Of a stretch of 64,000 nucleotides of DNA, positions 1 through 64,000 are shown piece after piece. The notes beneath the pieces are model-generated. The model did no database searches. It had not been told where the DNA came from and worked only from the letters and a program-made list of their open reading frames with translations. Positions within the stretch are counted from its first letter, which is position 1; each line of letters begins with the position of its first letter. The position numbers and the translations under genes were made by a program. The stretch lies in contig OZ076409.1 of assembly GCA_964187785.1 (NCBI GenBank), forward strand, positions 62,312,001 through 62,376,000, read 5' to 3'. This stretch comes from Amphiscolops sp. MND2022. Its lineage: Eukaryota.

Positions 1-835
1 ACAATTCGTCCCAAGCGACAATTCGTCCCAAGCGACAATTCGTCCCAAGCGACAATTCGTCCCAACCGACAATTCGTCCCAAGCGACAATTCGTCCCAAG
101 CGACAATTCGTCCCAAGCGACAATTCGTCCCAAGCGACAATTCGTCCCAAGCGACAATTCGTCCCAAGCGACAATTCGTCCCAAGCGGCAATTCGTCCCA
201 AGCGACACTTCGTCCAAAATGACAATTCGTCCCAAGCGGCAATTCGTCCCAATTTGGAAAGGCTATAAGTTCGTCCCATTTGTGAAAAGTGACAATTCGT
301 CCCAAATTGTTGGCTTGATTAGCTAATTACCAACCTTTTCAAGATTCAAATTCAAGAAAACCAAATCGTTCTAAAAGTAGAAATTTGCATTTTGTATATT
401 GCATTTTACGTACTAGACTTGAAATACCGAAGAATGTGAGAGAAGATTATTCGGTTTGCCATAATGGGGTGCTATTAATTAGTGTTAATTGTTGGTACCA
501 GCCTCTAAGTCTTATATTTACGGATTCGTTATTACAAAGGTATAAATTGGCAATTAAATAGGGGACGAATTGCAGCTTTTAATAGAAGGGACGAATTGTC
601 GCCATTCCAACGTGACATGCACAGCGGATCACTACAGTGACCTTCAGCCATACCGTAAAACATGCGGACTTAGACAGAGGCGCAGGCATTGTTTAGCAAG
701 AGACTCTAAATGCTGTCATTTCGAGTTGAATAGATTTGTGAACATATAATACCAAAAAAGGTTGACGCTTGGGACGAATTGTCGCTTTTTGGAATTTGTG
801 ACGAATTGTCGTTTGTGACGAATTGTCGCTTTACG
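1..835. mobile_element. Foldback/Mutator-type MITE whose arms are tandem 17-bp units (ACAATTCGTCCCAAGCG); left end lies outside the window
   Basis: About 14 tandem 17-bp units at 1-253; inverted copies (GGGACGAATTGTCGCT) at ~560-600 and 768-835; same family as 37580-38056. Confidence 0.8.
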
Positions 836-1339
836 TCATCGTTCGGTCTTGTGCGGTATCATTTCACTAGAATTCGATCAGCGTATTGAATGAAATTTTT
901 GTCACTTGAATACGAAGCGCAGCTTCACGTTTTCTGGGGCCTTGAATTTTCTACAAAGTCAAGTTCAACACGCGTTTATTGAGTTTATACCCTTTCAAGC
1001 CTCAATCAGTCAAAAGTAAGACGAAATTGATAAAATTACTTTGAATTTATTCAAGTAATTAAAACTAAACAGCCGTAAAATGGATTTAAAAAGAAGTCGT
1101 TTTGAATTAAACAAGTGCAAAAACTCTATTGGAATTAGACAAAGTAATCTGAATTTATTCAGGAAATTTATCCGTCAATTTATTCTCGGCCAATACAAGC
1201 TGGAAGGTAGGTTGTCGTGTGGTTATACCAGAATTGGCATTTTGAAATGTAAAATCTATTCTGCTGCAATGTTTTACCACTCAATGTCTCTCCTTTAGGG
1301 AAAATGAACTCATCTTTTTAGGATGCCAATGATCTTTTG

Positions 1340-1680
1340 ATAGCTTGTTTCCAACAACTTGTCGCATTTCAGCCATGTTCAGAAACGGAGAGTATTTCGG
1401 TAAATTTCAACCAGTGAAGTTGCCGGGACACCGAGGTCACTAATGCGAATATGAGGTCGATCGTTATCAAAAATGCAAATTCCGGAAGCGTTCCTATCGG
1501 AGAAACTGCTAGTTCCTATTCTTATTTGCTCACAGAACTTCCAAAAACCGAATGGCGGTATCCACGTATTCATCGTCAACTTTTCTGTTCAATCCCGGAT
1601 CACCTCAAATTGGTGGCACGACCCCTTCTTGGAATGCAGTTGTTTTCTTTGTTTTGAGAATTTTGGCCAACTCTACCAAG
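1340..1680 (-). pseudogene. Degenerate IS630/Tc1-mariner transposase remnant
   Basis: Minus-strand frames give IFDNDRPH and LPKYSPFLNMAE (DDE catalytic-region motifs), interrupted by stops and frameshifts; element ends not resolved. Confidence 0.5.
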
Positions 1681-3217
1681 TCATCTTTTTTATTATATGC
1701 ATCCAACAGTCGCTGTTTATCATGCTCGGAACTTTTTTCGTAAGGACCATTTGACTATCGAAGTCGTGGAATTTTTTCAAATTTCAACTATAGTGCGTTT
1801 TTCAACTTTCAATTTCGAAATTAGAGATAATGATTATCGCATTAACTTGTTGAACCTTTTAATGTATGTCATTGAAGTTTTATTAGTGTTGGGTTAGAAA
1901 CGCACTATCTGTGTTGGTTAAATCGAATTGAGTTTGTTTATTTCAATTTCACTTTGATTATTTTCACGCGCGTTTGATTAAATCGTTCTTAGTTTGACTA
2001 AATTGTTCTGAGATTTCACGCTGGTTTAAATCGAACTTCCGGTTGGTTCCATTCCACCTCACTTCGGTTGAATTTGTCCTTGAAAAGGTATATCAATTCG
2101 GTCGAGTGAAAACTTCAATTTTCAGGAAAGTAAACTTTTGGCCATATGGGACAATCCCAAAGGGTTCTAGTGTTACGGAAAAAATAATGCATGCATAAAC
2201 ATCAAATTAATACTGTTTCAAGCAAAGTATGGTTTTCATCTTATTAACTTGAAAAAAATTCATTGAATTCATGAAAATAAATAAGAAACCAAACTCATTT
2301 TTTCATCTAGTTCACAAAATTATTTGTTCGAAAGTTTTGACGCTAAAAATGTAGGCGTTAAAAAATGTGAAAGTGTCTGCGTCCCTTGCTAGGTGTACAT
2401 TACAGCAAATTTGTGATGGATGTATGCACTGAGTCGGAGCACTAAGTTCAAAGGTTGGTTTATTTTCATGAAATTCAGGAGAAGGAATAGGGTAAGCATA
2501 CGAATCTGTGCATAGGGAAGCTCTGAGAAGGCTTTTTGACTTCTCTGATCCGCTCGAATAAAGCCCCTTTTGTCTCTGGATGCGATGAACACTTTTGCCG
2601 TCAAAAGAAGCTGCATAAGATTCATTTCCACAAATTGTGGTTGTAATTACATAATCACTTTGATAGAAATATGAAGTGAACAAATAATTACGCAATTAAT
2701 ATGATTATTGGTATAACAGTTATTGATATTGATGATAATCAAACCTTTGTCACCATGTATTTGACGATTCGAACAGTAACAGGAAACAAATTCGTTTCCT
2801 CATGCTGAAACTCGACGAACCTACTAACAAACTCTTTCTCTGTCGCTCCTAAATAATAGCACTGCAAATTTAGGAATACTTGTTATTTATAAAAGCAAAA
2901 AAAATCAATTAACTTTTCGCCACGTCAAATAAGGAGCAATCCCATTATGAATGGAAGTAGATAGTAACGTTTCGGTAATTACTCATTTCCTCGTTTTGGA
3001 ATGCTTCAAGTCAATAACAGGTTCATGATCCAACAGATATTCATTTGAGGTCAATTCCAGATTCGCAACCAGTTGAGTCAGCTAAGAACCACCAGTTTTT
3101 GTTGGTCAAAGAGGTTCACAACTGACTATTGGTGAACTTTCTAGAACTTTCCAGAGATAAAACAACTTCGCAAGCTTTTGATTGAAATTATCGGAGGAAC
3201 TCAATTATCGGAGGAAA

Positions 3218-6200
3218 ATGAGTGGAAAGATGAGTTCAAGAGAACCGCTTTGGGCTAATACAACTCTGGATTTTAGCAAGATCCAGTATGTGGGATTCGA
3301 TCTCGATAATACTCTGGCAAAATACAGGTAAATCTCTTCAAGTTTGAGTTCCAACCTATTTGTGAAAACATGTGAATGAAAACATGGACTTGTGAATATC
3401 TGTTTCTTAAAAAATACTAAAACTTTCCGAGAACATTGAAAAAATATACAGAAAACATTTCACCATTGCCGACAAATTTTCCTTATATTTTTCTAAAAAT
3501 CAAACTCCATTCTGATTTATCCGAAATAAAGTTTTTAAAAATCTAAACTTGGCATTCTATGTAGGTGGCCAGTGTTCAGTGAGACTTTGTTTGTTCACGC
3601 ACTGGAAGCGATCGTAGATGACGGGGGATATCCAAAAGAGCTGGCTCACTGCAAATATGACGTCACGTTTCCAGTCAAGGGAATCTGGTTCGACACCAAA
3701 TTTGGAACTTTCCTCAAAATTGGCCCCAATGGGGACATTCTGAAATGCTTGGTGGGGTTTGAGGAGAAACATAGTGACGAAATTGAGGATTTCTATTCGA
3801 ACAAGTCAATTGCCATGTCGGGTAAGAGCTTATGATACTTTCTATTAGCCGAGAAAAAACAATTCGGTAAAACAAATTTAACTGCTTCATTTTATCGTGT
3901 TTTTTTTTCTCTTTTTGTCTTTCAATTTTTTCTAGGATATACATATACGATGCGTAGGAGGTTTCCACATGAACTGGAGAACAATAGAATTAAAGACAGC
4001 TAATTTCGCTGCCAAAAAGTTTCAGATTGAGATTTTTTTCCAGATACGATTTCGACAAAATGTTTCAGGGGCAAAAAATGTCTCCAATGTTTATAGGAAG
4101 GTCAAAACTTGTGTATCAGAATGTATCTTCCAGTCGGAAACCTAATTAAATTTACAAAATTTATCTCAGCACCTGTTTATGAATTTTTTTTAGAAATTTC
4201 CGAACTCCCTCGTGCAAAACTACTGTTCGTAACGAAAACTCCAGATAGGAAGTTTGTAGCCTTGACACTGTTCTACAACTTTTTGCAGAGACAATTTCTC
4301 TGTCGAAAATTTTTGAAGTATGCGTTTTCTTTATTTTTGTTATTTGCAAGGGTGTAACTATATTTTTTTGCTCACTAGGTTTCAAATGTGAGAAGATATT
4401 TTTGTCATTTCGGACATCGAGGATATGCTTATAAGGATAATTTTGCCTTCAGATCGTATCTATGTTTTCAACACCTCATTCCAAATGCCGGAACTGATGT
4501 TCTTCGCAACAGTGATAGACTTCCTGCGAAGGGAAGACAGAAAACAAGAGAGGCTGTCTGACCTCGGCGTGTTTGTTCACGACCAGTTCAAACCGTTTCC
4601 GAATCTGTTCAGGGACATGAGAAATGCTATTGATATTGTGCATGACGGAGGCAGGTTCAAAAAACAAGTGCTGGACAACTTGGACCTATTCTTGGATGAC
4701 AATGGAGAAGTTGCTAATCTTCTGCAATCGCTGAAGGTTTGTCTGAGTTTTTTTGAGCTTGCGAAAAGAGATCTGCTTTGAATCGCCCATCTTTTTTATG
4801 CACACGAAATTATAAATTGAAAATAATAACCCAGGAGCAGTTGGTAATAATTGGTGAAAGTGTGTGTTTTACAGCAAAAAACTAACTTATTAATAAACAG
4901 ATTACGATGCGTGACTGAAACCCAATTTACCGGGATGTGTCTCGTAATGCTGACGTGTACAGACAAAAGCGCCCCAGTCAAAAGCGCCCATTTTACACAG
5001 TCAAAAGCGCCCTTATGCAAAACGTCTTACTAATTTTTGAGTTGATTTGACCGCCACTAATTAACCTTAATTGAAGGTGTTCAATACAAAGTTAACTCAC
5101 TTGGAACGCCAGATTTGACATTTTCACACCTAACAAATCTCAATTGAAAGGTTAATACTCAAACGGCTAATTTTGGCATTTCTGAACGAACTATATCAAT
5201 TTTGTTATTGAATTAGTTTGTGAAAACACTGGTTTGAGATGAAATAGTGTGCGCTTTTGACTGGGCGCTTTTGTCTGGGGCGCTTTTGTCTGGTAACCAA
5301 TGCTGATCCTGGGTGATACGTTTTTCTTCATCTTCCTTCACAATTCAGGGGAAATGATTCCAATAACTGGTAACCTAGACTAAAATTGGTGTCTCAGAAG
5401 TTCTCATCATTGGTTAATTGGGAAGTATGAATAGCTATCTGACTGAAATTCAATTATGATAAGATTCAAACTCAGAAATGCAAATAGGCAGTTGCCATGG
5501 AAAATCTCCAACATTTTTCGAAGACATCAATGTATTATCAGCTCATTTCTGTTCCAGGCAGCAGGGAAGAAAACTTTCATGGTGACAAACTGCAACTTCG
5601 ATTACAGTAACAAAATAATGAGATACTTGTTCTCAAATACCGATATCTGCTGGGAAGAAAACTTGCGTGAAAAGTGGGTAAATGCCTTCGACATCATTTT
5701 CACCCAAACCAAGAAACCCAAATTCTTTTCGGGTCAAGGCAACCCGCTCAGTGCTATTGACACTGAAACCGGATTGAGTGTACCATTAGAGTGTGACATC
5801 AAAACGGCACTGAAAACATCGGGCCATGTTTTTCGAGGTGGAAGTGCTGCTGATTTCGAAGAAGCCATGGGTAAGTCAGCGCATTTGCCGGTGCTTTCTA
5901 TAAGTATGACTATTGTGACTAATTTTTCAAGACAAACGTCCAATGAACAGTTTACAAGTCTCCCTAGTTGAAAGCGCTCGAAACTTTTCATGTTTTTAGT
6001 CGGCGTTTTCGAAGAAAAACCCTACTCTTGCAGTGGCTAGTTTTTAGTCGGCGCTGTATGCTTTTAAGGAAAAATGCCCGACTATAGCAGTGACCTTTTT
6101 AGTCGGCGCGTTTTCCTTTTAAGAAAAAGCGTTTTCCCGACTATAGCAGTGACTGTTGTTTTTTAGTCGGCGCTTTATCCTTTTAAGGAAAAATGTCCGA

Positions 6201-9200
6201 CTATAGCAGTGACCTTTTTTTTCTTCAGACTACAATCCTCACACTGATCGGTCCACTTTTTAGAAACAATCCTGAAACCACCTGAGCACCTGAGGCCAAG
6301 TCCCCCCCCTTTGGATTTTTTTCGGCACTGTGTGACTTTTTTTGCGAAAATTTTTTAATGTCCCCAAAGGGTCCCCCTTCGAGTTTTTTGATATTTTGCA
6401 ACGGAATTTATGTTAGTAAGTCCAGAAGGGTCCCCCTTTTACATTTTTCGGCACTACGCGACATTTTTCGAAAGAAAAAAAATTTCAAAAATTTCAAGTT
6501 TTTTTTCCAAAAAAATATTTTGCGCATTTTGAGCCTTAGATATGGCGCCGACTTTAGACGTTCTCGTCTTGTTTCTTCAGACCACAGAACTCACACTGGT
6601 CGGTCCACTTTTTACAGAAACTACTATAAAACTATTCAGGCCAAGTCCAGCCAAGACAAGTTTAGTGCAAATTTTCATTTTTGACTTTTTTAACGTAACC
6701 TACAAAACCGGATGAGACGAAAGGGTAAATAAGTACTACTAAGTAAGTACTAAACTAAATAAGTTCAACTACTAAATAAGTACTAAACTACTGGACCGCT
6801 AAAGGCAAACGGGGAGCGCATTCATTTACTTTTTAAACGTTACAACATACAAGCCCGGACGGGACTAAAGTTCCCCCCCCCTCTTTCGATTTTTTTTCGG
6901 CGCTGTGAGACTTTTTTTCGAAATTTTTTTAATGTCCCCAAAGGGTCCCCCCTTTGAGTTTTTTGTTATTTTGCAACAGAATTTATGTTTATAAATCAAA
7001 AAGGGTCCCCTTTTACATTTTTCGGCACTGTGCGACATTTTCCGAAAGAAAAAAAATTTCAAAAATTTCAAGTTTTTTTCCAAAAAAAATGTTTTGCGCT
7101 TTTTGAGCCTTAGATATAGCGCCAACTTTAGACGTTCTCAGTTCGTTAGTTTTTTCGTCAGTTCAACGCTTACTTTCTGTGCATTATGCACTTTTGCCAT
7201 ATGTACTTAGTACTTCAATTTCAACGCATCCAAAGCCTTTAACATGAGATAAAGAGTCATTCCAAAGCAGAAGGGTCCCCTTTCCACTTTGTTGACACTA
7301 TGAGACTTTCCCCTTTTTTTTGGCACTGTGAGACTGTTAAAATTTCTATTTTTTCCGAATTTTTTTAATGCTCCAAAGGGTCCCCCGTCAATTTTTCGAT
7401 ATTTTGCAACAGAATGGATGGTCAAAAAATCCCTTAGGGTCCCCCATTTTACATTTTTTGGCACTATGCGACTTACCGGAGACTTCAAAAAAAATTTCGA
7501 AAAAAATCGGAAAAATTTTTTCCTCAATTTTTACTTTTTTGAGAACTTTTGTTGTCTCCAGTTGTAGAAAAAGTGGTTTTCGAACGTTATTGAGCCTTAG
7601 ATATGGCGCCGACTTGGGCCGTTCCTGGCTTGTTATAGGTTGCAATACAAATTTATTAGGTTTTTCGGAGCTGCTTAGAGAAGTTTTCATGCTCAATATT
7701 TTCATGATGCGTCACTGATTTTTCAGGTATATATCAAGATTCCTCCAAAACAGGTTTTTAGAGCAACATCAAGGAAATAAAAGAGAAATCACCCACGGAC
7801 TTTTGCAGATTTTCGCACTGGAATTTGTACAACTGGAATTTTTTTCAGGGGAAAAACTGTTTTTGCTCGCAAATTGTTGAAAAACGCAATATTCATTACT
7901 TTTCGAGTTTGGAAAAACAAAACACTTTCATTTTGAAGTTCTAAACATTTTTTTCAGGGAACTACTTTGAGAACGATAAAAATGGGTGCTATTTCGGAAC
8001 AATGCATGACAATGTTTTCAAGTCACAAGAAATGTTTCTTTTAATTGTTCGAAGCGTCTTTAGTCGGATGATTATTGAGAATATTACCCGACTATTAGAG
8101 TTGATTCTCCTCGTTTTTTTTCAATCCAAGCGATTTGACCAGAAAGTTCAACAAACGTTTTACAAATTATTGAAATCTTGAACTGTGCCATTTGGCCCAG
8201 CACGCGATGTCTTAATATTTGCCGTTATATCCGAAGTAAATTGCGCTTTACTAGAAAAAAAAGTGGATTATCGAACCTGATCTTTTTTGATTTTTTGCAA
8301 ACTAAATTTGAATTTTTGACGTTACATCCGATGTAATTGATATTTCAGGTGAGATTAAAACAAAAATCACTTCCATCCTCAGAAAGGTCCCAGCATTGGG
8401 TTTTTTTTGGTACTGTGAAGTTGAGACTTTAATCAAAAGAGAATCCTTGACGCTTCGAAGTATTGTTACTAATTTTTATCCGGGGTGCCGACTTATGCTG
8501 TTCCCGGCTTGTTTGCTATCATCGTTTCGCACCGACTCCCGCGTAATCACTTGTCTGTGGAACACTAACATTAATTTTTATACTATTTTATTACATTTAA
8601 AAGGGTATCTAGAACCTCATGCAATTTTCATGGTAAAAACCTGTTGAAAAAGAAACCAACATGCTCTTAAAAAAGTTTCATGACACTTAATTTCAATCTT
8701 AGTTGGTTTTCAATATTTTCGAAAGTAATCATCTCGCCGAAATTGTCGCAAATTCAAAAAAAAGTTTTGAAACACCAAAAGGTTGCCCTTAGTGCTCGGA
8801 AAACGCTTCAGAAGTTCGGATATAGCTGAGGCAAATGCCAGCACTTTTTTCGATCCTTTGCTTCCTCCTCAGTAAATCCGAAATTACCTTGGATATAACG
8901 TCTAAAATTCGGATATCGCGCTTACTTTAGATTTTACGTCAAAAACTTGGATAGTTTCGAAAAAACTATTGGTGGATATCTACTGAGAAAACCTAAGATC
9001 AGACAAAAAATGAGACATTTGAACAATCTCATAGTGTCGGAAAATGTAAAGGTGGGCCCTTTGATATTTTTAGACATCCGTTCTGTTGCAAAATATCAGA
9101 GAAATATTGAAGGCGGACCTTTTGAAAGCAATAAAAAGTTTTTGGAAAAAATTTCACAGAGCCGGAAAAAGGTAAATTTCAGAGTGCCGAAAAAAATGAA

Positions 9201-11066
9201 TGGGCACAAGTTCATATTACTGTTTGAACTTCGCTGGGTAATCGTAATCCTGTATCCCATTTTAGAAGTAACCGACAGATCTGCAATTCTCTATGTTGGG
9301 GATCACATTTTTGGAGACATTCTGAAGTGTAAAAAAGACGCTGACTGGAAAACTCTTCTGATAGTTGAGGAATTAGACAAGCAAATCACCAAATGGGAAC
9401 AAAGCCAAGATGCCATTAATGACTTGAAAAAGATCGAAGCTGAGAAGAAACGTTTAGAACTAGAAACAGTCATGTCCTTAGAAAAGAATCCTAGTTCTGG
9501 ATCATTTTATGAATCCAAGACATTGAACAGCTGCGGAACCCTAGAACTGAGTTCGATGACTATCAGAGATGTTAGTTTCGAAAACTTGGAGCAGCAAGCT
9601 CTTGCTAAGACCAAGGAGGTAGACTCAATTCATGGAAAGATGGGTGGAATTTTCAAGAGTGGTATGAAAGAAACTCTATATTCGTTCCAGGTTAGATTAG
9701 AGATAAGTTTTATATAACTCACTTATTCAATTCTTGCATATATGTACCATTTGGGTCTATCATGTCATCGTGGTATTTCAAGTTTCAGAGCTAGTGATGT
9801 ACAATAGTGTTTTGAAAAAATGATATCGTTGATATCGTTCCCAACCTGTTGTGACGCTTTTTTGCTCCTGTTTAAAAATCTCATTCCGAAAGTTGTGATA
9901 CTTTTAGATTTTGCCTACGACCCAAAAAACTTTCTTCTCTAGAATCGAATGGTAACACAAACTTCACGAGATTGGTGTTTCTCATTTTGAGGGAAAAGTG
10001 TCTGAAAGTTTGCCATAAAAGCAGTCTACTATAACATATTGATAAATGACCTCTATTTTGAAAAAAAAATCAATATAAGCATTGTCACAGTCCGAAAAAA
10101 ACTGACCACGGAAATGAACTTCTTTGAAAAAAATGCCCATATCGAAATAACGTCAATAAAAATTACTATAACGTAGTTATTGTATCCTCTAATGTCCTGA
10201 ATGCAAGAGCTAAGTTGAGCAACGTGTAATTACTAGCAGCAGCTTGTTCTGACGAAGGCTGTCCTCGAGGGGTTCGAAGCAAATATAAAAGTATAACTGA
10301 TCGAAAATGAATTTTTTAGTCGGCGTTTTTTGTTTAGCAAAAATGCCCGCCTCTTACAGTGACCTTTTTTTCCTCCAGACCACAGACCTCACACTGAATG
10401 ATCCACTTTTTACAGAAACTACTAAAGCCAAGTCCGGCCAGCGGGAACTTAGTGCAAAGGGTCCCCTCTTTCATTTTTTACTTTTTAACGCAACCTACAA
10501 AACCGGAAAAGACTAAAGGGTCCCACTTTCAATTTTTTCGGCACTATACGACTTTTTTTCAAAAATTTTTAAATGTCTCCATGCACTGAATCATATGGTT
10601 CCATGCGTGGAAACGCATGAATGTTATGGTTCCATGCATCGAATCGTTGGAATTATGTTGATAATATGGTGCTATGTATAGAACTGCATGGGAACCTCGT
10701 GAATTTGGATCCGGGTATACCACTAAACATAGTCCATTTTCTGGATCTCCAATTAAACTTAAAAATTCTTCAGTGTGAATTTGTTTTTTTGTTTGACTTG
10801 AATATGGTAATTGAACACTCACTCTGTTGATCATTGTACTAATCTTCAATATCTTTCTCGTTCAGACTCGGAGCTACGCAGATATCTGCGCCAAGAGTTG
10901 CCCTAGTCTCCTATCATACAATTTAGCGGATCATCAATTCGAGACTTCTCAGATACCGTTATCAACTCCAAAAGAATCACCAGAGAGTGACGACGGAAAG
11001 GAAATGAAAATGGTAGCTGACGAAATGGAGAAAGTAGATGAACAAAAGAGTATTTTCATCATCTGA
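3218..11066 (+). CDS. NT5C2: Cytosolic purine 5'-nucleotidase (cN-II, HAD superfamily), ~529 aa; exons 3218-3327, 3565-3821, 4453-4736, 5558-5870, 9266-9690, 10866-11066
   Basis: All introns GT-AG and phase-compatible (1590 nt total). HAD motif I GFDLDNTLAKY, GYPKEL..FPVKGIWFD, FNTSFQMPE, motif II TFMVTNC, motif III KKPKFF, motif IV LYVGDHIFGDILK..WKTLLIVEEL, RSYADIC, all colinear with cN-II. Confidence 0.92.
4955..5298. mobile_element. Mutator-type MITE with 14-15-bp subrepeats in inverted arms, in NT5C2 intron 3
   Basis: CAGACAAAAGCGCCC repeats at left and GGGCGCTTTTGTCTG at right; 9-bp TSD AATGCTGAC (4946-4954) / AATGCTGAT (5299-5307). Confidence 0.8.
5994..7635 (+). mobile_element. Cluster of Helentron/DINE-1-like (HINE) non-autonomous elements in NT5C2 intron 4
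   Basis: Four tandem 5' ends (TTTTAGTCGGCG...CCCGACTA hairpin) at ~5994, 6040, 6097, 6160; three 3' ends (GAGCCTTAGATATGGCGCCGACTT...CTTGT) at ~6572, 7140, 7635. Confidence 0.7.
8058..8513 (+). mobile_element. HINE-like element
   Basis: 5' TTTTAGTCGG...CCCGACTA; 3' GCCGACTT...GTTCCCGGCTTGTT. Confidence 0.6.
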
Positions 11067-12260
11067 AATTGGTGATCAATCATCATGATTTATTGATCAA
11101 CTGACTGACTCACTGCAACTATTGACTATGCATGTTTTATAACGTGCAGTACTGACTTAAACTTTCACATAAGGTTTTGAAAGTTTATCCAATGCCAACT
11201 TACACCTAACTTTGGAGAAACAATCCTCATTGCTTTTTCCTTTCATTAACCTAATTTGCGTGAAAGATGTCATTTTGTCTTGAACATGGCTGGATTTTCT
11301 CAAATCAAATGCTGAAATTTGGTGCATCTTCGATTGAACCTAATGAATCATGATTAATTTTGATTCGGATCAAAATGCATTTCATTTTCGCGGGCTTTTT
11401 TCGAATTTTTTGAACTTCGTAGGAGGGGGAGACCTTTAAGCAACTAGAGGATGCAAAAACTCTAATGTTAAAAATTCACTCACCGTTATGAAAATTGCTC
11501 TTACTAACTGACCGATGGAAGTAAACTGAAACAACGATTACTGTTTTCTGTTTGATGCGTCGATTGCTTAGTACATGCTCATGCATGCAAGTTTTGAAAG
11601 AACCTAAATGGTCATTCTAAAATTTTGACTTTTGGTTGATGTAACGTTAATGAATAATGATGTTTGTCTCGATAAACTGAATAGAGATGGCAGAAACTTA
11701 CGGCGTGTCAAATAGTAATTTACGTCTAATTGGCGATCAAAAACGACTTCGAAGGCATTTTGTCGAATTTATAGTAAAATATTCAGTCAATGACAATTTC
11801 ATTCTGCCCAGCTTTTACTCAAACTTCTACGCGGAAAAGGCTATTACTCAGAATTTTTGCGGGGAAAAAGTGGTTTATGTTAGTGAAATCCCGTGTTTTT
11901 CAAAATTTTTTCTCCGTGAAATGCGCCATTAAATTGAGGAAAACTCTCCGTGAATTTCTGCCACCCGGATATTATCTGACTTGACTAAAACTGATAATGA
12001 TTACTCCTCACTCAACTCACTCAGCACGACTACTTGAATGTTGAACTTATTCTTCATTATACAGTGTAGTGTAACTCAATCCTTTGTATGGAATTCTTAA
12101 TAATTATATATTTATGAAAATTCCCAATTACGCAATGCAACTAATCTAAACAATCACCTTGAAATTCAATCTTTGTGCAATAAACCTTTTCATCACGAAA
12201 GCATTTTGCGTATCAATCAATCAAAAAAATCAATCCAAACCTCAAGTGAAACATGCAGGC

Positions 12261-12499
12261 TGTTGTATTCTCGGTTTAATATGGTAAAAAGGTTCTTTAT
12301 CTAAGATAATAAATTCGTATCTTCTTCAGCAACTAATCTATAGTATCAATCTGAAGTACAATGATCAATGTTCTATTGTACAACACAAAATGTAGTAAAC
12401 TCAAATTGACAGTAATTAGAGTTTTATGTTTAACAACAATAGTATGCTCTCTGTCTAGGTTTGTAGTTTTGAAGGTCATGATATCTGCATGATATCACA
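12261..12499 (-). repeat. 3' LTR of the Gypsy element
   Basis: Direct repeat of 17982-18220 and adjacent to the PPT. Confidence 0.95.
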
Positions 12500-15400
12500 T
12501 TCCCCCCTCTTCGGAGTTGTCCTATGGGGGTTTGTTGTAGTGGCCGTATGGTACGGATTTCTTCGTTGTTTTTCCGCATTGGACGGTCATTCTCCATCTC
12601 ATTTCTCTCCGCTGTTTCCGCTGTTGTTTCCTGTAATAAATTACCGTGGTTAGTTAATTTTTTCTTATTGTTACTAATGTGGTACGGTATTCCGCCTAGT
12701 TTTTCGGTTTGTTTTGCAAAAGGTAGTCTATTGGATCTTCTGACCGGTTCTATCGGTTTTTCTGTTCTATTTTTTCCTTTATAGCTACCTTGTTCCGGTG
12801 TCAGGTTAGTTTCATTGGGGTGGAGCTGGAGTTCATCTTCGATGTTGACTTGTATCGGTTTTCCTTCCGCTTTATTGTAGCATTCGAAGTCGTCGTCGTC
12901 GGATATAATGCTGAGGTTTAAATTTGCCGTGTTTTTGTTTGGTGAAGTAAATTGTCCCTTGTTGTTTCTGGGTATTTCTTTTCTTTTCGACCAGTCCTCG
13001 CTTCTTTCATAGTTTGCGATGTTTTTCGGTGTCTCTTTCTTGCTGTAGATGCAGGGTGCTCCGCTGGTGGTTGCGTTGTCCAGTGTTTTGGAGCAGGTGG
13101 GTTGGTCTGCAGTGTTTTGGCGGGTGTTGATCTTCTTTGCCGGTGTTGTTGTTGTTTGCTGAAATGGTAACGGGTTGGATATTAATTTCCTGTGGATAAC
13201 TTTGTTTTTATCCGTTGTCACGGTGTGTCTTGTTCCAGATACAGCGGTTTGTATTTTATTTTTGAATTTACTTTCCATGGATAATTTTTTGTAGTTTTTT
13301 TCGTAGAATTTGAAAGGATATTCAAATTTACTTACCGCACTGGTCGGTTTTTTTGTTTGGGAGAATGTCATCCCTCGTTTGTATCTTGGTTCGGCTATCT
13401 TTTTCTTTGACATTACCAGATGGTCCGTGATTTGTCCGGTTGAGTTTCTGGTGATATACACCGAAAGATCTTTGGAATCCACTAAAATAGAATTTTTTAG
13501 GTTAGACAGTTTGGTTCTTGGTGTCCGTCCGAAGTGCAATTCAAACGGAGTTTTCTTTGTTTCTGAATGTATTGTAAATCTTAGGACATATAATGCTCTA
13601 TTTACGCTTTCACGAAGATTTTGGTTGTCTTCTAAATTTGCCAGTGTCAGGTTCTTCAACGATTGGATTGTGCGCTCGACCAATCCGGTGCCAGTGTGTA
13701 GATTTGCCGTACCGTATATGCGGTTGATATTATGCGTCTTGCAGTATTCTATGTATTCTTTGGAGATAAAAGCGCCGCCTTTGTCCAATTTTATTTGTTT
13801 CGGTACTCCGTATACGTTTGTATATTCATCCAGAAATGAAATTACGGTTTCGTGGTTCGTGTTTTTACATATTTTTGCTACGGGCCATCGGCTATTTTTA
13901 TCCACCGCAATTAGTATGAACGGATTGTTTTGCAGTTTTTTATTGTTGAGATTTCCCGTAAAATCGATTTGTATTTCTTCACCGGGTGTTTTTGGCGGTT
14001 CAATTTTTGATTTTCGGTTTGGGGTATTTGGAATTTTAGATTCTTACCGGCGTTGAGGCAGGCTGAGCAGGTTTTTGATTTTTTCTCGATATCTTCCCGC
14101 ATATTCGGCCACCAGAATATTGCTGCGTCGTTGTACATTTTGTTTATCCAGGGGTGTCCAAAATGTAGTGCATTGAGTGCTGCGTAGCGTAGTGATTTTG
14201 GGATTACGATGCGGTCATCAACCAGTATGATGCCCCAACGGTGTGTCAGTTTCTTGGCTACGGTTCTGTAGTTCTGCGGGATTTGGTCCAGTTTGTTGTC
14301 CTCGATGCAGCAGTTTAGTTCGATGAGATCGGGGTCAGCGGCCGTCTCCTTGATTATTGTCTCCAAGTCTAGCATGAAGTCCAGTTTTGCCAATCTGACA
14401 TTATCTTCTTGTTGTCTGTTGCGCTTCGGTTTTTCTTCGACTACGCGGTTAATTCTCACGTAGTGTACGGCGATTTCTTCGATTGGCCCGTCTCTGTATT
14501 CTTGGACTGGTATTACTGGGTAGGTTCCGGGTTCGTGAGTGGCTACTGCTTCCTCCGAGTTATTTGAGACGGTGGATTCTGCATCTCGGTTGGTTTCGTT
14601 TCCTGGGGCCGGTTCGTTTCTCTCGGTTTGTTGTTGTTCGGTATTTTGTCCCTGGGGGATATCGTCCCCAAAGTTGTTTTGGAAATATCCTCCGCCGATA
14701 TGTTGTTCTCTGATCTTTTGTCTCAGTTGAATGTCGATTCGTTTTATTTCTCTTCTTTCGTCTTCTTCCGGTCTTCTCGGTATGTAAATTTCTCGACCCA
14801 AATTCTTATTGAAATGTGGTCTCATTACACCCGGTCTCGCCAATTGTATTCTTCTTCTCACAAGTTCCGTAGTTTCAGGTGATTTGTCTCTTGCATTAAC
14901 AATGGCCATAATATCATCATCTGCACCCCAATGGTGTCGTAATTGTCCGTCTGTACAGAGGAAACGTGTGGTATTTTCATTGTTATTCATTTTTAAACAA
15001 TCAGTATTGGATGAATGCTGTTGTATGCGGTAATTAGAATCAATATGGCTTTTGTTTGTTTGGTAGCGTCGCGTGTCAATTAGCGAGCGCGTATCACGCA
15101 TGTTTGCTTCGGTTGCCGTGGTCGCGTCTTCTGATTGGTCGAAAATCCGTCCTATTCGGGCGTTACCGTTGCTAGTTGCGCGATGGCGTTAATAACAATC
15201 TTTTCTTCGTAATTTGCTTCCGGTTCTGGATTTTCGGTAAGATTTCGGCTGATAAAGTCCGTGAATTTGATTTCTTTGCCGGCGGTGTGTTTTAAATAGA
15301 TGTCAAAGTGGTTCAATCTGTCTAACCATCGTGTTAGTCGCGCACTGTATTGTTTATTTGTCTTGTTTCTCTTCAGGAGGGGTTCTAGTGCTTGATGGTC

Positions 15401-17922
15401 CGAAAATAATTGGACTTGTTTGCCATATAAATGGAATCTGAATCTTTCCAGGCCCCATACGACGGCTAGTAGTTCTAGTTCTCCGATAGAATATTTTTTT
15501 CGGCATCATTTAGGTAGCGGCTGGGAAATGCTATCAGTTTTAGCTCTCCGTTGCCTTGTTTTTGCCAGAGTGCTATTCCAAGGCCGGTTTTGCATGCGTC
15601 GGTTGTGACGATGTTTTCTTTGTTTCCGTTGTAATGTGCCAGACAGGGTAGTGATGTTAGTTCTTGTTTTATCTTGTTGAAATCCGAATTTCGATTGGTT
15701 GTCCATTCCCATTTCGTTCCTTTTTTGAGTAGTTGTCTCATGTTGTCTGTTTTCTCGGATAGGTTCGGTATGAATTTCGCAAAATACTGTATAGCTCCGA
15801 GGAAAAATTTTAGTGTTTTGGCGTTTGTTGGTGGTTCTAGTTTGTTTATCGCATCGGTCTTTTCTTTGTTTGGTCTAATTCCATCTTGTGATATCGTATG
15901 TCCGAGCCATATTGTTTCTTTTTGGTAGAATTTTGACTTCTTTTTGCTTGCTTTGTAGCCTTCATTTTCCAGTTTTTTTAATACCGAATATAGTTTTCGG
16001 GTGTGTTCTTCTTTGGTTCCGCGTGTGACAATTATGATGTCGTCTAACCAAACTGGTGTTTGGTGGCCCAGGGTTCTGTCTATTTTCTCTTGGAAAATCG
16101 TTGGTATGTCAGCGGGACCGTAAAATCCTTTTAGGAATCGGTAGTATCCGTTTATTTTCTCTCCTGTCATCGCAAAGTTGCAATGTTTGCTTGTCTCGGG
16201 AGCCAGTTTCATTTGTCCGTATGCGTAGTCGAGATCTACTACGGATATCCAAAATGGGTCAAGGTCGTTTTTGGATAATTCGGCTGATATTTGGTTTAAT
16301 AGTTCTTCCATATTTGGCATATGTGGCCTTTTCTTTACACAGCTGTCATTGAGTTTTCGGGCGTCTAGCGCGATTTTTACCGTCTTGTCTTTCTTTACCG
16401 TAATTACTACGGGTGATACAAAACAATCTTCTTCGATTGTTTCTAATCGTTCGAGATGTCCGGATTTTATTAGTCGGTCCAATTCGTTTTTTACATCTTT
16501 TTGTAAATGGTACGGTATCGGTCTGGCTTTCTGCTGGATGGGGTAACATCCTGGCTTTATTTGGATTTTCACTTCTATATTTTTCATTGTGTGGTTTGTT
16601 TCGAATAGTTTGTTGAATTTCGCGTAGATAGTTTCTAATTGGTTGGTTGATTCGTCCAATTGAATTTTGTTAATGGTGATTGGTAAATGTTTCAGCCAGT
16701 TCACGCCTAATAGTGGAGTGATGTCGTTTCTTTTTGTAATTAAGATTGGTAATTTTGTTGTCTTCCCGTTATATTCAATATCGGCCCATATTTTCCCGAG
16801 GAATTGGATTTCATTTTTGGTTACGTCTTGGTATCTTTCTTTCAGGGGTTTTATATCTCTTTGGTTGTAGAGTTTTGGGTTGTTTGGCATTATTGTAACT
16901 GGAGAACCGGTATCAATGGTGAAATTTTGATATTTGCCGTTAATTTTTAGTTTGATCCCGTAGTTGTCATTTTCATCCGGTAGTACTCTATTGATTTGCG
17001 TGATTTGTTGTATTTCTTCTGGTTCGCTTTCTTCTTCTTCGGTGTATGTTTCTTCCAGGTAGTTAATTTTTTGCTTTCTTGTGTTCTCATTGGTTTTGCT
17101 ATGGCAAACTCTTGCGAAGTGTCCCATTTTGTGGCAATTGTTGCATTCTGCCGTTTTTGCCGGGCATTTGTGCGATGGTGACCAGTTTTGCTGTCCGCAG
17201 AAACCGCAATTGTTGTTTTTTGCTATTATTTCGGTATTTTTCCGGTGGTTTCGTGGTTGTATTTTCTGTATGGGTTCTTCTTTTATTTCTTTTTCTTTCG
17301 CCAGTGCTGGTGGTATTGTTGATTGCTTGTGTCTCTTTTCATAACTGTCTTGGGTTACCAGGTCCATGGTAGTTTTCAGATTCAGGGTTTTTTCGCTGAT
17401 GAGTTTTTCCCGTAGTTTTTTATCGGTGATACTGGTGATAAATTTTGATATTAGTAGGTCTTCTTGTTTGACATCTTTGAATTCGCAGTTCTTTTCGAGG
17501 GATACTAATTTTCGCCAGTGTTCTTCCGGGGTTTCATTATCTTCTTGTTTCGCCCAGAAGAAATCTCCTCGGCTGTGGTAAGTTTTTCGCTTTGGCATGT
17601 AGTAATCCTTGAATAGTTGGATGAGTCTTTCTCTATTGATAGTGTCGGGATCTGTGTTAAATTCTCCTTTGGTGATCGTCTCTATTGCCGATGTTCCTGC
17701 TTCCCAGATGAAATCTTGTCTTATTTCCGGTTCTTTTGTTGTCCAATCATTACTTGTTGGGATTGTTTCCCCGGATAAAGCCGGTTTTATATCGATATCA
17801 TGGATTCGTTTTATGTAGTGCCGTAGTCGTTCGGTCCATTCTTTGGGGGTGTATAATTTTTTTCCATCAAGTCCGGTATCTTCGAGGTATGGTAGCAATA
17901 TATTACTCTTGGTTGTCGTCAT
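12430..17922 (-). pseudogene. Gag-Pol polyprotein (two CCHC knuckles, aspartic protease, RT, RNase H, integrase), broken by three single-base frameshifts (~15495, ~15164, ~14013)
   Basis: CGFCGQQNWSPSHKC and CNNCHKMGHFARVC; FTIDTGS; DLDYAYGQ...WLDD; RNase H TTDAC..ELELLAV..SDHQAL; HHCC (LHFGHP..CSAC); integrase QIDF..D-35-E (DKGGAF...GLVER). Confidence 0.93.
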
Positions 17923-17962
17923 TGATATTTGGTCGGTTAAAATTGAATTTACGGATAAAAGT

Positions 17963-17981
17963 AAATCTTGCTACTGCGCCA
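17963..17981 (-). promoter_or_regulatory. Primer-binding site, probably tRNA-Ser
   Basis: TGGCGCAGTAGCAAGATTT directly after the 5' LTR is complementary to a tRNA 3' end ...CTGCG-CCA typical of Ser tRNAs (identity inferred). Confidence 0.7.
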
Positions 17982-18220
17982 TGTTGTATTCTCGGTTTAA
18001 TACGGTAAAAAGGTTCTTTATCTAAGACAATAAGTTCGTATCTTCTTCAGCAACTAATCTATAGTATCAATCTCAAGTACAATGATCAATGTTCTATTGT
18101 ACAACACAAAATGTAGTAAACTCAAATTGACAGTAATTGGAGTTTTATGTTTAACAACAATAGTATGCTCTCTGTCTAGGTTCGTAGTTTTGAAGGTCAT
18201 GATATCTGCGTGATATCACA
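17982..18220 (-). repeat. 5' LTR of the Gypsy element
   Basis: Direct repeat of 12261-12499 and adjacent to the PBS. Confidence 0.95.
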
Positions 18221-19058
18221 CAGGCAATTTTGAGAATTTCCACTGTAAGCAGCCTTTCAGAACGTTTTGAGAATTTGCCCCACAATTTTGGCAGGACTTT
18301 TCCGTTGTAGTAGTAGTAGTTGCGGCTTGTTTGAGCCACATGCCAGGCGAAAAACACAGAAACCAATACGTGGTTTGATACAGACTAGATTAAGATTGAA
18401 GCAAGAATCAAGGATTTCAAGGACATTTGTCAAAGTGCCAAATAATCTAAAGACCTTTTAGAAGATTCAAAAGTAGTCTAAAATGTTAAATTAACAAAAA
18501 AAATCTAACGCCCACTGACTACCGGGACAAGTTTTTTGTGAAGTGTTTCAGTGACAACATAGTTTTACATGACTTGAGGATAGTTGTCCAAGTGGGCACT
18601 GTTTTGGGCCGTTTCAGTCTCTTTTACTTGGAAGATAGTTTGCTTGACGAAACCATCAAGAAAAAAGTTCATTACGACGCATAACCCTACACTTTTAGTG
18701 CGGCTCAAAGTTGGGCCGTTTGAGCAGTGGAATCCTGGGCCAAGCTTCAAAACATACTAACCGCAAAGAAATGAAAGTTTTCATTCAAAAAAATGTCATC
18801 AAAAGTTTCATCAAAAAATGAAATCCAAAAGTACTACAGTTTCATTCTTTACTTTTTATGCAAACTTGGAAGTGTTGTTGTTGGTCTGTTTATTAGGCTA
18901 TACTCGAGCTTTGATATATTGTTGCTGAAGGCATAATTCATCGCTAATAATACCCAGGTGCTCATCTGTTGGAACTATCCATAATAAACTTTTGGCTTAA
19001 GCAAGAGATGAGCTATCCTTCAACTAAATGTCTCTGGCAAAGTTTATCCTAGACGATT

Positions 19059-19658
19059 CTAACCAAACCGTGTGTCATGGACGTTTAGGTCAGGGTAATC
19101 ATCGTTCAATTGGTTCTCATACTGTCCGTTTCTCAAGCAACTCTTCGCGTTAAGATTTCGCTGAACTTCGGAATTTAGTTCCGGTCTCTCGGTCGGAACG
19201 TCCCATCCCTTTCTGGTCCCATGTCCTGGTCTGGCCATGATAACATTTTGGATTTGAGGAAGTACTTGAGTACTTATCGCATCGTTTATAGCTCTCTGTA
19301 TTTGGACACTCACAGAATTCACCATCTCGTCCATTTCCCGTGAAATACGAGAGTTCAATTCGCTAGACAATCTGTTTATTTCAGCGCTAGAATCACCTGT
19401 GATAGAATTGCGGTCACATTCGGCATTCATCCTAGAGTCAATATTTCTCTTGGATCTACCTCCGTTTCCGTCTTCATTATCAGACTCATTACTTGCAAAA
19501 CTCCTAGATCTCCTAGGTAAATTGCTATTCAAGCTACCTTCTCTTTCTTGTGCACCAAAATGGTTTTCGCCTAACATGATATCCAGATTTTCAATATCGG
19601 ATAACATTTCAAGTCCTCTAGACTTTCTCGCTTTCTTTTGCTTTCTAGTGGTGGGCAT
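19059..19658 (-). CDS. 199-aa ORF inside the solo LTR, probably the N-terminus of a Gag-like protein; its stop comes from flanking DNA
   Basis: MPTTRKQKKARK start, helical segment AEINRLSSELNSRISREMDEM; frame open across the LTR end at 19073; TATAAATA at 19779-19786 upstream. Confidence 0.6.
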   Translation of the reverse strand: MPTTRKQKKARKSRGLEMLSDIENLDIMLGENHFGAQEREGSLNSNLPRRSRSFASNESDNEDGNGGRSKRNIDSRMNAECDRNSITGDSSAEINRLSSELNSRISREMDEMVNSVSVQIQRAINDAISTQVLPQIQNVIMARPGHGTRKGWDVPTERPELNSEVQRNLNAKSCLRNGQYENQLNDDYPDLNVHDTRFG

Positions 19659-20983
19659 TGAAACAACTCCGAATCAACAATAAATTAATCAATACGGAAA
19701 TAACAGCGTAGCCGTTTGGAAATCAATTTTTCTAGAGTCGTATAATATAAATTGTGTCCCGCTCAGGCTAAACACCGGTATTTATACCCCTGAGCGGGTG
19801 ACACTCACATATTTTATATATTTTCATCCAAGATTGACATCGTAAGGTATGTAATGCACTTGATTTTTACATATCTCTGGTATTTAACAGGTATGGTTTT
19901 GAAAGGTATTTGCACCATGAGAACTTCCGTTTACATATTTCCTATATCATCGGAAAGCATCAATCACATATTTCTGTGAAATCCTGATTGGGAGAATTCC
20001 TGACATATTTGTCTCCCGAAATGTAACATCAAACAATCAACATAATGGTAAATATCCTTAACGGTACTTCAAACAACATATCTATTCTACATATTATCAT
20101 TGAAATGTCAACAAATGTTAAGCTTGTTGTTGGAATGCGAGACTCGTGGCACTGGTATGCAGTGTTAGCACGTGCCACCACGTGGCTATAGGTCAACGTA
20201 GGGGGAAGCAATTCAAATAATACATGTCTAATCTATTTAAATATCACTGCATCACTAGATAAGGATATTTCCCAAAAGGGCCGAAATTGGCCAAATCCTG
20301 GTTAATAGCACAATACTAAGGGGAGAAAGGATAAAAGGCCTTATTCGGCATTTGATCAACATTTAGTTCATTTGGTCCGTTGAAGGGTACGTTGGTATTA
20401 TTTCAATATTAAAACACTTCTAGAATAATCCCCAATCAATATGGTTAATTATGGGGTACAAGTAATACAGCATCATTCGTTACGTTAAGACGGCCTAAAC
20501 CGGCCATTTGACCAAAGTACAAAACAATCCGTGGACATTAAGTTAATTGGCCATATTCGGCCGCTACCAATCAAAGCCATATTGCACTCGTGAATTGAAG
20601 CGCTGTGATTGGTTGGGAGAATGACCTCAAGTGACGTTTTTGGATTATCGCTGAGCGTCACTTGAACTCGTTTCCTATACCGCTTTACAGTTGCTTCTAT
20701 TAGTACTGCTTTTGATTTAATTGATTTACGTCTTAACTGCACTTTTACAAAGTAGCCTAATTTGGATATTTCCAAATTGTACAACTTTTAACGGACTAAT
20801 ATTAACTTCATCCAAATATAAAACTAATACATGAATACACAAAACAACAACTAACGTTGAATAAAAACGAGTTTCTAAGGTCCATAGCCTGCATTCAGTA
20901 TATTGGTAGTGTACTTGGTGTCGGGTTTTGTTCTCCTGCCGCTGTAGTATAATTATTTCCGTCACAGGCGGCAGCCTGCGACA
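19073..20983 (-). mobile_element. Solo LTR (1911 bp) of a second LTR-retrotransposon family
   Basis: Termini TGTC...GACA; exact 5-bp TSD CCGTG at 19068-19072 and 20984-20988; no RT or integrase inside. Confidence 0.8.
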
Positions 20984-21152
20984 CCGTGTAAACTAGTCTC
21001 CTTTTTGAAAATTGCAAAACTTTATAACTCTAGGAAAATGAAAATTATAGAAGCTTTGGATAATGTACAAAATTTTACTATCAAAATTTACAGAAAATTG
21101 GTATCATTTCAATGAAATTTATTAACTTGTAAAATTGGAAAAACTGTTCAGC

Positions 21153-24100
21153 TCAGTGACGCGGATTGTCGATGTTAACTTCTGACGACATGAACCCTTT
21201 GTTGTGGTAACTTGAACTCAAGTCCGTCGTGTCCAACTGATGGTTGGTACTTTGATTATTTATAACCAGACTATCAGTAGCAATAACCAGGGTATCATTC
21301 TCGTCATCTTCCTCGACCACATGTCTTCGGGGCCCGTTTGCAGGCACGTGACCCCAGTTTGGGTAACTTCGGACGCGAGAGTGAGGCTGACTGTTTGCCC
21401 CTGAAGGGGGTCCGTTTCGATTCAATGCTTGGATGCTCTGTAACCTGAAAGAGTCGCAAAGTTCTATTCAGCGCATTGCTCGACAGTAAAACAACCGTGT
21501 ATTGTGTATCCAGCTGTTTTTACGTCACTTTCATGTATTCGTCATTACGTACTACGTCATTCGCGTATTTCCCAAGTCACTTTTTTGGAATTTTTCTTCG
21601 AAAGGGCTCTCAAAATCTTTATTCAGATCTGCCTTTTAAAATCAACTGTCCATCGAAACCATAATTGTTCATTTGCCTTTAGTATTTTTTCTTTCGATTA
21701 CTCGGTCATTTCTGATCAGGTATTTGGTAATTCATCTCATCATTGATCCGAATTCGCCTAAATTATTTACAATTATTCTTAGGTAATTTTCATTATCATA
21801 AATTCATCATTTTCACCCCTGTTTTGATATTTTATTCCAATTTCAACTTTTTCATGATCAATTGCCCCTAATTAGACCTGTTTGGTGCATCAATAACTGT
21901 TGTAACGTAGTTTTTTAGGCGAATTAAAAGCTATCAGCGAAACTCAATTTAGGTCGAAATTGTGAACGGTTGAAAATGCAATGGGTTGGGTCGAAGTTGC
22001 ATAGGACAAAATGTCCTGACACCACATCTGTTGTAATCCTTTCTCTAATCATTCTTTAGAACAAAAGTCAACTTACAGTTCCCAGCAGTAATACTTTTGA
22101 GAACAAAAGTCAACTTACAGTTCCCAGCAGTAATACTTTTGTTTGGAATGGTGAAAAGACCTCACATTAGACACATTTGCTGATGGAACAGTTCAAAAGT
22201 CTACTTGAATGTCCCAAAAAGACCCTACAAACAACTGGTTTCATTTTGGTGTTGAGTTTTCTCTTTTTCAAGTGAAGACAGTTGGAAACCATAAAATTAA
22301 GAGGCGAGATTCACGTTCTCCACATACTTTTGGAGATTGGATACCAAAAAATGGAACATAGGTTCGCTATAACTTGTTGAATGCTACATAACCTCAGTTC
22401 TTCGCAATTTTTTCATTTCCAACGGACACTGCAATATCATTTACTGTACTTCTTGGAATGCAAGCCGCGGCTTGTAAATTTAATTTTTAAATCAAAGTGT
22501 TTTTCATTTTCTGGGGCGGCTTCTCGAAAAATGCGGTTATTCTCAAAGTACCTTGGCGGGGGAGGAGGTGTGCTCTGGTAGCGAGGAGGTCTTTCACTTG
22601 GATGGTCATCGCCCATTGAAGGGTGAGACCTCTGGTAGCCGTGATTGACGGCTCCAATATGATCCCTTTGTTGTGGCAAAGTGCTGTTTCTCTGATAGTT
22701 ACCTCGATATGACACTTCCAGGCTTGGTTCACGATACGATGGGGGTCTGGAATGGTTTCTGGACTCCCTGTACATACTTCCAGTTGGGGTCCTTGCTTTG
22801 GGTTCTGCTTCGTAAAGTTGCATTTCTGGGTTTTCCAAAGCGGCCGAGTGACTAAAAAATACTTCAAAGTTCCATAGGTTGTGTATCAAGAATCATGTTT
22901 CAGTTAATCGCTGAAAATCTAATTTCACAATGGAGAACTCGATGCGATAGCTTGATTCAGTTTTTGCAAGCGCAAAAGCTGTGTATTTTTTATATTTTGT
23001 AATTTTATTACAGAAAATAAAGATATTATAAGTCGGCGTTTTATGAAACAAAATGCGACTATTACAGTGGCTTTTCGTCGTGTTTTTTTTTCAATCCGGT
23101 CGAAGAAACCATTTCATGCAGAATGCTGACCTGTCTCAGATGTAAAGCCCGGTGGCCTAGTAATTGGAGCGTTAGCCGGGGAAGAAGAACTTGGGTTCGA
23201 AATCAGCACAGCTCTTTTTTGTTTTGATTTTGAATTATAGAAATAGCGTTTTTGAATATTACGTATTTACGAAATGATATAATCCGGTAACGTTTTCTTA
23301 AGAACTGTGAATCAGAAATTGGGGTCCGAATCTATGTAACGCGGCAAAGTCATCTTTTCAAAATGAAATGTACTAATTGCAGTTACTATTTTTGAATATA
23401 TAGTTGATATAGTGATATATTCCGGATATAACGTCGATAATACGCATGAGGCGTTTTCTTCTGATTTTTCCGCGTCTTGCCTATCAAAAAGTGGGGGTTT
23501 GAATTAATTCAACGCCGAGGTATTCAATTTCTTCAAATTGAGTGGAACTGAATTTCAGTTTCTGATATAAAGAAGACAACAATTACTTCGGAAATACAAA
23601 AATAAAATTCGGATATAACATATTTGGTTGTTGTAGACTTCTCATTCTTCAACCTTCGTTGAAGACATCCCAAAGGCCACCTTTTACGCTATCTATGATT
23701 TTACTTCTTTGAAGCAACAAGTGGAAACAAAAGGCTCTCAACTTTGAAGTACTTTGCGTATTTTGAGTCTTGAGCGGGATGCCAACTTATACCGTTCCCG
23801 ACTTGTTGAAATACATTTTTGTCCTCCGTGGGCATGATATACATTGTTGTTTTTCGTCCATATTTCATATGAGAAAGGCAAATATTTAAGTCAGCTGCGT
23901 TTTCTTGTACAAAACTTGCCATGTTCCAAATTTATATCCAAGTTAAAAGGTTTCAGGTTTTCATAGAATTCAACTGACGGAAATTTAGTATCATGCAATC
24001 TGTTTCTGTGGAGATTTTTGGACTTTTTTGGTTGACCTCAAAAACCAAGAATCACCCAAAAATGAACCCAAAAACGACAAAAATTGGTATTGCTAACGTT

Positions 24101-27100
24101 TCAATGCAAATTTTGTCAAATTTTTGAGACACTTCGCGGCTTCTAATGTTGAAAACGTTAAAAAAAGAAAAAAAGGAAAAAATCGTGTTACGAGAGGCTT
24201 CTTTGAAGATATAATTGCAACTTTTAAATGAAAAAAAAACCATCAATATGAGCGAAATGACAAAAATCAAAAATTCGTTCGTTGTCCAAAATGCTTTTGA
24301 GAAGAAATGAACGCATTTTGTTTCTAAAAACATGCTTCAAACTGCGACCGAAAATGGCAAAAACTCTAAAAGTTCTCAAAATTTTTAATTTTTTATGTAA
24401 TTTCCGTCAAATTTCCGAGAGATTCCGTAAATTAGAACGTTAAAAATGTTCAACAACGAAAGAATTCGTTGTCCGAAAGGGGTTTTTGGGGAAGATATCG
24501 TTTTAATTTTGAATTTATTAACTAATTTTTTTTGGGATTTTTGATTTTCGAACACAATTTTCCGGAATATTTCTATGTTGTCCAAAAGATTTTTGAAAAT
24601 ATGGACGCAGATTTTTAAATGAAACACGCGTTACTTTGACACCAAAGATAATCAAAAATTCCAAAAACTTCAAAATTGATAAGTTCAATACATTCTAATA
24701 CGAACACATTGGTTTGTTGTATCCTTTTTTGATCAGAAAATTACAATGTTTTCAGAACTACATTCAGTCATAAAATGGAAAACCTATAAACATTGGAAAT
24801 GTTTGAGCAAAAAAATGTTAAATTTCTGAACGATTCGGGGACCAAATCAACAACGAGTGCAGTTGATTTCCAGTTGTCTGTGACGATGTATTTATAGATT
24901 TTTGTTTGAAAAATGCATTAAATTAGCTGGAAAAAATCGACAATGTCAAAAATTTCCCATTTTTTTACTCGTTTAGTGATTATTCTGAAACTTTTTGTTA
25001 GTTAAACGGTCCTGTAGCTTCAGATAAATTATCAACCTATGTTATGCAGTACCTTTTTGGAAATTTTCTAAGAAGAACACTATCTCAATGACCCGAAGAT
25101 GTCAAACATCCAAACTTTTTTCCGGACTTTCGAGTTTTCTTGGAACTTTTTCGCTCGCAAGAAGAATGAAAACATCCAACAGCAAGCAAACGCGTTTTAG
25201 AGTAGGGTCTTTGAATACCTATTGCATATTCAGGTTGGAAAAAAGCTTCCAAAAGAGCCAAAAAGACCCAAACGTTCGTATGCAAGTTTGTAAGGTTTTT
25301 CCATTGTTAAAAGAATGAAAACTTACAACAGCGAACAAATGCAACAACCAGTAGTCACGTGAAAAAGACCCTAATAATATTCGAACCCAGAATAGTCGAA
25401 AAGAATTCAATAGTTGACAAATTTTTGACAATTTGGTGAACTTCTAAGACTTACCAAAATTTCATAATTTTGAATTTTCAAAAAACTCAAAAACTTTTCC
25501 TTAGGCATGCTGCACGTTAGAAATTTGCGGTTTTGTGCATTATGAGTTGTAGGAATTCCCCTGAATATTCGAAAAGTCTAAAACTTCTTTGTTCTTGAAA
25601 CTTTTTTGAAAGCCTTCGGAGCGATTTACAATTTTTTTCAATGTGAGCGATTTTTCTTTGTAAAGTTAGAAAGGTGTAAACTTTCTACAACGACTGATCC
25701 CGGTATTCAGTGGGCGTTACTGAAAAAATCTCTGCAGTTTGTTAGAAAAGTTCCTCAAAATGAACGCAAAGTTTTCAAAAAATGTGATTTTTCAAATTTT
25801 GAGGCTTTTAGTGACTTTTGGTGCAAAGATTTTTAAAAAAAATGGAGGGTTAGGTTTTGGTATCCACAAAGTCCCACAACAAAACAAATTTACTATTTAG
25901 TGTGTTCTTGAAGTGTTTTTGAAAAGCGGATGACATTACACTTTTTTGATAAAACTTCTGTGCGTTTTCATAGTGCATTGGCTACTCTTCAGCTTCTCAA
26001 TTATGTCGTTGCTAGAACAGTTTGGACGAAAAATATTCAGCTGATCAGCGGACATCTTGTTTTTTATTGGCTGACTAACCGTTACAACATTAGCTTTTTG
26101 TCGATACAATGCGTTCATTTTAAATTCTTTTTCGGATACTTAGTAGTCATTTTCAAAGCCTAACTTAACGTTGTTAAAAAAATTTAGTGAAGAACACACA
26201 AGCAACGCAAAAAGTGCAAAATTCGCAGTCCTTTTGAAATTAACAATTTAATCATTTTTCTCTTCATTGTTTTCAACACGAGTCCAACAATAAGATGTTT
26301 CTCAAACCGGAATCCATAATTAGTGTAGTGGGTTTGGGGAACATTCCTGGACACAGTGGGGATTTGTACCACCACTCCGGCTCCCCGTCTGGGTGCAGTC
26401 GGGTCCCTTGGCTTCGCTTCGGCTGGTTTAAAAACAGACGAAGGTTCTTCCTCTGGAAACAAAGAGAAATCTCATACCGGAGAGTTAGAGCTTGCAGTGT
26501 TTCAACCATTATTGGGAACAAACGTTTTAGTGTTTCCATTGTTTCGCTGTTTTCATAAAACTGGTGTGAATTGATTGCAAGGATTCGAAGGATTGACAAA
26601 AATACAGGAAAGTTCTAGAAAGGATATTGCGTGGTCATGTCACAACAGCATCAGTGAATTGTGGTCCAAAAAATTCATCACGAATCAAGTCTCAAGCGAT
26701 ACGAATTAGGTGGATTCAACTGTATTTCGAAATCAGTCAACGCCATAATACGAATTACAGAATGAAATTTGATCAAGTAGAGAAAACTGTATGCTGTCTG
26801 ATTAGTCAAAAAACATTTGAAGAGAGTGCAATAACAACCTTTGTGTTTTCTCAAACGCGAGAATATGCAGAAGGCGATGATTATGGCCACTATGATTATA
26901 ACGATGGCAGCCACGATGAAGATGATGATTAGCAGCCTCACCTCACTGAAAACACATAATCTCATCACTTATGAACTCCGATCATAATTGTGATGAATCA
27001 TTGAAGGTGATTTTGATTTAAAGCGGCATAAATCAAGCTCCGCTCAAGGCTCAAAAATATATAAGGATCAGAATTTATCTCAGAGTTGTATATATTGAAC

Positions 27101-30100
27101 AGTCAAGTTCAATTTGAAAAAAAAATTGAACACCGGCTAACTTAACTTAACTAGGCTAACTTGACTTCAAACTCGGGAAAAGGCCAAAACAGAATGAAAT
27201 AGATTTTCATAAATATCCGGCTGGAACTGAACCGTACACTTTAGATTGTGAGTTGGACTCCGTAATCTAAAATATCAGTGGCATCATGCCGCACTACAGT
27301 GCGTATGTGAGAAGTTTATCGCGATATGAAACTCTTTGTCAGCGATATCGAGTGTCTTTAGCTTTTTGGTACCATCACGACCTCTGGTTCCAACAGCACT
27401 GAATTTTTTCAAAATAAGTTCACAAGTTTGGTTTTTTTTAGTCGGCACTTTCAATAGAAACTATGAGACTTTTTCAGAAATTATCAACTTTCGAGACCTT
27501 CCTTTCAAAATAGGGTTTTTTGATGTTTCGAATTAGGGAAAATGTTGTTTTCGAGTCTTATGGGGATCCCTCCGGTTATTTTTTGGCACTGTAAATTTGA
27601 TAAAATTTTCACAATATTGTGCTTCTGCATAGTTAACAAACTTTATCTGTTTGAACCTTGAAAGGGGCGCCGACTTGGACAGTTCCCAGCTTCTTTTTTT
27701 TCAAGATCAGTGAACTGACACGTTTCTATCAGTTCTATAACCTGTAACTAACTTGATAACTTCCTCTTGCTTTTTCACCTAGCGGTTAACGCGGATTAAC
27801 AGGCCTGAGAAGCAAGAGTTTGGGTTTTTTGCCACTATGCGACATTTGATCTGACAATTTGTCAATGATAAGTTGTGATCGATTATAGGGTGTTAAGATA
27901 CTAACAGTTTCGGTGTTGGTCCTTCCCGATTTGTTCTTTTTCATTGGTGCTTTCTGTAGGAAAAAACCCCAACTCTCACGGTAGCAGGTTTTAGGTTTTA
28001 GAACACAGACCCACACTGAATGATCCTCTTTTTGAACAGACTTTTCGTTGTAAAGTGCATAGTGTGGTGCTAAAGGGTGCTCCCTTTATTTTGTTTTGCA
28101 TTTTCATAGAACTGGATGAGGAAATGGCCTCATTAGGTTTTTGTAATCGTTTCAGTTAGAAAAAAGTTCAGTTCTGCCTCAAAATTAGAAATGCCGTCTC
28201 TGGATGCATGAAGGGTTTTAACCTTTGAATTATGCCAACTTGTCACATTTTCAAAAGTTTGAACGAAAGTCGAAGTTTTTCTCAAATTTTCAATGTTGCA
28301 TAAAAAAGTGTCAGTGATGAATGTACCGAAGGGTTGCCCTTTATTAGGGAAAAATTGAGTCAGCATATTCACTGGGATTCGTTGTTTTTTAAAACCGATT
28401 ACAAGTTCTAGTTTTTGAACAAGGGAATATTTTGAAATGCAATTTGTGACAGAAAATTTGCTCCTGTACAACCATGTACTACCTGGTACCTACATACAAT
28501 CTCTTGTCGAAGCGGGAAACAGGTTAGAAAGTTAGCTAACCTTTCGTCGAAGGTGATATTGAAATAGCAAGCAGACTCAGAATCAATGCACTCCATGTGG
28601 TCGGGACAAGACCTGTCATTGTAGCAAAGTTTGCCCTGCGAATTAAACTGATACGTCGTGCAGCACACCTCCTCCGCAGCCTCAGCCCGATTGAAGCAGC
28701 ATCTCAGATTGGAAAAGTTATCCAAATCACAATAAGTCGAGGAGGCCTGCGATTCGCTGCATTTCTTGCCTATTTTGTCACTCTGAAAGCGAGGAAAAAA
28801 CTCAGGGCAATTCTTTTTCTTTGTACAGACCAATTATCAATAACAATCAACCTTGGTTTTGCCATTATTATTTTCCGCCCATATTCCATATTAGAAAGTC
28901 AAATATTCAAATCAAACGTTTTTTTTTTCAAAATTTGTTAAGCTCCAAATTTATATTTAAATTGAACGATGTCACCCATGGATTTCAACTCACATAATTT
29001 TGGCTCCGTGCGATATGTATTTGTAGAGATTCTTGGACATTTTTTATTGACCCCAAGGACCTCAGAATGACACAACAATGACCCCAAAAATGTGAGACCA
29101 TCGAAGTAAGAAAGCAGATTTTCATCAGAAAAATGCCTCACATTGAGACTGGAATTTAACTGAAAACTTCTGATTTTTTACAATTTTATGCAATTTCGTG
29201 AAACGTTTGCAAGACTTCATGGACTGGAGTAACGAAAACGTTTAACAAGGCAAGAAACCGTTTTTCATTAGACTTTTAGGATGAGACAATTGCAGTTTTC
29301 TCTGTGAAACATTGCTCAAATTGGCATCGAAAGTGACAAAAATTCCAAATTTTTCTGGTTTCCTTAGTCTTTTTATACAATTTTTGTCAATTTTTTGACA
29401 GACTTCGTGAATTAGAAAGTTGAAAAGGTCAACAAGGAAAAAGTTTGTCGTCCAGCAGGCTTAGTGAAGAGATAACTGCAGTTTTTCAACTAAAAAATCA
29501 CTCGAATTGGCACATTAAAAATCGAAAATTTTCCTATTTTCAACATTGCAATAGGATTTTTGTCAAATTACCGATAAATTTTGTGGACTAGAATGTTTAA
29601 ACTGTACAAAAAAGGAGGAACTCATTGTCCAGAAGCATTTTGTCAGGAGAATGTAGTTCGTGATAGAAATATGCCTCAAATTGCCCCGGAAAAAGTAGAA
29701 AAATCTAAAGTTTTCAAGTTTTGTAAAATTTGGAAGTTTTTATGCGTTAGAAGTTCCCAAATTTTCCAAAATGAAAGAATGAGCTGTGCAGTCGCCTTTG
29801 AAGTGAACATTGCAGCATTTTCCTTCAAAACTTCAAAAGAACTCCTTTTGGGTCGACTTTTTACGTCTATATGCAACTTGTGCGTACTTTTTGAAATGTC
29901 AGAATAATGAAAACGTTCAACGCCGTTTGACGGCGTTAACCGAAAGGTTTTTGGAAGACATTAATGCGGATTTCTGTTTTAAAATCCATCAAAATTGACA
30001 ACAAAAAATCGCAAATTTGGGAACTTTTTTGGCCATTTTTGCCATTTTCTGTGACTTTTCATTTACGATTACAAACATTTAGCAAGATGAAAGCTTCGAA

Positions 30101-32681
30101 AAAGAACAAGGAACAGATACTATAACAAGTTCGAGCACGCCTTTCAAAGTGAATTTTGTACTTTTTATGACGCAACTTTACCTCAGATAGACCCAAATGT
30201 GAAGTTTTTGACTGTTTTCATGCAGTGTTTGTTTAATTTCGGAGCAGTTTCTTTGTTTTGAATGGTATAAAAAAAACCGAGTAACGACTAATGCTAATGT
30301 CCAGTCAGACTATTTGAAAAAATAACAACAATATCTTGTTAGAGTTGGCCTCAGAAACACCCCAAAATCCAATAGCACGTTTTCTGAAAAATTAATCCCA
30401 ACTTTTTTTCAACAAACGAAAATTTGTGTAGAATAGTACTTTAATTTACCTGAACGTCGAAACAATAGGGTATTCGAAATTCAATTCGGGAAAGAAAGTG
30501 AGATAAAGTTCCTCAAATTTGACAACAAAGGTGGCAAAAGTTCCAAATTTTCTCAATTTTCGTCAACATAGTCCCAATTTTGGACTCTCTCCGAATGCTT
30601 AAACTAAGTCGAATCTCCGAAAGCTCGAAACTGAAACCGAAAAGCTACCGTTAGTGTTTCAGAGATTTATGACAAAATGTTTTGCAACATGTCAAAAAAA
30701 TTTGACTCGAAAACGTTGTTTTTTTACGCTATTTGTCAAATATTTCATACTCAAAGAGCTCCATGGAAAAACACTAGCGATGCAGTACGGCTCCCAAAGG
30801 AAAGTGTTTTTGCAGTTTCCCTCGTAGGAAGCAAACCTCAGAAAAACACATAAATCAATAAATTTTTTTGGTTCCCATGAAAATTTTTGGAAAGTTTCCG
30901 AGCATTTTCGTGGGTTTGAATAGTGTAAACATTCAACAGCGAGCAAACTCGGGTTCCAGTAGGCTTTTTAGAAGAGACATTTGCAGTTTCTTGTTAGAAA
31001 ATTTCCTCAAACTGACCTCATAGTAGTCGAAAATATCAAAAGTTTCCAATTTTGACATTTTTGGTGACGTTGTGTGCAAAAATATAAGGCTGGACCGGCA
31101 CTAGTCGGCGCCCCGCTCAGGTTTTCCAAAACGCTATGATGATTTTTTCGAATATTTACCAAATTATCAGTGCCAAAAGTACCCCAAGAAATACACCTGA
31201 GACTCGGAAACCATTGTTCCCCAACTGGAGACACAAAATTTTTTTTTGAAAAGATTTTTTTCCGGAAAAGTCCCATAGTGCCGAAAAAGATTTCAACTCG
31301 CAAAACTGCTTTTTTTCAAGCTCGAATTAGTTATGAAAATGTAGGGGTACCCTTTGACCAAATGAAAGTTTCGGAAAGACGCACAGAGCCGAAAAAGCTG
31401 AGAAAAGGTGTTTTCGATAATCATTAGGAAAACTCATCAGTTCCACAGGATCAAAAAGTAACAAGGAGGTCAACCTCAAATCTCCAGCAGTGTGGAGTTA
31501 GTTACCTGAAAGGTTGAATTTTTGGTAGAACTATTTTGGACAGATCAGGTGTATCGAAAACGAACTGAAGAAAAGCCATGACTGTAGTCGTGTTTCCTCA
31601 TGCTCATGTGTTTCCTTTTTTTACGTGCGTCTTCTTGAAATTTGACCAAGTAAGATTTTGAACGTTAAAGAGATACCCAAAAGATGTTCATAAACATGTC
31701 TTCAGTCCGTGCTTTGAGCAAAAGAGCATATTATTACAGTGACTATAGTGAATGCTTCTTGTGCGGATGAAAACTAGCTAAACTAGCAATCCAGTCCGAA
31801 AACTAGCGCATGATTGGCAAAAACTTCCCTTTTGCTGTTTTTTTTGCAGCAGTTGCAGGCAATTTCTGTTAGCTGTCGGTTTTTGTAAACTGTTTCTGAA
31901 ATACCAGCCGCTTGCAGTGACTTAGTTATGTAGTTGTTGTTTTACAAATCCTTGTTTTTCTTAGAAAATTTTAGTTCCCTCAGCCTTGTGCAAGTAACGT
32001 TTTTGAACTGTTTTGGAGCAAAGTCAACTTCATTTTTTGTCATACACATTGCCTAATACTGGAAACAATATTTCATTGCTAATAGTTTAAAAATGTCCGA
32101 CCAGCATTTTGCTTGATTCGAAAGGAGGCCCCTTAAAAAACGTACTAAAAACGCTGTTCTGGGAACATCAAAAAAATCAAAGCCAGAACCTTTTTGTGGA
32201 AAAATTTTGGGGAAATGGCACAGTGCCAAAAACCCACATAGCTTTGTAATTCAAACAATAATCTCCAAATGAACGCAAGAACCTTTGAGTCCTTCTAACA
32301 CTCTTTAGATCTTCCGCTTTTTGTAAAACCATTTTAGGTATTTCGACTGGATTTTTCAAAAAACGAATATAGCAGCCGCATAATAATTCATATAGCACCA
32401 AAAAAAGGTCGGACCATGAAGTTGATTCATTTCCAGGCTTAATGCACACACTTACCTCCAAGGCAGTGCAACATCTGTGTCCATCGCAGCACTGTTGATC
32501 GGCGGGACAGGGACAGGGCTGGCCGACCTTCCTTACCTCTTGCTCCGAACAACAGCGGTAGTCGGGGCAGCAGTAGCTAGCTCCCTCCAAGTACTTGGCC
32601 TCACATTCGGCACTCGTGACCAGCTACAGAAACCCCACGACAGAGATGTTGAAATATAGGCATAGAAAAAAATAAACTCAT
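21153..32681 (-). CDS. Cysteine-rich type I membrane protein with PPxY tail (Shisa/WBP1/VOPP1-like architecture), ~436 aa; exons 32681-32456 (1-bp frameshift near 32607), 28782-28541, 26945-26839, 26452-26308, 22851-22552, 21444-21153
   Basis: All five introns GT-AG with matching phases; repeated GxxC..C..CC..CC ectodomain units; TM helix LLIIIFIVAAIVIIIVAIIIAFC followed by a basic stop-transfer; RPPSY and RPPRY motifs; 5' end uncertain. Confidence 0.75.
22058..22141. repeat. Perfect 42-bp tandem duplication (intronic)
   Basis: AGAACAAAAGTCAACTTACAGTTCCCAGCAGTAATACTTTTG x2. Confidence 0.9.
23146..23213 (+). other. tRNA-derived sequence (A and B boxes) inside a HINE-like element starting ~23028; not a functional tRNA
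   Basis: GGTGGCCTAGTAATTGG ... GGGTTCGAAATC followed by a T run; acceptor stem does not pair fully. Confidence 0.5.
28940..31070 (+). repeat. Old dispersed repeat with degenerate internal periodicity; related heads at ~23923 and ~36985
   Basis: Shared head CCAAATTT...GTCACCCA..GAATTCA.CTCA...GAGATTYTTGGAC at three loci. Confidence 0.45.
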
Positions 32682-33984
32682 TCCTAACAACTGAAAGTTT
32701 TTCAAAAACTAATTCATAACCAGTTAACTACCAAACAAATCACTGTGTTTGATTTTTTCTGCAAGGAAATGCTGCGTTTTTTGGCGACTTTCTTACATAC
32801 TTCGTTTGATTCGTATGAACTCTCAACCATCCGAAATGGTTTGGAATTAAGTTCACTAAATTGCACATTCTCCCCACGCCAACGCCAGGGTTACTTTGTT
32901 GAAACGTTTCAAGGTTGTTGTTCAACAACCATTTAACCATTTAAATTTTTCAACTATATGGTTAAAGTATTTGGTGAACAATGTGGTACAAAGTGTAACT
33001 CCACTCAGCAATTCTGAACATAGAAATGGTTTTTCGATGAATTTCTTGTGTACTTTCTCGCAATGTTTCATTGAATGGAAAAAAGGCAATTATATATACC
33101 TAACAAACATTTTCAACATCCCGCGTCCAGATTAGAGACTTCAGTACATTCCTTCTCCGACTCCACGTAACTCAGCAAAACACCCAGCCATAAAAAGGCT
33201 GTTAGTTTAATCCTGAATGAGTATCTGGGTAGAAATGTGGTAATATCCAGAGAGACCCAGGCGTAATTCATACGTACCAAAAGCTTCAAATTGAGAAGCG
33301 TCAAAAAAAGAAAACCGAAAAACAAGTTCGAGCCGATTTATTTGAATACTGGCAAGTATTTGTATGCTGTGTATAACACGGTCTGAATTAAATTTGTGGC
33401 AATTTCATTGTGTAAGCAGTACCATGCGATGAATCATCTGGTAGTGGCCAGTCTATGTTTGAGTCGGTGGTATACAGTGCTCTGGAAGTACAGACACGAA
33501 TAAACGCACCAGTATAAGAACCGCGTTTGGCGCTTGCTTTTTCTATTCAGCTATAGCTTTTTTTCAATACACGTGAATGTTTTATTCACTATGCTGCAAC
33601 GAGTTTAAAATGCCTCTGAATTATTTTTGCGTCATTTTTTGATCAAAATTTTGTGATTAATGAATCAAAAAAGACCTTTTCACGGATATTTGAACAGAAA
33701 CACATACATACATATCAACCAACAAGTTAATGTTTACTCTTGTTAATGTTATCGTGCCAAATTGAGCCGAAAAGTACGTTTAATTTGTAGGAAAACTGTT
33801 TTTACTTTGCAACATAGCGGTTTTATTTCAAATTGTGTTGTATGAAATATGGAAGCTACAGAAACTTGAGGAAATAACCACCGATTAGCATGAATGTTAT
33901 GGAATCATAGAAAATGCAGTGAACTGCAGACAAAACACGTTTAACGTAATGCAATTTTTTGCACGTTTGAAACATATATATCAT

Positions 33985-34363
33985 GGTGCAACTTCAATTC
34001 GTCGAACATTCAAATCGTCGAAAAATGCAAAGCTATTCAATGCGTCGAAAAAATTCCATATCAGCGATTATTTTCATTTGGTTATATTTTGTGGCGAATA
34101 GCATATCTGTTGTATGGCTCGGTCGCTTCGCTCCCTTCGCCAAGTAGCAACATTGAGGCATGGCCATATGGCACTTCGCTCCGCTTCGCTTCGCTCCTGC
34201 ATTTAGGGCACTAGAGGTATGTGAACATATCTGACTACGTTATCGTAATTTTGAATGCTCGAATACGATTGGTCGAAACCAATTCATTCCATTACGTCAT
34301 ACCATGCTCGCTAAATTAATACGTGTTCGACGAATTGAATGTTCGACGAATTGAACAGTCCCC
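33985..34363. mobile_element. Mutator-type MITE carrying the GCGAAGC-rich core module
   Basis: Perfect 9-bp TSD ATATATCAT (33976-33984, 34364-34372); GG-starting TIRs with TTCAATTCGTCGAACA subrepeats; core at 34109-34243 on the minus strand. Confidence 0.85.
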
Positions 34364-35699
34364 ATATATCATAAAAGTTAATCTACATATTAGGCTGTTA
34401 TTTGGTTTTTCATGCGCGTTTACCTTTTAACAGGCTTGCGACAGTAGATGATTTGCTCAGTCAACGTTCTCCAAAGGTTACGTTAAGAACATTCGAGTAA
34501 TCACGTCATCGTACTAAAAATCCTTTCTCAATATTTGGGTAGCTCAATACGGAAGAAACAAAATACGGAAGAAACAAAAAATTTCAACAAAAACGCATCT
34601 TTCATTCTGTGAGATTTCTGAGTCAGTTCACAGCTGTTGTGTGGAATAATCCTTAGAAAAAATCGATACAAAACCCACCAGCAAGTGATGAAACACCAAG
34701 TGAAATTGAAAGAGCCCAAAAGAAAAAAGACTTCACATATTAAAAAACAGCGTATTTACCTTTGTTACAAAAACTATGATAGATTCAGTAAAAAGTAATG
34801 TACAAATAGAAAAAAGAAAAAAAATTGAGGTTGAAATTAGAAAAACAATAATCCAAATTGAAAATCCCTCCAACCTTTTTTAAACCGTAATCCGGTCTAA
34901 CATTTTTCTTTTCAAGCTGTTTGAGGGAAAAAGCTGGTCTTTTTTCATATAGTTGTATAAGAGTATGACTGTTTTCAATCTTTTTGTAACATGTTCTATG
35001 AAGAGATAGTTTCTTTAAAAAAACTGTTTCACATGAAAGTCTCTCACAGCACAGAGTATATACAAGTATATTTGTTCTTTCAAAAAAATCTGAGATGAGC
35101 GGTTAATGGTTCATTTTCATCAATGAGAGCACGGACGGAATTAATTTTTCATATCCTTAGATAACGTACGGATTTCATGTTGAGCAAAACTCGTACCGAT
35201 AAAATATTATACAATAATTTCAGATCTGAGGAAATATCAAATTTTGTGCCAAAGAAACATGCCTTAATTGCCCAATTAAGCATTTTCTATAACGTGGAAA
35301 TCAGATTCTCAGATTTTGTGCAATAAAACAGCCGAGTATTGTAGCCGACCAACTACCAATGCATTTAACTGCAACAATCGCGATCATTTCAGAAAATGGG
35401 GTTCATAGTAAGTACAAGCATTTGATACCACAACCCAAGTACTGCAAAATATTTTACTTCATTGTGAAATGTAAGATTCTGATCAAGGAATTATCCCAGA
35501 CATTGGACTGCATTCGAATGTTTTATTAGTTGAACTTTCACGCATAATCTGCAACTTTTGGCATCGTTATCTTTTGATGGTTCACGGAAAGCTGTAACTT
35601 CTTGAATTATAATACGTAAGTAACAAAACGAGTAAGTTGTAAATATAATAATATTTAAAGGCTGGTCATTCAAAATGTACATTTCAAGCCCAAAAAAGA

Positions 35700-36190
35700 C
35701 CTGCGATAAAAAAGCGCAGCATCATAGAAAGAAAGTAATCAATTGACGCATGGCTGATAGGTTCTTACAGGAAGCGCCATCTTTACAGAACGGAGCAGAG
35801 AATAGGAACATGAGGCTGAGATGAAGAAGTGGGACTCAATTTTACATCCATCAACGCCTAAATAACCAAGATATCGAGGGTTTAATTGAAATTTTCTCAT
35901 ATGTATTTGTGTGACGTTTTGCAGCAAGACAATGCTTCAGCTCAGAAACGGTGTTTAGGTTTTTGAAAACCGGCCACTGAAGTCGCCAGATCTCAATATT
36001 ACAGAAACTTGGTAGTCTATTTTAAAAGACAGAGTTGCGAAGCGACAGCACAAAACTATAAAGAACTAGGAAATTTTCCGCTCGATAAATTTCACTTCTT
36101 GAGAATTATATGCAATCACTTTTCAATTCAATAAAAAATCGGTTGATTCTTACTGAAATTAACTGGGGAGGTTTCACCCGATATTGAAAG
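35700..36190 (+). pseudogene. Highly decayed Tc1 transposase 3' remnant
   Basis: QQDNA.A, KSPDLNI.E.W and GGFTRY* recognisable across frameshifts. Confidence 0.5.
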
Positions 36191-37579
36191 CTTCAAAGTT
36201 GTACCTCATTCCAAAAATTATTTCAATGTTTTCATGCTGTTAATCAATTGAAGTTTTTTATTCAGTCCCCATTTCGTTTTGACAGCCCGACGTTAAATTT
36301 CTTCATCACAGTACTATACTCTTTGGACCTCCGTGGAGATAAAATTTCATTTACCTTGCAATGTGCTTTAAAGGTTGCACCTACTTTCGAGGTAGACTGA
36401 GATCTCAATTGGTCTATTGTTAACCAAGGTAATATTTGTCAAGGTAATAGCATCGAGCGGTTTTCCATGTTGTTCCATTAGCGGCATTGAGTCTACTTGG
36501 GTGTCAAAGTGTTCAATCTTTTTATCAAGAGCCGTTCGAAAGAATATTACTGATTTTACTCAAAATCTTGAAAAAATCCAAGTTTGATCAGCGAGTCATC
36601 GATACTAGTTCTATTTATATTAATTTTCGCTGGCTCACATAAAGCCGGGCCCTCTATATTTAGAGTGACGAAGCGAATCGCTTCCCTGGACATTGCAAAT
36701 GAAGACAGTTAGGGCGACACCATCACTTTCAACAGAAATAGAATCCACTTTGCTTCGCTGAGAGGTCCCATTTTCCATTCTCTGTCTCAGATGCTCTCTA
36801 GCAACGAGGAGCTTCAGTACTGTTAACTCCGCTATGACAGCAATAGTTGAGAAAAGGAAGCGTCCAAGGTGTTCTTATTTTTCGCCCACATAAATGGAGG
36901 AGGAAAATCATGATCTGTGTTGCGTTTTTTTCCAATTCTGCCAAGTTTTTATAATCTGATGCTTATAAAAGCTGGCAATTGGCTGTATCCGAACTTGATT
37001 TCAAATTGAAGGGTGTCACCCACAGAATTCAGCTCAAATAAAATTAACTTCCTGCCATATGTACTTGTCGAGATTTTTGGACTTTTTTGGGAATGACGAA
37101 AATGACCACGAAAATAACAAAAATTCCGAAATTTCCCAATTTTAACGTTTTTATGCAATTTTTGTCTATTTTTCGATGGACTTCGAGAGATCATTGCGGT
37201 TTTCTCCTTGAAAAATTTATCAAATTGACAACGAAAATGACAAAAAACACAAAAAATTTTCACTTTTCAATGTTTTCATGCAATTTTTCGACAGATTATT
37301 GTTTGTCCATTTTTGTTATTCAATGTTATTGCCGCTTCAGATCAAACAATTGATGTTTTTACTTTGAAATATGCTTATTAGTAACAGAATTCCATCCTTA
37401 GATTAGATGAAAATGAGAGCATCAAAATTAGGTGTTTCGTCTCAAAAAAATTTTGATGTTTTTAATTTGGCCAAAAGGGCTTGTTTTTGATGTTCTCAAT
37501 ATGGCCTGTTGTGTTATAAGGAGGGAATCTTCTTACTACTCCCAAAGGATCCCAATTGGACTTTTTTGGCACTGAGATT

Positions 37580-38056
37580 GGTTGGGCGACAATTCGTCCC
37601 AAGCGACAATTCGTCCCAAATTCCAAAAAGCGACAATTCGTCCCAAGCGGCAATTCTTCCCATTTTGAAAAGACGACAATTCGTCCCATTTGTAAAAAGC
37701 GACAATTTGTCCCAAAGTAATTAATTGATCAGCTAATTAACAACCTTTTGAAGATTGGTATCAAATATTTCAACAAATAACCTACAAGTGATTACATTTA
37801 AGCATTAAGTTACATTACATTTAAGACCTATTCATTGGTGTTAAGCCTCTAATTGCAATATTTCCGGATATATTATTACAAAAGTATTGATCGGCAATTA
37901 CATTGGGGACAAATTGCAGCTTTTAATAATTGAGACAAATTGTCGCTTTTTCAAAATGGGACGAATTGACGCTTGGGACGAATTGTCGCTTTTTGGAATT
38001 TGGGACGAATTGTCGCTTGGGACGAATCGTCGCTTGAGGCGAATTGTCGCTTTACG
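37580..38056. mobile_element. Second copy of the 17-bp-subrepeat foldback/Mutator-type MITE
   Basis: GCGACAATTCGTCCCAA repeats at left, inverted at right; internal sequence similar to 250-835; degenerate TSD sharing TGAGAT. Confidence 0.85.
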
Positions 38057-38059
38057 GGT

Positions 38060-38733
38060 GAGATGTGTTTACCAATGTGTTTCCCATCAGTTGCTGCAGA
38101 ATTATCAAACACAACTGAAGCACTCTTAGCCAGTCTTATTAGACTTGGACACGAGACTGCGATAGAAAACACAAAGCAGGATCCATTACAGAAAACTGTA
38201 TTAGGAGTTCTACTATCTGGGAAAAAGAAATCTCTGAATTATAACTATTTTAAGAAACCCATGATTGAGAAATCAGTCTATGATTGTATGGAAAAGTTTT
38301 CAGTTGTAGCTTTAGTCATCGTGTGCTTGCGATGAAACAATTTATATGAGCAATCAATTCATTCCTGCAAACTTTGCCAAAAAATTCCGTGCAATTGTTA
38401 CAAGCTATTCCATGTTCCCGAGTTTCCACTTTCATATCCATACGCGTACTAGCATTTCATGTATACGAGTTATAGCGATACTTATTTCATGTTTGATCCT
38501 GAAATAGTTCATTCGACTTCAAAATGCTGAATCATTGGCTCCTTTAGTTTGATTGATTTTCTTGTTTAGCGGGAAAGCTTCGCTTTGCGCGTGAGAGGTT
38601 GTCATTTTCAAGATTGATTAGATTGACTGAAACAGATTTCAACTGTTAAAAATCTCAAATTTTGGTATACTTCATTTTCTGCCAACTAATCTGCAACTTG
38701 GGATCTCATGAATGACGGAACCACCCATGTCCG
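38060..38733 (+). mobile_element. 3' fragment of a hAT-like element
   Basis: 38196-38733 is an inverted copy of 48927-49460; TSISCIRVIAIL resembles the hAT C-terminal dimerisation motif (S..CERxFS). Confidence 0.55.
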
Positions 38734-39743
38734 AAACTCTTGAATTTAAATAAGGTTTTAAAACGATGTTACATAGCATTGCACGCATTTTCATTTTGAT
38801 GTCTCTGAAATTAGGAACCGTGGACCAAAAAATTGAAAAAAACAGTGCAGATTTTGTTTTTCCAGTTTCCGTTGGTGACCACTTCATCCCACTGGTATCA
38901 AGGTTGGGCCGATTAGACTTTTTCAAAAATGCATGATTAAGATACGATTTTAAAATTCAAAAACTTGAAACAGCTCGTAGTAATACAATTTACAAAATTC
39001 CCGAGAAAAAAATCATTGTTAAATTGAAAATGGTCGGGAGAATTTTATGTCAGTATTTTTTGGAATTCCTGCATACAACAGTGGAAAACTCATATCATTT
39101 TTCACTGATGAGGGCATTCACTGTAGTTGGCGGGGTCCGACTTTCCGCATCTTTCCCTTTTACAGATTGAACTTTCCAGAACTCGTTTAAAATATATCAA
39201 CGGGAAATATAATCGGTTAATTGAATCAAGGTCTGTTTGCCACTTAATAGGCACTTCGCCAATGTCATTGACTGAATTTTCATTTTTGAACTCCTTCGCA
39301 AATTTGGTCGTTGGCACAGTAGGGTTGGTCATTTTACTTGACAAACTTACCCGAGTTAAAGGCTTATCAATTCACAATTGAGATTAGTTTAGTTGAGTGT
39401 CATACCAATTGTGGTATGATCGCTGAGCAAGTTTTATCAATTTTTACTGAATCTTCTAAATAATGCTATCAAGACCTAATGTCTTTGCAGAGCTCAGGAT
39501 CAGATAAGATCAGGATCTACGTGATCATCTAAATTTGACTTTCGGTTGTCACAGCCACTACTGAATGTGCTGGCCATATACAATTTTTTCTAAAAATTAT
39601 AATGCTGACAATAAATCGTGTTTCTATGACTTTCATCTCGTCAAAAAAGATCTTCATTTAAAAAATCATTCTAATTTCTACTGAAAAATTGGAAATTTAT
39701 AAAATCACATTTACACAAATGACAATTGAGCAATTATTTGAGA

Positions 39744-42700
39744 CTAAAACTTGAAAATGTCTAAATTGCAATTATCAACACAAGACACAGAATTGAGAAT
39801 GGCGGGCAAATCAGAGGAGTCCTTCTGTTCAATACACATAAACAATTCACGACATTTCTCTTCACACTGTTTTATATCTTTGTCAACTTCTTTTGAGCTC
39901 TCTAAAAACTTCTCCCCGAGTTCCACCAAACGCTGTAAGTCATGTTTTGAACTCCGTTTTTCTTCATTTGCAATGGACTCCAATAAACTCTTCTGGATTT
40001 CAAGCTGCTCAGTGAGTTTAGCACAAAACCTCAAGTTGGATTCCGGATCGATCTGATACGACGGCACATTGATGTTTTCAAAGAAGAATCGGTGTCTTGT
40101 GGAATCAACCAGCAAGGCGAATTTGGTGAAAAGGGGCAAAAAATTGTTCAATTTCGCTGCAAGTTTGGCAGTCTGTTCACTTTGCACTGAAATTAAGTCC
40201 CATATAACTTGATTGTAAGCCTGTTTTTCTGAATCCATTTTCAATTGACAAATTTGATCTTCTAGTCGGTTGTTTTCTTCAGCTAAGGCAGTAAGTTGCG
40301 AAAACGCTGATGCTTTCCTCTTTTTATGTGCATCTTCTAACGTTTTGGACAGAAAAACGGATCTCAGGTAGCGATTGTACACAGAAATAGTTTCAGGTGT
40401 ATTCTTAAAGGCTTGACTTTTTGAGCAGGAAAATGACGCAGAACTTTTGATTGGGGCAGCATTAATGCCAACTACTGCAGCATGAATGTTTCTGGTATCT
40501 TTAATTGACTCTGCAGATGATGTTGAACTGCAAGTCGCATTTCTCCTCAAGTCTGAGCTTTCTAAATCAACGCTGTCCGTTGTGATGTCACTGGTTACTG
40601 ACTGCTCGAACGTATCGTGTCCAGCATCAGGTTTAAACTGGCAAGTGTTTTCTTGGTTCTCAATTGAATCTGCCAACTCCAGGGCTTCAAAAAGTGACAT
40701 TTTTTCGACTCTGTTTTGTACCATTCTTCCATGTGATGGTGTTTCCTGATTTGCACAGGATCGAACACTGTTGAGAGGAGTTTCTGCATGTCTTTCACCT
40801 AAACATTTGTAAGATGGTGAAAAATTTACCCGTCGAAAATTGTCCAAAAGCCTAATTTTAACAGGTGCTGTTTTCTTTTCCGCTATATCATTAGTAATCG
40901 GCGCTATATGAACTATAGATCGCTATTTTAAAGGTTTTCGTCAGTTTTTTGAATCATTTTTTTTCATCCGCAAGTTCAAAATTAATACACTATGGTAGCA
41001 AAAAGCGACGTACAGCTGAAAATCAAATCTTATTCAGTTTGTGAAGAACTTTTTTCATTCTCAACCGGAAGTGAAATCAATCACTCTTGAATTAAACATT
41101 GTTGAAAATGGTCAAACCTTTGGATTCATACGTTGTTTGCAAAATCGTTACACTCCGCGAAATGGGTTTATCATACAAAGAAATTAAAGAAAAGTTGGGT
41201 CTTAAATCTCGATCGACAGCTCAAACAGCTTATCAGCGTTTTTTAAGAACGAACTCTTATGTGGCGAAAAAACCTCCAGGCCGGCCAGAAAAGCTCAGCG
41301 AAAAAGAGCAAAGACTAATAGTTCGAAGAGTGGAAAAAGACCCAAAAACAACATTAGAACGAGTAAGAGTACTGCAAAACTCTTTTTCAACGTCAAAGAC
41401 AGTTTCTAAATGCACTATTCGAAGAATCCTGAAGAAGTACGGAATTGTTTCTAGAAAAGCCGCAAAAAAGTTTAACTTGAACAAAAAACAAAGGCTGGTC
41501 AGAAAACGCTGGTGCTCGAGAATGTTGAAAAAGCCCCTTGGTTTTTATCCAGCGTCAATTTTCACCGAAAAGGGGAAAAAGTTATGGAATTTTTTGAAAG
41601 AAAAAATATTTGAGAAAAATCTCAAAGTGCCGAAAAAACCAAAACGAAATAAAAAATTTTATCAAATCAATCACTTTGGTAGAGTGAACTAATAGCGCTT
41701 TTGATGGTGCTGTCAATGATACAAGACGAGAACATCTAAAGTCGGCGCTAAACCTAAGGCTCAAAAAGCGCAAAGTGTAGAAACTCTGCTCAGAACTTTT
41801 ATGAAAAGACAAAAAACCTCAAAACACAAAAATATCATAAAGTTTGAAAGGGGACCCTTTAGTCTCGTTCGGTTTCGTATGTTACGTTAAAAAAGAGAAA
41901 ATGAGAGGGGGACCTTCTGCACTACCTTAGATGCATATTCGCTGGCCAGATTTGGGTGTTATTGTAAGCTTGAAGAAGGTTGTTTTTGTTTCATTCGAAC
42001 TTTTGCATTTTTGTTCTGAAATTCGGCTGGATGGAAACTAGGCTTCTGGGAAAACGTCGTATTCTCAGACGAAACCCGTGTGCGCTTGAATAGTGATGGC
42101 GTTGTGCGGGTGTTCAGGAAAACTGGTCGTCGCTTTTGCCCGAAAAACACACAGGGAATACGCACAGACAAAAGATCTATGATGTTTTGGGGGGCCATCA
42201 GATCAGATGGTAGGAAAATGCTAATTAAATGTCCCGCAACACTCAACAGTTACGGATATTTGGAGATTTTAAAGCAATACGATCGACATTTGAATATACC
42301 GGATTTGGTGTTCCAGCAAGACAACGCCCCAGTACACAAAAGTGAAGTTGTTCGCAATTTTCTGGCCCAAGAGCAATGGGAGGTGCTGGATTGGCCAGCT
42401 TACAGTCCTGACCTGAATCCTATTGAAAATATTTGGGCCATTTTTAAAAAAGCTTGCGATGTCAGATTGTTACCTGGGAGAATTTAGAAGAAAAGGTTAT
42501 GGAAGTGTGGAACAACATAAACCCTGATGTTGTTCGCAACTTGTACTCATCGTATGAGAATCGTCTGGTGAAGGTAATCAAAAACCATGGTAGTTTGACG
42601 GGATATTGATTTATTATTTGTTTCAACAGTTGTTTCAAATTTTACTGTTCTGAGTTTTTTTTAAAAAAATGTTGGTGTACGTAGCTTTTCGATACCATAG

Positions 42701-43188
42701 TGTAGCTCCAGCGGTTACGTTTGTTCACACTCTCAATAAGAATTTTTCTTACTTCCAAGCCTCAAAAATAATCATTGAATTATAGGTGTAGAATTCAATG
42801 TGTAGAATAATAGGTGTAGAACTTGAATCGAATCAGTTTGTATTTCTATTGAAGTATTATACACGGAATAAAAGTCAGACCTTTCAAAGTAGTTCTTACT
42901 TTTGATAGGAAGACCCAATATATCGCGCTCTACTCTCATAGCCTGTCGATGCGACTCAACCAGGGGTCGACACTTCCGACTGCTTGCTGAAGCGCCTGAT
43001 GACGTCACACCAGATCTGACACTGTTGCTGGTGTTTACAGGTGTACTGATTGGTTTCAGTTGCTGTCTCGTCCCCGGAGGCTTTGACTTGCATCCATCTG
43101 CGGTAGGTGGACGTGTGCTCAAAGTACTGCTACCACTCGTTTTGTTTCTCCTTTCCAGTGAATTGAACTTTTGACTGGAGTTATTCAT
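39744..43188 (-). CDS. HAUS8: HAUS augmin-like complex subunit 8, ~482 aa; exons 43188-42900 and 40903-39744
   Basis: Basic Ser/Thr-rich N-terminus with LVESHRQ; coiled-coil C-terminal half with FTKFALLVDSTRHRF matching HAUS8 YRTFATALDTTRHEL; phase-1 intron AAAA|GTAAG...CATATAG; acceptor choice uncertain by a few codons. Confidence 0.75.
40988..42702 (+). mobile_element. Tc1 element with disrupted transposase, in the HAUS8 intron
   Basis: 26-bp imperfect TIRs CACTATGGTAGCAAAAAGCGACGTAC; TA TSD; HTH part 41099-41540, then VFSDET/QQDNAPVH/SPDLNPIEN at 42040-42609 with a frameshift at ~42450; interrupted by a ~500-bp insertion. Confidence 0.92.
41541..42038. mobile_element. MITE-like insertion in the Tc1 transposase, itself containing a HINE 3' fragment (41721-41960, minus)
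   Basis: Imperfect inverted ends GTTTTTATCCAGC / GCTGGATGGAAAC; removing it restores KPLGFWENVVFSDET. Confidence 0.6.
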
Positions 43189-43499
43189 ACTTCTGAAAAT
43201 GATAGGCACTGAAAACAAACTGTCTAGATGCGAATAAATGAGTTTATAACAACTTGGTAACCTCAATACAATCTTGTTGAGGGATAATTCAAGTCTAAAT
43301 AATTCACCTTTACTTCGGGAATTACTTTTATCAGTTAATCGATGATTGAATTCAATGAAAATTCCAAAGCGTCATCATATATCAAGTGTTGTATTTTATT
43401 GTAGTAAAAGCTACAGGGTGCGAGATTAGTTTCCGGAGTATTATCTTTTCGAATTTCGGGTGATGTAGATCGAGAGGTAATTGGAATTCACTGTAATGG

Positions 43500-44800
43500 A
43501 ATTACAGTTAATTGGTTTAGTTCTTCGTTCTCTGAGCAGGTTGCTTTCCTTTCGATGTTTGGCCGCATATTCGGCCACCTAAAGATGTGCATCAGTGAAC
43601 ATTTTGACTCCGGAGACATGAAAAAAAATTCTTTCATTTATGATTTTTTTCAGCAGTCAAAAGTCCTCTTTTTTGTAACCTTAAGAGGTTGACCGGATTC
43701 TACTACATTCAGGGCTGCATACAGGAGACATTTCGGAATGATTTCCAGTAAAAATTCCCTCATCTGCTCGTCAATATTTTGACTACATATAGTTCACTGG
43801 TGTCTGCCGGCTTTCCGTCTTCGATACAGAACTGTACCTCGATAAGGTCGGGGATTGCGGCCGTCTTTTATTAGGATTTCCAAGTCTAGCATCAAGTCCA
43901 GTTCGGCAGCCCTAACATTCGAGGGCATTCTAGTGTTTGTTCAGATGTATTTTCTCGCGAGCCCGTATTAGGCATGGTTTCATCCGATCTTTTGTGATTG
44001 GCTGGTACAGCGACCTCATGTCTTGTTCACTGTTGCTAATTGAGCGATGGCGTAAATTACAAACTTCGTACACTTCCGGCATTGGTGGCTATGTTCGATT
44101 TTTGCTAATACAAACCTTGAATTTCATCTCCTTTCCTGTTTTTTTTTTGAAATGCAACATCACAATGAGTCTATCCAGCCATCTGGTGATTCGAGCACTA
44201 TACTGTTTGCTGGCTTTGTTCATCTTCAGTAATGGTTTCAGGGTTTGTGGTCGGAGTGAAGACTCATTGGTTTTGCGTATAAATGACATCGGAATCGTTG
44301 TAAAACTAAAACTACGGAAAATCTCAAATTTAATACTTCTCTGCGTCGTTAAGATATCTGCTGGCAAATACTATAGGTTTTAATTGTTTTACTGTTGCGA
44401 GAATGCGACAGCTAGCCCGATTTCGCAATCTCAGTAAAGACTATGATTTCTTTCCCCCGTTGTAGTAGGCACGGCATGTGAGGTTTGTTAGTTCTTCTTT
44501 CAGTTTGAAGTCGTTTCTTTCCTCTTCCCTTTCTCTATTTTTAGGAGCTGGCGTATTTTGTCTGTTTCCTCAGATAGGTTCGTTATAAAATTCGCAAAGT
44601 ATTGTATTGCACCGAGAAAGGATATAAATCGGTAATCTTTGCGTTGTTTGTATCGTGCGTTAACCCAAGTTTTCTTCAGGAATTTGATTTCGTTTGTTTA
44701 TGTCTTGAAATCTTTTAGCGGTGAAATATCGCTCCATTTGTATGTTCATGAGATATATGGCATGATTGTCACCGGTGATCCTGCGTGGATGATGAATAGC
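43500..44800 (-). pseudogene. Decayed, internally deleted pol remnant related to the Gypsy element at 12261-18220
   Basis: KQYSARITRWLDRL, AIAQLATV, LDLMLDLE and WPNMR segments match the full element. Confidence 0.8.
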
Positions 44801-45348
44801 TGTTGCATGCAATATAGCAATCTGTTCACAGACTTGGTTCCCGCTTTAATTTTCTGGTAAAACAACAGGAAGTGTGGTTTCATGAAAAGCAATAGCTACT
44901 CTTTCCTTTTCAGTTCTGTACGAGTGTTTAGATTCTTCAAAGAAAAAGCGGCCATAAAAGACTTGCTTAAATTCTTAATATCAAAAGAGCACAGGTCCAA
45001 TTCCGTGAGAAAACTGGAAGACCTGTGTTAAATTTCAATGTCGACTTTCAAAGAAGGTTTCCAGGTTGAACAAAAAAAATGATCATTTGAATCCTGCTGC
45101 TAAATAAAAACCAGCCCAAGGCATACAATTCGAAGAAAAATGACAATATATCAAAATACTATTCGTCTTCTCGTCCCCTATGTCAAGTTCATATAAAAGA
45201 AATTTCAGGGTGACTTAAATTCAGGTAATCCCAGGTTGTCAGAACATACTCATCATACTATGATCATACTAATTTCATACGATTTAATAATTAATTCACA
45301 ATAATTGTCATTATTACTATTAATTTGAATTTTTACACTGCCCTCGTA

Positions 45349-46975
45349 CAGTGCCTCACGAAAGTGTAACAATAGATAGGCATATTTCTAATAAAGGGTA
45401 TTTTAGTTCATAGACAAATGTTATGTTAGAAACAACCATATAATAAAACAACCATACTCTTCTCATGTTGTTTTCAATCACCGGAAGTTGTTTTTCTTCA
45501 CGCTTTTTTCTGGTTGCACGTTGAATCATAAAACATTTATTGTTACAATTTCGTGTGCGCCATTACAAAAAGCAAAAACCACTTCCTACATTATTTCAAC
45601 TGTTAAATTTCCGTTTACAATTTTCATTCTTTGTCACTCACAGTCTCTAATTACTTGTTTCTGTTATGAAAGTTATACCCATCTCAACCAAAACGCAGAT
45701 TTTCGAGTATGTAGCGGAGGGTTTATCTACAAGGCAAATTGCCAAGAAGGTGCCATCTGTTAGTCATATGACGGTGACCCGATTGAGGAGCGAGCATTTC
45801 AATGGCCTTGCAAAACCAAAAGCAGGTCGTCCATCAAAATTAACTCCATATGACAAAAGAAAACTCGTCCGAGACATGTCGTCAGGAAGGATACAAACAG
45901 CTGTTGATGCGGCTAAAGAGCTCTCAAATACAATGGAAACACAATTGCACCCTGAAGCTATCCGGCGAGTATTGAGGAAAAGTGGTTTGAAAGCAATCAA
46001 GAAAAAGAAGAAACCTTTCTTGAGTAGAAAACACAGACAACAAAGATTGGAATTCGCACGGAAGTATTCCAACTGGACACCAGAAGATTTCAAGCGTGTC
46101 ATATGGTCTGATGAAACCAAAATAAACAGATTTGGTTCCGATGGGCTCCAGTGGGTGTGGAAAAAGCCTAAAGCACCATTATTGGACTGCCACGTGCAGG
46201 GTACGTTTAAACACGGAGGTGGAAGCCTGATGCTATGGGGATGTATGACTTCTTTGGGAATTGGTCAGGCGTGTAAAATAGAGGGAAACATGGACAGCCA
46301 GCTTTATTGCGAGATTTTATCAGATAATCTCATGGGTACAATACGACACTATGGATGGGGACGAGATGACGTCGTTTTTCAACAGGATAACGACCCTAAA
46401 CACACCTCAAAATTGGCGAAAGACTGGTTTGAGGAAAATGGAATAACAGTTATGGACTGGCCTCCTCAATCACCGGATTTAAATCCAATTGAACACCTTT
46501 GGCACACGCTGAAGTACCAATTGCGAATGTATTCTAAACCTCCTGAGAGCGTTGCTGAGCTGTGGGAACGGGTGCAAGACGAGTGGAACAAAATACCAGT
46601 TGAGACAGTTCAAAACCTTATCGATAGTATGCCCAAGCGCATAAACGCTGTTTTGAAGGCTCGGGGTGGTTATACTAAATACTGAAACACTGTTCCTGTT
46701 CTTATATTCTGTTTTTTTAAGTGTATAAAAACGTTTATTCAAATTCATTTTCTAAAACATAACCACACACGAAATTGTAACAATACAATTTTTCAGTAGA
46801 GTGCTTGTGAATACATGTAAAAAACTCGAAAATATAAACCAAAACAATATACATTAATGCAACGTGTTTAACAAACATATTGAAAGCTTACTTAGTTTAA
46901 ATGCTGTACCCTTCTGAGAGAAAAAGAAGATCTCACTTTTTTAAAAGTCTATTGTTACAATTTCGTTAGGCACTG
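45349..46975 (+). mobile_element. Full-length Tc1 DNA transposon
   Basis: 28-bp TIRs CAGTGCCTCACGAAAGTGTAACAATAGA (2 mismatches); TA TSD on both sides. Confidence 0.97.
45666..46685 (+). CDS. Intact Tc1 transposase, DD34E, 339 aa
   Basis: HTH with GRPSKL linker; WSDETKINRFG, FQQDNDPKH, SPDLNPIE with 34 residues between D and E; GGYTKY end. Confidence 0.96.
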   Translation: MKVIPISTKTQIFEYVAEGLSTRQIAKKVPSVSHMTVTRLRSEHFNGLAKPKAGRPSKLTPYDKRKLVRDMSSGRIQTAVDAAKELSNTMETQLHPEAIRRVLRKSGLKAIKKKKKPFLSRKHRQQRLEFARKYSNWTPEDFKRVIWSDETKINRFGSDGLQWVWKKPKAPLLDCHVQGTFKHGGGSLMLWGCMTSLGIGQACKIEGNMDSQLYCEILSDNLMGTIRHYGWGRDDVVFQQDNDPKHTSKLAKDWFEENGITVMDWPPQSPDLNPIEHLWHTLKYQLRMYSKPPESVAELWERVQDEWNKIPVETVQNLIDSMPKRINAVLKARGGYTKY

Positions 46976-48390
46976 TATATGTGAAATCTATTATTTTATC
47001 ATGTGAGGAAATTCAGTGTTTTTTACTATGATCATGGTCATTTCATGATCATGATCTTGCCAAGATCTTACCATGGCGACCATGTTTCATAGTATGATCA
47101 TACTATGACCATCATGTTTCATACTATGAACATAGTATGAAAACCATATTTCAAGAGAAAAAACGCAGTAAGAATGTCGGACATGGCAGCCACCTGTGCA
47201 CATAGTTAACAGAAATTGTTTGCCGAAGTCCTATGCTGTATTTTTAGGGAGGCACTCAGTTCCTGAGATACATAGTTCAAATAAAATATTCAAAATTTCC
47301 GTACTGTCGATTATTCTCAGACAAACACTGATTGATCGTTAAAAGACTTGGCAATGAAAAATGAAAATCAAACTCCAATAAAATAGGTTTTGCTTGGGAA
47401 TGGTATAAACTGAAAATCAGTATCACTTTTCATTTTACTGCAAAGCAGTGACTTTGAAGTTGGTTAAAGAATACAACTCTGGGGCCTTTTTTATAGAGAA
47501 ATGGTGTCTGGGGATGGTTCGTTCACAAGGTCCCAAAATTAATTGCTTTACACTGATATAACCCAACTGACACGTGATAAACGTACGTTGTTTTCATCTG
47601 CATCAACCAGCACTGTTTACCAGAGCGCAATGGTAAGCAGTGAAGAACTTGACATTGGGAATTGGTTCTCAGAGCATGTAAATCTTTCTACGTTCAAAAA
47701 CGGTGACGGAATACGTTCTCTATAAAAGACCAGTTGTGGATAACAAATTTCCTCATCCACAGTTGGAATAACAATCATGAACTTGCTGAATAAGATATAA
47801 CCAACTATTTCTGAACAAATTACATTTATTTGTTCAACATTTTATAAGAACATTTTATACAAGCAAGTAGTTATTAGGTAATTCAAAACGACCTAGACGC
47901 ACGATAACAGGGAATAACACAATCAGTGGGCCTTTTCCAATAAATGCCTAGAACATTTTGGCCTGGGATTTTATCAAATGCAAAAAATGCCCCCAGCTAC
48001 CGCTACCGCACCACGATGACTCACTTTGGATCATATGCGTCAGTGTTGTTTTATTTCAGTTTGGTAATATCAAATGATTTTATATTTATCAATTCTAGCA
48101 AAATATTGTTAGTAAACATAGAAACATCCAGGATTAGATTAGCTGGTATTTTGAGAGAACGCTAGAAATTAATCCCTTATAAAACATGTTCTTCGGTGAT
48201 GAAAAATACAAGGAACATTTTCCCGACAGAATGAAAAGTGGATCTTGAGAACAACGACCCCCATGGACACCCCTCAAGACAGACATGACCTCTTGAAGGC
48301 AGGCCTCCAAGTCCTAATGCAAGAAATCATTGTTGGCTAGTTTCGAAATATCGGTTTGAATTAGGCTTGAAATGAAAACAATACTATTAA

Positions 48391-48876
48391 CCCTAAATGG
48401 ACGAGGAAATTTCCGAAGCCATCCAAAAATCTGCATAAACTTCAAAACGCAATGTCTTCTAAACTATTCGAGTCTGACAAAAGATTTATAGCGCGTTGGA
48501 AAGCTTTCCAACTGATTTCAAAACGACTGAGGCTCCGCAAAACCTTGCACGCCTCGTGGCTCTGCAAGTCAATGTGTTTCAAAACGATCCAACCTTGATA
48601 CCAGTGAAATAAAGTGGCCACAAACGGAAACTGGAAAAACAGAAAAGCTGCCGTTTTTTTCAATTTTTTGGTCCACATTTCTTGATTTCGGAGACATGAA
48701 ACCAATAATTCGTGAAACTGCGTGCAATGCTATGTAATATTGTTTTAAAATCTTATTCAAATTCAAGAGTTTTTGCCCAAACGTTCAGTTAGTGCTTTGA
48801 GAAGTTTGCAAAAACTCATTGGTAAGAATTCATCCCAATCGTCCTGTCATGACTATTATGACACGTCCATTTAGGG
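48391..48876. mobile_element. piggyBac-type MITE
   Basis: 13-bp TIR CCCTAAATGGACG, flanked by TTAA and TTAG. Confidence 0.75.
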
Positions 48877-48926
48877 TTAGTTAGTACCAGTTTTTAGTAG
48901 AAAGAACACTGTTCGAGTCCCTCAAC

Positions 48927-50767
48927 CGGACATGGGTGGTTCCGTCTTCATGAGATCCCAAGTTGCAGATTAGTTGGCAGAAAATGAACTATACCAAAAT
49001 TTGAGATTTTTAACAGTTGAAATCTGCTTCAGTCAATCTAATCAATCTTGAAAATGACAACCTCTCACGCGCAAAGCGAAGCTTTCCCGCTAAACAAGAA
49101 AATCAATCAAACTAAAGGAGCCAATGATTCAGCATTTTGAAATCGAATGAACTATTTCAGGATTAAACATGAAATAAGTATCGCTATAACTCGTATACAT
49201 AAAATGCTAGTACGCGTATGGATATGGAAGTGAATACTCGGGAACATGGAATAGCTTGTAACAATTGCAGGGAATTTTTTGGCAAAGTTTGCAGGAATGA
49301 ATTGATTGCACATATAAATTGTTTCATCGCAAGCACACAATGACTAAAGCTACAACTGAAAACTTTTCAATACAATCATAGACTGACTTCTTAATCATAG
49401 GCTTCTTAAAATATTTTTAATTCAGTGACTACTTCCAGATAATAGAACTCCTAATATAGTGTAAGTTCTAGAGACTTCCAACCACTTCAGCACCAATAAA
49501 AAACACTGCTCGTAACCATTTGGATTTTTAAATTTCATTTACTTCGATCACATTGCCTGAACATTATCAAGCACATTTGAAGAACGAGAATCACGGTATC
49601 CTTATCCCAAATCTGCCGTATCTGATCACGCTCCTGTCCTGTTAGCTTCAAAAAGTACTTTACGTTATTGTAACCTTTATCTCTTGATTATTTGATACAA
49701 CCCAGGGACCAATTCCATGAGTTGACATAAGTGGCCTTTGTTTTTCCGCACGCAATCTTCGTGTATTTTGAATCAGGAAACATCCTTCTATACAAACGTA
49801 CATCCCTTCTAAAATCATCGCTTGATCGAAATGAATTCCCATCACGCACCAACTTCAAACAATGGTAACTAAGTGCGTTTAACATCAAATCCTGCGAATC
49901 ATTCTGAGCAACCAGTGCGCTCTTGACATCTTGAGTATTCTTCCGCGCAGCTACTGCTCTCAGATGTTCAGCGGAATCCTGGTGTTTCCTCAAACATTTA
50001 CTTCTTTGTTTCAATGATATTTTGCGGTTACAGATTGAACATATACACCGGTGCTCATCGTCGGGGTCACCTCTGGACCACGAAAATTCATTTCACATTG
50101 AAGCATTGTATTTGGAAAATATTTCTATCTACAATACTTTTGGTGTTTAGCAACATAAGAATTCACATGAGATTGAAAGTATGGACAACTATACTGCATA
50201 TGGCAGGAAAAAATCGACTTAAGAAGCACTGAATAAGAAAAACCTGCGTCAAAGCCAATTTAAACACTAAAAGTACACCTTTGTTCAAAAGTACACCAAA
50301 GTACACTAGTCGCCCCGAAGTACACTACTCTGTTGTGCTTAATAAGAGGGGGGTCATATTTAGAGGGGGGGTCTAGCAAATTTCTGGCGGACAGTAAGAG
50401 GGGGGGTCTAAATTACAGGGGGGGTCTAAACAGCTCCTGAATTCTAGAAAACATTTTTAAAGCAGAAAAATTAAACTGAAACGCATCTTTTACAAATGTT
50501 TATACAAAACAAAAGTTATTTTCCGGCCGGTTTTCTGAATTTTCGTCTTTGTTGATTGATTTCCGAGATCAGTTTGTTGAAAAATGGCCGTAGCTTGTGG
50601 GTATTTGCTCTTTCTGCCAGGGTTCGAACCTGGGCGTGAGCTTTTTTTTCTTTCGTGTTTGCTACCAGGGGGGGTCATAATAAGAGGGGGGGTCCCTGAT
50701 TTTCAGGCAGAGACAGTAGTAGGTACCCCCCCTCTTATTAAGCACAACAGAGTAAGTGGCCACCCTG
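48927..50767 (-). mobile_element. Internally deleted hAT-like element
   Basis: End CAGGGTGGCCAC at 50767 with AAGTACAC subterminal repeats; transposase remnant MFPDSKYTKIACGKTKATY (49688-50014); no TSD found. Confidence 0.65.
50328..50752. mobile_element. Tc1/mariner (pogo/Tc2-type) MITE inserted in the hAT end
   Basis: Perfect TIR CTCTGTTGTGCTTAATAAGAGGGGGG; TA TSD; internal AGAGGGGGGGTC repeats. Confidence 0.88.
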
Positions 50768-51175
50768 GTTCTACACTTGTCCTGGCCCGGTTCCATCTCT
50801 AGTACTTTCCATCCGAGTTGTTATATAATCCATCCATATTGTTAAATAAATTATATAGGAAAATTATCAGTGTAGTTCAATTCGAACAGATGAAAAAATT
50901 TGGACCAACCTTTCAAAATCGGAACCCACCTCCTTCGGAAGACAAGGATCTTGTCAGTTCAATAACTACTAAGTGATCAGCAATTTTACCTGTTTTCGTC
51001 GGTCTCAAAAAAAGTGACTGTAATAGTCAGGCGATTTTAGTCTCGACTAACAGCACCGATTATTTTTAGTCGGCGCCTTTTCCCTCGAGGAAAAAGCCCG
51101 ACTATTACAGCGGGTAATTTTTTTCAGTTCACTCTGAATGGTCCACTTTTTTGTTCATTTGTTCAACTATTTAGC

Positions 51176-52105
51176 TCGGATATCTTTTAGTTCGGATATA
51201 ACGTTTCAGTGTTCGGATATAACGTTTTCAAAATTCGGATATAACGTTTTCAAAGTTCGGATGTAACGTTTCCAGAGTTCGGACATAACGTTTTCAAAGT
51301 TCGAATGCAACGTTTTCAAAGTTCGGATATAACGTTTTCAAAGTTCGGATGTAACGTTTCCAAAGTTCGGATATAACGTTTCCAAAGTTCGGATATAACG
51401 TTTTCAAAGTTCGGATGTAACGTTTCCAAAGTTCGGACATAACGTTTTCAAAGTTCGAATGCAACGTTTTCAAAGTTCGGATATAACGTTTTCAAAGTTC
51501 GGATGTAACGTTTCCAAAGTTCGGACATAACGTTTTCAAAGTTCGAATGCAACGTTTTCAAAGTTCGGATATAACGTTTTCAAAGTTCGGATGTAACGTT
51601 TTCAAAGTTCGGATATAACGTTTTCAAAGTTCGGATGTAACGTTTCCAAAGTTCGGATATAACGTTTTACACAGAGGCGAAGCGGTGCTTCGCAACACAT
51701 GACGAAGACATTATTTTAATATGCGTATATATATTATTTTAATCGCATGCGTATATATTCAACAGTTCAACTTTGTTCAATAACGTCCCTATGGCACAGT
51801 GGTCAACACTTATGCCGTGCAATCGGGAGGCTGCAGGTTTGAATCTCTCAGGGGTTTTGGCTTTTGTCTAAAAGGCGCTCATTATGAAGTTGACTATTGT
51901 GGGAAAAAAAAACTTTCTTAGCTGGACTGCAATGCACATTGACTTCATGTGCAAAAAGTTCGAATGCAACGTTTTCAAAGTTCGGATGTATTGTTTCCAA
52001 AGTTCGGATATAACGTTTTCAAAGTTCGAATGTAACGTTTTCAAAGTTCAGATGTAACGTTTTTAAAGCTCGAAGGTAACGTTTTCAAAGTTCGGTTATG
52101 ACGTG
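51176..52105 (+). repeat. 22-bp minisatellite (AAAGTTCGGATATAACGTTTTC), ~22 units at 51176-51668 and ~7 units at 51955-52105
   Basis: Direct tandem units with no unique spacers. Confidence 0.92.
51785..51855 (+). other. Degenerate tRNA-like sequence (A and B boxes)
   Basis: GTCCCTATGGCACAGTGG...GGTTTGAATC; stems imperfect. Confidence 0.55.
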
Positions 52106-53367
52106 TTCATTTCTCATATAGCATTATCGACCCCCCCCCCCCTCCCCCCCCCCCAAAAAAAAATCACAATCTGTTGAGCCTTAGATATAGCACCGACTTG
52201 GGCCGTTCCCAGCTTTTAAAAAACGAAGTTGATCTACAAATCTAAATTGAATAATGCATTTCATGAACATGACTCCTTCCATCCATTCACTGCAAGCTTT
52301 CATAGCACCAAGTGAGAAAATTTGTAACCAATTTAATGCAGTTCAACTAAAATATTCATTATATCTACAACATCCTTGTATGCGTGTATCATGTATTAAG
52401 TAGGACACAATGTAATGTTACCATAGGTGATAAAATAGGAAACTTTGTGAGAATATTGCTTTGCAAACAAATCTGCACACACGAAACATCAAAATATTGC
52501 GAACGCGCGTATCGTTCCTCTTTAGGAATTGATCAAAAAACCAAGATTCCAACTTGGCAAAACCTGAAAAATCGAGGTAGTCGAAAGCATTTACAATCGA
52601 ATCATTGTGACAAATGCTTCCGCAAAAATTCAATTTCGGAACGATTGTGGGAACTATTGGATGGACCTGACATCCAATGTAATTATTATTGATTCAATTT
52701 AAAAGCAGTGATTGATTGGATTAATTGCAAAATTTGGCGTTAATTAATTGGCTTCATTCAAAAAGCAGCATCTGTTAATTTAGTGACGTATTTCATTCTA
52801 GCATTTGAAATTTACAAATAAAATTTAATCAAACAAAATTTGCAGTTTTCAAGACTTCCGTCATTGAGTACCAATTGAATTTAAATTGATAAATTTCGGT
52901 ATAAGTTGTGGATTTTGACGATTTTCTTATTACTAAGAAGTCTTGAAAGTGGTTAAAAGCACACAATAATTTAAATATAAGACGCAGAGAAATGAGCCCA
53001 CGTAACTTGATGACTTGAAATAGATAGACAAAAGCGAATAGATTTTAGAATAGAGTTTATTGGGTTGTTCGCCACTATCGACAAATTTAAAACCCAGCCT
53101 TGATTGCACCAGAGATTCAGAATATTGCACCTGCAATTAATTTGATAAAACTCTAGAGAGTCTACTTCTTGGCATTGAAAACGCGTCTTCGGAAAATAAA
53201 TTCCAGCTGAACATCTTCACCTTCCTCACAGTATCGAAAGTGTGTTGCATCCATCGGTAACTGGGATAGTTCGGCCAGTATAAAGTTAATGTGCGCTAAC
53301 TTTTTGTTCCTTTTTTCAAGCAAGCTAGATAACTGATACCATGCTGAATGGTTGCTGGCTACAAAAA

Positions 53368-55755
53368 CTAAGCGGCATGCTCAACAGAACTTTCATCGGG
53401 ACTTTTGCTCAATGCTTCTTCGTTTGAGGCCCGTAAAGAAGTTCCTTCTTCTGCTCCTTCTTTCCCAGACATCGGAGACTCTTCGAGGTCGATCAAACCA
53501 AGTTGTTCGAAGTTTGCACCTTTTGATTTATCTGGATAGCCACCTGTAGTTTCTTGCACAGGACTGAGAATATTCATAGCAGGAAGAGGCGATTCTTTGG
53601 CACAGAAATCAGCAGTACTGTTGGCTAATAAATTGGCACTTGAAAAGTCTAGGCCCTCGAAAATATTTACAGCGTTACTGCCATCATCGCTACTTGGGTT
53701 TATACTCAATTGGCTGAAGCCAGGCAACAAATCATCGCCCGCCAGACTGATTCCACTGTCTTCCAAACCAGAAAATCCAGTTCCATCCGGAGCACCAGAA
53801 GAAAGCGGGTCGAGATCTTCCAAAAGAGAGGAAGAAGAATTAGCAGAATCAGCTTCCACTTTTGTATCATCTGGATTCGGAACTGAAGTTAAACTGGCTG
53901 ATTTCACACCTTCTTCAGTGGGTGTCAAAACTGCAAGAGCACTTTCCATAACAGGTTCAGGAGACACGCTGTGTTCTCTAGAATATTCTTTTGAAGCAGC
54001 TTTTTCAGCTGTTTCGCTTTCGTTTCGTTGATCTGAATCGTCAGTTCTCTGATCAAAATCGTTCATTAGGTCAAAACTTGAATCATTTTGGGCTTCTGTT
54101 GTTTGAGCAGCTGAGTCTTCTGGAGCTTTTGGAATTTCTGGAACCGCATCTGTGGCTGATTCCGATTCTGAAGCTTTTGCAGATTCCGGTTCTTGAGCTT
54201 TGGCAGATTGTGATTCTGGATCTTTGTTTGGGTCTTCTGGCTCTATGGGAGGCTCTTTGGCTGGCTCAGATTTGTTGGGTGCAGGTGAAGACGATTTCGC
54301 TACACTTGCACTTCTGGTTCGCTTCATGATAGCCTCAAGTCGAGCTCTTCGTTCAGCACGTTCCTCTTCTTCCGCTTTTCGACGCTCATCTTGAAGTCTT
54401 TCGAACTCTTCTTGCTCCTTCAAACGAACTTTCTCAGCTTCAATTCTCTGCTTCTCTCTTTCATCTTCTAGCTTTTGTTTCTCCGTTTCCTGTTCGATCA
54501 TCATTTGCTCTTCCTTTTCAAACAATTTCAAATTCTGATCTTCCAAAACCTTACCATTGTCTTCAATTTCAGCATTAGGAGTATCTTTCATTTCATTCGT
54601 TTCAAGAGTATCACTTTTCTTTAATTCTTCTTCATCTTTGACATCATCTGGCTCAAGACATGCACTTTTGCTACCCACTTTACTGGAATCGGGTAGTGTG
54701 TTAATTCTACCAACCTCGGTGTTTGCGATAGAGAGAAGGTCATTTATAGATCTATCCAATTGGTCTGTTTCCGGTTTTATCTGCGCTGCCATCAAACTTG
54801 GGGCCGGGCTCCTAACAGGTGACGAAACATCAGATGACGCAGTTGTTGGAGCTTTCACTTTAGCTGGCAGTTGGACCGTCTTGTTTGCGTTCATTTTATC
54901 TCTCATTGCACGTCTATGTTCGGCCATTTTCTGTTTGTAAAATTCTATCTCTGCGTCTTTTTCCTTACTGCCGGAGCTTTTATCTTGAGATGACAAGTCT
55001 TGTTTATTGTTTGTTTTTCCTTTAGGTGGAGGTTCGGATGCTGTTGCAACAACAGCTTCTTTCTTGGCCTGCAGATCTCGAGCAGCAACCGAGTGGGCCT
55101 TTTTAGGACGACCCAATGTTTTTGACTTCTGGGCCTCATTCACAGCTGCCGTTGTCGAACTTATATTGTTGTGAACTCTTGACCCAGAAGCTGATCTAAT
55201 TTTTCGTTTAGGTGACATCGTTATTGGCGACTTCGGTGCAACTGTTTTACTCGTATTGACTAATCGTTTAGGAGCAGGAACAGTTTTCGGCATTGTGCAT
55301 ATCTTGTTTTTGTATTTGTTAACAGGAAGTTCTAACTGATGAAATATTGCCTGCGAAAGTGATGTCTTTCTCTTCGATACTTTACCTTTAGCTTTGGACT
55401 TCAGTTCTGCAGCTTTGATACATTTAAGCTCGACCCTTCTCAAAATCTCAACTTTCCTCGCGTGGTTCTCCAACAAAATTTGTTCCCTTCGTTTCAATAC
55501 AGCAGCAATTCGAGAAGTATTTGTTTGGTTTTTTGTTTCCAAGTCTTTTTTGCGCTCAGCCAGTAACTTTTCGTGTTTTAGAGCATTTTCAATGATACGC
55601 TGTCGAGCCATCGTGAGCCGGCTTTCTTCAAGTTGCGATTTTCGAGAAAGGACAGCTTTGAGCCGATCCTCGTAAGACGCCATTGGGGATGCCATGCGCT
55701 TCGATTTTTCATTGTATTTGCTAGCGCCTTTTGTTTGCGCCAGCTCTTTGCCCAT
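53368..55755 (-). CDS. MAP7: MAP7/ensconsin-family microtubule-associated protein, 795 aa, single coding exon
   Basis: N-terminal basic coiled coil, Pro/Ser-rich linker, second coiled coil ending ERAERRARLEAIMKRTR (MAP7-domain signature ER.ERKKRLEEIMKRTR), acidic tail; paralogue not resolvable. Confidence 0.8.
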   Translation of the reverse strand: MGKELAQTKGASKYNEKSKRMASPMASYEDRLKAVLSRKSQLEESRLTMARQRIIENALKHEKLLAERKKDLETKNQTNTSRIAAVLKRREQILLENHARKVEILRRVELKCIKAAELKSKAKGKVSKRKTSLSQAIFHQLELPVNKYKNKICTMPKTVPAPKRLVNTSKTVAPKSPITMSPKRKIRSASGSRVHNNISSTTAAVNEAQKSKTLGRPKKAHSVAARDLQAKKEAVVATASEPPPKGKTNNKQDLSSQDKSSGSKEKDAEIEFYKQKMAEHRRAMRDKMNANKTVQLPAKVKAPTTASSDVSSPVRSPAPSLMAAQIKPETDQLDRSINDLLSIANTEVGRINTLPDSSKVGSKSACLEPDDVKDEEELKKSDTLETNEMKDTPNAEIEDNGKVLEDQNLKLFEKEEQMMIEQETEKQKLEDEREKQRIEAEKVRLKEQEEFERLQDERRKAEEEERAERRARLEAIMKRTRSASVAKSSSPAPNKSEPAKEPPIEPEDPNKDPESQSAKAQEPESAKASESESATDAVPEIPKAPEDSAAQTTEAQNDSSFDLMNDFDQRTDDSDQRNESETAEKAASKEYSREHSVSPEPVMESALAVLTPTEEGVKSASLTSVPNPDDTKVEADSANSSSSLLEDLDPLSSGAPDGTGFSGLEDSGISLAGDDLLPGFSQLSINPSSDDGSNAVNIFEGLDFSSANLLANSTADFCAKESPLPAMNILSPVQETTGGYPDKSKGANFEQLGLIDLEESPMSGKEGAEEGTSLRASNEEALSKSPDESSVEHAA

Positions 55756-56064
55756 TGTGCATCTGAAAAAAAATTAAGAACGTCACTTTATTTAATTTCA
55801 CCTGAAACATGCCTCAAAAAGTCATCCAGCCCCTCATTTTGCAGTTGAAACTGTAAAAAATGTAGTTGTAAAATGTCCAAAACCTCTTCAAAACCAGCAT
55901 TAACAGAAAGAGTGTGGTTTAAACAGTATGAAATCGAAACACAATTAGTTTGTACCTTAAAAAATGTTTATTGGAATCATGTTTATTATTCCCCCAGGTA
56001 CATCTTATTTCTCTCCAATCGACAAAACTTTCATATTTGAAAAAAATTCTTGCAGGAATAGAAA

Positions 56065-56584
56065 ACAAGCCGGGAACGGCCCAAGTCGGCGCCATATCTA
56101 AGGCTCAAAAATAGCAAAAGGACTTCAAAGTGTCAAGTACTCTCCTCTACAGTATCCAAAAAAAATTCCGAAAATTTTTTGAATTTTTTTGAAGTTTCTG
56201 GTAAGTCGCATTGTACCGAAAAATGTAAAAGGGGCGCTTTGGCTGTTTTTCAACATCCATTCTTTTGCAAAATAGGAAAAAAATGAAGGGTGGACCCTTC
56301 GGAGACATTAAAAAAATTGCGAAAAAAAGTCTCACAAAGCCGAAAAAAATCTACAAAAAAAATTTGGTCAAGGGCGGGACTCGAACCCATGTCCTTCCGC
56401 TTGGCAGACCTCAAAAAGCCGTAACCTCTATGCCAGTGTGGTTTAGTGTTAGTGCCAGACAATGTTAGTGCCAGACAGCAGTGTTAGTGCTTACTTATAA
56501 AATTTATAAAATCTGTCAGTTCGTTGGTCCTAAAAAAAGTCACTACTATAGTCTGCGTTTTTCTTCGAAAAGCGCCGATTAAAA
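56065..56584 (-). mobile_element. HINE-like element with a tRNA-like cassette (56366-56441)
   Basis: Both characteristic ends present; TGGCATAGAGG A box and GGTTCGAGTCC B box on the minus strand. Confidence 0.72.
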
Positions 56585-56945
56585 AATCGACGTGACTACA
56601 AATATTCAGATGCATTGAAACTTCCAGCAAAAGTAACTCTGATTTTTGATATTCTTTTCCAAAAGAGCAAAATTGAAAAAGCAAAAACTGAAATAAGTCA
56701 AAATTGAATATCAAAGCCCATATTTCAACGCAAAATTTCTCCGCTATAAATTTTAAAGAGCATTTTTTAACTATTCAATCAATGAAACGGGATATTACGT
56801 TTACATCAATTTCATTGGACCGAAATTTCATCTCGAACGATGTCGAGATAATTGTCTTTTTATTCCGAAAACTGTAACTGAACATTGAATAATTTCTAAT
56901 GCTATTGTCAAGTATGATGAATGAAAATGTAATGTTTCAATGCAG

Positions 56946-57342
56946 AACAAGCCGGGAACGGCCCAAGTCGGCGCCATATCTAAGGCTCAAAAATAGCAGA
57001 AGGACTTCAAAATGTCAAAGTATTGGTGAATTGGGGACCCTTTTAAGAAAAAACAACAAAAGCTCTCAAAAGGCTAAAAATTGAGAAAATTTTTTTTTGA
57101 AAATTTTTTTCGAAGTTTCCGGTAAGTCGCATAGTGCCGAAAAATGTAAAAGGGGGACGCTTTTTATCTCATGTTTGACGCTTTGGATGCGTTGAAAATG
57201 AAGTACTAAGTACATATGGTAAAATTGGTAAATGTGCATTAATTGGATTAATGCACAAAAAGTGGACGTACGCTTTGAACTGACGAAAAAAAAACTAGCC
57301 ACTGTAAGAGTCGGGATTTTCTTCGAAAACGCCGACTAAAAA
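56946..57342 (-). mobile_element. HINE-like element
   Basis: 5' TTTTAGTCGGCG..CCCGACT; 3' CGCCGACTTGG-GCCG-TTCC-CGGC-TTGTT. Confidence 0.75.
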
Positions 57343-57485
57343 TGAGGTGTTATTATTCTTTCATAAGCTACAAAAACCAACTTGAACATTTAAAAACTGA
57401 ATCGAAAAGCATCAATTATGAGCAACCAAATTTAAGTCGGTCAAACAATTTGCACAATAATATACTCAACATCTAAAAATCTAAA

Positions 57486-58601
57486 TCACTTCTGCTCTGC
57501 GTCTTTCCTCTTTTCTTCCTCTTCTTTTTTCTGCTGCTCAATCAATTCCCTGACTTGAGGGTCATCAGGATTGACACCGGGCAGGGAATCCAAAATAGCC
57601 CGCAAGTTCTCAGCGTCAACCTCTTCTTGGGCTTCACCTTGACCAGCTGACACATCCATGGGCTCAGCGGAACTTCCACCGCCCTCAGTTGTATTTTCTT
57701 GAGACTGCATCGACATTCGAAGGGCCAACTCTATTTGTTCATCCTCAGTCATTTGACTGAGGTCTTTTTGGATCGGAACACCTCCCATTGACAAGCTAAG
57801 TGCTTCTTGGAGAAGAGCGTCTTCAGTTGAACCACCGGCAGTCGCAGCGCCTTGATCCCCAGTCGTCACAGTCACTGGTTCAGCAGTGTTCGACCTTTCC
57901 TCTTCTTGCTGGGCTTTTCTTTGCTCTTCCATAGAGACTCTCAAGGCAAGAGCCAACTCTGGATCATCAGCGGGATCGAAACCTGAGGGATCAAAAGCCC
58001 CAGCTGTTGGAATTGTACCATCTTCTGATATTATTGGAGATTGTAACATGGCATCAGAGAGCTTTGATCCACTGGGCACATTGACGAAATGAGAGCCTGG
58101 TTCATCTTTTCCTTGGTTGAGGGTGCTTATAAAAGTTTGCAGTTTTTCACAATTCTCCTCTTCGCCAAAATTAACAACATTGACGTTCACATTGTTTTTC
58201 TTCAACTTCTTGGCGAGAGTAACAATATCCTTCTCTGATTCTTCAAGCGGACTGCCAACAAAAACAACAATTCTTTGTCGATGGTTTTTTCCTTGACGAT
58301 TTCGCAGGACAATCTGAGCAATTTTGATGCCAATGAGGAATCTGTATGCCCCCAACGGTTGTATTTGGGTCATAAAACTAATAATGCGATTGACATCTGT
58401 CGTAAAAGTGCTATGAACTTTGGGATGATCATCCGTAGCCATGGACATCAGGGCTATATTATTTTCGGGATTCGAACGCGTCTTGGCGTTACAAACAAGT
58501 TGCACCGCTTCTTGCTGGGCTTGCAACCTGGAAGGGGCGAAATCTCCATTCCTCATGAATTCGCTGCTGTCGACGCATATGATAGTGGATTCGAGAACCA
58601 T
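57486..58601 (-). CDS. PSMD4: 26S proteasome ubiquitin receptor Rpn10/S5a, 371 aa, intronless CDS
   Basis: MVLESTIICVDSSEFMRNGDFAPSRLQAQ vWA domain; UIMs DPELALALRVSMEE, EDALLQEALSLSM, EDEQIELALRMSMQ; C-terminal LDSLPGVNP; true ATG at 58601. Confidence 0.97.
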   Translation of the reverse strand: MVLESTIICVDSSEFMRNGDFAPSRLQAQQEAVQLVCNAKTRSNPENNIALMSMATDDHPKVHSTFTTDVNRIISFMTQIQPLGAYRFLIGIKIAQIVLRNRQGKNHRQRIVVFVGSPLEESEKDIVTLAKKLKKNNVNVNVVNFGEEENCEKLQTFISTLNQGKDEPGSHFVNVPSGSKLSDAMLQSPIISEDGTIPTAGAFDPSGFDPADDPELALALRVSMEEQRKAQQEEERSNTAEPVTVTTGDQGAATAGGSTEDALLQEALSLSMGGVPIQKDLSQMTEDEQIELALRMSMQSQENTTEGGGSSAEPMDVSAGQGEAQEEVDAENLRAILDSLPGVNPDDPQVRELIEQQKKEEEEKRKDAEQK

Positions 58602-59530
58602 TGCCAACAATTTGAAATCTTAAATCATTTCACGATTTAAAAATCTTAGGTCCTCACCATTTTGTTGCATATAACATTTAAACCACGGTTAAACTGATCT
58701 CTCAAGGGGAGAGTGCAGAAACCATGAGTTGCTTTAAATGAACACGAGTCAAATTGCAAAAACGAATCCATACTGAAAAATCAAGGTTAGATGACAACTT
58801 ATGGATTCGAGAACCAAACTTAAGAAGGTGTTGCACAGACTGAAAGATGTGAACAGTTTGAACGACAATGCCATTTGCTGTTCGAACAATGCCGGCCTGT
58901 TCCAAGACGAGGAAAAGCTTCTTACATTAAACGAGACAACTGAAGAAATTTTTTCTCTTTCTTCTTCATTTTTTTATTCTCCGCTTTCATCTTTAGCTTC
59001 TCATTTTCCCTCTATCAGATATCATGGATCTTCGTCATCAATCAAGTGCCATGTGTCTCATCATGTTGGGGGAAGAAGACACACACCAGTGGTCTGCAAC
59101 GAAAGTAGGGAACCCCATACCAGCCACTATACCAGTAACAAAAAGAAACAACCAACAAACGACTCAAACCAGCCACTCTGCAGTCGACCGGTGAAATTTT
59201 TTTAATAGCTGCTTTGATATAAAGGTAAAAAAATTAGGCTATATGTAATAAAATTCTTCGAACGCATCTCTGTCGCTCACAGTTCCTAGAACACAGGCCG
59301 CATAGCCGATCTGAAGGGCCATTGAAATCCGTTGCTTCAAAAAGCTGCCAGCTCGTTGATCGTCGTGCGAACGACAGAGCATTTTACAGAGACGCGTGAT
59401 GAAAATTACACTGCTCTCGCCTGAAGAACCCTGTACTTCCGAGGCCACTGGCTGAAAAATGTATTTGTCCATTAATTCGCTATACTTCTCAGTTTTACGC
59501 GCGTCAGCCTCGGTGGCGATGGTTCCCGGG

Positions 59531-60245
59531 GGGGGGGGGGGTGTTCGGAAATAGGTCGAAGGAACGGGATCGAAAACCAGAGTTAGTCCTCAGGTCGACA
59601 TACCAAATTTTTGGGTGGGCGGATATAGGTCGAAGGAACGGGATCGAAAATCAGAGTTAGTCCTCAGGTCGACATACTAAATTTTTGAATGGGATCGAAA
59701 CAACTCGGATCGAAATTTTTATAACGTAGTCAGATATGTTCACATACCCCTAGTGCCCTGAATGCAGGAGCGAAGCGAAGCGGAGCGACGTGCCATATGG
59801 CCATGCCTCAATGTTGCTACTTGGCGAAGGGGGCAAAGCGGCCGAGCCATACAATAAAAACGATAAAATTCGACCGCATTCCATTCGATCCCTGCAATTC
59901 GATCAAAAGGTTCGACCTCTGTCCTTTCGACCAAAAAAATTCGACCTATCTACAGCCACCCCAAATTTTTGAATGGGATCGAAACAACTCGGATCGAAAT
60001 TTTTATAACGTAGTCAGATATGTTCACATACCTCTAGTGCCCTGAATGCAGGAGCGAAGCGAAGCGGAGCGACGTGCCATATGGCCATGCCTCAATGTTG
60101 CTACTTGGCGAAGGGAGCGAAGCGACCGAGCCATACAACAAAAACGATAAAATTCGACCGCATTTCATTCGATTCCTGCAATTCGATCAAAAGGTTCGAC
60201 CTCTGTCCTTTCGACCAGAAAAATTCGACCTATTTACAGCCACCC
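59531..60245. mobile_element. Mutator-type MITE with two tandem copies of the GCGAAGC core
   Basis: TSD GTTCCCGGG / ATTCCCGGG (8 of 9); GGGTG...AAATAGGTCGAA termini; empty site visible in the LINE copy at ~62698. Confidence 0.8.
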
Positions 60246-60286
60246 ATTCCCGGGTTGCATAAAGAGCCTTGATTCAGGCGACTGGG

Positions 60287-60653
60287 GGGCAGGGACGTTT
60301 TGTCACCAGCCATTTGGGCGACAAAAATTTCAGCCCATTTCGGCGACAATAATGTTGCCCAAATGTCCCGTTGACTAAATGGCCAAATATGTTCACATAC
60401 CCCTAGTGCCCTAAATGCAGGAGCGAAGCGAAGCGAAGCGAAGCGAAGCGGAGCGACGTGCCATATGGCCCTGCCTCAATGTTGCTACTTGGCGAAGGGA
60501 GCGAAGCGACCGAGCCATACACCAATAATGCTAACCTTCAAATATATCAGTTAATTGATCAATTTGGTCAACCCATTTGGTCGACACTTTTGTCGCCCAT
60601 GTGACCGACGCCATATTGTCGCCCAATTGGCTGGTGACGAAATGTCCCTGACC
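60287..60653. mobile_element. Mutator-type MITE with one GCGAAGC core
   Basis: ~38-bp TIR GG.CAGGGAC.TTT.GTCACCAGCCA.TTGGGCGACAA; TSD GCGACTGGG / CCGACTGGG (8 of 9); empty site at ~62730. Confidence 0.85.
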
Positions 60654-61049
60654 CCGACTGGGTGCAAGAGCATCCACAACCGTGACATCCCACACCAGCT
60701 GTTTACCCATTTCCCAAGGAATCATAGTAACACCGTGTGGGCGTGTGGGAATTGAGAGTAGCATGACGTAAGAAGCTACCAGCACTCTTGGTGCAAGAAA
60801 GACCGTGTAAACCGTCCCGTTCAACTTTTTTTTACCACAGTGGCACGTAAGCGCAACGCAGATGTTGGCACCAAGACGCAAACCAATTGAAATTCGAAGT
60901 TGCCCAAACTTATATATATCTTCAGATCGGCAATGCGGCATGTGTTCTAGGAACTGTGAGCGACATAGATGCGTTCGAAGGAATTTATTAGTAGTAGTAT
61001 TACATATATATTACATATATTGTAGTAGTAGTTTATATATATATTTTTC

Positions 61050-61052
<3 letters not shown>

Positions 61053-61095
<43 letters not shown>
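61053..61095. repeat. (TA)n microsatellite
   Basis: About 21 TA units. Confidence 0.95.
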
Positions 61096-61097
<2 letters not shown>

Positions 61098-61790
61098 TCT
61101 TCAACCTATATGTCAATGACCTGACTGAACAGATAACGGAGGATGCTCGCATTATCCAGTACGCCGATGATTGCTTGCTTTTTTGTAGTCACCAGGACCC
61201 TGACATTGCTTTGCAATGTTTGCAAACAAATATTTTGAAACTTGAAAGTTACTTTAAGTCCCATCGACTAAATTTGAATGGTAGTAAAACAGAATTCATA
61301 ACTTTTTCCCGAAAAAAAGACAAGAGACAGCTAGACTCCGAAACAGTTGTCGTGTGCTCCTCAGTTGTCAAAAAGAAATGTGAATGTAAATATCTTGGAA
61401 TAACGTTAGATCAACACTTGACTTTCCAAACCCAAGTAAAAAAGGTTCTGAAAAACATGGCAGTTGGAATAAAAACTATTGAATCTATACAACACAAATT
61501 TCCGACCACAGTCTTAGTCATGCTTTTCCACGCGCTAATAATCAGTCATTTCGAATACTCTGCGATTTTTTTTCACTCAAATATCCCCTCCTTTGCTACT
61601 TTCCCTTGAGAAACAGATGAACTGGGCATTAAAATCTGTCTACTTCCGTTCGAGCTTTAAATCGTCGAGTGATCTGAGAGAAAAAAAGAAAATAATTGGA
61701 ATAAAGCAACTTATTGATTTGAAATCTCTTGTATTTCTGTTCCAATATCTCAAAAATACTAAAAAGCCTTCCAGAGCTCTTTAAAGTTAC
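61096..61790 (+). pseudogene. 5'-truncated LINE reverse transcriptase fragment (CR1/L2/Jockey group)
   Basis: LFNLYVNDL, QYADD, LNLNGSKTE, KYLGITLD; frameshift ~61570; runs into the gap. Confidence 0.88.
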
Positions 61791-61990
61791 NNNNNNNNNN
61801 NNNNNNNNNNNNNNNNNNNNNNNNNNNNNNNNNNNNNNNNNNNNNNNNNNNNNNNNNNNNNNNNNNNNNNNNNNNNNNNNNNNNNNNNNNNNNNNNNNNN
61901 NNNNNNNNNNNNNNNNNNNNNNNNNNNNNNNNNNNNNNNNNNNNNNNNNNNNNNNNNNNNNNNNNNNNNNNNNNNNNNNNNNNNNNNNNN
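61791..61990. other. Assembly gap (200 N)
   Basis: Run of N. Confidence 1.
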
Positions 61991-62755
61991 AAGAGCCATT
62001 GAAATCCGCTGCTTCAAAAAGCTGCCAGCCTGTTGATCGTTGTGCGACAGAGACGCGTGATAAAAATATCACTGCTCTCGCCTAAAGAACCCTGTACTTC
62101 CAAGGCCAACTAGAAAAAGGTTTTCGCCCTTGAAAGTGGGGACCAATATTGAAATCTCAAGGTCAATGAATCTTTTTTTTCTTTATCAGACATCATGGAT
62201 TTTTGTCATCAAGTGCCATGAGTATCATCATGTTGGGGAGAGAAGACACACACCAGTGGTCTGCAACGAAGGTAGGGAACCCCATACTAGCCACTATCCC
62301 AGTAGACCAGTAACAAAAATACCAACGAACAAACTACTCAAACCAGCCACTATGCAGTCGACCGGTGAAATTTTTTTATAGCTGCTTTGGTATAAAGGTC
62401 AAACAAATTAGGCTATATGTAATAATCTTCTTCGAACGCATCTCTGTCGCTCACAGTTCCTAGAACACAGGCCGCAGTACCAATCTGAAGAGCCATTGAA
62501 AGCCATTACTTCAAAAAGCTGCCGGCTCGTTGATCGTCGTGCGAAGGACAGAGCATTTTACAGAGACGCGTGATGAAGAATTCACTGCTCTCGCCTCAAG
62601 AACCCTGTACTTTCAAGGCCATGGTTGAAAAACGTATCCATTGTCTAGTAATTTGCAATACTTCTCGATTTTACGCGCCTCAGCCTCGGTGGCGGTGGTT
62701 CCCGGGTTGCATAAGGGGCCTTGATTAGGGCGACTGGGTGCAAGGGCATCCTCAA
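61991..62755 (-). mobile_element. Further 3'-end copies of the CRE-like LINE (fragment 61991-62108; copy 62165-62755)
   Basis: Colinear similarity to 59010-59530 and 60255-60285 without the MITE insertions. Confidence 0.8.
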
Positions 62756-63467
62756 CGTTTCAATCACCAGTAATACGGTCATATTTGCATGTAATTTTAA
62801 ATATTGTAGAAAGATCAGTATTGAAGCTGATACATTTATTCATTGACGACTGATTGTCCCAGTCATGATCATATAAATATTCACATGTAGCGAAATTGGA
62901 AGCATCATAATAGTGATAAATGTGTTCGACGACTGATTGTGTAAGTTAAATTTACATGTGATGAGCTAACGTGTTGAACGTTACACTGGTAAATATGCAA
63001 TTGACGGCTAGTTAAGTGGTCGTTATTTGTTTGATAGCACGATTTAGTTATTGAATCATGGTATTTTCGGTATATGACAACTTGTTGTTCAATGCATTTG
63101 TTTGAAAGAAAAAGTTTTCGAAATACATAATATCTTCCATGCTGTTAGGGTATGAATTACTTTCTTGAGAGAGAACAAGTTGTATGGTGGGTAAACTTGG
63201 TGACTGGTTTGTGCAGGTACCGGATGTAGTGGGTGGAAAAAATCAAGCAGCAATTTGATTGGATAGGAAGACTCCTATTCAGGCAAGGTAGTCGCATATC
63301 GTTTAGGAGCTTCGATGGCCTAATTGGCTTGATGTCCTTAGTAGCCTCTGATGTGACACGCAGTCAAGGCTTTCTGGACATTGCTTTCAGGATTTGTAGT
63401 TGTTGTTGTTTTGTGGATTCCCAGATTAACTGGAGGGATTTCTCCTTATGTTTCATTAAACACATAT

Positions 63468-64000
63468 TCAGGTGTTGCGGCAGTTTTGGCAGTCACACGC
63501 GATTGTCCAAGAGCAAATCAAGCGTTCATTGTAGAAACTTTTTATGTAGCTCCACATATAGTCCAAGAGCCGATTTTTGAGACCATCTGGATTAAAGGAG
63601 TCCCCATAGTGGGGTAGATGATTTACAACACTGCAAGTCCTGAAACAAAATTCAGAACAAGCCCGTTCTGTTTGCAAGGTGGGAAGCTTGAAACTTGTGT
63701 GTCTGCGATTGTTTTTCACTGTTTCATAAAGCTTTATTTTGCCTGTACTTGGATGCCAAACTTTTGAGAGGTAAAGAATATTATTTAGTTGCCAGAACAT
63801 TGGAAGCGGTAAAACATTGAGTTTCAGCATAAGGGAACAATAACACGAGTGAAAATCTGCAGCTATCTATTTCAAGACGCGTTTTTGGAAAGATTTGTAT
63901 ATTTCATCGAAGCTCTGGAGAAAGAAATTGAAGGAGCAGCGAAAGTGACCTTGGGCAGTAGTAGGGATTTAAAAACGGCTAGTTTTGCATCACAATTCAA
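63468..64000 (-). pseudogene. 3' end of a CR1-like LINE ORF2
   Basis: KLNVLPLPMF..., FCFRTCSVVNHLP, C-terminal CSW..ACDCQNC; frameshifted upstream. Confidence 0.6.

What the first reader, a model, noticed from the sequence alone, without database searches (positions are those of the whole stretch)
19059..20983. 1.9-kb solo LTR with its own protein ORF reading out through the LTR 3' end
Seen: TGTC...GACA ends with an exact CCGTG TSD, and an ORF starting ~585 bp inside the LTR that stays open to the last LTR base (...CAT GAC A|). Established: gag normally starts downstream of the PBS. Inference: in the intact element a TGG-starting PBS would supply the next codon (A|TG G.. = Met), so the U5 edge and PBS would be protein-coding. 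Every solo LTR would then be a promoter plus N-terminal coding cassette able to fuse to host sequence; here it gains only TRFG* from the flank.
Basis: partly seen in the sequence, partly recalled or inferred. Interest (0 to 1): 0.75.

Follow-up and report, generated by a model that had tools for sequence, protein, structure and literature searches.

The report
Capsid gene starts inside terminal repeat
This 1.9-kb stretch is the leftover terminal repeat of an abundant animal jumping gene whose capsid protein's first 195 amino acids, including a helix predicted to self-associate, are written inside the repeat, so each leftover repeat keeps a gene fragment that runs on into host DNA and could, if expressed, make stub proteins; yeast elements show shorter forms of the same layout.

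Summary
Observation confirmed. Window 19073-20983 (1911 bp, minus strand, CCGTG duplication) is a solo LTR. Its ORF is the first 195 residues of a 570-aa Gag. In 182 truncated relatives homology stops there, and 178 have a next residue allowed by an A-starting codon (control position 67 of 173), which fixes the LTR end to the base. Gag and truncated proteins on equal-length contigs are mostly each other's closest match (18 of 28), as 5'/3' LTR pairs would be. Pol is PR-RT-RH-IN, best solved match Ty3. The LTR-coded part holds a conserved helix predicted to form a trimer (0.78; best control 0.01). The layout is known: Ty1 (about 13 codons) and Tca5 (about 100, start unproven), both copia-type. 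New here: length, gypsy lineage, a predicted domain, and over a thousand truncated copies. No DNA of a full element and no RNA could be obtained, so PBS, promoter and host fusions are inferred. This scan noted the same layout before, in a 187-codon family of this genome and in other genomes.

The parts
19073..20983 (-). Solo LTR, 1911 bp, TGTC...GACA, of a Ty3/gypsy family
   Evidence: 3' end fixed by relatives; no internal gag and no pol of the family in the window by tblastn; host-like flank, not TGG, follows the 3' end
19068..19072 (.). 5-bp target-site duplication CCGTG, left copy
20984..20988 (.). 5-bp target-site duplication CCGTG, right copy
19073..19658 (-). gag codons 1-195 plus first base of codon 196, inside the LTR
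   Evidence: 4 differences in 195 aa from the 570-aa Gag P0001 (sequences compared by eye)
19059..19072 (-). Flank-derived tail (T)RFG-stop
19563..19658 (-). Conserved basic N-terminal block, residues 1-32
   Evidence: mean pairwise identity 0.88 among 72 intact Gags, against 0.51 in residues 33-90
19236..19403 (-). Conserved amphipathic helix, residues 86-141; predicted parallel homo-oligomeric coiled coil
   Evidence: identity 0.82 over 91-140; the longest confident stretch of the model, pLDDT 70-81 by ten-residue block; trimer score 0.78, best control 0.01
19781..19786 (-). Candidate TATA box (TATAAA, LTR nt 1198), 128 nt before the ATG, no ATG in between (inferred promoter)
   Evidence: the region is kept in out-of-frame upstream extensions of relatives P0193, P0198, P0455; the downstream arm in P0337, P0367
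19758..19798 (-). Perfect 10-bp inverted repeat (arms 19789-19798 and 19758-19767) enclosing the candidate TATA box
19375..19380 (-). Only AATAAA on the sense strand of the LTR, inside the E-I-N codons of the helix (candidate poly(A) signal, weak)
   Evidence: E-I-N in 327 of 380 relatives but only 13 of 27 divergent representatives
19659..19698 (-). G/T-rich stretch (70% against 50% for the LTR) just before the ATG; possible poly(A) downstream element, i.e. start of U5 (inferred)
   Evidence: G/T-rich U5 starts described in PMC3601003 (passages)

Best explanation
This is a solo LTR of an abundant animal Ty3/gypsy retrotransposon family whose gag frame opens 586 nt before the LTR end, so the LTR itself encodes Gag residues 1-195 and, in full elements, the frame continues across the LTR end and the inferred primer-binding site into the capsid and zinc-knuckle domains. 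Likely working: U3 is about 1.2 kb; transcription likely starts about 25-30 nt after the TATAAA at LTR nt 1198; a leader of about 100 nt without ATG leads to the gag start; ribosomes would read through R/U5 and the PBS as in Ty1; Pol is likely made by a frameshift at the gag stop. The LTR-coded part is a basic N-terminus plus a helix predicted to self-associate, likely an N-terminal oligomerisation (matrix-like) domain of Gag. Because U5 is copied into both LTRs, every 3' LTR and every solo LTR left by LTR-LTR recombination keeps codons 1-195 and one A, and the frame runs on into whatever host DNA follows. Most such tails are short and probably by-products.
For: Shown: 246 longer relatives; of the best 120, 119 continue into Gag, 111 as MVTG. 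Full proteins carry a weak DUF1759 match (E about 1e-5, at or just under the cut-off) and a CCHC knuckle; language-model neighbours are zf-CCHC, Retrotrans_gag and Ty3_capsid clusters at 0.92-0.94. Junction located in 363 of 472 stored relatives: 181 continue as Gag, 182 diverge; 178 of 182 have I/M/T/N/K/S/R next (126 strictly A-only residues), against 67 of 173 and 58 of 159 at the next two positions; this holds in 28 of 30 copies only 40-59% identical. Junction at residue 195 in 66 and 197 in 6 of 72 intact Gags although the LTR part falls to 49% identity. 28 Gag/truncated pairs on contigs of equal reported length: 18 are the Gag's best match and 23 within the best three of 138. Natural frameshifted copies P0024 and P0084 link this Gag to a Pol; Pol order PR-RT-RNase H-integrase, best PDB match Ty3 Gag-Pol, E 3.8e-45. 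Helix trimer 0.78 against best control 0.01; runs agree in at least 88% of contacts, partner pLDDT at least 85; mark reached by 21 of 30 solved pairs and 0 of 23 single chains, on eukaryotes 17 of 29 (animals 7 of 16) and 0 of 30. Interface positions are more conserved than the others in 26 divergent copies (0.77 against 0.66, p 0.017).
Against: No DNA of a full element was obtained, so paired LTRs, PBS, spacing and primer tRNA are inferred from proteins; equal contig length is only a proxy for one contig, pairs were picked by eye, and 5 of 28 did not match. The capsid fold was not shown: model mean pLDDT 39.7, and a profile search of the PDB found only two weak nucleocapsid matches (E about 0.01). 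Selection on the LTR-coded protein is modest: interface contrast is not significant among the 72 intact Gags (0.89 against 0.82, p 0.12), hydrophobic retention 104 of 159 against 57% neutral (p 0.024), sequences not independent. The trimer job used three copies, outside the tool's calibration, and only 1 of 7 eukaryotic pairs without an older solved relative passed. All relatives are gene-caller predictions, and the copies come from unnamed contigs that may span more than one assembly or haplotype.
Confidence: 0.88

Rival explanations
1. The frame is open through the LTR, but Gag is really made from a later start (Met18, or the junction Met196, or after splicing), and the conserved blocks reflect DNA/RNA signals in R-U5 rather than protein.
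For: No expression data. Gene callers start 40 of 180 Gag-continuing proteins at MLS rather than MPT. The only AATAAA sits inside the conserved helix. Tca5 has the same open question in print. Met196 is almost invariant, though the LTR end and PBS force it.
Against: The MPT ATG is the first ATG after the candidate TATA box and starts 117 of 180. Register and length are held at 49% identity. Divergent copies change E-I-N to E-F-N or E-L-N, which loses AATAAA but keeps a hydrophobic residue. Conservation follows the helix face. A Met18 start would still lie inside the LTR.
Confidence: 0.08
2. Solo and 3' LTRs are expressed and their stub proteins (basic end plus helix, no capsid or knuckle) join full Gag through the helix and damp particle assembly: a copy-number brake that grows with the number of LTRs.
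For: 1024 short relatives of 109-349 aa against 246 longer ones; the stubs keep the whole predicted self-associating helix. Analogues: Ty1 p22 (abstract starts in listings) and RTL8, an N-terminal Gag-like fragment that enters and reduces PEG10 particles (abstract).
Against: Both analogues act through capsid domains, which the stub lacks. The family is very abundant (Pol clusters of 850 and 1547 members), so any brake is weak. Tails are random, many copies have decayed, and piRNA or chromatin silencing and poly(A) use in the LTR could prevent expression (general knowledge).
Confidence: 0.1
3. The 1911 bp are not an LTR but a chance TG..CA and 5-bp repeat around a broken gag fragment, or the start of a truncated element.
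For: 37 such configurations occur in this window. The 5' boundary was not tested against other copies. The flank beyond the 3' end matches Gag 196-216 at 6 of 21 residues, reached by 0.05% of positions.
Against: 178 of 182 truncated copies break at the same base; Gag/truncated pairs behave like 5'/3' LTRs; the flank has three stops in those 21 codons while the LTR part is 98% identical to P0001, and tblastn finds no further internal match.
Confidence: 0.03

Closest known systems
Ty1 of Saccharomyces cerevisiae (Ty1/copia, Pseudoviridae); PMC4974528 and PMC5454406, passages read
   Same: [quoted passage not shown]
   Different: Only about 13 codons precede the Ty1 PBS (my arithmetic from those numbers) against 195 here; copia against gypsy; LTR 334 against 1911 bp.
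Tca5 of Candida albicans (Ty5-like); PMC4139406 section 11 read
   Same: ORF opens deep inside the LTR (first ATG 382 bp into a 685-bp LTR, about 100 codons by my arithmetic) and runs through the PBS.
   Different: Copia group, single gag-pol ORF, low copy number with very few solo LTRs, start codon in vivo unclear. Here twice as many codons, gypsy, separate gag and pol, over a thousand truncated copies.
Ty3/gypsy (Metaviridae), including long-LTR lineages such as Osvaldo (LTRs 997-2055 bp, tRNA-Lys primer; PMC3286476 passages)
   Same: Pol order PR-RT-RH-IN, TG..CA ends, CCHC Gag, LTR length in the same range.
   Different: I found no report of gag starting in the LTR in the passages read. 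Lineage was not placed: no named reference sequences were available for a tree. My recollection that Ulysses/Osvaldo-type elements might do this could not be checked.
Truncated-Gag inhibitors: Ty1 p22 (PMC4599808, PMC4551931; abstract starts in listings) and RTL8 (PMC11684626; abstract)
   Same: A Gag fragment that could co-assemble with full Gag.
   Different: Those are capsid-domain fragments with tested activity; the stub here lacks capsid and has no evidence of expression.

Membership tests
Solo LTR | TG...CA ends with a target-site duplication on both sides | tested here: met
   (weak alone)
Solo LTR | No internal domain, PBS or adjacent polypurine tract attached | tested here: met
   No internal gag or pol of the family in the window; CACGG follows the 3' end; the purine run upstream is 14 nt away, not adjacent as in the neighbour element
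Solo LTR | The same sequence occurs as paired LTRs of full elements | tested here: inconclusive
   Supported by protein proxy only: 18 of 28 best match, 23 of 28 in top three; no DNA
Ty3/gypsy (Metaviridae) | Pol order protease, RT, RNase H, integrase | tested here: met
   P0474, P0475, P0488; tied to this Gag through natural frameshifted copies P0024, P0084
Ty3/gypsy (Metaviridae) | RT closest to Ty3/gypsy rather than BEL/Pao or retroviruses | tested here: inconclusive
   Best PDB match Ty3 Gag-Pol 3.8e-45, next foamy virus 2.4e-29; no BEL/Pao reference was identified among the hits and no tree was built. The weak DUF1759 match is a family I recall from BEL/Pao Gags.
Ty3/gypsy (Metaviridae) | Gag with capsid fold and CCHC nucleocapsid | tested here: inconclusive
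   CCHC motif present; Gag-like by language-model features; capsid fold not modelled with confidence
Ty3/gypsy (Metaviridae) | PBS complementary to a host tRNA 3' end, next to the 5' LTR | not testable with these tools
   TGG start inferred from Met-Val after the last A; no element DNA, no tRNA gene in the window
Ty1/copia (Ty1, Tca5) | Integrase before RT | tested here: not met
   it works like Ty1 in gag layout but is not a member
Ty1-type layout (gag begins in LTR, PBS coding) | Gag frame open from inside the LTR through the junction | tested here: met
Ty1-type layout (gag begins in LTR, PBS coding) | Translation actually starts at the LTR ATG | not testable with these tools
   no RNA or proteomic data available
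Truncated-Gag restriction factor (p22, RTL8) | Fragment is expressed, binds Gag and lowers particle yield | not testable with these tools
   only a self-association model

The most novel reading that the evidence does not exclude
An animal gypsy lineage has moved Gag's whole N-terminal oligomerisation domain into the LTR, so that every recombination scar is a self-contained promoter-plus-domain gene. The genome thus holds over a thousand stub genes with random host-derived tails that could act as a built-in, copy-number-dependent inhibitor of particle assembly and as a steady source of new fusion genes carrying a ready-made trimerisation module.
Probability: 0.12. Interest if true: 0.8.

Novelty: new variant of a known kind. 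Interest (0 to 1): 0.45.

Why it matters
It stretches the Ty1 layout from about 13 codons (about 100 in Tca5) to 195, in a gypsy family of an animal, and puts a predicted structured domain inside the LTR. The LTR end, the integrase site and the PBS are then all under double constraint (H/Y-D-M-V-T-G). It predicts an unusually long minus-strand strong-stop DNA of about 690 nt and a clash between translation and tRNA priming. It also matters for annotation: such LTRs yield hundreds of false 'orphan genes' of about 200 aa. If solo LTRs are expressed, this is a natural test bed for whether leftover LTRs can restrain their parent element or seed fusion genes.

Tried and rejected
No whole genome is held. 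DNA of relatives: one unrelated weak locus in metagenome contigs, none in viral or prokaryote contigs; 120 loci from a 14-base promoter-arm pattern were chance matches. Pfam on the 199-aa ORF: only Dehydrin, E 0.083. PDB profile search with the LTR-coded part: 0 hits at E up to 5; Atlas search with residues 84-146: best 0.75. Rfam over 18200-22500: 0. No tRNA in the window. Pol does not read into U3: 0 hits of 69 Pol proteins in the LTR. Folding scan: no stable structure over the AATAAA (z +1.1); lowest z at LTR nt 301-420 (-3.5) and 1741-1860 (-2.8) of 30 windows. Full-length Gag model too poor for a fold search, which was not run. First chance count missed overlapping matches and was redone. 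One misaligned row (P0156) was in the test and dropped. One search ended in an error after printing the figures used. Host: animal by Rpn10 (334 bits to a mammalian-type chain against 220 and 178); no names came with any record. My acoel guess is from memory and untested; two acoel genome papers (passages) only show that such genomes are LTR-rich. Literature: ten searches; phrase searches for gag beginning or starting in or within the LTR, upstream of or overlapping the PBS, or LTR-encoded gave no gypsy precedent, but match exact words only and miss most older subscription papers. PMC7197481, PMC7175516 and PMC11410931 (passages) added nothing. No supplements were read.

Full report
Observation. 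The element spans 19073-20983 (1911 bp) between two copies of CCGTG and has TGTC/GACA ends. A minus-strand ORF begins at 19658 and stops at 19059-19061; 195 codons and one A lie inside the element and the rest (T-R-F-G) comes from the flank. The ends and duplication alone prove little, since the window holds 37 such configurations. The ORF is not chance: 0 of 500 shuffles reach 195 codons.

What the ORF is. A search for longer proteins gave 246 relatives, mostly 570 aa. The best, P0001, differs from the window ORF at 4 of the first 195 residues. Of the 120 listed, 119 continue after residue 195 into a shared sequence, 111 as MVTG and 117 with Met first; the exception is a deletion copy. The continuation has a weak DUF1759 match and a CCHC knuckle and Gag-like language-model neighbours. 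Two natural frameshifted copies run from this Gag's end into a protease-bearing frame. That frame leads to Pol proteins of about 1700 aa in clusters of 850 and 1547 members, with the order protease, RT, RNase H, integrase and Ty3 Gag-Pol as best solved match. The family is therefore Ty3/gypsy-type. Gag normally ends ...ESKN (96 stored proteins) and the shifted copies read ...ESKKLTSPRL (2), which fits a frameshift at an A-run next to the gag stop (inference).

The LTR end, tested without DNA. No genome, runs or related contigs could be had, so I used the proteins. If the repeat ends after GAC-A, every copy followed by host DNA must have a next residue from a codon that starts with A. Among 472 stored relatives the junction was located in 363; 181 continue as Gag and 182 diverge. 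Of these 182, 178 have I, M, T, N, K, S or R next; at the following two positions the shares are 67 of 173 and 58 of 159. A few of the 182 are mislocated junctions and one is a cut Gag; none was dropped. The rule holds in 28 of 30 copies of 40-59% identity, so several families share it. Tails are unrelated, median 16 aa, longest 92. I then took 29 pairs of proteins with equal reported contig length, picked by eye; 28 were Gag/truncated pairs. In 18 the truncated partner is the Gag's best match among 138 truncated proteins (ties counted as best), in 23 within the best three, three pairs are identical over 195 aa, and 5 are unrelated copies. This is what 5' and 3' LTRs of one element would give. 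The window copy has no internal part on either side, so it is solo.

Internal control. The ordinary two-LTR element at 12261-18220 (239-bp LTRs, CAGGC duplication) also forms A|TG at its LTR/PBS junction, but reads M-A-Q-stop, has LTRs full of stops, and starts gag 60 nt downstream. The junction Met is thus automatic; the long open frame in front of it is the unusual part.

The LTR-coded protein. Among 72 intact Gags the junction sits at residue 195 (66) or 197 (6). Identity averages 0.65 in residues 1-195 and 0.91 beyond, with conserved blocks at 1-32 (0.88) and 91-140 (0.82) between variable linkers (0.51). The second block is the longest confident stretch of the structure model, a single helix, with hydrophobic periodicity near 3.75-3.9. 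Three copies of residues 84-145 scored 0.78 against a best control of 0.01; runs agree in at least 88% of contacts, partner pLDDT at least 85. The mark was reached by 21 of 30 solved pairs and 0 of 23 single chains (eukaryotes: 17 of 29, animals 7 of 16, only 1 of 7 without an older solved relative, 0 of 30 single chains), and the calibration held two copies only. This supports self-association and does not show it. No solved relative was found by sequence. Evidence for selection on the protein is modest: p 0.017 for interface against other positions in 26 divergent copies, p 0.12 in the 72 intact Gags, p 0.024 for hydrophobic retention, all on related sequences.

Likely mechanism (inferred). 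A TATAAA at LTR nt 1198, enclosed by a perfect 10-bp inverted repeat, lies 128 nt before the ATG with no ATG in between, and out-of-frame extensions of five relatives preserve parts of this region (9 extensions tested). U3 would be about 1.2 kb and R plus U5 about 690 nt, nearly all coding. The poly(A) site is open: either near the G/T-rich stretch just before the ATG (short R, as in Ty1) or after the only AATAAA, at nt 1604, which divergent families do not keep. Ribosomes would cross the LTR end and the PBS, so His/Tyr-Asp-Met-Val-Thr-Gly serve as protein, integrase end and primer site at once. Reverse transcription copies U5 into the 3' LTR, and recombination leaves solo LTRs; both keep codons 1-195. 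Whether they are transcribed into the flank depends on how the 5' poly(A) signal is suppressed, which is unknown.

Comparison with what is known. In Ty1 the PBS lies within GAG (PMC4974528, passages); with a 53-nt leader and the PBS at nt 95-104 (PMC5454406, passages) about 13 codons precede it. In Tca5 the ORF opens 382 bp into a 685-bp LTR, start in vivo unclear, few solo LTRs (PMC4139406, section 11). Both are copia-type. Long LTRs occur in Osvaldo-lineage gypsy elements (PMC3286476, passages). Six phrase searches found no gypsy element with gag starting in the LTR, but they are exact-word searches of an open-access library. This scan's own notes report the same layout in a 187-codon family of this genome and in gypsy elements of other genomes; they are unchecked and are not counted as support. 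Truncated Gags can inhibit their parents (Ty1 p22, listings; RTL8, abstract), but through capsid domains that this stub lacks.

Verdict. It works like Ty1 in gag layout, belongs to the Ty3/gypsy type, and is a new variant by its length, its predicted domain and its copy number. Architecture: confidence 0.88. A function for the solo-LTR stubs: about 0.1. Interest 0.45.

Noticed in passing
window 12261-18220 (minus strand): A second, unrelated two-LTR gypsy element: 239-bp LTRs 97% identical, CAGGC duplication, TGG-starting PBS flush with the LTR, gag-pol broken into three frames; 22-26% identical to the focal family's Pol.
   Followed up: partly
window 19011-19072: The flank read in the gag frame matches Gag residues 196-216 at 6 of 21 positions (0.05% of window positions reach this) despite three stops; probably chance.
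   Followed up: partly
P0485, P0488 (related Pol proteins): Related families carry a dUTPase domain between protease and RT; the focal family's Pol has a similar-sized gap there without a Pfam hit.
   Followed up: no
P0474-P0477, P0486: Pol has about 180 aa before the protease and a long low-complexity tail after integrase; four of the five shown end in a conserved R-G-G-K-Y-N-L-R-P-N-P motif.
   Followed up: no
window 19659-19698: T-rich stretch with an AG 8 nt before the gag ATG; could be a splice or trans-splice acceptor. Untested.
   Followed up: no
window 20564-20683 and 19124-19243: Two LTR stretches fold better than shuffles (z -3.5 and -2.8 of 30 windows); the first holds a 10-bp inverted repeat in U3.
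   Followed up: no
window 45666-46685 and 41108-41692: Tc1/mariner transposases: one intact 339-aa ORF in a 95-member cluster, one partial.
   Followed up: no
window 38225-38712 and 48947-49434: 488-bp inverted arms, 96% complementary, 10.2 kb apart, enclosing a 326-aa ORF with a weak HicB-like match (E 8e-4) and both Tc1 ORFs; possibly a large TIR element.
   Followed up: no
window 57486-58601; 5456-5971 and 9010-9717; 53368-55755: Host genes: single-ORF Rpn10 of animal type, 5'-nucleotidase exons, and a 795-aa ORF without a firm family.
   Followed up: partly
window 1-289, 51116-52194, 59679-60539: Tandem arrays of 17 bp, 22 bp and 284 bp; the 17-bp unit recurs as inverted arms at 37586-38052.
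   Followed up: no

What the first reader, a model, noticed from the sequence alone, without database searches (positions are those of the whole stretch)
33985..60653. One ~125-bp GCGAAGC-rich core shared by three MITE families with unrelated TIRs
The module ATATGTTCACATACC.CTAGTGCCCT.AATGCAGGAGCGAAGCGAAGCGGAGCGA.GTGCCATATGGCC.TGCCTCAATGTTGCTACTTGGCGAAGGGAGCGAAGCGACCGAGCCATACA occurs almost unchanged four times: 34109-34243 (minus), ~59732-59852, ~60016-60136 and ~60387-60521. It always sits inside a 9-bp-TSD element, yet the three hosts have different TIRs. Established: d(GCGAAGC) forms an exceptionally stable mini-hairpin. Inference: this is a hitch-hiking cassette or functional cis-module (replication or amplification enhancer, protein site, small RNA) swapped between non-autonomous transposons. 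It is the best candidate for an undescribed system in the window.
Basis: partly seen in the sequence, partly recalled or inferred. Interest (0 to 1): 0.72.

Follow-up and report, generated by a model that had tools for sequence, protein, structure and literature searches.

The report
Shared hairpin centre of Mutator mini-transposons
Three families of tiny gene-less jumping elements in an animal genome have very different ends but an almost identical 120-letter centre, likely kept alike by copying between families, and that centre holds two odd hairpins predicted to fold only in single-stranded DNA, one of which also recurs in plasmids and viruses; whether the elements use them is untested.

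Summary
Observation confirmed: a 120-bp core lies centrally in four 349-379 bp elements of three families (A, B twice, C), plus one decayed partial copy at ~10.15 kb. The two B copies are one family inserted into itself. The hosts look like type-2 foldback Mutator-like MITEs (8-9 bp duplications, GG tips, subterminal repeats). Their TIRs are divergent rather than unrelated: the first repeat word sits in the same register. Cores differ by 2-3 of 120 bases across families but 4 within family B, and their flanks fade from about 55% identity to background. That fits an ancestral centre homogenised by recent exchange, as described for maize Mu. The core has no duplication or sub-terminal repeats of its own. 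Its two hairpins are GAA triloops zipped by predicted sheared G.A pairs; the second recurs, with pairing flanks, in plasmids, a Streptomyces telomere and giant-virus-like repeats. Function is not shown: related family D lacks the core, and the youngest B copy has the hairpin broken. No genome or reads were available, so this rests on five copies. The scan noted this hairpin class, and end-swapping cores in bacterial MITEs, on other DNA before, but not this sequence.

The parts
33985..34363 (-). Element A, 379 bp foldback MITE; imperfect 8-bp tips, then about 30-bp TIR with 16-bp subterminal repeats; 9-bp duplication at 33976-33984 and 34364-34372
34111..34230 (-). Core copy in A (hairpin 2 at 34115-34142; hairpin 1 at about 34175-34197, closing pair broken)
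59539..60245 (+). Element B-outer (59539-59612 plus 59971-60245, 349 bp without the insert); duplication 8 of 9, G-run at the left junction
59613..59961 (+). Element B-inner, 349 bp, inserted into B-outer; perfect 9-bp duplication at 59604-59612 and 59962-59970
59734..59853 (+). Core copy in B-inner; three private transitions break the three inner G.A pairs of hairpin 2
60018..60137 (+). Core copy in B-outer; hairpin 1 at 60051-60073, hairpin 2 at 60106-60133
60287..60654 (+). Element C, about 368 bp; about 38-bp TIR, perfect 8-bp (or 8 of 9) duplication; arms related to family D
60387..60521 (+). Core copy in C, hairpin 1 lengthened by three GAAGC units; hairpin 2 at 60490-60517
10141..10290 (+). 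Decayed partial core (about 70-75% identical, 5' half significant), host ends not recognisable
62676..62760 (+). Empty-site paralogue carrying single copies of the targets of B-outer and C
37580..38056 (.). Family D foldback element (second copy at 1-835), TIR related to C, without the core; serves as control

Best explanation
Four short elements with inverted ends and 8-9 bp target duplications carry the same 120-bp centre; they are likely non-autonomous Mutator/foldback transposons of three diverged families that inherited the centre from a common ancestor and likely keep it near-identical by copying it from one another. Shown: the elements inserted by a mechanism that duplicates the target (empty site, self-nesting); the centre is 97-98% identical across families while the arms barely align; its flanks fade gradually; it has no ends of its own. 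Inferred: transposases act in trans on the TIRs; after excision the gap is repaired from an ectopic copy, the core is the only long homology between families, so conversion tracts start and end in it and can also swap arms. Predicted: when an element is single-stranded its arms pair and present the core at the apex, where the purine-rich strand folds two GAA-triloop hairpins zipped by sheared G.A pairs. These would resist nucleases and single-strand binding protein and so favour template switching. On this reading the core is a dispensable, self-spreading centre, not a part needed for transposition.
For: Across families the cores differ at 2 (A/B-outer), 3 (A/C) and 3 (B-outer/C) of 120 sites, within family B at 4; sites 16 and 27 show all four allele pairs. 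The first 15 bases outside the core match at 7-13 of 15 in all 6 cross-family comparisons (p below 0.0001 to 0.064), and positions 31-45 at 1-7 of 15. The 5' extension is shared by A, B and the decayed copy but only weakly by C. The first subterminal word starts 16 bases from the tip in both ends of A and B, and within 2 bases of that in C; C and D ends align in 4 of 4 pairs (p 0.001-0.010), A and C in 2 of 4 (p about 0.01). Whole elements fold as foldbacks (z -2.2, -6.0, -4.8). Hairpins with two or more GA loops: 7 calls in the window, all in core copies, against 0.017 per shuffled window (60 shuffles). Precedent: exchange of TIRs and interiors between diverged Mu clades (PMC10401008); TIR anatomy of Muta1 and Tm1 (PMC5499845, PMC3169594).
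Against: Only five copies from one window; no genome. B and C ends show no significant alignment (0 of 4 pairs, p 0.33-0.56) and the p-values are uncorrected over 24 cross-family pairs. The four-allele pattern rests on two transitions and could be repeat mutation. No Mutator transposase was seen among the window ORFs scanned (17 window ORFs scanned in all). Nearest-neighbour folding rates the core worse than shuffles as DNA (z +1.6 to +2.5), so the hairpins rest on pattern and literature, not on computed energy. Neutral exchange does not explain why a sequence so precisely built for single-strand folding sits there.
Confidence: 0.5

Rival explanations
1. The core is a selected single-strand cis-element (priming site, protein landing site or protective cap) that raises copy number of any MITE that acquires it, so families swap ends around it.
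For: Hairpin 2 recurs in mobile DNA with single-strand phases: 23-48 bases from the end of a Streptomyces linear plasmid, on the strand that ends there; upstream of repA; in plasmid pRm1132f. 18 of 23 distinct viral matches have the unrequested 5' GA partner (background 6.8%). Flanks of 35 clustered contexts pair better with their own partner (-7.35 against -5.54 shuffled, p 0.0002; reversed control -5.85, p 0.005). Mini-hairpins occur at priming sites and bind SSB poorly (PMC13037366). All 4 intact cores are central.
Against: Family D lacks it. B-inner, the latest insertion by nesting, has all three inner G.A pairs of hairpin 2 broken; A has the closing pair of hairpin 1 broken; the core is not better conserved than the arms in family B. 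Muta1 moves by double-strand cut and paste (PMC5499845). A cruder stem count on the viral hits gave no signal (p 0.50).
Confidence: 0.2
2. The core is the relic of a single-strand-moving element (end of a Helentron/HINE, Helitron or Crypton) captured once by an ancestral MITE and now inert.
For: Earlier scan notes place such GA-zipped hairpins at the ends of HINE-like and Crypton-like elements of animals (unchecked notes). A CTAG lies 13 bases behind hairpin 1 on the pyrimidine strand in 4 of 4 copies. A 5-bp direct repeat lies near both ends. Capture of foreign hairpins is known for Tm1-HH (PMC3169594).
Against: No sub-terminal inverted repeat (none at 8 bp perfect, 11 with one mismatch or 14 with two), which HINEs require (PMC4067079). 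The CTAG is followed by A or G, and shared sequence runs 15-39 bases past it. The 5-bp repeat is at chance level (p 0.21). Capture alone does not explain near-identity across families, so exchange is needed anyway.
Confidence: 0.2
3. The core is itself a mobile mini-element that inserted independently at the centre of each MITE family.
For: Sharp near-identity block; the decayed copy has no visible TIR host.
Against: No flanking direct repeat longer than 4-6 bp over a wide range of boundary choices; edges differ between families; flanks are homologous and diverged. 4 of 4 intact copies sit at the centre of a MITE.
Confidence: 0.06
4. The core is a small RNA gene or RNA element.
For: Part of it can fold as RNA.
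Against: RNA folding z -0.45 and +1.0 for the two strands; only one sub-threshold Rfam hit, outside the core; no tRNA; the RNA form of a related mini-hairpin is much less stable than the DNA form (PMC13037366).
Confidence: 0.04

Closest known systems
Type-2 foldback MULEs: Muta1 of Aedes aegypti (PMC5499845, passages read) and Tm1 of root-knot nematodes (PMC3169594, abstract and passages read)
   Same: 8-9 bp target duplication, short partly asymmetric G-rich tip, TIR built of subterminal repeats, MITE-sized non-autonomous forms; Tm1-HH carries a conserved foreign hairpin inside.
   Different: Tm1 classes share TIRs and differ inside; here the inside is shared and the TIRs differ. The Tm1 hairpin is the histone mRNA stem-loop; this one has a single-strand DNA design. 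No transposase is linked here.
Maize Mu homomorph/heteromorph cycling (PMC10401008; first of six parts and passages read)
   Same: Recombination or conversion between diverged clades uncouples TIRs from interiors; nesting is one proposed route.
   Different: There the exchanged interiors are mudra/mudrb remnants and the TIR clades align; here the shared part is a 120-bp non-coding module and the arms align only at motif level. No heteromorph was seen in this window.
DNA mini-hairpins at single-strand origins and Streptomyces telomere palindromes (PMC13037366, PMC5449611; passages read)
   Same: GNA triloop closed by a sheared G.A pair; hairpin 2 matches a Streptomyces linear plasmid end at 24 of 26 bases.
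   Different: Only the 22-26 nt hairpins match; the 5' 96 bases of the core had no hit in the fetched metagenome and genome loci. Likely convergence of structure, not descent. No primase or terminal protein is linked.
HINE / DINE-1 non-autonomous Helentrons (PMC4067079, passages read)
   Same: Short, non-coding, hairpin near one end.
   Different: No sub-terminal inverted repeats; the hosts make target duplications, which HINEs do not.

Membership tests
Foldback-type MULE MITE (hosts) | 8-9 bp target site duplication | tested here: met
   2 of 4 perfect 9-mers, 2 of 4 at 8 of 9 or perfect 8-mers; empty paralogue for two
Foldback-type MULE MITE (hosts) | TIR with terminal motif and subterminal repeats | tested here: met
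   Within-element end alignments p 0.001-0.002; repeat words every 13-27 bases
Foldback-type MULE MITE (hosts) | Short, non-coding, folds back on itself | tested here: met
   349-379 bp; no ORF of 120 aa that starts and ends inside an element; z -2.2 to -6.0
Foldback-type MULE MITE (hosts) | TIRs shared with an element encoding a Mutator DDE transposase | not testable with these tools
   No genome held; only Tc1-type and BED-finger hits among window ORFs. P and hAT elements (8-bp duplications, recalled) are not formally excluded.
HINE / Helentron (core) | 12-15 bp sub-terminal inverted repeats | tested here: not met
   None found in the core with 25 and 16 bases of flank, families A, B, C
HINE / Helentron (core) | 3' stem-loop 8-35 bases from the end | tested here: inconclusive
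   Hairpin 2 ends about 5 bases before the end of the shared block; true end unknown
HINE / Helentron (core) | Insertion into T-rich site with TT on both sides | tested here: inconclusive
   Boundaries are mosaic; no empty core site available
Canonical Helitron (core) | 5' TC and 3' hairpin plus CTRR, inserted between A and T (rule recalled) | tested here: not met
   CTAG is internal and followed by A or G; CTRR behind hairpin 2 in 1 of 4 copies, followed by C
Crypton (core) | 4-6 bp terminal direct repeats (not found in animal Cryptons per PMC3212892) | tested here: inconclusive
   5-bp repeat near both ends, p 0.21
Single-strand initiation signal / mini-hairpin origin (works like) | GNA triloop hairpin on one strand | tested here: met
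   Two per intact core, purine strand only; pattern level, not thermodynamic
Single-strand initiation signal / mini-hairpin origin (works like) | Directs priming or excludes single-strand binding protein | not testable with these tools
   Needs a bench assay
Known RNA family | Rfam match above gathering score | tested here: not met
   One hit at 19.9 bits (cut-off 35, E 0.66), outside the core, in 59500-60700

The most novel reading that the evidence does not exclude
Cut-and-paste MITEs of an animal carry a swappable single-strand DNA module, built like the hairpins of plasmid origins and Streptomyces telomeres, that sits at the apex of the folded-back element and recruits priming or protects a single-stranded intermediate. 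It would give them a replicative route to high copy number, and the module rather than the ends would be the unit that spreads.
Probability: 0.18. Interest if true: 0.8.

Novelty: new variant of a known kind. Interest (0 to 1): 0.45.

Why it matters
MITE interiors are usually treated as inert filler and families are defined by their ends. A centre that stays 98% identical while the ends diverge gives a small, countable marker for exchange between transposon families. It also offers a direct test of an open question, how MITEs outgrow their autonomous partners: delete or flip a 120-bp module and measure. If the module is only a passenger, the finding is a tidy animal example of a process already described for maize Mu.

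Tried and rejected
No whole genome is held and no sequencing run was listed (no evidence either way), so copy number, free copies, expression and read support were not tested. Exact scans for core-specific stretches found nothing: 26-mer in metagenomes; 24-mer, two-hairpin gap pattern, hairpin-1 22-mer and 5' 22-mer in viral contigs. Look-ups of earlier notes by sequence and relatives were blank, as were two word look-ups. Standard DNA and RNA folding does not support the core as a stable fold. A contiguous-stem count on viral hits showed no partner effect (p 0.50); the duplex-energy test did, and it was run second. BLAST hits to plasmids (33 records) and phages (41 records) have E 0.1-5 and are not significant singly; 28 of the 41 phage records are Vibrio phages. 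An 11-base match to the core start inside the D copy at about 725-735 was judged chance (not reported by nhmmer at E 20). Assembly artefact was rejected because of the duplications, allele pattern and empty site, but the three substitutions in B-inner could be sequencing errors. Literature: searches listed no paper on a shared GA-hairpin core in eukaryotic MITEs (listings only; one search was for telomeres). The library lacks most subscription papers and Repbase/Dfam were not searchable; no supplements were read.
Full report
Setting. The window is repeat-rich DNA of about 37% GC. A proteasome subunit gene (Rpn10-type) at 57.5-58.6 kb is about 50% identical to named fish, insect and brachiopod proteins and 70-80% to four unnamed metagenome or run-assembly proteins, so the host is a fast-evolving animal; I did not place it further. 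No genome and no runs were available, so all statements about the elements rest on this window.

Observation. The core is there four times. The strictly shared block is 120 bp: 34111-34230 (-), 59734-59853, 60018-60137 and 60387-60521, the last with three extra GAAGC units. A profile search finds one more, decayed copy at 10160-10227 (E 7e-6) and nothing else below E 2.8.

Hosts. A is 33985-34363 with a perfect 9-bp duplication. B-inner is 59613-59961 with a perfect 9-bp duplication taken from B-outer, into which it inserted; this explains the 74-bp and 284-bp tandem repeats. B-outer and C sit 41 bases apart in another repeat whose paralogue at 62676-62760 has single copies of both targets; their duplications match at 8 of 9 or as perfect 8-mers. 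All are 349-379 bp, start with GG, have arms made of repeated words, carry the core in the middle (arms 133/126, 121/108, 100/134) and fold back on themselves (z -2.2 to -6.0). This is the anatomy of type-2 foldback MULEs such as Muta1 and Tm1 (PMC5499845, PMC3169594; passages). The transposase link could not be tested.

Are the TIRs unrelated? Not quite. Over the first 40 bases A and C align in 2 of 4 end pairs at p about 0.01, A and B in 2 of 4 at p 0.02-0.04, B and C in 0 of 4; a fourth family D (37580-38056 and 1-835) aligns with C in 4 of 4 (p 0.001-0.010) (uncorrected). The first subterminal word starts 16 bases from the tip in both ends of A and B and within 2 bases of that in C. The arms are therefore old relatives at motif level. 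D has no core, so the core is not obligatory for this kind of element.

History of the core. Seven sites vary among the four cores. A and B-outer differ at 2, A and C at 3, B-outer and C at 3, but the two B copies at 4; sites 16 and 27 show all four allele pairs. Just outside the block, the first 15 bases still match at 7-13 of 15 across families and positions 31-45 at 1-7 of 15, against 26% expected. A, B and the decayed copy share a 5' extension of about 24 bases that C shares only weakly. No flanking direct repeat over 4-6 bases and no sub-terminal inverted repeat was found. The simplest reading (inference) is old common descent of the centre followed by recent conversion between families, for which the core is the only long homology. 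Maize Mu elements give a precedent for uncoupling TIRs from interiors by recombination or conversion (PMC10401008).

Structure of the core. Standard energies rate it worse than shuffles as DNA and ordinary as RNA. Read with sheared G.A pairs, the purine strand holds two hairpins: hairpin 1 (core 34-56) and hairpin 2 (core 90-115), parsed GGC GAA GG GA GC GAA GC GA CC GA GCC. A pattern scan gave 7 calls with two or more GA loops, all in core copies, against 0.017 per shuffled window; these are two distinct hairpins, not seven events. The stability of GCGAAGC-type mini-hairpins, their weaker RNA form, their presence at priming sites and poor SSB binding are taken from a review (PMC13037366, passages); GNA loops with sheared pairs at Streptomyces telomere overhangs from PMC5449611 (passages).

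The hairpin elsewhere. No collection held the core itself. Hairpin 2 alone is widespread. An 18-mer matched 26 viral loci; in 18 of 23 distinct contexts the unrequested GA partner lies directly 5' (background 6.8%; loci not independent). A 22-mer matched 46 metagenome and 9 genome loci. Most metagenome loci are a multi-copy intergenic repeat of about 170 bp in giant-virus-like contigs; others resemble integron attC sites (label recalled) or lie in haloarchaea. In plasmids 24 of the 25 listed hits (33 in all) cover only hairpin 2, and in phages 23 of 25 listed (41 in all) only hairpin 1, each with E 0.1-5. Of six records opened, one is the end of a Streptomyces linear plasmid, one lies upstream of repA, one is in pRm1132f, two are unannotated plasmid stretches and one is a Vibrio phage. 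In 35 clustered contexts (from 62) the flanks pair better with their own partner than with shuffled or reversed partners, although a cruder stem count showed nothing. So hairpin 2 belongs to a recurring structural class of mobile DNA; only 22-26 bases match, so this is likely convergence.

Against function. D lacks the core. Within B the core is no better conserved than the arms (4/120 against 10/229). All three private substitutions of B-inner hit the three inner G.A pairs of hairpin 2 (post hoc probability 0.001-0.008). This may mean that the hairpin is not needed to jump, that it mutates fast, or that these are sequencing errors. A has lost the closing pair of hairpin 1 and C has lengthened it.

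Comparison. The hosts meet the testable features of foldback MULE MITEs. The core fails the sub-terminal repeat test for HINEs (PMC4067079) and the end rule for Helitrons (recalled), and is inconclusive for Crypton (PMC3212892). It looks like a single-strand mini-hairpin signal, but that activity is untested. Earlier scan notes report the same hairpin class at the ends of HINE-like and Crypton-like elements, in giant viruses and haloarchaea, and end-swapping cores in bacterial MITEs; these are unchecked leads, and they raised the relic rival. Nine literature searches (listings) showed no report of such a core in eukaryotic MITEs; repeat databases were not searchable.

Verdict. Real, and more than chance. 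Best reading (0.5): an ancestral, dispensable hairpin centre homogenised between related Mutator-type MITE families. Rivals: selected single-strand cis-element (0.2), captured relic of a single-strand element (0.2), free cassette (0.06), RNA (0.04). New variant of a known kind; interest 0.45.

Noticed in passing
L033-L039, L041-L049, L051-L055, L057-L062, L065-L071, L073-L077; also L006, L026: Giant-virus-like contigs carry an intergenic repeat of about 170 bp, partly tandem, with hairpin 2 in it; more than ten exact matches on one 137-kb contig. Could be origin-like repeats.
   Followed up: partly
window 51189-52109: 22-bp satellite in two blocks around a perfect GCGAAGC/GCTTCGC palindrome (51677-51693) and a tRNA-like stretch at about 51786-51853 (by eye; ARAGORN found no tRNA). 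Possibly a SINE or HINE-like element.
   Followed up: no
window 1-835 and 37580-38056: Family D foldback elements with 17-bp repeats; the first has an expanded left array and an insertion of about 155 bp in its right arm (605-762).
   Followed up: partly
window 6000-8500, 10313-10560, 41600-41930, 51063, 56040-57340: Large modular repeat family present in both orientations; ends not determined.
   Followed up: no
window 59227-59530, 60246-61609, 61991-62760: The repeat that hosts B and C looks like a decayed non-LTR retrotransposon region; a reverse transcriptase fragment lies at 60998-61609. It received three MITE insertions within about 50 bp of target.
   Followed up: partly
window 12261-18220: Gypsy-type LTR retrotransposon with 239-bp direct repeats (97% identical) and frameshifted gag-pol on the minus strand (classed by eye).
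   Followed up: no
window 45651-46685 and 41096-42487: One intact-looking (344 aa) and one broken Tc1-type transposase; 488-bp inverted arms at 38225-38712 and 48947-49434.
   Followed up: no
window 53368-55773 and 57486-58619: An 801-aa open frame without Pfam match, and an apparently intron-free Rpn10 gene.
   Followed up: partly
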